DNA of 32,000 bases, from NCBI GenBank assembly GCA_031316235.1, contig JALDRA010000001.1, forward strand, positions 690,001 to 722,000, in the 5' to 3' direction. This DNA comes from Candidatus Scalindua sp. (GTDB lineage: Bacteria; Planctomycetota; Brocadiia; Brocadiales; Scalinduaceae). The position numbers were made by a program, and so were the translations under genes. Under the pieces are notes generated by a model. That model had not been told where the DNA came from and searched no databases. It was given only the letters and a program-made list of their open reading frames with translations. Of the stretch, positions 1 through 32,000 are shown one piece after another; positions within the stretch are counted from its first letter, which is position 1, and each line of letters starts with the position of its first letter.

Positions 1-1362
1 TGCCTGTTTTACCTGATTTCTATCGAGAAATATTTCCGGCATAACTTTCCCATACTCCTCTTTCAGCACGATACTCCTCTGGGCCATTTCCTCTTTATGA
101 AATTTGGTCAGATCACTGAGTAGATCATTTATAGAGGTCCCATTTAGTTCCAGTTTCGGGAATCGAGCTGACCTGAGATACTCCTCGCTGATTTCGGTCA
201 GTCTTTCCACTTCCTCAAGAATAGATTGAATCAGCTCCTCAGCCTCGTCTGTTTTACTTTCCTTGTAACTCGAAATTTCATCATGCAGCAACTCGGCATT
301 TAAACTGATTGAGCTTAAAGGGTTTCGTATTTCATGAGCAATTTTAGCAGACATTTCACCAATTGTCGCTAAACGTTTTGCATGAAAAAGCTTATTTTCC
401 AATTTCTTCCTCTCAGAGATATCATGGCTGGTCAAGACAGTTCCCCAGTATCTATCATCGTTATCAAATATGGCAGAATAGGTATTATATAAATAACCGC
501 CTTCCAGCTTTAACTCCTGATGCTGCGATGTTGGGCCACCGTCTTTAAACCCCTGAATGATCTTCCGTACTTCACCCCCCAAATAAGGAATATAACAATC
601 TTTTATCGATTTATCTATTATCTGATCTCTTTTCACATTCCATGTTTTTTCAATCTCACTATTGCACATGGTTATCTTATCATCTGCATCAATAAACACA
701 ACCCCCTCCGCCATATTCTCCAATGTCGATTTAATCTCAAAAAACACCTCTCCCCGACTCTTCTTCAACCTGTCCATTATCGAAGTAACAAAATAGACAG
801 AGATAAAGATTGTACTTGAAATCGCAAAAAACATACCCAGAATATAAACTTCATAATGCCACAATTCATTGTCAAATGAAACAGTAGAGGAAATCTTTAA
901 CGATTGATGAGGAATTATTGAATAATATTCCAAGGCAAGCATTAATGCTAAAAGAGATGAAGCAAAAGCAGCCTGTAAATAACTATACCTCTTTTCAAGG
1001 ATTATGGCCGCAATTATTACGTGAAACAGACTGTATAAGATAAATGGGTTCCAGGCCCCGCCGGCAAAATAGATGAGACTCATTAATGAAAAGAGGTCCC
1101 ACATGATCTGAACACCGGCACACCTCTGTACTGACGCATAACTCTTTGTCTGCATCACTCTCGCATAGGACATAAAAATTAGATTAAATATCACCAGGAG
1201 AATGCCAATTACATAAAGCGGAGCAACCCATGTCACAATATTAAAGACGTTACTGGCTGCATATGAAGTAATAAACAGCCCCATAATGGCAATCCACCGT
1301 AACCGGATGAGCCATTGTATACGTTCAATGAGTTCTGTTTTGATTACCGTTTCTTTGAACAC
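1..1362 (-). CDS. Sensor histidine kinase (membrane N-terminus, PAS-like region, HisKA H-box); C-terminal part runs off the window
   Basis: Not in the ORF track because it stays open to base 1. Hand translation of the minus strand from GTG at 1362 gives 454 uninterrupted codons. It shows hydrophobic helices (WIAIMGLFITSYAAS, LYVIGILLVIFNLIF), a PAS-like MAEGVVFIDADDKITMCN and the H-box GEMSAKIAHEIRNPLSSI. Confidence 0.85.
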   Translation of the reverse strand, partial: MFKETVIKTELIERIQWLIRLRWIAIMGLFITSYAASNVFNIVTWVAPLYVIGILLVIFNLIFMSYARVMQTKSYASVQRCAGVQIMWDLFSLMSLIYFAGGAWNPFILYSLFHVIIAAIILEKRYSYLQAAFASSLLALMLALEYYSIIPHQSLKISSTVSFDNELWHYEVYILGMFFAISSTIFISVYFVTSIMDRLKKSRGEVFFEIKSTLENMAEGVVFIDADDKITMCNSEIEKTWNVKRDQIIDKSIKDCYIPYLGGEVRKIIQGFKDGGPTSQHQELKLEGGYLYNTYSAIFDNDDRYWGTVLTSHDISERKKLENKLFHAKRLATIGEMSAKIAHEIRNPLSSISLNAELLHDEISSYKESKTDEAEELIQSILEEVERLTEISEEYLRSARFPKLELNGTSINDLLSDLTKFHKEEMAQRSIVLKEEYGKVMPEIFLDRNQVKQA

Positions 1363-1438
1363 GTTAAATCAATCCCCCTTTAGGTCTCCCCTGCCATTTA
1401 TCCAGTGTTCCAGCGTGAACCCTTTTTCGGAACCGACA

Positions 1439-1476
1439 CTGCCGGGATACAGGGTGCACTGGTTTCGTAACCGGAA
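1439..1476 (-). promoter_or_regulatory. Copy 1 of a conserved 38-nt leader motif (ttccggttacgaaaccagtgcaccctgtatcccggcag), about 77 nt upstream of the kinase start
   Basis: Similar sequence at 3660-3697 (-) and 9628-9666 (+), each pointing at a downstream gene and each preceded by an AT-rich -10-like hexamer. Confidence 0.35.
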
Positions 1477-1619
1477 TGAACATATTTACTTTATAGTTAA
1501 GTGGTTACTGCTGCTCAGCAGATGATTAGTTTTCATTCACCTGCTATCAGTCTGGAGGAATAACCGTTGCCACTTAGCATGAAAAAAAGATAACCCGGTT
1601 ACTATGGTACGCAGATAAA

Positions 1620-1670
1620 CCAACTACCTGGTTAGCCCGCCGCCAAGGTACGGCACCATCCAGGTAGTGG
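1620..1670 (-). terminator. Candidate hairpin terminator downstream of the rubrerythrin-like gene
   Basis: Arms ccaactacctgg / ccaggtagtgg (one bulge) enclose a GC-rich loop. The hairpin is followed on the minus strand by ttta. Confidence 0.3.
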
Positions 1671-1694
1671 ACTCTTCAATGTTATATGATCATC

Positions 1695-2114
1695 TTAGAA
1701 ATATCTTTTCAATAACCCTTCAAGAGCTCGTGCATGCCGACCCTCGTCTCTTGAAGATTCATCAAAGAAGGCGCTCGCTTCATCCAACCCAGCCTCTTTT
1801 GCCTTCTCAGAAGCAGCCTTTTTCCCCTTGTTTGCACCTTGTTCACCGGACAACATTTTTTCTATGTTCTCCTTTGTTGATTCGCTTATCTTCCCATTAA
1901 GTTCAGCAAAGCGGGCGGCATGCCACGCCTCATCCATTGCAATGGATTTCAGGACTTTTGCCGCCTCAGGATAGCCTTCCCTTTGTGCCTGCCGGGACAT
2001 TGCAAGGTAAAGACCCACTTCAGCAGTCTCACCTTGAAAGTTTGCATTCACTGCATCCTCTACCGGACTCCCCTTAGCACTCCCAATCTTATTCTCATTC
2101 ACTAATTCAGCCAT
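1695..2114 (-). CDS. Rubrerythrin/ferritin-like diiron protein (no rubredoxin domain)
   Basis: Two E...ExxH-type segments (ETAEVGLYL...DEAWHAARF and [18 protein letters not shown]). Start moved to MAELVNE, preceded by aggagaagg. Confidence 0.75.
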
Positions 2115-2293
2115 ACACCTTCTCCTTTCCTGATTAAATACAGATTTACTTTTTAACAGCCGTATCACAATATAAAATTATAAATAATGCACGCCGGAAA
2201 GCAATAAGGAACTTTTGCAGAAAAGCCGCCCACAGGCGGATTCGCTTTACCATCATCGATACTCATACCAGGGATGTTATCAGATCTTGACAG

Positions 2294-2350
2294 AAAAAGC
2301 CTGACCATCAAAAAAAGTTCTTTTTACTCTTTTTGATGGTCAGGCTTTTT
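2294..2350. terminator. Bidirectional rho-independent terminator
   Basis: Perfect 16-bp arms gcctgaccatcaaaaa (2299-2314) and tttttgatggtcaggc (2330-2345), flanked by A5 and T5 runs. It lies directly downstream of the minus-strand ORF that ends at 2352. Confidence 0.7.
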
Positions 2351-2351
2351 G

Positions 2352-2519
2352 TTAGACATCAGGCAGAAACTTGGCGAGTTCCTGCTGCCATTCCCACGTT
2401 CGTGTCTTTATATCCTCAAATTCATCTGAATCTTCCAGTTTCTCCTCATTCTCTTCTAGAAAACAGTATACGTCTCCTAAAAAATCCTTAAGTTTACTCA
2501 CCTGATTTAAAATATCCAT
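2352..2519 (-). CDS. Small acidic hypothetical protein (55 aa)
   Basis: ORF track 2352..2579. Start moved to MDILNQ, preceded by aaaggagaaatc. A terminator follows immediately. Confidence 0.4.
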   Translation of the reverse strand: MDILNQVSKLKDFLGDVYCFLEENEEKLEDSDEFEDIKTRTWEWQQELAKFLPDV

Positions 2520-2609
2520 GATTTCTCCTTTTAATAAATTTATCATCTGTTCAAGGAAGTATGGGAGGTGCAGGATCATTTGAAGAAATGAGGCACCCTC
2601 CGGAACTCA

Positions 2610-3092
2610 CTACTTCTTCTCTTCTTCAGACCTGCAGTCCCAACCACTCCATATAGCCCAAAATACACACTTCTTTCCACTTTTCAGCCAGAAGACAGTT
2701 CCTTTTCTTGAGCGTTCGCAGCTCTGTTTTCCAAAAGTCCTCGTATGTTTCTCGACTATATGTTTTTCAAGATAGTAGTCTATCTGATGGAACTCAAATG
2801 GAGATTTGTCCATGACCTCCCACAACTCTATGTCCTCCATGGAAAGATCTTTTGCCTCGTATTTATCTTTTTCGACCGGTACAATATAGCTGATACGGTC
2901 TTCAACAGTTATCCACTCAGAATCCGGTGCATCAGGTTGAACCATTTGCGGGAGGTCATCTTTATCGAGATTGAATACATCCTGATGCTGTGCATATGCC
3001 ACAGTTCGTTCGGACATATCGATACTCCCGAGAAAAGTATTAACCATCATAACGAGGGCAAAAAAGAGAAAGATCTTAACCGAATGTATCAT
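2610..3092 (-). CDS. Hypothetical secreted protein (signal-peptide-like N-terminus)
   Basis: ORF track 2610..3203. The upstream 37 codons run into the MITE copy, so the start was moved to MIHSVKIFLFFALVMMVNTFLG. Confidence 0.5.
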   Translation of the reverse strand: MIHSVKIFLFFALVMMVNTFLGSIDMSERTVAYAQHQDVFNLDKDDLPQMVQPDAPDSEWITVEDRISYIVPVEKDKYEAKDLSMEDIELWEVMDKSPFEFHQIDYYLEKHIVEKHTRTFGKQSCERSRKGTVFWLKSGKKCVFWAIWSGWDCRSEEEKK

Positions 3093-3133
3093 AAAAACCC
3101 CTTTCATTAATATAAACTTCGAAATCTTTAGAA

Positions 3134-3274
3134 TATACTGAAACCGATTTGTTTTTAGCTTTTTCAAAAAAACCAAATCCTGGTTAATGGTATCCCCGGA
3201 CAAAAGGTGCCGGGGACTTTACCCGCTCCGTTATCTCTCGGATTCTATCCGAAAACCATTATAAGATGAGTATA
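3134..3274 (+). repeat. MITE-like structured repeat, family 1, copy A
   Basis: tatactgaaaccgatttg...ataagatgagtata. Aligns along its full length with copies at 5585-5722, 7620-7751 and 30789-30957. Confidence 0.8.
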
Positions 3275-3371
3275 GAGACATAATCATCAATTTCACAAAG
3301 CTGCTTCCTGCTTATTATACAGCGAACAGGCCGATAGTGAAATAGTAAAAATCAGAGACAGGGCTTGCAAA

Positions 3372-3482
3372 TATACTCATCTTACAATGGTTTCGGATAA
3401 AATCCGAGATAAAATTGAGCGAGTATACCTTCACCAAGATTTGGTTTCCGGTAAAACCGAAAACCAAATCGGTTTTAGTATA
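3372..3482 (-). repeat. MITE-like repeat, family 1, copy B (short variant lacking the central hairpin)
   Basis: Its reverse complement reads tatactaaaaccgatttggttttcggttttaccggaaaccaaatcttggtgaagg..gatgagtata. It is inverted relative to copy A, 97 bp away. Confidence 0.8.
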
Positions 3483-3659
3483 AAACACCCGGGTATCGAT
3501 CCTGCGAGCCCGCGCATCCAGTCGCCTCAAGGCTCAGCACCCGCTTGTACCGGCACCTCTGCCCGTCCAGATGAATCCTTCAGACAGTTTGCACCAGACA
3601 TGATTCTGAAATGCCCACGCATGAATCCCGGCAAACCCTCATTAGCGGTTGTACAAAAA

Positions 3660-3697
3660 CTGCCCCGATACAAGGTACGCTGATTTCACAACCGGAA
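3660..3697 (-). promoter_or_regulatory. Copy 2 of the conserved leader motif
   Basis: Reverse complement ttccggttgtgaaatcagcgtaccttgtatcggggcag matches copy 1 at 29 of 38 positions. It is preceded on the minus strand by caagTATAATaagaag. Confidence 0.35.
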
Positions 3698-3767
3698 CTT
3701 CTTATTATACTTGAAAATTACAGAATTATTACCGTGAAGAGCAGCCAGGCAGGTTTTCGTTCAACCG

Positions 3768-5300
3768 CTAATTCAAAGCGCCTATCCTCTTCTCTACCGC
3801 GGATAGTAGCAAGCCATCCCGTAATAATTTGTGCATCTTATCAATATCCTCAGAGAGTATCCTATCCTCCTCCAGGTGCGTAATATGTTCCCTGATTACC
3901 GAGTACGCCTCTTTTGTTCCTGCCCCTGCCTTAAGATTGGTAAACAGATCCATGGCCTGTGCAGCACATAATAATTCAATAGCAATCACGTTCTCAACAT
4001 TAAACAATACCTGTTTGCACTTTCTTGCTGCAATACTCCCCATGCTCACGTGATCTTCCTTGTTGGCTGAGGTCGGAATTGAATCAACGCTGGCTGGATG
4101 TGACAAGATCTTATTTTCTGATACGAGGGCGGCAGCCGTATACTGGGCAATCATCATACCGGAATTTAATCCCGCATCCTTAACCAGAAATGCCGGCAAC
4201 CCGCTTAAGAGCGGATTTACGAGCCTTTCTATTCTTCTCTCAGAAATATTGGCTATCTCCGAAAGAGCAATCGTGAGAAAATCCATGGCAAGGGCAACTG
4301 GCTGACCATGAAAATTACCCCCGTTATTAAATATCTCACCTGTTTCCGCAAAAATTAACGGATTCCCTGTAGCAGAGTTTATTTCCGTTCCCACCACGTT
4401 TTTTACAAACTCTAACGCGTCTTTAGATGCACCGTGCACTTGAGGGCAACACCGTATCGAATAGGCGTCCTGCACCCTCGTACAATCTCGATGGGAAGAA
4501 ATTATCTCACTGTCACCTGTGAGCCTTCTTAAATTTTCCGCACTTAAAAGCTGTCCATTATGAGGCCTTACCGCATGAATCTTTTCATTCAGCTCAATGT
4601 TTGAGCCCAGGAGGACCTCAAGACTCATGCCGGCAGCTATGTCTGCTGTCTTCAATAATCTCACCGCATCATATACCGTGAGAGCACCACTGCCCGTCAT
4701 TACCTGGGTACCATTTACCAATGACAACCCTTCGCCTGCATCAAGTTCAACAAGGGGAATGCCCGCCGCTCTCATGGCCTGCTTTCCCGACAGCAGCTTC
4801 CCTTTATATACGGCCTTCCCCTCACCTATCAGGACGAGTGCCACATGCGCCAGGGGAGCAAGATCACCGCTTGCCCCTACCGAGCCTTTTTCCGGAACAA
4901 GAGGATGAACACCCTTGTTCAGCATATCAACCAGGGTCTTAACCGTGTGAAACTGTATGACCGAGTGCCCTTGAGCAAGCCCATGAATCCGTAAGAGCAT
5001 TATTGCGCGAACCGTCTCTTCCTCAAATGAATCACCGACACCTGCAGAATGGCTGAGTATGATGTTTTTCTGAAGCTGTCTTCTCTGCTCTACAGAGATA
5101 AAGACATTGCTCAAAGCTCCAAAACCCGTCGTTACGCCATAGACCTCCTGTTTATCCTTAATGGTACTCTTGATTATTTTCTGAACCGCCGTTATCCTGG
5201 CTCTCACCACTTTGTCAAGGCTCACCCCGGCATTTTCCCGGGCGACACGCACTACATCGGCAATCGTAAGATCTACACCATTTACCATCACACTCTTCAT
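3768..5300 (-). CDS. hutH: Histidine ammonia-lyase family (MIO-dependent aromatic amino-acid lyase)
   Basis: MIO-forming motif GSVGASGDLAPLAH. LSHSAGVG has the Ser-His pair typical of HAL rather than PAL/TAL. Start moved to MKSVMVNG. Confidence 0.8.
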   Translation of the reverse strand: MKSVMVNGVDLTIADVVRVARENAGVSLDKVVRARITAVQKIIKSTIKDKQEVYGVTTGFGALSNVFISVEQRRQLQKNIILSHSAGVGDSFEEETVRAIMLLRIHGLAQGHSVIQFHTVKTLVDMLNKGVHPLVPEKGSVGASGDLAPLAHVALVLIGEGKAVYKGKLLSGKQAMRAAGIPLVELDAGEGLSLVNGTQVMTGSGALTVYDAVRLLKTADIAAGMSLEVLLGSNIELNEKIHAVRPHNGQLLSAENLRRLTGDSEIISSHRDCTRVQDAYSIRCCPQVHGASKDALEFVKNVVGTEINSATGNPLIFAETGEIFNNGGNFHGQPVALAMDFLTIALSEIANISERRIERLVNPLLSGLPAFLVKDAGLNSGMMIAQYTAAALVSENKILSHPASVDSIPTSANKEDHVSMGSIAARKCKQVLFNVENVIAIELLCAAQAMDLFTNLKAGAGTKEAYSVIREHITHLEEDRILSEDIDKMHKLLRDGLLLSAVEKRIGALN

Positions 5301-5584
5301 AGGACTCTCAACAATAACCAAGGGGAAAAGAGCCGGGAGATCCAGAACCCTTACCCGGATCATGATACTTATCGCTGATATGGGGGAACGATTACCCGTA
5401 TCACTATACCCATATTGCCATGATAAACATCAGTCCCTCATATTCTCTGAATATGGTGCCTGCACGGTCACCAGGCCTCTGTAAAAATAGTGCCACACTA
5501 TATTAAGTATTTAAACAGGTCTGTCAATAAAAAGTCACCGATTTATCACCGTTTACCGTCTATCGTATTAACTTTACCGATAAT

Positions 5585-5722
5585 TAAACTCATCTTATAA
5601 TGGTTTTCGGATAGAATCCGAGAGATAACGGAGCGGGTAAGGTCCTCGGCGCCTTGTCCGGGGATACCATTAACCAGGATTTGGTTGCCGGTAAAACCGA
5701 AAACCAGATCGGTTTTAGTATA
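5585..5722 (-). repeat. MITE-like repeat, family 1, copy C
   Basis: Its reverse complement is near-identical to copy A (same subfamily: cctggttaatgg...ccgctccgttatctctcggattctatccgaaaaccattataagatgag). One terminal hexamer is taaact instead of tatact. Confidence 0.8.
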
Positions 5723-5933
5723 CCCATTGCAGATTGATTTCTGGAATACCAGCTACAGGATTGCACGGCCATTGACAAATAGTACACCTGACGTATAATG
5801 AATCACCGGTACATAACAGATTTATAGAAAATTTCTTTATGGGATAAGCTTTTTTCAGTTCATCCTGCAACCGTAAACCATAGTGGTTCCATCGGATCGT
5901 AGCAGCCGCTTACCCATCTATGGGAGGAGAGCA

Positions 5934-6350
5934 ATGTATCACCAGAAATGTATACTGAAAGATAAGGTTCCAGCTGTAAATTCCCGAATAAAAGAAAACC
6001 CGGAATTTGTCACTGCTGCATTGAGGGGTCTCTGCATTACCATAGTGGCACTCTTCAGTCTGTACTGCATCAAATCATCATCTGCCGCGAGCCAGGCAGA
6101 AATAAAAATTCTCCATGTTAACAGCCATCTCATTGATTGCGTTGGTGCAGGACCTCGTAAGTGCATGCAGATAAGAGAAAGCAGATATGATGAATGGCAC
6201 CCCTTCTATGATGAAATTGAAGGATTTACCTTTGAGGAAGGATATCTCTATCAAATAATAGTCTCGATAACTGATGTTGAAGATCCGCCTGCCGATGGCT
6301 CGTCGAAAGCGTATAAGCTCTTAGCAATAGTTTCCAGGCAAAAAGTCTAA
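5934..6350 (+). CDS. DUF4377-like protein with hydrophobic N-terminal segment
   Basis: C-terminal pattern CVGAGPRKCMQIRE..WHPFYDEIEGFTFEEGYLYQIIV...DPPADGSSKAYKLL resembles DUF4377, recalled from memory. ATG at 5934 follows gggaggag. Confidence 0.55.
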   Translation: MYHQKCILKDKVPAVNSRIKENPEFVTAALRGLCITIVALFSLYCIKSSSAASQAEIKILHVNSHLIDCVGAGPRKCMQIRESRYDEWHPFYDEIEGFTFEEGYLYQIIVSITDVEDPPADGSSKAYKLLAIVSRQKV

Positions 6351-6514
6351 ATTTAATGTGTTTGATGTCGATCATTAATCTCGGGAAGAAGCAGATTGAA
6401 AATTTGATACGGTTTTACTCTTTCGCACAGGACACCAAAGATTAACATTGTAATTGCTATTCAAGCAATCGGTGATATATACTAAAAACGATTTTTTACT
6501 GTAAAGGAAGGTTT

Positions 6515-7483
6515 ATGAAACAAATACTCTTAACGGGTTCTGCTGGATTTATTGGTTGGAAAACGGCAGAAACCTTATTGAAAAAAAAATATGGCGTCAT
6601 AGGTATTGATAATCTAAACGACTATTATGATATTAAGTTAAAGCAGTTCAGACTGAAAGAGTTAAAAAAATACAGTAACTTTACCTTCTATAAGTCAGAT
6701 ATAGAAAACAAGGCCTCATTAAAACGTATTTTTAATAAGCACAAAATTGAAGCGGTCATCAACCTGGCTGCCCGTGCCGGTGTCCGCTACAGTCTGGAAA
6801 ACCCCAGCATCTATTTCACAACAAACTCACTGGGGACACTCAATCTCCTGGAATCATGCAGAGAGTGTGATATCAAAAAGTTTGTCCTGGCCTCAACCTC
6901 TTCCCTGTATGCAGGCCAGAAGATGCCCTTTAACGAAACATTGCCCGTTAACACCCCTATTTCCCCCTATGCAGCAAGTAAGAAAGCGGCAGAAGTTACC
7001 TGCTACACCTACCATTACCTCTATAAAACAGATGTAACAATATTGCGCTACTTTACCGTTTACGGACCAGCGGGAAGACCGGACATGAGTGTGTTCCGTT
7101 TTATCAAATGGATTGATGAAGGAAAACCAATTGAACTTTTCGGGGATGGCAGCCAGAGCCGTGATTTCACGTATGTCGATGACATTGCAAACGGCACGGT
7201 GAAGGCCCTCAGAAAAGTAGGATTTGAGATTATTAACCTGGGAGGAAATGAGCCGTACAAACTGAACTATGCCATCAACCTTATTGAACAATATCTTGGC
7301 AAAAAGAAAAAAGTGAAACGGTTCAAATTCCACAAAGCAGATTTAAAGGCTACCTGGGCGGATATCTCCAAGGCAAAGAAAATCTTAAAATGGGAGCCAA
7401 CCGTCAGTCTGGACGAAGGTATCAGGAGATCAGTCGAGTGGTATCTGTCAAATAAAAAGTGGCTTGAGAAGGTAACGTTGTGA
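6515..7483 (+). CDS. NAD-dependent sugar-nucleotide epimerase/dehydratase (extended SDR, UDP-glucuronate/glucose 4-epimerase-like)
   Basis: GSAGFIGW Rossmann motif and YAASK catalytic motif. Intact over the full 322 aa. Confidence 0.9.
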   Translation: MKQILLTGSAGFIGWKTAETLLKKKYGVIGIDNLNDYYDIKLKQFRLKELKKYSNFTFYKSDIENKASLKRIFNKHKIEAVINLAARAGVRYSLENPSIYFTTNSLGTLNLLESCRECDIKKFVLASTSSLYAGQKMPFNETLPVNTPISPYAASKKAAEVTCYTYHYLYKTDVTILRYFTVYGPAGRPDMSVFRFIKWIDEGKPIELFGDGSQSRDFTYVDDIANGTVKALRKVGFEIINLGGNEPYKLNYAINLIEQYLGKKKKVKRFKFHKADLKATWADISKAKKILKWEPTVSLDEGIRRSVEWYLSNKKWLEKVTL

Positions 7484-7619
7484 TCCAGGTGGCTGCCCAT
7501 TCATCAAACGGTCAAAGTTGTCTCTTTCCCTGATTTAATGGATGAAGAGTTGATATGTTCTCGTTCATGGTAAGCATGGCAGAGACTGAGATTATAAAGG
7601 GCTGCCCCCCCTCACAATA

Positions 7620-7751
7620 TATACTGAAACCGATTTGGTTTTTCTGAAAAACAAATCTTGGTGAAGGTATCCCCGGACAAAAAGCGCCGAGGACTTTACT
7701 CGCTCCGCTTTTACTCGGATTTTATCCGAAAACTATTATGAAATGAGTATA
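7620..7751 (+). repeat. MITE-like repeat, family 1, copy D
   Basis: tatactgaaaccgatttggttttt...ggtatccccggacaaaaagcgccgaggactttactcgctc...aaatgagtata. Lies between convergent genes. Confidence 0.8.
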
Positions 7752-7848
7752 TGATCAGCAGACAGGTACGGAGAACGGATACAAAACAGATATTCCCGCG
7801 GACACCGAGCGCCAGATTACGAAGGAACTTTTCTGGCTTCAATAAGGT

Positions 7849-8451
7849 TCAAGCCGAAGCAGCTGAACAGGCCAGGTTATCACTCCCTAACCTCAGTTTT
7901 TTATGGAGAATCTGCATGATTACGTGTGATACTATGAGATGGACATCTTCCACCTTTTGCATGTCATGTACCGGAGCAACAAACGAAAACCTTGCAATCC
8001 TGGCAATCTCCCCTCCGTCAAAACCAGACAAGGCTATTGTTGTCACACCTCGTTCGTTTGCGTATTGAATCGCCCGAATCACGTTTTTTGAGTTGCCGCT
8101 TCCGGAAACACCGATAACAACGTCGCCCTCATTCATGAAATTTTTCAACTGCTCTACAAATATTTCTTCATACGAACAATCATTTGCATATGCAAGCATG
8201 GTAGGAATATTATCACTCAGGCTGATAACCTTGAACCGTTTCTCCAGGCCAAGCGAAACTCCCTTATTGATATCGCAGGCAAAATGAGAGGCTGTAGAAC
8301 CGCTTCCTCCATTCCCCATGATAAATATCTGTTTCTCTGCTTCATACGCCGCAAGGAGAGAGTGAACAATCTCCTCCACATTTTCAAGATTACTCTCTCT
8401 CAATGTATCCTGAAGATCATTCATATATTTCAAGGTAAACTCTTTTATCAT
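7849..8451 (-). CDS. gmhA: SIS-domain phosphoheptose isomerase (D-sedoheptulose-7-phosphate isomerase)
   Basis: IFIMGNGGSGSTASHFACD and VVIGVSGSGNSKNV motifs. Start moved to MIKEF after aagggggg. Confidence 0.8.
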   Translation of the reverse strand: MIKEFTLKYMNDLQDTLRESNLENVEEIVHSLLAAYEAEKQIFIMGNGGSGSTASHFACDINKGVSLGLEKRFKVISLSDNIPTMLAYANDCSYEEIFVEQLKNFMNEGDVVIGVSGSGNSKNVIRAIQYANERGVTTIALSGFDGGEIARIARFSFVAPVHDMQKVEDVHLIVSHVIMQILHKKLRLGSDNLACSAASA

Positions 8452-8641
8452 AATCCCCCCTTTCAATTTTCCATCGAGTCAGCGCTTCGTGTCTGTGCGC
8501 ACAGACAGGTACCACTCTTTCAGAATTACTACTTTGTCCCCGCCGGAAAGATTGCCCACCCTCATGAATCCATTCGCCCTGGTGAGCCAGGTTCAGCACA
8601 AGCCTGGATATGCGTTTCAGCGGGCAATGCTTACGGTTTAA

Positions 8642-9130
8642 TCAGATTGGCTCAACATCAGAAATCAAGATCTCAGCAGCGGTACCCTTTTGCATCAAGT
8701 CAATACTTATCACAATCTTATAATTACCTTTCTTTTCAACGAGGATACCTTCAACGCCTTTCAGAGGTCCCGCCTTCACCCTGACGCGTGTTCCTTTCTG
8801 CAGATACGGATATGGGTCTAATTTTACCTTGCTCTCCAGGAGGACCTTGATATCCATCACCTGTTTATCAGGCACGGGCGTAGGCTTATCTATGTCGCTG
8901 CCAAGTATTTTTGTCACCCCTCTCGTATATTTAACATCGCTTAGCTGCTCCTGGTTGACATGCGCAAACAGATAGCCGGGAAAAAGCGGTAAGTCGACAT
9001 ACTTTTTCCGATCCTTCCTTCGGCTCAGCATATTAATAAGGGGGAGAAATGATTCTACACCTTTTTCTGTTAAAAATGCGTCTACCTGTTTTTCGTGCCG
9101 GGAACGAGTGTGTACTGCATACCATTTCAT
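8642..9130 (-). CDS. NusG/RfaH-family transcription antiterminator paralog
   Basis: N-terminal MKWYAVHTRSRHEKQV (NGN) and C-terminal KOW-like GTRVRVKAGPLKGVEGILVE. An alternative start at 9148 is possible. Confidence 0.8.
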   Translation of the reverse strand: MKWYAVHTRSRHEKQVDAFLTEKGVESFLPLINMLSRRKDRKKYVDLPLFPGYLFAHVNQEQLSDVKYTRGVTKILGSDIDKPTPVPDKQVMDIKVLLESKVKLDPYPYLQKGTRVRVKAGPLKGVEGILVEKKGNYKIVISIDLMQKGTAAEILISDVEPI

Positions 9131-9627
9131 ATCCTCCATAAGTGGCATATATTACAGCCCTGAGTAGAATTGGTCAAGTTTTTAAAACGTTCCTTTTACC
9201 CGATCGGGAAAAGAGACGAAGAACACAAATGGGATAATCCTTTCAATAACAAGACGTTAAGGCCCTGTTCCTCTCTGAAAAAGAGAAACAAAGCTTTGCG
9301 GTCCGCTCCCGAAGCATCTATCCACCTGGCTGTATGAAAATTATTCTCTGCATTTAACTATGACACAACTTGAGCTTTTTTTACAAAAATTACTGTATCC
9401 CCCCTCCCCTGCAATGAGGGAATGATCATTGCGAATGGGTGGCATGTATGTTACGTACCGGATGGTAGCGGTTTACACGTAACCACTGCAAAAAAAATTA
9501 CACTATATAACTTTAAAAAACTCTCAATTCAGGTATAATGCATATTATTTCTGTACTGGCTGGACGAAAACTACCCGTTTACCGTGATGATTTTAAAAAA
9601 TCCCTAATCCTCAAGTACATTTTTACG

Positions 9628-9666
9628 TTCCGGTTACGAAATCAGCGTGCCCTGTGTATCTGATGA
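9628..9666 (+). promoter_or_regulatory. Copy 3 of the conserved leader motif, about 95 nt upstream of the 9759 start
   Basis: ttccggttacgaaatcagcgtgccctgtgtatctgatgag. The downstream ggttcaaccaaaaggttt also parallels copy 1 (ggttccgaaaaagggtt). Confidence 0.35.
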
Positions 9667-9707
9667 GTTCAGGTTCAACCAAAAGGTTTCCCCGTTCATG
9701 AACGGAC

Positions 9708-9725
9708 TATACTGAAACCGATTTG
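9708..9725 (+). repeat. 18-bp terminal fragment of family-1 MITE
   Basis: tatactgaaaccgatttg matches the 5' end of copies A and D only. Confidence 0.5.
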
Positions 9726-9758
9726 CAATGGGGAGAGAAAAAGAGTTGCCAGATTATC

Positions 9759-10079
9759 ATGTTCAAATTTCAAAAAATTGTTGATGGCCTAAAGCACGCC
9801 TTCGCCGTTGATTCAGCAAAGCTGAACGTTGATGAAATAGCCCTTATCGACAAGCTGGCAGACTATGTGGTCAGGAGAAAGATGTCGGTACCCGCCATCA
9901 TGTTTCTTGAATCCATTCAGCCCTTAAACTTTTTTGGTAATCAGGCAGGTACCTTTTTTAAGCCCATAATCACAAACTTCTTCTCAGCTCATGACTATGA
10001 TCGTATCATCAGTATATTGGAAAAAAGAGAAGCCTTGAATATACTGATTCGCAAGATAGAAAAAAGGGTTAATGGTTGA
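9759..10079 (+). CDS. Hypothetical protein (106 aa)
   Basis: ORF track 9723..10079. Start moved to MFKFQK because the first codons overlap the MITE fragment. No motif recognised. Confidence 0.45.
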   Translation: MFKFQKIVDGLKHAFAVDSAKLNVDEIALIDKLADYVVRRKMSVPAIMFLESIQPLNFFGNQAGTFFKPIITNFFSAHDYDRIISILEKREALNILIRKIEKRVNG

Positions 10080-10118
10080 CAAATATCACTCAAGAAAGTA
10101 TATTTTAAACAAATCCAT

Positions 10119-10195
10119 GCGCCCGTAGCTCAATTGGATAGAGTGGTGGACTTCGAATCCAACGGTTGCAGGTTCAAGTCCTGCCGGGCGTACCA
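10119..10195 (+). tRNA. tRNA-Arg (anticodon TCG), CCA encoded
   Basis: Hand-folded cloverleaf: acceptor GCGCCCG/CGGGCGT, D arm GCTC..GAGT, anticodon loop CTTCGAA, T arm GCAGG TTCAAGT CCTGC, then A-CCA. Confidence 0.9.
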
Positions 10196-10321
10196 TAAAG
10201 ATATCTATTTCCGCTCCGTATGCCAGTCATTGGTATAGGGATGACCTGAAACAGCAGACAATATATTCATGATGAGGGGAATAAGCGTAAGCTGCATTTC
10301 CCTCATCCATACACCGCAAAA

Positions 10322-10395
10322 GCGCCCTTAGCTCAGCCAGGCAGAGCAACTGACTCTTAATCAGTGGGTCGTAGGTTCGATTCCTACAGGGCGCA
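10322..10395 (+). tRNA. tRNA-Lys (anticodon CTT), CCA not encoded
   Basis: Acceptor GCGCCCT/AGGGCGC, anticodon stem ACTGA/TCAGT with loop CTCTTAA, T arm GTAGG TTCGATT CCTAC. Confidence 0.9.
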
Positions 10396-10633
10396 AATCT
10401 TTTTTCTCCCACAATTTACACTTAACTTCCTTACTTTAAAAGGCTTAAATTAGCACAAGCCCCTCACTTCAAATCTGCTAAAACTGTAATAAATGTATCA
10501 ATATGTTACAATTTATAGGCAGAGTATGGGCAAGAAAAACTTCGCAGGCAGAATATGGGCAGAATTTTGCAATCAGTGGATCGTTGACGACCCATAAAAT
10601 GAATCAATCAGTAAGTCGTATATTTTTGGTGAT

Positions 10634-10705
10634 CTTACCTCCTCTTTTTCTTCTTTGATTGTCATAGTTTGTCATATTGACTTTGATTGTATTACTAGAT
10701 AACAT
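10634..10705. promoter_or_regulatory. Divergent regulatory module, copy 1 (minus-strand RBS remnant, TTGTCATA direct repeats, plus-strand TTGACT-17-TAACAT)
   Basis: cttacctcctctttttcttctttgattgtcatagtttgtcatattgacttt is near-identical to 28164-28216 and related to 14335-14416. Confidence 0.6.
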
Positions 10706-10759
10706 GCTTTTTTTCAGGTTATCTATAAACTTATTAATTACTTATTATCCGGAGAAATC

Positions 10760-11392
10760 ATGAAACCAATAGGTATATTATTAATCGTGTTGGGGATAGC
10801 CATGGCAATAGGTAGTGTCTGGCTTTCGCACATAGAGTTGCGTAATACATTTCGTAACGAAATTGCTCAAATTGGCTCTTCTGCTAATACGCCCAATACA
10901 TCAATATCCGCCACTTCCGCAATTACTCAAGCCAGATCTCAACTAATTCAATCTCGCCGCGAACTTGATAGAACCCTCTCTGAATTAAGGTCTGTGAAAA
11001 CAGCAATGGTCGGTTTTTCAAGGCTAATACAACCAAGACCCGGTGAAGATACAAGTAGAGCTCAAGCCGCTGTGAGAAATGCACAAGGTAATCTTGAAGA
11101 ATTGCAGAGACGAGTGGAGGCCATGAATGCTACTGCATTAAGAGCGGAATCTGAAACTCGGGATGTGATCATGCAATATGAAAATGCATTAAATATTGCA
11201 GCGGAAGAGGCACTAAAGAAAAGCTCGCCGAAAACTAATGTAACAACACTCGCACTACCGATTATTGGGGCTCTGGTTAGCGTTACAGGATTAGTATTAA
11301 GCTGGAGAAGCAAAGAGGTAGAAAAACAGAAAACCTTGTTAGAAATTGCTGAATTACGGCAGAAATTAGAAGCAACTGAATCAACCGGATAA
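10760..11392 (+). CDS. Hypothetical membrane protein: N- and C-terminal TM helices flanking a coiled-coil-like region
   Basis: ggagaaatc RBS. MKPIGILLIVLGIAMAIGSVWL at the N-terminus and LALPIIGALVSVTGLVLSW near the C-terminus. The middle is Q/R/E/L-rich. Confidence 0.6.
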   Translation: MKPIGILLIVLGIAMAIGSVWLSHIELRNTFRNEIAQIGSSANTPNTSISATSAITQARSQLIQSRRELDRTLSELRSVKTAMVGFSRLIQPRPGEDTSRAQAAVRNAQGNLEELQRRVEAMNATALRAESETRDVIMQYENALNIAAEEALKKSSPKTNVTTLALPIIGALVSVTGLVLSWRSKEVEKQKTLLEIAELRQKLEATESTG

Positions 11393-11445
11393 CAAAGGGC
11401 TCCAAGGGACGCTTCGCTACGTGCCCCTGAGCCCAGGCGTTAGCC
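11390..11445 (+). terminator. Long imperfect hairpin (REP/terminator-like) at the stop codon of the 210-aa gene
   Basis: taacaaagggctc ... gagcccaggcgtta arms. A related ggctaaca... element lies at about 12955-13015 after the next gene. Confidence 0.3.
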
Positions 11446-11469
11446 ACGAAAAAAAAATCACGACATGTT

Positions 11470-12849
11470 ATGAAAATTAAGAAATCAGAAGGTGTTACAG
11501 CTACAGAAAAATTACTAGCTGATCTATGTGAAAACACTTTCCTTAAATTATGGTCTTACCCTAATCCGTTTAATGACAACCAAGACGAATTGTGTGATTT
11601 GTTGGCTGTTTTCGAAAATCATATATTTATTTTTTTTGATAGAGAGAACCTCACATTACAAAATGAGAGTAAAGAACCAAATGTAATTTGGAATCGATGG
11701 AAGAAAAAAGTAATAGATGCTCAAATTCGAACAGCTAACGGAGTGGAAAGATACATACTTCAATCTAGAAAAATCTTTTTAGATCAAAAAAAAAGCATTC
11801 CTTTACCAATAGAATTTGACGTAAAAAACATTACTATTCACAAAATAATTATCGCCCATGGTGCAAAAGAAGCTTGCAAACAATTTTCTGAAAATAATAT
11901 CTATGGAAGTTTAGCTATTTCATACGGAGAACATACTAAAAAACTTCCATTTCCATTTTTCATAGATCTAGACAAAAGCAATCCTGTACACATTTTTGAT
12001 TCCCATAATTTACTAATAATTTTCTCAGAATTAGATACATTTTCTGACTTTACCACCTACTTAGATGCCAAGATAATGGCTATCAAGAAATACAATGCTT
12101 TGGTCTATTGTGGTGAAGAAGATCTGTTGGCCCATTATTTCATAAATTTTGATAAAGATAACAATCGTCATTATATCGGAACATTGGATGAGGGGGTGAA
12201 TGGTATCATCATCAGAGAAGGTGAGTGGCATGACTTTGTAGATCGCAAAGAGTATAAAGCCAAAAAGAAAGCTGACAAGGAATCCTACCTCTGGGATGAC
12301 ATTATACAGAGAACATGTGGGCATACATTAGATGGAACAATATTAGGTGTGAACACACCCCTGGAAGGGAAAAGCGCAATTCATGAAATGGCAAAGGAAC
12401 CCCGATTTCACAGGCGTTACCTTTCAAGTCACATGATAAAAGCAATCCAATCTTTCCCAGAAAGCAAAGACAAAATAGTCAGAAAAATTTCTTTAATGCC
12501 TTCATTTTTCAAAGGTAAGTCATATCTCTTTCTTCAATTGAAAGTCCAAGGTTTTTCAGAAACATATGAAGAGTACAGGGAAAAGCGGAGAACAATGCTT
12601 GAAATTGCTTGTGGTACTGCGAAGAACAAATTTGAACATTTAGATACTATCGTAGGAATAGCTATTGATGCGCCTAAGTTCTCAAAGACAAATTCAGAAG
12701 ACTTTATCCTGATGAACTGCGCAAACTGGTCTGAAAAAAAAAGAGATTATTATAAAGACCTCAATAGGAATTGGAATTTCTTCGAAACTGATAATTTGTC
12801 AATGCAATACAAAACTACAACCGAATTTCCTCTGGAATCTTCAACATAA
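11470..12849 (+). CDS. Uncharacterised 459-aa protein; possible nuclease-like N-terminal segment; member of a SEC-C-tailed family
   Basis: N-terminal EKLLADLCENTFLKLWSYPNPF...ELCDLLAVFENHIFIFFDRE...WNRWKKKVIDAQ resembles proteins I recall ending in a SEC-C motif. The in-frame SEC-C relic follows (next feature). Confidence 0.65.
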   Translation: MKIKKSEGVTATEKLLADLCENTFLKLWSYPNPFNDNQDELCDLLAVFENHIFIFFDRENLTLQNESKEPNVIWNRWKKKVIDAQIRTANGVERYILQSRKIFLDQKKSIPLPIEFDVKNITIHKIIIAHGAKEACKQFSENNIYGSLAISYGEHTKKLPFPFFIDLDKSNPVHIFDSHNLLIIFSELDTFSDFTTYLDAKIMAIKKYNALVYCGEEDLLAHYFINFDKDNNRHYIGTLDEGVNGIIIREGEWHDFVDRKEYKAKKKADKESYLWDDIIQRTCGHTLDGTILGVNTPLEGKSAIHEMAKEPRFHRRYLSSHMIKAIQSFPESKDKIVRKISLMPSFFKGKSYLFLQLKVQGFSETYEEYREKRRTMLEIACGTAKNKFEHLDTIVGIAIDAPKFSKTNSEDFILMNCANWSEKKRDYYKDLNRNWNFFETDNLSMQYKTTTEFPLESST

Positions 12850-12945
12850 AAAACCAGAATTGGAAAATTTGGAAGAAATTCCCCATGTCCTTGAGGTTCA
12901 GGGAAGAAATATAAAAAGTGTTACAGAAACATTATATATAATTAG
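12850..12945 (+). pseudogene. In-frame relic of a SEC-C metal-binding tail, cut off by TAA (12847) and carrying TGA at a Cys position
   Basis: In the frame of the 459-aa ORF this reads KTRIGKFGRNSPCP*GSGKKYKKCYRNIIYN*, compared with the canonical GRNdPCPCGSGKKYKKCC. Confidence 0.6.
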
Positions 12946-13089
12946 AAAAATAGGCTAACAAAACGTTCCACCGGAAATTTTTTCCGCTGCACTCCAAAGT
13001 TTCTGGTGAACTAAACGAGGGAATAGGGTCAGACCTTGAATATAGAATAATACGAGGGAATAGGGTCAGACCTTGAATATAGAATATGC

Positions 13090-13118
13090 TTGACAAGCAG
13101 GAGTATTAGATCAATAAT
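13090..13118 (+). promoter_or_regulatory. Candidate sigma70 promoter of the element (TTGACA-17-AATAAT)
   Basis: ttgaca agcaggagtattagatc aataat, 9 nt before the ATG at 13127. Conserved in copy 2 (21714-21742). Confidence 0.4.
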
Positions 13119-13126
13119 ATGCCGTT

Positions 13127-14103
13127 ATGGCACGACCCTGGAGAATACAATATGAAGGTGCAATTTATCACGTCATGTCGAGAGGAGTAGGCAGAGGAGA
13201 GATTTTTCTTACCAATGGAGATTATTCAAGATTTATGGAATATATGGCAAGCGTCAGAGAAAAGTTTAATTTAGATATATTTGCATTTGTCTTGATGGCT
13301 AATCATTACCATATTCTTTTAAGAACGAATGATGCAAATCTTTCAAAGGCCATGCAATGGATACAGACCGCCTATAGCATTTATTACAATCGCAATCATA
13401 ATCGCTGTGGACATCTTTTTCAGGGAAGATATAAGAGCGTTCTTGTCGAAAATGAATCTTACTGGCACATTTTAAGTTTATATATACATTTGAATCCCAT
13501 ACGAGCCGGCATGGTTGAAAAGCTGAGAGAGTATAATTGGAGTAGCTATCATGATTATGTTAACGTCAGGAAAAAGAAATAAGTGGGTAAACAGCGAAGC
13601 TGTTTTAGAGGGGATATGTAGTGACAAACAAGAATCCAGGAGGGAATATAGAAAATTGATCCGGAAAGCATCCGGTAGAGAAAATGACTTCCTTGAAGAC
13701 ATAAAGTATGGAATGATTTTGGGAAGCGATAAGTTTGTGGAGTGGGTGCAAAGGAAGTTTATAGACCGAACGGAGAAAGAAGATGCTGACTTACCACAAA
13801 AAAGAGAATAAGTGATGATGGTGTGATCGAAAAGGTAATAGAAGAGATAATACATAATTATAAAATAGACAAGACCACACTACTACAAAGAAAAAGGCAT
13901 ATACCATTTTGAAGCCAGAGATGTAAGTATGTATATATTGAAGACGTATACAGGGGCTATCAAATAAAGTAATAGGTGAGATGTTTGGAGTAAGTATAAG
14001 TGCAGTAAATAAAGCAGCAATACGTATAAATAAGCAGAGTAAAACAAGTAAGGCCTTTAGAAGGAAATTAGAGGAGATTACGCATTCTACTTTCAAGGTC
14101 TGA
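13127..14103 (+). pseudogene. Y1 (HUH) IS200-like/COG1943 transposase fused to a DnaA_C-like HTH; four homopolymer frameshifts
   Basis: HUH = ANHYHILL and Tyr motif LFQGRYKS. Relative to copies 2 and 4 there are indels at about 13566 (A5 vs A4), 13798 (A6 vs A7), 13908 (T4 vs T3) and 13953 (G4 vs G3). Confidence 0.75.
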
Positions 14104-14144
14104 CCCTGGATTTTTTTCAAGGCCTTCAACAGCCTGGAAAGAGT

Positions 14145-14330
14145 CTATTTGCCAGCGAATACGTTATGGTGGAGTATGATATCGCGTATTCCGCCTTGAT
14201 TGACATCGAGTACAACCTTGCCTATATAGTTATTGTTTATCACCTCATGTTTAGTGAGAAGTAAAACGAGCTCTTTTTTTAGATCCTTCTCTCGCTTCCG
14301 GATATCCTCGACCAATCCGTTTTGACTCAT
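14145..14330 (-). CDS. Small protein (61 aa), possibly DUF2292/YezD-like
   Basis: Strong RBS gaggaggtaaggggg. GKVVLDVNQGGIRDIILHHN resembles the YezD beta-hairpin pattern, recalled from memory. A truncated homolog lies at 28089-28163. Confidence 0.45.
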   Translation of the reverse strand: MSQNGLVEDIRKREKDLKKELVLLLTKHEVINNNYIGKVVLDVNQGGIRDIILHHNVFAGK

Positions 14331-14334
14331 CCCC

Positions 14335-14439
14335 CTTACCTCCTCTTTTTTAATGATCCATATGTAACTTAATTATTTTCCATCATCTTCGATTTTCATG
14401 GTTTGTCATATTGACTTTTTAGTAGATTAATGGTAAATC
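14335..14439. promoter_or_regulatory. Divergent regulatory module, copy 2 (TTGACT-17-TAAATC toward 14486; RBS toward 14330)
   Basis: cttcgattttcatggtttgtcatattgactttttag aligns with cttctttgattgtcatagtttgtcatattgactttttat in copy 3. Confidence 0.55.
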
Positions 14440-14485
14440 ATTTACTGGTTATGATCACCACATAATTTCCTTATCGAGAATAAAT

Positions 14486-16018
14486 ATGGCAAGAAAAAAT
14501 GGTAAAAGAAAAAAAAGACAATCCAAAAAAGGAAATTTTACATCAATTGCAAAACACAAACGTTCAGGTAACGTACTAGGTACTGTAGCCTCAGATTTAA
14601 ACATGAAGATAATCGAGTGGGAACGAGATCTAATGCCTGAACATTTATGGCTCGATCTTCTTGCAGATGAATACAAAAAACTACAATGGCATGATATCTA
14701 TAATGAATTCCTCGACAAAATAGATTCCGTTCTCGATGAAGAGCGTAAAACTCCTTTCTTAGGACTTATTTCAGACTTTGGTATTTTGACAGAAAATGAA
14801 AAGAATAAATTTCTTGAACTTCACAAAGATTTCGCTTACAAGTTCTTTTTTTTACCAATCGGTAAATGCCTATCCTTTTATCCAGAAAATCCAGCAAGTT
14901 GGCTTGTACTTGATGAATGGAAAGACAAAGAGTCAATCGATTTTGTAACTGAACTGAATAAATTATCAAGATCTCTTTTGCGCCTCAAGAAAGCAAAAGA
15001 CCTATATGCTGGTAACTTAAGAGCAGTTCCATTAAATCGATTATTTAAACATAATAAATTATTTCTTAAGGCCGGTGTATGTGACGATTTAGCATCTTTA
15101 CTGTCTAAATATCCAGTTAATTGTTCTGAATATGAACAATACCGCGTTCAGCAGTTTGCAAGAAATTCAATAAATCAATTATTTATGATTACTGATCGCT
15201 ATAAATCAAGAAGTTGGCCGAAATATTTTTGGCGTCACAATCTGAACTTGGTTGTCTGTCGTCCCATTGAGGGTTCATTGAGGAAAGGTGACATCAATAA
15301 GGACGAAGAAATAAAAGAATTGCAAGGTCGCTTCTGGGAAAACTGTATCATTCTAATGAAGTATGTCGATAAAATAGGAATGCAATATCGCTATGACCTT
15401 TACAACCCTATTCCAAATGAAATTAAACTTGGTTTATTTTCACGTATAGTAAGGTTATACATTTCATTCATCTCGAATCCTTTTCTTTGGACGCGAGATC
15501 TAGCCGGAATCATGTTACGTTGCATTGGAGAAACGACCATAATATTTTTTTACTTGGTCAATAAAGGATCAGAGGAAGAGATCAAAGCATTTGAAAATTA
15601 TTCGTTAGGTAAAGAAAAAATATTAATGCTCCATATGCAAGATACTCTTCAAGAAAAACGAACGTTAGAGGGAGAATCTATAGAGGATATATCTAACGAA
15701 CTTGGAGGAGACTTTGTTGCAGAAATGCAAAAAATTGACCTTAAGGGATGGACGAAGAAAAATATAAGAGATCTCTCACTAGAAGTTGGTTTGGAAAATA
15801 TATACAGGTGGGTGGTTGACCCCACAAGTGCAGAAATACATGGATCGTGGTCGAGTATAAAAAAATCAAATCTTGTTTTATGTGCGCAAATTCTTCACAG
15901 ATTTCATCGTGTACCAAAGTTCTATGAACCACCTATTTTTTTAGTACCAATTTATGTCGCCACACGAATTTATTGGGAGCATTCCCGATTTTTTGTAAAA
16001 TATAATAAAAGATCTTGA
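14486..16018 (+). CDS. Uncharacterised 510-aa protein with a highly basic N-terminus
   Basis: Long intact ORF starting MARKNGKRKKRQSKKGNF. No catalytic motif recognised. It ends 31 bp before the methyltransferase gene. Confidence 0.65.
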   Translation: MARKNGKRKKRQSKKGNFTSIAKHKRSGNVLGTVASDLNMKIIEWERDLMPEHLWLDLLADEYKKLQWHDIYNEFLDKIDSVLDEERKTPFLGLISDFGILTENEKNKFLELHKDFAYKFFFLPIGKCLSFYPENPASWLVLDEWKDKESIDFVTELNKLSRSLLRLKKAKDLYAGNLRAVPLNRLFKHNKLFLKAGVCDDLASLLSKYPVNCSEYEQYRVQQFARNSINQLFMITDRYKSRSWPKYFWRHNLNLVVCRPIEGSLRKGDINKDEEIKELQGRFWENCIILMKYVDKIGMQYRYDLYNPIPNEIKLGLFSRIVRLYISFISNPFLWTRDLAGIMLRCIGETTIIFFYLVNKGSEEEIKAFENYSLGKEKILMLHMQDTLQEKRTLEGESIEDISNELGGDFVAEMQKIDLKGWTKKNIRDLSLEVGLENIYRWVVDPTSAEIHGSWSSIKKSNLVLCAQILHRFHRVPKFYEPPIFLVPIYVATRIYWEHSRFFVKYNKRS

Positions 16019-16049
16019 CTTCCTCGTTGTTTTCAACGATAATTCTTCC

Positions 16050-16715
16050 ATGAATTATCCAGGCGGCAAAGGAGGTGTATTCCAAAAGTTAATCAATCTT
16101 ATGCCACCCCATGATGTCTACATAGAGACTCATTTGGGTGGTGGCGCTGTTATACGGAACAAACGACCTGCCAGGAGTAATTTTGGGATAGAAATTGACT
16201 CGGAAGTTGTTGAGATGTGGACAAATATGCATCCAATAGGTTTTGAACTGGTCCATGATGACGCAATTAATTATCTGAATAATTATCATTTCACAGGAAA
16301 AGAACTGGTATATTGTGACCCACCATATCTTCGCGAGACAAGGAAAAAGTATGGACGGCTATATAAATATGACTATAGCCGTGCGCAGCACATCGAACTT
16401 TTGGAAGTTTTGAAAACTCTTCCCTGCATGGTGATGATATCCGGTTACGAGTCAACCTTATACAAAGAATCATTGCGTAGCTGGCAGACACATTCTTTTC
16501 AGGCCGTCTGTCATCATGGCGTAGCAACGGAGTGGTTATGGATGAACTATAGTGTTCCGGTAGGACTGCACGACTATCGTTATCTTGGCAATAACTTTCG
16601 TGAGCGGGAACGGATAAAGAGGAAGACCAAAAGGTGGACAGCGAAACTTAAATCCATGCCTGTATTAGAACGTCAGGCGTTACTATTCGCCATAGATGTA
16701 TTCAGGGAGCGATAG
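16050..16715 (+). CDS. Compact D12-class-like N6-adenine DNA methyltransferase
   Basis: NYPGGKGGVF, ETHLGGGAV (FxGxG-like) and CDPPYL motifs. Unusually, DPPY lies only about 55 aa after motif I, and the C-terminus is basic (FRERERIKRKTKRW). Confidence 0.8.
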   Translation: MNYPGGKGGVFQKLINLMPPHDVYIETHLGGGAVIRNKRPARSNFGIEIDSEVVEMWTNMHPIGFELVHDDAINYLNNYHFTGKELVYCDPPYLRETRKKYGRLYKYDYSRAQHIELLEVLKTLPCMVMISGYESTLYKESLRSWQTHSFQAVCHHGVATEWLWMNYSVPVGLHDYRYLGNNFRERERIKRKTKRWTAKLKSMPVLERQALLFAIDVFRER

Positions 16716-16738
16716 AAGTCTTTTGAAAGGGGGTATTT

Positions 16739-18157
16739 TTGACTTGTGTGGTGAAAAGAAAGATAGAGTCATCCGATAACTGGAGAGCTTTATTTTATGG
16801 TTTTTTAGACACCCGATTGGATAAGATTGAGGAAGAGTACTCAATGGAAGATTTAGGAGAAATCTCAAAAGCTGTTTTCGAAGAGAGAGCGGAGATATTA
16901 GGACAACTGATTCTTGGGTTCATAGAGAGGAAATTTGGACATTTATTGAATCAGCAAAGCTGCGATTGCCCCGAATGCGGCAAGGGTATGCAAAGACAAG
17001 GAAAACAATCCAAGACTATCCAAACCCTTGCCGGACAATTTGAATTAACCAGGCCTTATTTTTATTGCAGAGCGTGTCGTTTAGGATACTATCCTTTAGA
17101 CGAAGCCCTTGGATTGTCTGAATCATCGAAGCAATATGATGTGCAAGATGTGGAAGCCTGGTTGTCAAGCGAAACGGCCTATGAGACGGCCAGCGAAACC
17201 TACGAGAGAATAACCGGAGTAAAGCTGAGTGAACATCATATGCATGAGACCACGAATGCCATTGGTCAAGAAGTGGGAATTTTGGATGTCTGCCCGCCCA
17301 GGGAAGAGATTGATAAGCAGATAGAAAACCTCTCAGTGGATAAGTTTCGTCGTCCCATTATGATGCTTGCCCTGGATGGAGCCCACGGGCCGATGCGTCC
17401 CGAGCCAAGTCCTCACCCCCGTAAAGGGAAAAGAGGCAAGGGAGAATACAAAGAGATTAAAGGTTTTAGACTGTATCTCATCGATGGTCAAACTATTATT
17501 CATTTAATTAGCTGGCACCAGGTTTGTGCAGATCACGAATTAGCAGAATACTTGGTTAAGATCAAAGAAGCCGGGCTTATTCCCCACGAGAAGATACGCC
17601 TGGGAATTATAGGAGACGGTGCTCCCTGGATCTGGAACCGATGTAAAGAAATATTTCCCTCGGCAAAAGAGATTCTCGACTATTACCATTGCTCGGAGTA
17701 TGTCCATGGTGTAGCCAATGCCCATTACGGAAAAGAGACAAGAGAGTCTCTACAGTGGTGTGAGGCGACTCTGACAAGAATATATTATGGTTACCATGAA
17801 GAGGTGCTTGGCGGTCTTGGAAAGATGAAAGCCCGAACTCAAGATATTCAAGATAAAATTGACAAGTTTTATACCTATCTCACAAATCATTGTGAAAAGA
17901 TGGATTACAGTTCCGCCAAGCGTGGAGGATATCACATTGGCAGCGGTGCTATTGAAAGCGCCAATAAATTCATTAGCCATACAAGGCTTAAACGATCAGG
18001 AGCTTGGTGGTATATCCAAAACGCTAATAACATACTCAAGATCAGATGCGCGAAATATAACGGTACTTACGATAAAGTTATCGAAAAATACAAAAGGGAC
18101 GACCAGGAAAGAATTAAAAATAAAAAATTTAAGAGAAGTCTTCGAATTGTTAAATAA
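16739..18157 (+). CDS. ISKra4-family DDE transposase
   Basis: Zn-ribbon CDCPECG...YFYCRACRLGYYPLDEALGL, then LDGAHGP, IIGDGAPWIWN and ILDYYHCSEY. Confidence 0.8.
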   Translation: MTCVVKRKIESSDNWRALFYGFLDTRLDKIEEEYSMEDLGEISKAVFEERAEILGQLILGFIERKFGHLLNQQSCDCPECGKGMQRQGKQSKTIQTLAGQFELTRPYFYCRACRLGYYPLDEALGLSESSKQYDVQDVEAWLSSETAYETASETYERITGVKLSEHHMHETTNAIGQEVGILDVCPPREEIDKQIENLSVDKFRRPIMMLALDGAHGPMRPEPSPHPRKGKRGKGEYKEIKGFRLYLIDGQTIIHLISWHQVCADHELAEYLVKIKEAGLIPHEKIRLGIIGDGAPWIWNRCKEIFPSAKEILDYYHCSEYVHGVANAHYGKETRESLQWCEATLTRIYYGYHEEVLGGLGKMKARTQDIQDKIDKFYTYLTNHCEKMDYSSAKRGGYHIGSGAIESANKFISHTRLKRSGAWWYIQNANNILKIRCAKYNGTYDKVIEKYKRDDQERIKNKKFKRSLRIVK

Positions 18158-18164
18158 ATTTTAC

Positions 18165-18192
18165 AATAAATTGGGAATGCACCCAATTTATT
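18165..18192. other. Perfect 11-bp hairpin just after the ISKra4 transposase stop (probable IS terminus or terminator)
   Basis: aataaattggg aatgca cccaatttatt. Confidence 0.4.
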
Positions 18193-18468
18193 CTATGTGC
18201 CAGGAATTAGCAGAGAACAAATTGGGTTGCCCTCCTCCGGATGAAAGTCTGAAAGAAATTAAAGAGGTCACTGAAGCATTTAATAAAGTTTCTGATAAAT
18301 TCGAATAATTTGTACAGTCATAACACAGCTAATCAACCGACGTAATAAGCCACGCGGTTGATTAGCAGCGAAATGATTCATATCACCCTTATAAAACTCA
18401 ACTTTGTTTTCGTCATCACTTCAGACCCTCTGGTAGCCTCCAATTGTATCCTAAATTGGAGAAAAAAG

Positions 18469-19971
18469 TTAATAACTATGTAATGTTTCTTCCTGAATGC
18501 CAAAAGCATCAAAAATAATTTTCTGCCTTTTAGATAATTCGCTGAGAATTGGATCGTTTTTCTCTATATGAGTAATCTTTAATTTCTTGAGTTCGGCAAA
18601 TAATTCTTTTACCGTGTATTTGTTAAATAACTTTTTTTTCTTCATAACTCTTGATGCTTCCGCATAGATAATTAACGCAACAAATTTTATAAATAAGCGG
18701 CCGTCGGTATTATATTGACTATGTGCTCGCAACCTATCTCCATTCATTTCATTTTTGAATATATCAAACATTTTTTCAACCTGATCTTTTTGGCGATAAA
18801 GATTTAATACTTCAACTTTATCCATTTGTTGTCTGTTTGTTAGTAACACAAAACTCCCCATTTTATAAAGAAATGATTTCACCTTTTTTACATTTTTTTC
18901 TATCCGCAATGTCGTTTTATTCCATTTGAAATACTCTCTATACTTTTCGGGAATATTTAATTTCCTATATTTCAGGTATTCCTTAAGCGCTTTAAATTTT
19001 TTATCCTTAAACGTCTCTTCATATTCGAATAATACTGAGAAAAAACGGTGTTTCTGTTCTACTTCAGATTTTTCATTGAAAAACATATGTGCGTCAAATT
19101 TATTTCCATCAAATTCAAAATGGCTTTGTTGGTAATGCAGTATCTCTTCGTTGAATTTAAAGGCGCTTGAAAGATCTGACAACAATCGTTTATTCTTTTT
19201 TATTAAAGTCTTTACTTTTTTTAAGCTAAAAGGTAGTGGCTGTACGAACGACACTTTGCTTTTACTGTTATTCATTTCCAATACATTTGCTTTGCTAAAG
19301 AAACCTCTATCAAGCACAAATAAAATATCTTTTAGATTGAACACTTTTAAATACTCAACGCAGTTCTTTAAGGTGGTAACATCTACAATGCTTCCAGGGT
19401 ATAAATTGTAATAAATGGGCAAAGAGTGATTGTGACAAAATGTTACTCCCATATTTAATTGAGGCAGATTTTCTTTATCACGATTATAGCCCCATTCTAT
19501 AAAATCAACGTTTGTAGAGTAGCTGGAAATAGAAGTTATATCGTAAAATATCCCGCTGATGGGTTTTAAATGTTCTATCCATTTTTGAACAAACTCTACC
19601 CTTTGTGTTTGCGATCTTCCCAAAATATCACACAGCTTTGATATCTCAGGAGAATACATCTTTTTGACTCTTGGCAAATTATGTTCATCAAGCCAATAAG
19701 GAAAAAGATACAAGGCCGAGGCCTCAATAATTTCATAAAATGCTAATGCTAATATCTCTTGGTAGTTGCCAGGAAAGAGAGATTTTAAAATCTCCGTCAA
19801 TCCAAGCTTGTCTGATAAAAATCTTAGCAAAAAGACATTACCGTATCCTTTTGAGACCAAGCTGGAATGGATTTGCTTGGTTTTTCCCTTATTAGCGTTC
19901 CGTTTTGGACCGATATAAGTTCTTCGTTGACGTGGTTGCTTTTTTGCTTTATCCCAGTAACTTTCTACCAC
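18469..19971 (-). CDS. IS1634-family (IS4-like) DDE transposase, N-terminus degenerate
   Basis: VVESYWDKAKKQPRQRRTYIG, LDRGFFSKANV and VLLTN motifs. The frame stays open to 20043 with no canonical start upstream of the GTG at 19971. Confidence 0.8.
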   Translation of the reverse strand: MVESYWDKAKKQPRQRRTYIGPKRNANKGKTKQIHSSLVSKGYGNVFLLRFLSDKLGLTEILKSLFPGNYQEILALAFYEIIEASALYLFPYWLDEHNLPRVKKMYSPEISKLCDILGRSQTQRVEFVQKWIEHLKPISGIFYDITSISSYSTNVDFIEWGYNRDKENLPQLNMGVTFCHNHSLPIYYNLYPGSIVDVTTLKNCVEYLKVFNLKDILFVLDRGFFSKANVLEMNNSKSKVSFVQPLPFSLKKVKTLIKKNKRLLSDLSSAFKFNEEILHYQQSHFEFDGNKFDAHMFFNEKSEVEQKHRFFSVLFEYEETFKDKKFKALKEYLKYRKLNIPEKYREYFKWNKTTLRIEKNVKKVKSFLYKMGSFVLLTNRQQMDKVEVLNLYRQKDQVEKMFDIFKNEMNGDRLRAHSQYNTDGRLFIKFVALIIYAEASRVMKKKKLFNKYTVKELFAELKKLKITHIEKNDPILSELSKRQKIIFDAFGIQEETLHSY

Positions 19972-20045
19972 TACAGCGACATTTTTTTCTTGCGCCTTTT
20001 GAGCGAATCGGTTAAACTCGTACCCATAGAGTGCAGGAGGACTTT

Positions 20046-21677
20046 ATGGGTAAGCCACCTGAAGGCCGCAGGCTTGTCATTCGAGGCCGGGAAATAAGCG
20101 AAGCGGATATAGCCGTTGTACGTGGTTTGATAGAGCACTATGGCAACCGAGGCCGGGTATATATCTCTATCAAGTTGTCAGAACATTGGCAATGGAAACA
20201 AGCTAACGGACATCTAAAAGATCGTGCATGCCGTAGTATACTGCAATCGTTGTCCGAGAGAGGGCTTATCCAACTGCCTGCTTCCAAAAGGGCACCATCA
20301 TGCAAAAACGAACGTCCGTTAGAACATGTGAGGTTGGATACCACAGAAATCAAGGGAAACATAAAGGTGTTTCTTCCGTTAAAGATAAAGAGCGTAACGG
20401 ATAAAGAAAGTGGCCGCATATGGAAGTACGTCAATAGAAGATATCACTATTTGGGCTATCGAGTATTAGTAGGGCAGAACATAAGGTATTTAATATACAG
20501 CTCTGATCGATTAGTGGCGGCACTGGGCTGGCAATCCGCAGTAGAGCGGTTATATTGCAGGGACATTATCATAGGCTGGAATGTGCAGGAGCGCAGAAAG
20601 GCTTTAGACAAAGTACTAAACAATAGTCGCTTTCTGATCATGCCATGGGTAGAGGTAAAAAATATTGCATCACATATTTTATCACGAGTTGTCCGACAAT
20701 TGCAGAAAGATTGGGTAGAGAAGTATGGCACCCGATTATTATTTCTGGAAACATTTATCGATCCATCAAAATTTTCAGGAACGTGTTATCAGGCAGCTAA
20801 CTGGGTAAAAATTGGCAACACGAAGGGCTATCGTAAAAAGCAGAAAGGATTTATATACCATGGAAACAGCAAGGAGGTTTATTTTTATGTATTAGATCCA
20901 CAAGGCAGACAAAAGATTAAACAAGACAAAACAGAACCATTACTTACCCGAAAGTATCTCCTTTCAAACAGACCTTACAGCAATCTGCCATTGGAAAGGA
21001 GAAGCAGTATGATAGTACGTCCCCCGGACTGGAGTCCTGAAGTAGAACCCGGAGTTGAATTGAGTGCAAGCGATATCGGAAAGCTTGCAACAGAGTTGGA
21101 GAAGTATCACGCATTGTTTGAGGAGGGATTCAGACGGAAAGAGCAGAAAGATTTGAGCTTGTGCTATTTGCAGGGTTTATTAAGTAAGCTTGATCGTAAA
21201 TCGATAGAGCCAATAGCACTTCGACTCCGAGGTAAAGATACAGTACGAAGCTTGCAACGGTTCATGGGAGAGTACAAGTGGGATGGAGAGTTTATCGCTT
21301 CACGGCACAAAGAGGAGCTCTCAAAACTATTGTCCGAAGCTGATGGAGTACTCAGTGTTGATAGTAGCGAAGTGGTGAAAAAAGGAAAGGAATCGGTGGG
21401 AGTAGCTCGCCAATATTGTGGCCGTCTTGGTAAAATAGAAAATTGTCAGTCTGGAGTGTATGTGGCATATACGAGTACGAAGGGGTATGGATTGATAGAC
21501 CGCCGGCTGTATGTGCCTGAAAAGTGGTTTGACCCTGAGTATAAAGAGAGACGTGAAAGATGCAAAGTGCCTAAAAATTTGGTATTCAAGAAGAAACCGG
21601 AACTTGCCGTTGAGATGATTGCTGAATTGAGTAAGAGCGGGCTGTTCCCATTTCGTTGGATAACGTGTGATAGTACA
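20046..21677 (+). pseudogene. DUF4338 (DruA-like) domain fused in frame to an IS701-type DDE transposase; truncated by insertion of Y1-element copy 2
   Basis: RYHYLGYR..GQNIRYL, NNSRFLIMPWVEVKNIASHIL and ETFIDPSKFSGTCYQAANW recall DUF4338. LCYLQGLL..RKSIEPIA and ARQYCGRLGKIENCQSG recall IS701. The homology ends at WITCDS, where the element terminus gggaatagggtcagacc begins. The ATG at 20046 follows aggagg. Confidence 0.7.
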
Positions 21678-22538
21678 CAGGGAATAGGGTCAGACCTTGA
21701 ATGTAGAATATGTTTGACAAGCAGGAGTATTAGATTAATATTATGCACTATGGCACGGCCCTGGAGAATACAATATGAAGGTGCAATTTATCACGTCATG
21801 TCGAGAGGAGTAGGCGGAGGAGAGATTTTTCTTACCAATGACGATTATTCAAGATTTTTGGAATATATGGCAAGCGCCAGAGAAAAGTTTAATTTAGATC
21901 TATTTGCATTTGTCTTGATGGCTAATCATTACCATATTCTTTTAAGAACGAATGATGCAAATCTTTCAAGGGCCATGCAATGGATACAGACCGCCTATAG
22001 CATTTATTACAATCGCAATCATAATCGCTGTGGACATCTTTTTCAGGGAAGATATAAGAGCGTTCTTGTCGAAAATGAATCTTACTGGCACATTTTAAGT
22101 TTATATATACATTTGAATCCCATACGAGCCGGCATGGTTGAAAAGCTGGAAGAGTATAATTGGAGCAGTTATCATGATTATGTTAACGTCAGGAAAAGAA
22201 ATAAGTGGGTAAACAGCGAAGCTGTTTTAGAGGGGATATGTAGTGACAAACAAGAATCCAGGAGGGAATATAGAAAATTGATCCGGAAAGCATCCGGTAG
22301 AGAAAATGACTTTAAAGAAAAAGGCATATACCATTTGAAGCCAGAGATGTAAGTATGTATATATTGAAGACGTATACAGGGCTATCAAATAAAGTAATAG
22401 GAGAGATGTTTGGAGTAAGTATAAGTGCAGTAAATAAAGCAGCAATACGTATAAATAAGCAGAGTAAAACAAGTAAGGCCTTCAGAAGGAAATTAGAGGA
22501 GATTACGCATTCTGCTTTCAAGGTCTGACCTTGGATTT
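21678..22538 (+). mobile_element. Y1/HUH-transposase element, copy 2 (internal deletion of about 230 bp)
   Basis: Termini agggtcagaccttgaa (21686-21701) and ttcaaggtctgacctt (22517-22532). The right flank has tandem ccttggattta x2. Confidence 0.7.
21750..22352 (+). pseudogene. Y1 transposase, N-terminal domain intact, middle deleted, HTH out of frame
   Basis: MARPWRIQYEGAIYHVMSRG...ANHYHILL...QGRYKS. The junction gaaaatgactt|taaagaaaaaggcatatacc skips the LEDIKYG...LLQRK segment present in copies 1 and 4. It is read as part of the 773-aa chimeric ORF in the track. Confidence 0.75.
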
Positions 22539-22663
22539 ACCTTGGATTTATGTGGTCTCTGTCAAAACAAGGAATCAGTCGATAGCCACTTAATCCCAAA
22601 GGCTACCTATCGGACTGTAGCTGCTAAATCCAAATCTAATAACCCAGTTTTGACTTTAGGTTA

Positions 22664-24118
22664 ATGAATTTTTCAAATACTTACGCATGTTTGAATGAAG
22701 TTTTTTACGAGAAAACACGTCCTACACGTGTTCTGGACCCACACCTTTTTTTGTGGAATTCCAGCTTAGCTGAACAGCTAATGATTCCAGATGAACTGAA
22801 AAATGACCCGGTTGCTTTGGCACAAGTTTTCTCAGGAAACCACATTATGCCCGGATCAGAACCCATTGCAACTGTCTATGCAGGACACCAGTTTGGCAAC
22901 TTTGTTCCCCAACTTGGAGACGGAAGAGCACATCTACTCGGAGAAGTGCTCGATCGATTCGGTCAAAGGTGGGACATTCAACTGAAAGGTTCCGGTCCGA
23001 CCTTATTTTCCAGAGGAATGGATGGCCGTTGTGCTATTGGCCCAGCTGTTCGAGAGTTCATAATGAGTGAGGCCATGAGTGCTTTAGGTGTTCCGACAAC
23101 GCGTTGTTTGGCAGTTGTCACTACGGGTGAACCGGTTTTCCGTGAAACTCCATTACCAGAAGCTATCGTGACACGAGTTGCTTCAAGTCATTTGCGTATT
23201 GGTACTTTTCAGTTCTTTGCGGCTCAAGGTGATCATCAAGCCCTCAAGACTCTGTGTAGTTATACGATTGAACGTCACTATCCAGAGTTGCAGGAAGAGG
23301 GACCGAATCAATATATTCTGTTTATCGATAAGGTTATCGAAAGAGTGATTCAACTTGTCGTTGAGTGGATGAGGGTCGGGTTTATTCACGGTGTCATGAA
23401 TACGGACAACATATCTATTTCCGGAGAAACCATCGACTATGGCCCTTGTGCCATGATGGGGACCTATGATCCGCAGACCGTTTATAGTTCGATTGATACT
23501 ATGGGACGATATGCTTTTGGCAAACAGCCTGGAATTGCACAATGGAACATAGAACGATTCATCGAATGTCTGTTACCACTCATTAACGCTGACACGAATA
23601 AAGCAATAGATCGGGTCGGACCTATTATTACAGAGTTTCCTAACCGGTTTGAGCAAGTATATATGAAAATGATAGGAAAGAAGCTTGGACTGGCATCTTT
23701 TCAACAAGAGGATCAGAAACTTATATTTTCTATTCTGGACCAACTCAAGAAGAGGAGGTTAGACTATACTGTCACTTTCGATCTCTTGACAAAATCATTG
23801 ATGTCTGAAGCTGCAACTTCTCAGATGAAGAGTGAACTAGGGGAGTGTTTTGACTTTTGGAAAAAGCGATTAAACGAGCAAGACGCAACTTCTCAAGAGG
23901 TGCAAGAACTTATGAGAAAACACAATCCTGTGGTAATCCCGAGGAACCATCATGTCGAAGCAGTAATTCAAGAGTGTGAGCAGACCGGTGATGTTACGTT
24001 GGTCAAGAAATTTCTCAAAGTACTTCGATCTCCTTATGAAGAGCTGGAACAAACATCCCAGTATCAAGACTTGCCGAGTGATGGCGATAAGGATTATCAA
24101 ACTTTCTGTGGAACATGA
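22664..24118 (+). CDS. selO: Protein adenylyltransferase SelO (YdiU/UPF0061 pseudokinase-fold AMPylase)
   Basis: [42 protein letters not shown] and [22 protein letters not shown] are hallmark SelO motifs. Confidence 0.9.
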
Positions 24119-24197
24119 AACACATCTTTTTTTTTACACTTGCTGCAGAGTTCCAAGCACCTCATTCAAACGTTAGCCATTAATAAATGAGTTGAAT

Positions 24198-24626
24198 ATG
24201 ATTTTTCATAAACTTGACAAACATCGTGATAAAGGCCTTCTCATTTTGAGGGTTGGCATTGGTATAATGTTTATGTGTCATGGTTTTCCTAAACTAACAG
24301 CAGGGCAGGAAGTATGGACAAAGCTTGGTGGAGCATTATCAGCCGTGGGTATAAACTTTGCTCCTGCTTTTATGGGTTTTATGGCAGCTATCTCTGAATT
24401 TGGAGGTGGTTTATTGCTAGTGCTGGGGCTATTTACGCGCCCTGCGTGCTTATTTTTGTTAAGCACAATGGTTGTAGCCACGCTAATGCATGTAAAAAAT
24501 GGTGATCCATTTATAAAGTACTCTCATGCCCTTGAGTCAGCTATCCTTTTTTTCAGTCTTTTGTTTATTGGTCCTGGTAAAATTTCATTAGATGAGAAAT
24601 TATTTAAAAACAAAGAAAATACCTAA
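24198..24626 (+). CDS. DoxX-family membrane protein
   Basis: LLILRVGIGIMFMCHGFPKL plus three further TM segments. ATG at 24198 preferred over TTG at 24192. Confidence 0.75.
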   Translation: MIFHKLDKHRDKGLLILRVGIGIMFMCHGFPKLTAGQEVWTKLGGALSAVGINFAPAFMGFMAAISEFGGGLLLVLGLFTRPACLFLLSTMVVATLMHVKNGDPFIKYSHALESAILFFSLLFIGPGKISLDEKLFKNKENT

Positions 24627-24704
24627 CGAATGAATGAAGCGGACAAGCAATGCTTGCCACTCATCTTAACGTTCGGTAGAGATAAATACAAAAGGACATG
24701 TAGC

Positions 24705-24881
24705 ATGAGTAAATCTACTAAAATAGAAGAACTAACATCACATGAAGTGAGCCAACTGCTTACTAATAAGAAATTTTCTAAGTTGAAACCTTCAAGCTGC
24801 AATCTATGTGGAGAAAAAAAAGGGTTTTTAAGAAGAATATTTGAGGTCTACGGAGTGGCTTGGTTTAGCGGTAATTGTTAA
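24705..24881 (+). CDS. Possible small hypothetical protein (58 aa)
   Basis: Internal ATG of ORF 24630..24881, preceded by aaagga. No motif recognised; may be spurious. Confidence 0.25.
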   Translation: MSKSTKIEELTSHEVSQLLTNKKFSKLKPSSCNLCGEKKGFLRRIFEVYGVAWFSGNC

Positions 24882-24919
24882 GCGTCACAGCTTGTCAGGG
24901 ACAATCAAAAACAAAAAAT

Positions 24920-25855
24920 ATGAATAACGAAACATCAAAAAACAATCCGCTTCTATGCGACCCTGAAACGGGAATTTGCGAAATTCCAAGCAATGAAGCA
25001 AAAGATTCAACCGCTAAAATTGTTCAATCTACCGAGAAACGAGTACGGGTGGTTTACTTTACCGACCCAATTTGTTCAGCTTGTTGGGGTATTGAGCCAC
25101 AATTGAGAAAACTGAAATTAGAATATGGACAACATATTGACATTGAATACAGAATGGGCGGCTTGTTGCCCGATTGGAATTACAATAGTGGCGGAATTAG
25201 CAAACCATCAGATGTAGCTCAACATTGGGACGAAGTGAGTATTCACTATGATATGCCCATAGATGGTGATGTATGGTTTGAAGACCCGCTCAATTCGTCT
25301 TATCCACCTTCTATCGCTTTTAAGGCAGCACAATTACAAGACGAAAACAAAGCCTTCTTGTTTATGAGAGAAATTCGTGAAATGGTGTTTTTGAAGAAGA
25401 AAAATATTGCCAAATGGGAGCATTTGGCAACTGCTGCTAAAAATGTAGGACTTAATGTTGAGCAATTGAAAACTGATTATGAAGGAAAGGCAAAAACACT
25501 ATTTGAAGAAGATTTAAGAATAGCCAGAGAATTCGGTGTAAGAGGATTTCCAACTATTTTCTTTCTAGATAATGCTGGTAATAAAGAGATAGTTTATGGA
25601 TCAAAACCTTATGCTTTTTACGAAACAGCCATTTTAAAACTTAATTCTACTATTACGAAAAGTGAATACAGTAAAAATTGGGAAACACTCTTCTCAAAAT
25701 ATCATTCGCTCACAGCAAAAGAGTTTTCTGAACTTTCAGGAACACCAAGAAACGAAAGTGAAAATTTATTGAATGGGCTTTCCGACAATGGAACATTGGA
25801 AAAATTGACAACAAAGAATGGAGCAATTTGGAAACGAAAGAATACCAGCCGCTAA
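24920..25855 (+). CDS. DsbA-family thioredoxin-fold protein (YjbH/SpxH-like architecture)
   Basis: VVYFTDPICSACWGIEPQL (CxxC) and GVRGFPTIFF motifs. Start moved to MNNETSK. Confidence 0.75.
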   Translation: MNNETSKNNPLLCDPETGICEIPSNEAKDSTAKIVQSTEKRVRVVYFTDPICSACWGIEPQLRKLKLEYGQHIDIEYRMGGLLPDWNYNSGGISKPSDVAQHWDEVSIHYDMPIDGDVWFEDPLNSSYPPSIAFKAAQLQDENKAFLFMREIREMVFLKKKNIAKWEHLATAAKNVGLNVEQLKTDYEGKAKTLFEEDLRIAREFGVRGFPTIFFLDNAGNKEIVYGSKPYAFYETAILKLNSTITKSEYSKNWETLFSKYHSLTAKEFSELSGTPRNESENLLNGLSDNGTLEKLTTKNGAIWKRKNTSR

Positions 25856-25933
25856 CAATGTATAAAAATATTAGCAGCTTTGGTGCGTAATCAAAGTCGT
25901 TTTTCTTATATTTACAACGGTTCTAATCGGAAA

Positions 25934-26217
25934 CATCCAGAAGGGAATATAGAAAGTTGATCCGGAAAGCATCCGGCAGAGAAAATGACTACAAAGAAAA
26001 AGGCATATACCATTTGAAGCCAGAGATGTAAGTATGTATATATTGAAGACGTATACAGGGCGATCAAATAGAGCAATAGGAGAGATGTTTGGAGTAAGTA
26101 TAAGTGCAGTAAATAAAGCAGCAATACGTATAAATAAGCAAAGTAAAACAAGTAAAGCCTTTAGAAGGAAATTAGAGGAGATTACGCATTCTACTTTCAA
26201 GGTCTGACCCTGGATTT
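25934..26217 (+). mobile_element. Y1-element copy 3: 5'-truncated fragment sharing the internal deletion of copy 2
   Basis: Similarity starts near atccagaagggaatatagaaa. The junction aatgact|acaaagaaaaagg is at the same site as in copy 2. Ends ttcaaggtctgaccctggatttt. Confidence 0.65.
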
Positions 26218-26220
26218 TCA

Positions 26221-26796
26221 TTGGAGTAGCTATCATGATTATGTTAACGTCAGGAAAAGAAATAAGTGGGTAAACAGCGAAGCTGTTTTAGAGGGGATAT
26301 GTAGTGACAAACAAGAATCCAGGAGGGAATATAGAAAATTGATTCGGAAAGCATCCGGCAGAGAAAATGACTTCCTTGAAGACATAAAGTATGGAATGAT
26401 TTTGGGAAGCGATAAGTTTGTGGAGTGGGTGCAAAGGAAGTTTATAGACCGAACGGAGAAAGAAGATGCTGACTTACCACAAAAAAAGAGAATAAGTGAT
26501 GATGGTGTGATCGAAAAGGTAATAGAAGAGATAATACATAATTATAAAATAGACAAGACCACACTACTACAAAGAAAAAGGCATATACCATTTGAAGCCA
26601 GAGATGTAAGTATGTATATATTGAAGACGTATACAGGGCTATCAAATAAAGCAATAGGAGAGATGTTTGGAGTAAGTATAAGTGCAGTAAATAAAGCAGC
26701 AATACGTATAAATAAGCAAAGTAAAACAAGTAAGGCCTTTAGAAGGAAATTAGAGGAGATTACGCATTCTGCTTTCAAGGTCTGACCCTGGATTTA
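26221..26796 (+). mobile_element. Y1-element copy 4: 5'-truncated, undeleted 3' half, abutting copy 3
   Basis: Starts mid-gene at ttggagtagctatcatg (equivalent to 13538 of copy 1). ORF 26339..26785 encodes the intact DnaA_C-like HTH tail (RKRHIPFEARDVSMYILKTYTGLSNKAIGEMFGVSISAVNKA). Tandem ctggattta x2 at the end. Confidence 0.65.
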
Positions 26797-27030
26797 CTGG
26801 ATTTATCAGGAGAGAGGCTAAAGTATTAGAGGATTTCAGTACAGACCAAGCCGAGGATAGTAACCGTATTGATAACTAAAACATCAAGCCACTGCATAAA
26901 TGAGAAGAGCGTGAGTGGAAGTAATATAGGCTGCGAATACGATGTTTTCTGGTGACCAGGAGTGCAAAAGTGAGATAGGGTGAAAATATAGTGAAATTAG
27001 TATTCGACAGTAAATTTTTATTATTTGTGC

Positions 27031-27195
27031 AACATTGTCCGGTTAGGTTTTTGCGTAGGCGGCTTTTGTCATACCCGAACGCCTTTATCGGGTATCCAGA
27101 GACCCGTTTCATCATAGATTCCCGCTAAAAACATGCGGGAATGACAGTTTTGGGACAATAAAGTAAATACGCAAAAACCTAACCGGACACTACTG
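27031..27195. repeat. MITE family 2, copy 1, with about 11-bp target-site duplication
   Basis: Near-perfect TIRs (19 of 21 positions) gtccggttaggtttttgcgta / tacgcaaaaacctaaccggac. Internal cccgctaaaaacatgcggg hairpin. attatttgtgc flanks both sides (27020-27030 and 27196-27206). Confidence 0.8.
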
Positions 27196-27321
27196 ATTAT
27201 TTGTGCAACTTCTTGTTTTTTAACTGACTTTTGTCACTGTTTGTTATGAAAAACACATCCTGTAATCCATTCGCTATTTTTCACTTGTTTGTTAGAATCT
27301 TTTTGAATAAAATTACATCCT

Positions 27322-27546
27322 ATGACTAAACTCTTAGAAAAAGCATTCAGCCAAGCCTCAAAACTACCAGAATCATCTCAGGATGCCATTGCGGCAATCA
27401 TATTGGAAGAATTAAAAGATGAAAAGAAATGGAAAACAGCATTTGCCAATTCTCAGGATTCACTTTCGAAACTTGCAGCAGAAGTTCGCAATGAGTCTGA
27501 AAAAGGAAAAACGCTCCCATTTGATCCTGCCTCCAGGAAAAAATGA
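27322..27546 (+). CDS. Type II antitoxin (partner of the ParE/RelE-like toxin)
   Basis: 74 aa, LPESSQDAIAAIILEELKDEKKW pattern. ATGA overlap with the downstream toxin gene. Confidence 0.65.
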   Translation: MTKLLEKAFSQASKLPESSQDAIAAIILEELKDEKKWKTAFANSQDSLSKLAAEVRNESEKGKTLPFDPASRKK

Positions 27547-27812
27547 TCTCCCACACAACAAAAGAGTTTTGGTCACTCTTTGATTTACTTCCAGAAGCAA
27601 TCCAGAACCAGGCCATTAAAGCATATAAAGCGTGGAATAACAATCCCAACCACCCAAGTCTCCATTTTAAATCCATTCACAGCAAAGAACCTCTCTATTC
27701 TATTCGTATTAGCCGTGGCTATCGAGCACTTGGGTTAAAGGAAAGCAACACTATTACGTGGTTCTGGATTGGTTCGCATTCAGAATATGAGAAACTCATT
27801 TCCAGGTTTTAG
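27543..27812 (+). CDS. ParE/RelE-superfamily type II toxin
   Basis: 89 aa; HPSLHFKSI...YSIRISRGYRALGLKE.NTITWFWIGSHSEYEKL is the typical C-terminal pattern of this toxin group. Confidence 0.7.
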   Translation: MISHTTKEFWSLFDLLPEAIQNQAIKAYKAWNNNPNHPSLHFKSIHSKEPLYSIRISRGYRALGLKESNTITWFWIGSHSEYEKLISRF

Positions 27813-28036
27813 CTGAGTATTGTGTTTAGTGAGTTTAAGTTAATTCATGATTCTCAAGGTGAAAAAGATCAAATCTACTGTAGTCAAATTGTAGTCAACT
27901 CCAGCGGAATCAGCCAGAAACCACAGGAATCAACAGGAAAAGTAATAAGTTATAACTCGTTTTATAGTTAAATGATAGCGATATAACAGACACAATATCA
28001 GGCACTTATATATTTTGTTAAAAATGTCCTTTATAC

Positions 28037-28062
28037 GACTCTTAATCAGTGGGTCGTAGGTT
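28037..28062 (+). repeat. 26-bp direct repeat of the tRNA-Lys internal segment (candidate att site)
   Basis: gactcttaatcagtgggtcgtaggtt is identical to 10352-10377. Confidence 0.8.
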
Positions 28063-28088
28063 TTGATATTTTGACCTCTTATAATTTT

Positions 28089-28163
28089 TTAAATCTCAAT
28101 CTGCCATTTTTGCAAATCCTTCTCTCTCATCCCGAGATACTCCATCGCTTTGGATCCATCCAT
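28089..28163 (-). pseudogene. Truncated homolog (24 codons) of the small gene at 14145-14330
   Basis: MDGSKAMEYLGMREKDLQKWQIEI* versus MSQNGLVEDIRKREKDLKKELV.... The DNA shares gagagaaggat.t...aaaa. Same RBS context. Confidence 0.5.
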
Positions 28164-28237
28164 CTTACCTCTCCTCCTTTTCTTCTTTGATTGTCATAGT
28201 TTGTCATATTGACTTTTTATCAGATTCATGGTATATG
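28164..28237. promoter_or_regulatory. Divergent regulatory module, copy 3 (TTGACT-17-TATATG toward the CDF gene)
   Basis: cttacctctcctccttttcttctttgattgtcatagtttgtcatattgacttt is near-identical to 10634-10684. Confidence 0.6.
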
Positions 28238-28320
28238 ATTTCCACATTGTTCACCGTCAGGTAAGGGCAAATTATGTTCTGTATGTTTAACTGTCAGGTT
28301 ACCAGATAAGGTTTTTGCGA

Positions 28321-28935
28321 ATGAGTGATTGTTGTGATATCAATTGTTCTATCGATGCCCTTCGTGGAAGGCAGCGAGGAACACTGCAAATTGTCCTCGG
28401 CATCAACACTGTTATGTTCCTGGTTATCGTCGTGGCAGCTCTTTATGGCAATTCAACCGCATTGCTGGCCGACAGTCTTGATAATCTCGGAGATGCTTTT
28501 ACATATGGCCTTAGCTTGTACGCCGTTTCCAGGGGCGTTACCGTTAAGGCCAAGGTCGCACTGTTTAAGGGTGGGCTTATTTTCTTAGCAGCATACGCCG
28601 TAACTGCCCAAATTGTCTACAGGCTTTTTGTCCCGAGCCTCCCCGTCTTCGAAGTTATGGGTATATTCAGTCTTCTCGGTCTTGCAGCAAACTCCCTTTG
28701 TCTTTACCTTCTTTGGCGGCATCGTCATGAAGATGTGAATATGAGTTCAGTGTGGGAGTGTTCACGAAACGACATTGCATCTAATCTTTCGGTTTTTGTG
28801 GCGGCTGGAACGGTTTGGTTTACTGGTTCAAGATGGCCAGATATCCTGGTCGCGCTAGGTCTCGTATGCCTCTTAATGCGTTCTGCGTTTCGCGTCATTT
28901 CATCAGCCATAGTGGAGCTTCGTAAAGCAACCTAA
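28321..28935 (+). CDS. Cation diffusion facilitator (CDF) family transporter, membrane domain only
   Basis: ALLADSLDNLGDAFTYGLSLYAV signature in TM2, about 6 TM segments, Cys-rich N-terminus (SDCCDINC). Confidence 0.75.
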   Translation: MSDCCDINCSIDALRGRQRGTLQIVLGINTVMFLVIVVAALYGNSTALLADSLDNLGDAFTYGLSLYAVSRGVTVKAKVALFKGGLIFLAAYAVTAQIVYRLFVPSLPVFEVMGIFSLLGLAANSLCLYLLWRHRHEDVNMSSVWECSRNDIASNLSVFVAAGTVWFTGSRWPDILVALGLVCLLMRSAFRVISSAIVELRKAT

Positions 28936-29131
28936 TGTTAATATTTTCCATCTGGTAATTTGGAATTTAACAAACTGTATTGAAACACTATTCACCATTC
29001 TGTTTCGTACTTAATAACTCATATTACTCGTATATAACTCGACTTCGTTTTCGTCACAACCTCCGCCCCCCTACTTGACTGTATATTGTATTAACGGGGA
29101 GAATTTACGAATGACAAACTGTTGTTTATAA

Positions 29132-29483
29132 ACTACTATATGGACATGGAACAACGACATTGAAGAATATGTAACCATTACCGGCAGAGTTCCATTCGGT
29201 GAATGGCTTTTTGGCCTCAAGGATGAAATGGCTCAGGCAAAGATTCTTGCACGAATTAGAAGAGCTTCCTTTGGAAATTTTGGAGATTGGAAGAAAATCA
29301 AAGGAACTAAAGGGATTTTTGAAATGCGCGAACATTACCGACAGGGCTACCGCATCCTCTACACCGTTGTAAAGAAAAAGTTGGTTCTGTTACTGGCCGG
29401 ATCAACGAAAAAAGACCAGAAAAAAAATGATTGCCAAGGCGGAAGAATATTTGGCTGATTATGTAGAAAGGACAAAACCATGA
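29132..29483 (+). pseudogene. HigB-like 'addiction module killer' toxin (COG3657-type): no canonical start, +1 frameshift in an A8 run
   Basis: GRVPFGEWLFGLKD..AQAKILARIRRASFGNFGDWKKIKG..GIFEMREHYRQGYRILYTVV...LLLAGSTKKDQKK. Removing one A from 29420-29427 restores ...MIAKAEEYLADYVERTKP* ending in an ATGA overlap with higA. Confidence 0.6.
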
Positions 29484-29788
29484 CAAAAAAAGCAAGTATA
29501 CCGTTTGATAAAACAAGTAAGGATCTGCTAAAAAATCCTAAAGTTGCTGCCAAGTATCTTGAAGAGATACTTGCTGATGGCGACATGGAACTGTTTACGG
29601 CTGCCCTGAAAGATGTGGCTGACGCACGAGTAGGAAGCATTACCGCTTTATCAAGAGAGACACACCTGAACAGGGAACAACTGTACAAAACTTTATCAAA
29701 AAAAGGTAATCCGAGGCTGGAAACCCTGACAAAGGTTCTTCATGCCGTAGGGCTGCGGCTTTCTGTGATGCCGGAAGCAACAGTGTAA
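29480..29788 (+). CDS. HigA-family 'addiction module antidote' HTH antitoxin (COG3636-type)
   Basis: LKNPKVAAKYLEEILADGDMELFTAALKDVADARVGSITALSRETHLNREQLYKTLSKKGNPRLETLTKVLHAVGLRLSV. Confidence 0.8.
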   Translation: MTKKASIPFDKTSKDLLKNPKVAAKYLEEILADGDMELFTAALKDVADARVGSITALSRETHLNREQLYKTLSKKGNPRLETLTKVLHAVGLRLSVMPEATV

Positions 29789-30262
29789 ATTGTCATCTTT
29801 ATCCGCCTCCCCTTTTTTATTGCAACAGTATGAGAAAAAGCTGTCAACTATGATTGAATAATTTTCAACAAAAAAAAGATAAACTTAACCTTCTATGATA
29901 TAAATACTTAAATGAGGCATTTCGCTTTCTTCCATTGTGTGTTCATTTTTTGTAGACATTTCTCCTGGAACACACATTTAACGATTCTTCCTATCCGCTC
30001 ATAAGACTTAAACATAACCGTAACAATATAAGCAAATTACAATATTTCTTTTCCTTCCGTAAACTCTGGCATGAAAATTGTCCATGTTTACATTGAAAAG
30101 TTTGTTATGCACATATACTGCACCCCTTTAAATAAGCAGGTGTAATTTTGGAGTATTTTACTCTATAATATTACCATAGGTGATAGTAGAAGTCTTATTA
30201 AATCTAAGTTGGGTAGAATGCTTTATGTTTAAAGTAAAATTAAAAAGAAATGGAGGCTTAAG

Positions 30263-30598
30263 ATGAAATCATTAATGATTGTAATGCTTATGATAATCGC
30301 TGGAGTACTGATATTCGATGCAAAACCAGTGACAGCACAGACAACACCGACAGCTAAAGCTAGAAAACCAGTGACAATCAAACCAAAGCCTTGGGTAAAC
30401 CCTGAAACGGGAGTAGGTAATAGGATGTCTCCTGAAGCGAGGACCTTAGCGGCTCAAAGGATGAGATTACCTGAATCTCAAAGGAGAGCGCTTAATTTGT
30501 TGGATCTAGGGATAGAACCGTATGATAATAACAATGGAGTAGACTATGAAGAAGGAATTTGGCGCTTTTTGAAAGATTTTGCTTTACTTATAAAATAG
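30263..30598 (+). CDS. Small secreted hypothetical protein
   Basis: ggagg RBS and signal-peptide-like MKSLMIVMLMIIAGVLIFDAKPVTAQ. Confidence 0.5.
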   Translation: MKSLMIVMLMIIAGVLIFDAKPVTAQTTPTAKARKPVTIKPKPWVNPETGVGNRMSPEARTLAAQRMRLPESQRRALNLLDLGIEPYDNNNGVDYEEGIWRFLKDFALLIK

Positions 30599-30616
30599 AA
30601 AGTTTGATTAAATATC

Positions 30617-30781
30617 AGCGTTGTCCGGTTAGGAATTTGCACGTGCGGCTTTTGTCATACCCGAGTGCTTTTATCGGGTATCCAGAGAGTCTCATTCATC
30701 CTGGATTCCCGCTAAAAACATGCGGGAATGACCTCTTTTGAACAATAAATTTAATACGCAAAAACCTAACCGGACAACGCT
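30617..30781. repeat. MITE family 2, copy 2, with about 10-bp target-site duplication
   Basis: TIRs agcgttgtccggttagg / cctaaccggacaacgct. gattaaatat flanks both sides. The internal region aligns with copy 1. Confidence 0.8.
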
Positions 30782-30788
30782 GATTAAA

Positions 30789-30957
30789 TATACTAAAACC
30801 GATTTGGTTTTCGGTTTTACCCGTCCGAACGGCTGACAGGCCGGGCAGGCCGGAAACCAAATCTTGGTGAAGGTATCCCCGGACAAAAAGCGCCGAGGAC
30901 TTTACTCGCTCAAATTTATCTCGGATTTTATCCGAAATCCAGTATGAGATGAGTATA
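30789..30957 (+). repeat. MITE-like repeat, family 1, copy F (longest; about 40-nt insertion in the first hairpin loop)
   Basis: tatactaaaaccgatttggttttcgg[...]ccggaaaccaaatcttggtgaaggtatccccggacaaaaagcgccgaggactttactcgctc...gatgagtata. Confidence 0.8.
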
Positions 30958-31034
30958 ACAAGGGAAATGCTGCTATAGCTACAATTCTTCCTGATCTTGA
31001 TACCACGTTATTACCCTCCCACCTGTTTCCTCAT

Positions 31035-32000
31035 TCACTGAGTCTGATAAGTATAATCCACATATTTCCATGTACCGCTCTTAAACCACAACCTGACATA
31101 AAGATTCTGTCCATTCAGGGGTATTCCTGATACTGTTGCTGATGTATTGAGATACTGGTTTTGACTATAAACATCTCCATATGGTGTCCTATCGAGTGAT
31201 TCATACGTTGTCCCAACTGCCAGCCAGTACTGAGTTACATTGGTACCTGGGCTCCACTCAAAGGCAACAGTTCCCGTTGTCAAGGTTGAGTCTGATGCCG
31301 GATTCATAATCACTGGCGGGTTTAAAACAACTTGAGGCCATGTTCCTGAAAGTTCATATGTGTCAGTTGTGTCATGAACACCGTTGACACCAAACGCTTT
31401 TATCAGATACGTTCCTGAAACAGTGGCATCATATGTGATAGTCTCTGTCTGGCAACCATCAAAGGTTGAAGAATCAAGTTTCACACCATTTGCATCATAA
31501 AGCTCTAGATTATAATTCAGACATGGGGTTTGAGGTGGTTTCATATTGAGCGTGATAGTTCCGGCACTTCCTACCTCTATCTTAAACCAGTCTTCATCCG
31601 TACTATTACATATCTTAGCATTATACGAATTTCCTGATTTAATGAATCCATAGGCTTGAGAAGAATTGTCATTCGGTTCATAAGAGTCGGTACATCCCTC
31701 AGTCTGGTAGGTATAGTCTACATGTATCCACTTTTCACCATCTTTATACCATAGTCGTACAAAGAGCGTATTCCCGTTTAATGGTATATTGGGCACGGTG
31801 GCAGATGTTGATATACCCTGGTTACGGCTGTAAACATCTCCGTATGGGGTATTATCAAGCAAAGCAAGGCTTGTCCCAATTGACAACCAATATTGACTAA
31901 CGCCACTGTCTGCGCTCCACTCAAAGGTAGAGGTAGATGTTGCTATTGGAGCTTCTTTTGTTGGACTTGTCATCTCTGGCGGCTTTACAGCACTTTCCGG
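31035..32000 (-). CDS. Secreted protein with a central pre-peptidase C-terminal (PPC)-like domain flanked by two copies of an ~80-aa repeat; N-terminus beyond the window
   Basis: YEPNDNSSQAY...DEDWFKIEV..GTITLNM...LELYDANG is PPC-like. The repeats are FEWSADSGVSQYWLSIGT...YVDYTYQT and FEWSPGTNVTQYWLAVGT...YVDYTYQTQ. The frame is open to base 32000. Confidence 0.7.
   Translation of the reverse strand, partial: PESAVKPPEMTSPTKEAPIATSTSTFEWSADSGVSQYWLSIGTSLALLDNTPYGDVYSRNQGISTSATVPNIPLNGNTLFVRLWYKDGEKWIHVDYTYQTEGCTDSYEPNDNSSQAYGFIKSGNSYNAKICNSTDEDWFKIEVGSAGTITLNMKPPQTPCLNYNLELYDANGVKLDSSTFDGCQTETITYDATVSGTYLIKAFGVNGVHDTTDTYELSGTWPQVVLNPPVIMNPASDSTLTTGTVAFEWSPGTNVTQYWLAVGTTYESLDRTPYGDVYSQNQYLNTSATVSGIPLNGQNLYVRLWFKSGTWKYVDYTYQTQ

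Follow-up and report, generated by a model that had tools for sequence, protein, structure and literature searches.

Integrase-less islands invaded by IS elements are common, and the finding of one more is expected. Integrase-less remnants flanked by att sites, denominated CIMEs, are found among the ICESt elements of Streptococcus thermophilus, where accretion also gives rise to tandem arrays at one att site. Islands integrated in tDNAs at the anticodon loop form a class of their own, reportedly treated by Williams (2002), a work named in the Islander reference list. Islands of the Islander type have a tRNA or tmRNA gene left whole at one end and, at the other, a directly oriented fragment of the cognate tDNA, whose edge falls at a canonical crossover sublocation; an integrase gene lies inside. 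They are also expected to be missing from relatives in which both flanks are conserved, and to excise as a circle with restoration of attB. The anticodon loop is the commonest sublocation (Hudson et al. 2015, PMC4383910).

The window, i.e. the whole stretch of 32,000 nucleotides of Candidatus Scalindua DNA analysed here, contains a decayed mosaic island of this known and ordinary kind (Table 1). The interval between two copies of a 26-mer is probably the immobilised remnant, devoid of integrase, of one or more integrative elements inserted at the anticodon-loop site of tRNA-Lys(CTT).

Table 1. Features of the tRNA-Lys(CTT) island and of its flanks (positions refer to the window)
Feature	Position	Strand	Remarks
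tRNA-Arg(TCG)	10119-10195	+	ARAGORN and Rfam; conserved neighbour, within core left flank; syntenic in L002-L005 and L054
tRNA-Lys(CTT), intact, attL side	10322-10395	+	ARAGORN and Rfam (Rfam 70.8 bits)
26-mer GACTCTTAATCAGTGGGTCGTAGGTT, proximal copy	10352-10377	+	exact match inside tRNA-Lys(CTT)
tRNA-proximal arm, putative P' arm	10396-10561	+	direct repeats GGCAGAGTATGGGCA (10518-10532) and GGCAGAATATGGGCA (10547-10561)
Site X, two core look-alikes (AATCAGTGGATCGT 10571-10584, AATCAGTAAGTCGT 10606-10619)	10568-10621	+	sequence comparison with L002
D6 copy 1	10632-10709	+	39-bp exact repeat at 10646-10684
Two cargo genes of unknown function (210-aa membrane/coiled-coil protein, 459-aa protein)	10760-12849	+	
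REP-associated Y1 transposase element, copy A	13055-14113	+	full length
61-aa small ORF	14145-14330	-	divergent from D6 copy 2; its truncated paralogue lies beside the distal 26-mer
D6 copy 2	14383-14443	+	
DUF5677/DitA-like protein	14486-16018	+	
D12/Dam-like DNA methyltransferase	16050-16715	+	after the DUF5677/DitA-like gene
ISKra4-family transposase	16739-18157	+	
IS1634-family transposase	18469-19971	-	
IS701-family transposase, DruA-like N-terminus	20031 onward, IS block to 21678	+	broken by Y1 copy B
Y1 element, copy B, partial	21679-22538	+	196-bp internal deletion; in-frame fusion into IS701 ORF
SelO, DoxX, 83-aa ORF, Thioredoxin_5/DsbA-like gene	22664-25855	+	Y1 copies on either side
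Y1 element, partial copy C	25935-26218	+	
Y1 element, partial copy D	26220-26795	+	
441-bp insertion	26881-27321	.	not in L004; imperfect 9-bp duplication at flanks
MITE-like inverted-repeat element	27022-27223		inside the 441-bp insertion
Antitoxin (74 aa) and ParE-like toxin (89 aa)	27322-27812	+	in conserved right-end module
Conserved P arm	27857-28036	+	direct repeats TGTAGTCAA (27879, 27890) and GGAATCARC (27906, 27926)
26-mer GACTCTTAATCAGTGGGTCGTAGGTT, distal copy	28037-28062	+	tRNA part of attR-type junction, cut in T-loop
Truncated 24-codon paralogue of the 61-aa small ORF	28089-28163	-	
D6 copy 3	28163-28241	+	39-bp exact repeat at 28178-28216
Cation-efflux (CDF) gene	28315-28935	+	only piece right of the repeat common to L002 (88% DNA identity)

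The 26-bp tRNA-derived direct repeat of the original prediction was confirmed. Exactly two copies, on the same strand, are present in the window, while shuffles predict 0, and no others emerged in it even allowing 3 mismatches. Sequences flanking the two copies diverge at once on both sides. Within the intact tRNA found at the left end of the island, the repeat starts 2 nt ahead of the anticodon loop (10354-10360), at a canonical crossover sublocation. It stops short of the tRNA 3' end, as had been pointed out, at the second base of the T-loop. The fragment at the other end is accordingly exact over 26 nt, in direct orientation and truncated. A rare T (10372/28057) is common to both copies, the T-stem of tRNA-Lys(CTT) being GTAGG/CCTAC in the window versus GAAGG/CCTTC in relatives. 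GC content is 0.379 in the island versus 0.427 in the left flank. Two weaker look-alikes reported earlier are also real, featuring 1 mismatch to a 14-mer and 2 mismatches, respectively. The Site X tract hosting them is 88% identical to the sequence which, in the nearest genome (L002), separates a truncated integrase from D6-CDF.

Anchoring of the island at tRNA-Lys(CTT) is supported by comparison with relatives. Synteny with three Scalindua genomes (L002, L003, L004) extends from window position 1 to 10395-10430 and then ends, and the downstream cargo is different in each. In a more distant Scalindua contig (L054) the same NusG - tRNA-Arg - tRNA-Lys locus is directly followed by an integrase and an HTH_17 excisionase, and two integrase/excisionase pairs are found downstream of tRNA-Lys. 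As four Scalindua genomes are syntenic up to the tRNA-Lys 3' end and each hosts different DNA after it, the site is by all appearances an integration hotspot in Candidatus Scalindua. The direct-repeat architecture of the tRNA-proximal arm is common to all four genomes, each having repeat sequences of its own. None of the relatives compared showed an empty site, the left flank being conserved and the content differing in L002-L004 and L054; insertion at tRNA-Lys in this lineage is thus deduced, not seen. The 26-mers were proposed to bound the accessory island; they are not clean edges of one accessory block, and the 17.5-kb difference from L002 is bounded by 39-bp repeats of a different type, called D6. 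The variable region, moreover, runs on to at least 32000, and its extension past 28062 had been overlooked. No synteny of 29083-32000 with the relatives compared was detected, and DNA to the right of 28062 is not demonstrably conserved core. The CDF protein is 82-90% identical across phyla, and its gene looks horizontally spread.

A conserved module made of the antitoxin/ParE-like pair and of a P arm of about 200 bp with direct repeats lies to the left of the distal 26-mer. The pair is 96% identical to L004, where the toxin copy bears a stop codon, and 76-81% identical to L051-L058. The P arm, direct-repeat motifs included, is 77% identical to the sequence found left of the same tRNA fragment in the metagenome contigs L038, L040 and L043, in which the fragment runs on as a complete tRNA-Lys 3' half. 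The whole tract 27276-28038 is 76% identical, over 760 bp, to L055 and L057; there the match breaks off at the same base, the left edge of the 26-mer, and gives way to a tmRNA 3' end. These alignments argue that the module belongs to a Scalindua element family, and its association with either tmRNA or tRNA-Lys indicates a probable switching of targets within the family. The distal 26-mer is att DNA derived from the tRNA, as formerly supposed, and is to be regarded as a true attR-type junction. In relatives with the same P arm the identity block is complete, spanning 44 nt to the tRNA 3' end; truncation in the T-loop is confined to the window copy. Eighteen att-type fragments were retrieved from metagenomes with a search pattern that required their left edge, for which they were thus selected; that such fragments occur behind varied left flanks agrees with integration at the anticodon loop. 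In the relatives examined, no integrase came to light within 0.8-1.5 kb of the P arm. Since the tRNA-adjacent arm and the P arm have no clear arm-type motif in common, except a short AATCAG-like element, their membership of one element is not proven.

The content listed earlier for the interval (three IS transposases, four Y1 copies, a TA pair and a methyltransferase) was found as described. The ordinary-looking genes for SelO, DoxX and a DsbA-like thioredoxin, also located inside it, had escaped notice. That the window lacks an integrase proved correct. Pfam detected no Phage_integrase or resolvase domain in the ORFs of 100 aa or more between about 9700 and 32000, island interior included. 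Proteins from related loci, namely nine tyrosine integrases (one of them a short fragment), one serine recombinase and one excisionase, gave only noise when used as tblastn queries against the window. In L002 the truncated integrase breaks off after about 250 of its about 340 aa, and adjoins the homologue of window 10555-10683. Recombination across the 26-mers, when simulated, removes the last 18 nt of the tRNA, and tRNA-Lys is no longer found by ARAGORN. Because such recombination would destroy the tRNA, the island is presumably fixed in place, and the 26-mer pair would no longer allow precise excision.

The history of the locus may be envisaged as follows. A tyrosine integrase would have exchanged strands in or beside the anticodon loop. 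The element would have provided a new tRNA 3' half, restoring an intact tRNA at attL, and the displaced half would have been left at the far end, behind the P arm of the element, forming attR. The distal 26-mer would be the residue of the displaced half, the last 18 nt and what followed having been lost in a later rearrangement that plausibly brought the fragment next to a broken small ORF, a promoter-like D6 repeat and the CDF gene. Later decay, already suggested in the original prediction, is needed to account for the truncated repeat. Integrase and excisionase genes were presumably lost, and the interior invaded by IS elements, REP-type Y1 elements and a MITE. The latest large difference from the nearest genome would map to the 39-bp D6 repeats, not to the 26-mers. 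Besides the results on the empty site, on the motifs of the two arms and on integrases near the P arm, two observations count against this reconstruction. A displaced native half is not expected to carry the rare T seen in both copies, if the native allele is A as in relatives. The right flank past the repeat shares only the CDF gene with L002.

The same T allele weakly favours a tandem array, earlier described as a hybrid P-O-P' site, which is compatible with the remnant hypothesis, refines it and can be held tentatively. The distal site would be an inter-element junction, made of the P arm of a newer element, the core and the P' side of an older one, which would begin with D6-CDF and extend past the window. 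The GTAGG allele is present in both 26-mers and is absent from relatives and from 18/18 metagenome fragments, which feature GAAGG or other variants, and in an array of elements of the same family both 3' halves would be element-derived. D6-CDF is also directly distal to the end of the newer element in L002, by its truncated integrase. The extent of the variable region and the two integrase/excisionase pairs of L054 fit as well. However, a tRNA 3' half followed by a P' arm is missing to the right of the distal core, and truncation has to be invoked anyway. The window has one distal fragment only, and 28063-32000 hosts neither a further tRNA-Lys fragment nor an integrase.

A somewhat less likely hypothesis has the 17.5-kb block entering or leaving through homologous (Campbell-type) recombination at the 39-bp D6 sequence. 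That the 26-mer and the P arm are a passenger relic in the block, rather than a scar left when the block arrived, is likewise rather unlikely. D6 combines TTGTCAT-AGT-TTGTCAT with TTGACT, a 17-nt spacer and TAACAT, and is promoter-like. The 39-bp exact direct repeat, longer than the 26-mer, had been overlooked. Window sequences 10555-10683 and 28163-29083 are contiguous in L002 (positions 1150 to 158), with 88% identity, the level of core genes, and the switch point falls inside D6. Copies 1 and 3 are identical over 39 bp, and the middle copy and the L002 orthologue differ at several positions. D6 is seen with four different combinations of left and right partners, and three copies each are found in the window and in L018. 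By this comparison, D6 repeats mark the actual 17.5-kb indel relative to L002. The exchange may, however, have gone in either direction, by insertion here or by D6 x D6 deletion in the L002 lineage, and it fails to explain why a P arm and a tRNA-Lys fragment are found 17.7 kb from tRNA-Lys in direct orientation, an arrangement predicted by integration at this tRNA. An integron-like cassette array was considered and discarded, as an integrase is missing and D6 is a direct-repeat promoter-like sequence, not an attC-type hairpin. It is improbable, too, that the conserved D6 block (~40-60 bp) provides portable homology, or a dedicated recombination site, for module exchange in Scalindua tDNA islands. 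The genes downstream of D6 are unrelated to one another, the orientation of D6 never changes, and the window and L002 have three copies each. If so used, it would define a cassette-exchange system without integron integrase, the 17.5-kb block being its latest product.

It is very improbable that the 26-mers are the working att pair of a non-autonomous, CIME-like element that an integrase from elsewhere in the genome mobilises in trans: P arm and repeats are well conserved, and other Scalindua have integrases targeting tRNA-Lys(CTT), but recombination would delete the tRNA end as simulated above, and relatives that share the P arm keep the 44-nt block whole. The reading of the 26-mer as a chance match, or as a dispersed repeat with no link to integration, has only the general conservation of tRNA sequence in its favour and is effectively refuted by the shuffles, by the conserved left arm and by the homology that ends exactly at the 26-mer left edge in contigs with a different target.

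The region should be annotated as a degenerate island, not as an active element. To our knowledge, Scalindua has no isolates and little mobile-element annotation. The present analysis documents tRNA-Lys(CTT) as a likely hotspot in these marine anammox bacteria, and defines a conserved right-end module, TA pair plus P arm, which adjoins tRNA-Lys in some genomes and tmRNA in others.

Like Islander anticodon-loop islands, the Scalindua island has an intact tRNA at one end, a direct-orientation 3'-half fragment with its left edge at the anticodon loop at the other, variable cargo, and a site taken by different elements in related genomes. Unlike them, it lacks an integrase, its fragment ends in the T-loop after 26 nt, short of the tRNA 3' end, and its right flank is variable. 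As in CIMEs, element ends are kept, the recombination module has gone, autonomous relatives use the same site, and more than one insertion layer is indicated; in contrast to CIMEs, attR is damaged, trans-mobilisation would break the tRNA, and no autonomous partner is visible. The L054 element, which has a twin at tRNA-Pro in L051-L053, occupies the same NusG - tRNA-Arg - tRNA-Lys locus and hosts a homologous antitoxin/ParE pair (81% DNA identity), but retains integrase and HTH_17 excisionase by the tRNA; its TA pair is internal, with no P arm beside it, and the other cargo is unrelated. The tmRNA-integrated elements L055 and L057 share the TA and P-arm module up to the P arm/core boundary, and differ in that their core is the tmRNA 3' end, not tRNA-Lys.

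An exact search bore out the 26-bp tRNA-derived direct repeat of the original prediction. The 26-mer GACTCTTAATCAGTGGGTCGTAGGTT is found twice in the window, at 10352-10377 within the tRNA-Lys(CTT) gene and at 28037-28062, on the same strand. A third copy is missing from the window even allowing three mismatches, and none was expected by chance; the 26-mer was similarly not found in the viral contig collection. Within the tRNA gene the repeat covers everything from 2 nt ahead of the anticodon loop through to the second T-loop base, and the flanks of the two copies diverge immediately on both sides. The two weaker look-alikes of the core are present, at 10571-10584 and 10606-10619.

Three related Scalindua MAGs, L002, L003 and L004, encode proteins with 94%, 93% and 81% identity, respectively, to the NusG-like protein of the left flank, which places the window in Candidatus Scalindua. 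Exact copies of the window antitoxin and cation-efflux (CDF) proteins are also on record for a Scalindua MAG. DNA synteny with L002, L003 and L004 extends from window position 1 to 10395-10430, and ends at the 3' end of tRNA-Lys. The gene is followed by LPD29, Lcl_C and hemerythrin genes plus a truncated integrase in L002, by an ankyrin gene and phage-tail-like genes in L003, by TPR and other genes in L004. In the more distant Scalindua contig L054, which has the same NusG, tRNA-Arg and tRNA-Lys order, an integrase gene and one for an HTH_17 excisionase come directly after the tRNA; farther along lies another such pair. Because synteny ends at the tRNA and each genome hosts a different cargo, tRNA-Lys(CTT) is an integration hotspot, and the predicted anchoring of an island at this gene holds; an empty tRNA-Lys site, which had also been looked for by alignment, was not found among the relatives compared. 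A nearly identical element, including an integrase, an HTH_17 excisionase, two genes, a toxin-antitoxin (TA) pair and a 1558-aa gene, is found at tRNA-Lys(CTT) in L054 (5820-6994) and at tRNA-Pro(GGG) in contigs L051-L053 (5821-6995). At both sites the integrase ORF is antisense to the tRNA 3' end and reads across it, the C-terminus being ...GFEPST/GFEPAT. The integrases of L046 and L048, which share 65% identity with that of L054, are found at the other side of the core.

The 150-200 bp following the tRNA have the same architecture in all four genomes and genome-specific direct repeats, represented in the window by two copies of GGCAGARTATGGGCA. This stretch looks like an arm of related elements. 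The segment 10568-10621 had been taken as an old attR, an assignment dropped after alignment to L004 and L002, and is more likely a feature of the tRNA-proximal arm; in L002 a newer element plus a deletion lie between the tRNA and this segment.

In a metagenome scan, the initial 20 nt of the 26-mer were sought wherever the base before them was one impossible at that position in a true tRNA. The scan returned 21 loci, three real tRNAs and 18 fragments located behind non-tRNA DNA; the left edge common to the 18 fragments is imposed by the pattern, and is not independent evidence. In contigs L038, L040 and L043, about 180-205 bp are 77% identical to window 27857-28036, the P arm to the left of the distal 26-mer. 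The common stretch includes the direct repeats TGTAGTCAA and GGAATCARC, and the tRNA fragment runs on as a complete tRNA-Lys 3' half. Contigs L055 and L057, which encode a homologous antitoxin, are 76% identical to window 27276-28038; homology stops at the same base, and is followed by a tmRNA 3' end (Rfam E = 4e-5). As P-arm homology leads into either tRNA-Lys or tmRNA ends, the window TA pair (antitoxin and ParE-like toxin) and the P arm form a right end that is conserved in an element family featuring a target-specific core. The left edge of the 26-mer is the arm/core boundary, and the distal 26-mer is a real attR-type junction, in keeping with the att origin proposed for it. The tmRNA 3' end replaces tRNA-Lys at about 990-1036 in L055, and in L057, and the comparison indicates that a single element family has switched targets, the change falling precisely where arm meets core.

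Among P-arm relatives, the stop in the T-loop is peculiar to the window copy. Early break-off was also observed in two other metagenome fragments, L032 and L042, and such damage hence recurs. The DNA to the right of the distal copy is described in the table; the 61-aa small ORF related to the remnant found there has no match in Pfam, NCBIfam or PADLOC. Neither a recombinase domain nor a remnant of it was found in the window, as anticipated. With the 26-mer cut in the T-loop and the integrase missing, the suggestion of later decay stands.

The original prediction set the island at 10352-28062. The tRNA-Lys anchor stands, but the 17.5-kb difference from the nearest available genome, L002, is bounded by a different repeat, D6, since a single L002 stretch (1150 to 158) matches both window 10555-10683 and 28163-29083, each at 88%, and the switch between the two segments falls inside D6. 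This difference could be either an insertion in the window or, in the L002 lineage, a deletion by D6 x D6 recombination. D6 is a conserved sequence about 40-60 bp long, and contains TTGTCAT-AGT-TTGTCAT, a Pho-box-like 10-bp direct repeat, then TTGACT, which a 17-nt spacer separates from a -10-like hexamer; its layout suggests a promoter overlapped by a response-regulator box. The window has three copies (10659, 14393, 28191), and L002/L018 another three, all in one orientation and each upstream of a different gene. D6 was seen only inside the variable region, upstream of unrelated genes, and a run of 39 bp is exactly repeated between two of its copies, at 10646-10684 and 28178-28216. Ahead of four of the D6 copies, the opposite strand carries one and the same Shine-Dalgarno-like CTTACCTCC. 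To the left of the D6-bearing stretch, L002 hosts an integrase of which about 250 aa remain out of about 340. A full-length relative, 52% identical, is encoded by the Thermodesulfovibrionales prophage L027, about 95 bp from an arginine tRNA 3' half, in keeping with an integrase-next-to-attR layout that was damaged in L002 by deletion. No match to the L002 integrase was found in a metagenome scan.

Coordinates of features at the tRNA-Lys locus and in compared contigs
Feature	Position	Strand	Remark
tRNA-Arg(TCG)	10119-10195		ARAGORN and Rfam
tRNA-Lys(CTT)	10322-10395		ARAGORN and Rfam
D6, window copy 1	10632-10709		
D6, window copy 2	14383-14443		
D6, window copy 3	28163-28241		
D6, L018	2955-2977, 9958-9980, 10875-10897		
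D6, L003	about 8293-8358		
TA pair	27322-27812		
Right of distal 26-mer, first			26 bp, no assignment
Right of distal 26-mer, second	28089-28163	minus	24-codon small-ORF remnant
Full paralogue of the remnant	14145-14330		61 aa
Right of distal 26-mer, third			D6 copy
Right of distal 26-mer, fourth	28315-28935		cation-efflux (CDF) gene
MITE-like element	within 26881-27321		inverted repeats 27036-27057 / 27168-27189
MITE-like copy, window	30599-30790		
MITE-like copies, L004	1248-1408, 8252-8412, 10747-10915		
Second inverted-repeat family	3133-3482, 5585-5722, 7619-7751, 30788-30957		
Second TA-like pair	29228-29788		right of CDF gene

On the right, no synteny with L002/L018 or other relatives was detected beyond the CDF gene (29083-32000), where only MITE-like repeats gave matches. 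Nor is the CDF gene clearly a core flank. Homologues of the 204-aa protein in Scalindua, Omnitrophota, Fermentibacteria and Gammaproteobacteria, including Thiolapillus, show 82-90% identity. Upstream junctions in other organisms lack D6 and are polymorphic: one contig has an IS3 transposase there, and others break off. This pattern suggests a horizontally spread gene. The variable region thus exceeds the predicted interval, and its true right end lies outside the window. The second TA-like pair (Gp49/HigB-like gene and HI1420-downstream antidote) lies in DNA with no L002 counterpart.

Whether the interval derives from one element or from an array was also considered. Both 26-mer copies have a T at 10372/28057, in the T-stem sequence GTAGG, which CCTAC compensates in the tRNA; neither the relatives nor any of the metagenome fragments has this allele. 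Should A be the native allele, T would not be expected in a displaced native half; this weakly favours a junction between two elements of the same family, i.e., the hybrid P-O-P' site originally envisaged. Against it, the tRNA 3' end and arm expected to the right of the distal copy are missing, and truncation is needed under either reading. The L004 tRNA-Lys (8615-8688) has a G3:A70 acceptor-stem mismatch and a different variable loop, as expected for a chimeric tRNA whose 5' half is chromosomal and whose 3' half came from an element; the mismatch supports element-derived 3' halves. L004 and the window share the tRNA-proximal arm-repeat type, and their TA pairs are 96% identical at the DNA level, against about 78% for core DNA. 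These common features plausibly link both ends of the interval to one element type; no arm-type motifs of 9 nt or more are shared between the two arms.

Two SRR28338161 short-read contigs, L001 (window 7723-10371) and L017 (window 28187-30162), are 100% identical to the window. L001 ends one base before the T/A difference, and the L017 break falls inside the 39-bp D6 repeat. The L001 end was rejected as evidence of population polymorphism, because all Scalindua tRNA-Lys genes are identical up to 10371, and any co-occurring species would break a k=31 assembly there. Given the two breaks, the sample contains the window strain and at least one other tRNA-Lys allele.

The cargo listed in the original prediction was confirmed: ISKra4, IS1634 and IS701 transposases, a REP-associated Y1 transposase element present once in full and three times in part, the antitoxin/ParE-like pair and a Dam-like methyltransferase. 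Y1 copy B is located inside the IS701-family transposase gene (DruA/DUF4338-like N-terminal domain; 20031-22352), resulting in a chimeric 773-aa ORF in which the IS701 transposase reads into the Y1 transposase. A DUF5677 protein matches DitA of the Aditi defence system (PADLOC, E = 3e-25), and is followed by the Dam-like methyltransferase, not by DitB; the two genes (14486-16715) may represent defence cargo. SelO, DoxX, an 83-aa ORF and a DsbA-like thioredoxin (22664-25855) form a block between the Y1 copies 21679-22538 and 25935-26795. GC is about 0.43-0.44 over SelO, above the neighbouring cargo, and drops again toward the right end of the block.

A 441-bp insert before the antitoxin gene is missing from the orthologous L004 sequence, and is flanked by an imperfect 9-bp duplication (ATAACTAAA / ATGACTAAA). 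The MITE-like element in this region ends in inverted repeats of the sequence TGTCCGGTTAGGTTTTTGCGTA. Short dispersed inverted-repeat elements of a second family (TATACTGAAACCGATTTGGTTTT...), found also in L002, L003 and L004, occupy intergenic positions in the left core flank and others close to the right-hand window end.

Recombination in silico between the two 26-mers removes the tRNA 3' end, and ARAGORN calls no tRNA-Lys in the product. The pair is hence unusable as an excision substrate, and present mobility by this route is not upheld. Overall, the interpretation first given is partly supported, with corrections on boundaries and present mobility. Islander (PMC4383910) lists anticodon-loop sites more often than any other class. 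The locus is a real tRNA-Lys island, decayed and mosaic, and its kind is well known, its novelty being limited to membership in Scalindua.

Follow-up and report, generated by a model that had tools for sequence, protein, structure and literature searches.

The locus raises the question of why one short, divergent regulatory sequence should recur in front of genes that have nothing in common. In the window (the whole stretch of 32,000 nucleotides that was analysed, from a MAG of the anammox planctomycete Candidatus Scalindua), a module of this kind is found on the plus strand at 10634-10705, 14335-14439 and 28164-28237 (copies 1, 2 and 3), and each copy stands at the left edge of a different block of genes. 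The original prediction left two interpretations side by side: Either the module is the conserved end of a family of integrative elements that have accreted in tandem, or it is a shared operator that places unrelated cargo under the control of one regulator. The reading favoured here, to which we assign a probability of roughly 55%, is related to the second: The module would be a sigma-70-type promoter with an upstream operator that is specific to Scalindua and has been reused, and copies 1 and 3 would be products of recombination around a 17.5-kb island.

Architecture of the three module copies

All three copies proved to be present at the positions given above. A 24-mer, TTGTCATAGTTTGTCATATTGACT, occurs exactly at 10659 and 28191 and with two mismatches (TTTTCATGG) at 14393, on the plus strand in each case; these three matches compare with none in 100 dinucleotide-preserving shuffles of the window, and the octamer TTGTCATA is enriched in the window as well (7 occurrences versus 1.56 expected). 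The direct repeats, for which a 10-bp spacing had been predicted, have a measured period of 10 bp at all sites (TGTCAT-N4-TGTCAT); they occupy 10659-10676 in copy 1, 14393-14410 in copy 2 (there in the form TTTTCATGGT/TTGTCATA) and 28191-28208 in copy 3. The half-sites are TGTCAT..TGTCAT throughout except in copy 2, which has TTTCAT..TGTCAT. In each window copy, a -35 hexamer TTGACT (10677-10682, 14411-14416 and 28209-28214) starts 2 nt past the second repeat and is followed after exactly 17 nt by the expected TA-initial, -10-like hexamer, namely TAACAT (10700-10705), TAAATC (14434-14439) and TATATG (28232-28237). A third decamer in phase with the -35 was ruled out, as TTGAC begins 8 nt, not 10 nt, past the second repeat. 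In a generic promoter scan, copy 1 alone scored above threshold, and the -10 hexamers are weak. Rfam returned no known RNA element at gathering threshold for the module or for the leader of the cation-diffusion-facilitator (CDF) gene behind copy 3, nor at E <= 1 for 28150-28340.

To the left of the module, the ribosome-binding site GAGGAGGTAAG of a divergent minus-strand gene is present as its reverse complement in copies 1 and 2 (10634-10644, here a dead remnant, and 14336-14346) and in a variant form in copy 3 (28164-28177). The state of the small gene itself agrees with the original prediction throughout: It is intact at 14145-14330 (minus strand, 61 aa, divergent from module 2), truncated at 28089-28163 (minus strand) and gone at copy 1, where no reading frame is left beside the remnant of the ribosome-binding site. 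The truncated paralogue retains 24 codons including a conserved REKDL; read from the ATG at 28163, it gives MDGSKAMEYLGMREKDLQKWQIEI followed by a stop codon and corresponds by homology to the 5' third of the complete copy. By sequence comparison, the open reading frame at 14145-14330 is evidently a real gene; an identical hypothetical protein is annotated in a Scalindua MAG, two conserved homologues exist, and, if remote relatives among small proteins are left aside, the protein is confined to Scalindua. It falls into no family in Pfam, PHROGs or the PADLOC-type families, and its AlphaFold model (pLDDT 64) is too poor for a fold search. A resemblance to the DUF2292/YezD small proteins was not confirmed, as no match to their Pfam model was obtained at E <= 10 (P0001-P0003) or at E <= 1 (ten remote relatives).

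The three window copies have 39-61 nt in common, each ahead of unrelated genes. Copies 2 and 3 are homologous from within the small gene to approximately +10 of the predicted plus-strand transcript. Between copies 1 and 3, a stretch of 39 nt is identical (10646-10684 and 28178-28216), which extends from just right of the ribosome-binding site to three bases past the -35; beyond it, the two are unrelated. Copy 2, the most complete form, contains an additional 31 nt that carry -10-like hexamers for the minus-strand gene, and two promoter-like sites are thereby formed on that strand (ATGACA-16-GATGAT and ATGAAA-16-AATAAT), the -35-like hexamers of which, ATGACA and ATGAAA, are the reverse-complemented decamers. 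This segment is retained in copy 2 and in one further Scalindua locus (L004) only; its loss from copies 1 and 3 fits their dead small genes.

The plus-strand cargo does differ from copy to copy, as had been claimed (domains according to Pfam). Behind copy 1 lie the genes of a 210-aa membrane protein and of a 459-aa member of the SEC-C family whose SEC-C tail has been lost (10760-12849, plus strand), behind copy 2 those of a 510-aa DUF5677 protein and of an internally deleted D12-class adenine methyltransferase (14486-16715, plus strand), and behind copy 3 that of a 204-aa CDF efflux protein (28321-28935, plus strand; Cation_efflux). The 510-aa protein fits the DitA model of PADLOC (E = 3.1e-25), and MTase_II matches were obtained for the methyltransferase. 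The 459-aa protein has 1671 homologues across phyla, and its gene is 92% identical at the nucleotide level to that of another locus (L030), where the neighbouring genes are different; the gene thus appears to be horizontally mobile. For the CDF protein, 82-90% identical homologues are found across phyla (60-90% when the SEC-C-family protein and the CDF transporter are taken together), and the CDF genes of other phyla are not preceded by the module.

Distribution and conservation of the core

The original prediction had proposed a search in which the genes downstream of each occurrence were to be tabulated. The 20-nt core TCATNGTTTGTCATATTGAC was sought in one genome per species (185,579 species). 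Six places were recovered, all of them in three Scalindua MAGs (two per genome), and all six are intergenic and oriented toward the downstream gene; the core is therefore confined to Scalindua among these species genomes, and the genes behind it are unrelated. In metagenome contigs, a relaxed pattern gave nine matches, one of which (L016) is a genuine site; the other eight, located inside coding sequence of other taxa, were discarded as chance-like, as were two identical matches in a viral scan. A mismatch-tolerant search revealed three degenerate sites within 8 kb at a locus of another Scalindua MAG (L019). These bear substitutions inside the TGTCAT half-sites (TGTAAT, TGTCCT, TGCCAC, TTTACA), which a strictly base-specific reading of the half-sites would not predict.

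In sum, the 22-nt core with its -35/-10 geometry was found in at least ten further Scalindua promoters with unrelated downstream genes. TTGACn, the 17-nt spacer and the TA at -10 are kept in at least eight of ten aligned sites, and L006 bears three tandem decamers. Comparison of orthologous promoters revealed a footprint: The core is identical at 22 of 22 positions between L001 and L003 and at 20 of 22 between L016 and L019, whereas the flanks agree at 47-50% and 47-52%, respectively (core 91-100% versus about 50% identity). Outside the paralogous set of the window, the shared sequence amounts to 22-24 nt only. The window copies are probably paralogues of a longer unit that comprised the 5' end of the 61-aa gene, the ribosome-binding site, operator and promoter, which would be why they share more than the core.

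The downstream genes are of many kinds. A membrane protein of 188/195 aa with a C-terminal CxxC motif is encoded at L001 and L003, and a PilZ-like protein followed by open reading frames read by eye as QueE and QueC at L002. The gene of a 226-aa protein lies behind the L005 site, with that of a giant secreted alkaline phosphatase (Pfam, 9e-38) after it. At L016 and L019, the site precedes a c-di-GMP-I riboswitch, behind which an Lcl_C protein is encoded; further L019 sites precede the gene of a CDF transporter and that of a MopE-like copper-binding protein, and the window modules precede the CDF transporter, DitA and the 210/459-aa gene pair. Among the approximately 13 downstream operons, one is clearly phosphate-related and two are metal-related; two genes are linked to c-di-GMP.

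The presence of one element before so many unrelated genes points to a regulon or to a reused promoter. Its restriction to intergenic sites of Scalindua, the kept TTGACn-17-TA geometry and the footprint argue for a promoter-operator rather than for the end of an IS or MITE. Scalindua genomes are indeed rich in MITEs and IS elements, and one short-read contig ends within the module, as might be expected if it were the terminal part of such a scattered element; this interpretation, against which the original prediction had asked to be checked, is hardly tenable, however, as no inverted partner was detected on either strand of the window at <= 3 mismatches and no element body, target-site duplication or consistently adjacent transposase was seen, as just 22-24 nt are shared outside the paralogous set, and as the orientation is always toward the downstream gene. 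Of the two original interpretations, the shared operator is the one best supported by the recurrence of the core and its geometry in other Scalindua promoters and by the conserved footprint.

Proposed function of the operator

In the favoured reading, the promoter would be formed by TTGACn, a 17-nt spacer and the TA-initial -10, and the operator, joined at its upstream edge, by two 10-bp-phased TTGTCAT(A/G)(G/T)T decamers at approximately -37 to -56. We infer that transcription initiates at these sites and that a trans-acting protein binds to the decamers. Winged-helix response regulators bind in their standard mode head-to-tail to direct repeats that are one helical turn apart and lie near the -35. 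This mode, together with the match of the TGTCAT half-site, favours a member of the OmpR/PhoB family, which would bind head-to-tail beside the -35 and recruit RNA polymerase; the assignment to this class, drawn by analogy, is put forward as a tentative one that we regard as possible at somewhat under even odds. Bound at copy 2, this regulator would also occlude the ATGACA/ATGAAA -35-like hexamers of the divergent 61-aa gene, and one protein could thus govern both divergent transcripts. No response-regulator gene adjoins any of the sites. The only regulator-type gene seen near one is that of a hybrid of REC and histidine kinase domains (assigned by eye) next to L006.

TGTCAT is the half-site of Escherichia coli PhoB, e.g. 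in TGTCATAAAGTTGTCACG and TTTCATAAATCTGTCATA (PMC10294691), and of the CusR box TGACAAnnTTGTCAT (PMC11195947). The likeness of the module to Pho and CusR boxes extends to the arrangement of two TGTCAT or TTGTCAT half-sites about one helical turn apart at or overlapping the -35; as in the Pho box, two TGTCAT-type 7-bp direct repeats are found, and the TTTCAT..TGTCATA of copy 2 resembles the phoB site TTTCATAAATCTGTCATA. The period of the E. coli Pho box is 11 bp (7-bp repeat and 4-bp spacer) compared with 10 bp at all module sites, however. A Pho box moreover replaces the -35 and stands about 10 bp upstream of the -10, whereas the module has its own TTGACn -35 after the repeats and no -10-like hexamer 10 bp past the box. 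The CusR/CopR box is a palindrome (TGACAAnnTTGTCAT or CTGACAn5GTAAT; PMC11195947) in contrast to the direct repeats of the window sites; at L002 alone, an inverted arrangement with an upstream ATGACAAAC-TGTCAT is observed, the spacing of which is 1 nt shorter than in the CusR/CopR box. With regard to gene content, the operon at L005 includes the secreted alkaline phosphatase, but the genes of the other sites do not look phosphate-related, and the downstream genes as a whole are mostly neither phosphate nor copper genes, unlike those behind Pho and CusR boxes. On account of the 10-bp period, the separate -35 and the direct instead of palindromic repeats, the module is not assigned to either type of box.

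A dedicated regulator would be dispensable if the decamers were UP-like sequences for the alpha subunit of RNA polymerase and the module a strong constitutive promoter spread by recombination. The decamers, with 72% A+T, are positioned at -37 to -56, which is the zone of UP elements, the -35 is near-perfect, and the genes downstream are functionally unrelated. We nonetheless consider this explanation unlikely: Exact interspecies conservation over 22 nt beside flanks of about 50% identity is tighter than UP elements need, the 10-bp direct repeats are clear (three of them in L006), and the TGTCAT half-sites agree with known response-regulator sites.

As a further candidate reader of the operator, the 61-aa protein itself was considered, which would then represent a novel DNA-binding regulator of very small size, controlling its own gene from the divergent promoter at copy 2 and acting in trans elsewhere. 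The sole intact copy of its gene is divergent against the operator, the reverse complement of which provides its -35-like hexamers; the protein is conserved in Scalindua, i.e. over the same range as the motif, and at copies 1 and 3, the loss of a working gene coincides with deletion of its own -10 segment. Against this stand the lack of a DNA-binding domain in Pfam or PHROGs, the low confidence of the AlphaFold model (pLDDT 64), remote relatives beyond Scalindua, where the motif is absent, and the orthologue P0003 at L007, upstream of which neither decamers nor operator are found (L007 also encodes a 459-aa protein, which is not homologous to that of the window). The 61-aa protein is hence the weaker regulator candidate, and we give this explanation little credence.

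The 17.5-kb block between copies 1 and 3

The surroundings of copies 1 and 3 were compared with the L019 locus. Two regions of the window matched it in BLAST and MAFFT alignments: 10555-10683 to L019 7854-7982 (88% over 129 nt) and 28163-29083 to L019 7932-8846 (88.5% over 921 nt). The two matches overlap on the module, so that in L019 the sequence to the left of copy 1 is joined directly to that on the right of copy 3. The order there is a truncated Phage_integrase gene, two tRNA fragments, a remnant of the ribosome-binding site, a degenerate module, a -10 and leader of the copy-3 type, and the CDF gene; the orthologous module differs at several positions from copies 1 and 3. The intervening segment of the window (10685-28177) is therefore a 17.5-kb mosaic between direct module copies, bounded by the identical 39 nt and absent from the orthologous L019 locus. 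As promoter, leader and CDF gene are present together in L019, copy 3 is most readily taken as the native promoter of the CDF gene.

The mosaic contains cargo 1, RAYT copies, the small gene with module 2, DitA with the decayed methyltransferase gene and three transposase genes. A RAYT-type IS200-like element (13025-14107) lies between cargo 1 and the 61-aa gene; cargo 2 is followed by the transposase genes, further RAYT copies, SelO, DoxX, a DsbA-like gene and a ParE-type toxin-antitoxin pair, all within the segment, as are an arm-like element at 27860-28036 and a tRNA-Lys core. With a candidate defence gene (DitA), a decayed methyltransferase, transposases and a toxin-antitoxin pair, the interior resembles typical island material.

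Flanking of the segment by direct module copies is the signature of recombination between modules, and copies 1 and 3 would be the two products of such an event, by which the IS-ridden mosaic came to lie, or remained, between the CDF gene on one side and the att remnants of tRNA-Lys on the other. With two genomes compared, the event may have been either a Campbell-type insertion of module-bearing circular DNA at this site or a deletion in the L019 lineage. The homology breakpoints around modules are not the same in each case (copies 1 and 3, L004, L019 site c, L026), which speaks against the module as a defined recombination site; together with the mosaic flanks and the break of one short-read contig within the module, they favour recombination, be it homologous or illegitimate, at a dispersed repeat over a dedicated site-specific site.

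The tRNA-Lys-like fragments that had been predicted just upstream of copies 1 and 3 were indeed found. At the left end, the order is tRNA-Arg, tRNA-Lys, two tRNA fragments and module 1. The intact tRNA-Lys(CTT) gene (10322-10395, plus strand; ARAGORN, 70.8 bits in Rfam) is the anchor of the att-like remnants: Immediately left of copy 1 are the fragments a (10571-10587) and b (10606-10622; both plus strand), with 3 and 4 mismatches in 17 nt, respectively, to the tRNA-Lys segment that recurs at the right end (about 0.3 chance hits expected window-wide); the stretch 10571-10622 is orthologous to L019 7870-7921 (88% identical). At the right end, the order is the arm-like element, a 26-nt tRNA-Lys core, the truncated small gene, module 3 and the CDF gene. 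The core (28037-28062, plus strand) is an exact copy of 10352-10377, i.e. tRNA positions 31-56 from the anticodon arm to the T-stem, and has the appearance of an att core; a tRNA-derived direct repeat is hence present at the far side of the tRNA-Lys-edged block. Of the 3' 18 nt of the tRNA, there is no second copy, the 26-nt repeat ending at position 56. The abutting element of 177 nt (27860-28036, plus strand) consists of tandem TGTAGTCAA and GGAATCA repeats and can be described as att-arm-like by its sequence; an 80% identical copy in L001 likewise abuts a tRNA-like fragment.

These features could be taken to mean that the decamers are arm-type sites of a tyrosine integrase, and that att core, small gene (as a possible excisionase), decamers and outward promoter together form the end of tandemly accreted tRNA-Lys elements. 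The arm sites of the lambda-type P' arm consist of direct repeats of 10-11 bp in tandem; tRNA-Lys-like fragments are situated 10-130 nt to the left of copies 1 and 3, the truncated Phage_integrase gene of L019 runs directly into the same fragments, and an arm of the 27860-28036 type with tandem repeats adjoins tRNA fragments in two genomes. Several observations nevertheless make this an improbable explanation. In the DNA examined around the sites of L001-L006 and L016, no tRNA-Lys-like fragment was found, nor was an integrase or small gene seen beside them (open reading frame lists were read, and few of the frames were run through Pfam); these sites precede conserved chromosomal genes and show the footprint conservation. 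The small-gene orthologue in L007 comes without decamers, the window open reading frames include no Phage_integrase (Pfam), the breakpoints around the module are variable, and an arm-site role gives no account of the fixed TTGAC-17-TA geometry. The integrative-element interpretation of the original prediction thus stands in part: The att-like remnants, the truncated integrase of L019 and the mosaic bracketed by copies 1 and 3 speak for it, whereas the window is devoid of an integrase and most other module sites are devoid of att fragment, integrase and small gene. The module does not appear to be specific to any mobile element. The locus is best understood as a decayed tRNA-Lys island region, in which the module would be a host-type promoter caught in rearrangements and not an element end.

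Comparison with other mobile arrangements

As in tRNA-linked islands, an intact tRNA-Lys is located at the edge, tRNA fragments are repeated, the orthologous locus carries an integrase remnant, and the content is a mosaic rich in IS and defence genes. The locus differs from them in that the repeat is internal to the tRNA (positions 31-56) and lacks the 3' end, by which the tRNA gene is restored upon integration in such islands, in that the window is free of an integrase, and in that the boundaries of the inserted block are promoter modules and not tRNA repeats.

Breaks of synteny recur at modules or within them (copies 1 and 3, L019 site c, L026, L004). They would be explained if the module were an integron-like site of expression and capture, where incoming genes are joined behind a regulated promoter near tRNA-Lys, be it by a dedicated pathway or by a recombinase (the integrase of the L019 type or one related to it); we regard this as very unlikely. 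A promoter beside a recombinase-associated site with variable cargo downstream is reminiscent of an integron (intI, attI, Pc promoter and cassettes ending in attC sites). Neither attC-like sites nor repeated hairpins at the cargo ends were detected in a repeat search of the window, however, which lacks an integrase; the integrase remnant of L019 is co-oriented and truncated, the breakpoints vary, and a separate promoter copy stands ahead of every cargo.

A parallel to the promoter-operator reading is the reuse of promoters: ‘Putative mobile promoters’ ahead of non-homologous genes have been documented by Nijveen, Matus-Garcia and van Passel and proposed as a path to rapid regulatory rewiring (PMC3575422). 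The module agrees with these in that nearly the same promoter is found ahead of non-homologous genes within and between related genomes. Unlike them, its copies appear also as recombination substrates that bound 17.5 kb, carry the remnant of a divergent gene and possess a genus-wide footprint.

Biological implications

In our literature search, no description was found of this motif, of the promoter architecture of Scalindua or of transcriptional regulation in anammox bacteria at this level; to our knowledge, anammox bacteria are not yet genetically manipulable. In kind, the motif would be nothing unexpected, namely a transcription-factor operator fused to a promoter and reused before unrelated genes. 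As a genus-specific, footprint-conserved operator-promoter of 22 nt, it offers an entry point to a putative regulon, the possible themes of which are phosphate, metal, surface and c-di-GMP functions, and a candidate regulated promoter for expression tools. Furthermore, the arrangement of this locus suggests that dispersed copies of a promoter may serve as substrates of recombination and, in this case, may have contributed to the build-up of an island of IS and defence genes linked to a tRNA.

Sequences associated with the repeated promoter

In two Scalindua sequences carrying the motif, L016 and L019, a c-di-GMP-I riboswitch (positions 344-486 and 1064-1181, respectively) is located directly 3' of the motif promoter, and the genes downstream of these riboswitches code for secreted proteins with an Lcl_C domain. 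In the Scalindua-like contig L026 (about 4640-4746), the CDF gene retains the -10 hexamer and the leader (TATATGATTTCCTCATAGTTCACC), but unrelated sequence stands in the place of the operator and the -35 hexamer, beside an ISL3 transposase. Operator and CDF leader are therefore separable from each other. An identical CDF gene is present on the short-read Logan contig L032; the end of this contig (position 1) lies 134 nt upstream of the ATG and falls within the module, which is consistent with a repeat-induced assembly break.

For the 204-aa CDF transporter (28321-28935), 7126 homologues were found; the best 120 of these, besides the protein itself, show 82-90% identity and include proteins of Gammaproteobacteria, Omnitrophota and Fermentibacteria. 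This unusual conservation across phyla suggests that the transporter has frequently been transferred horizontally.

Among the genes behind the other module copies, the 459-aa ORF is a member of a SEC-C-motif family whose proteins are widespread and about 490 aa long; its own SEC-C tail has been lost. Its region (11438-12974) has a counterpart on the comparison contig L030 (862-2396; 92% nucleotide identity), where the neighboring genes code for a DpnII-MboI/DUF2321 protein, an integrase fragment and defence-like proteins. In the region behind module copy 2 (14486-16715), the DUF5677 protein scores against DitA, a candidate defence protein of PADLOC, with E = 3e-25; its gene is followed first by that of an internally deleted D12-class methyltransferase and then by a UPF0236 transposase gene.

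Repeat families and mobile elements

Three copies of a RAYT-like element (13025-14107, about 21679-22546 and about 25935-26803) encode an IS200/Y1 transposase containing a DnaA_C helix-turn-helix and bear 24-nt inverted repeats, AGGGTCAGACCTTGAATATAGAAT, at both ends; one copy interrupts a DDE_5/DruA-like transposase gene, resulting in a 773-aa fusion ORF (20031-22352). Members of a MITE-like repeat family (3132-3274, 5585-5722, 7617-7751 and 30785-30957) have counterparts of 75-90% identity in other Scalindua MAGs; the histidine ammonia-lyase gene (3768-5363) lies between inverted copies. The two copies of a second family of about 170 nt (27030-27199 and 30616-30786) are 85-87% identical and contain internal inverted repeats, TGTCCGGTTAGG...CCTAACCGGACA; the stray octamer TTGTCATA is present in both.

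A 177-nt element at 27860-28036 contains tandem repeats of TGTAGTCAA (11-bp) and GGAATCA (21-bp) and adjoins the 26-nt tRNA-Lys core (28037-28062). The related copy in the Scalindua sequence L001 (4848-5007; 80% identical) adjoins, in opposite orientation, what appears by eye to be the 5' half of a different tRNA (GGGGGATTAGCTCAGTTGGGAGAGCG...). The 177-nt element may be the arm of an integrative element whose targets are anticodon stem-loops.
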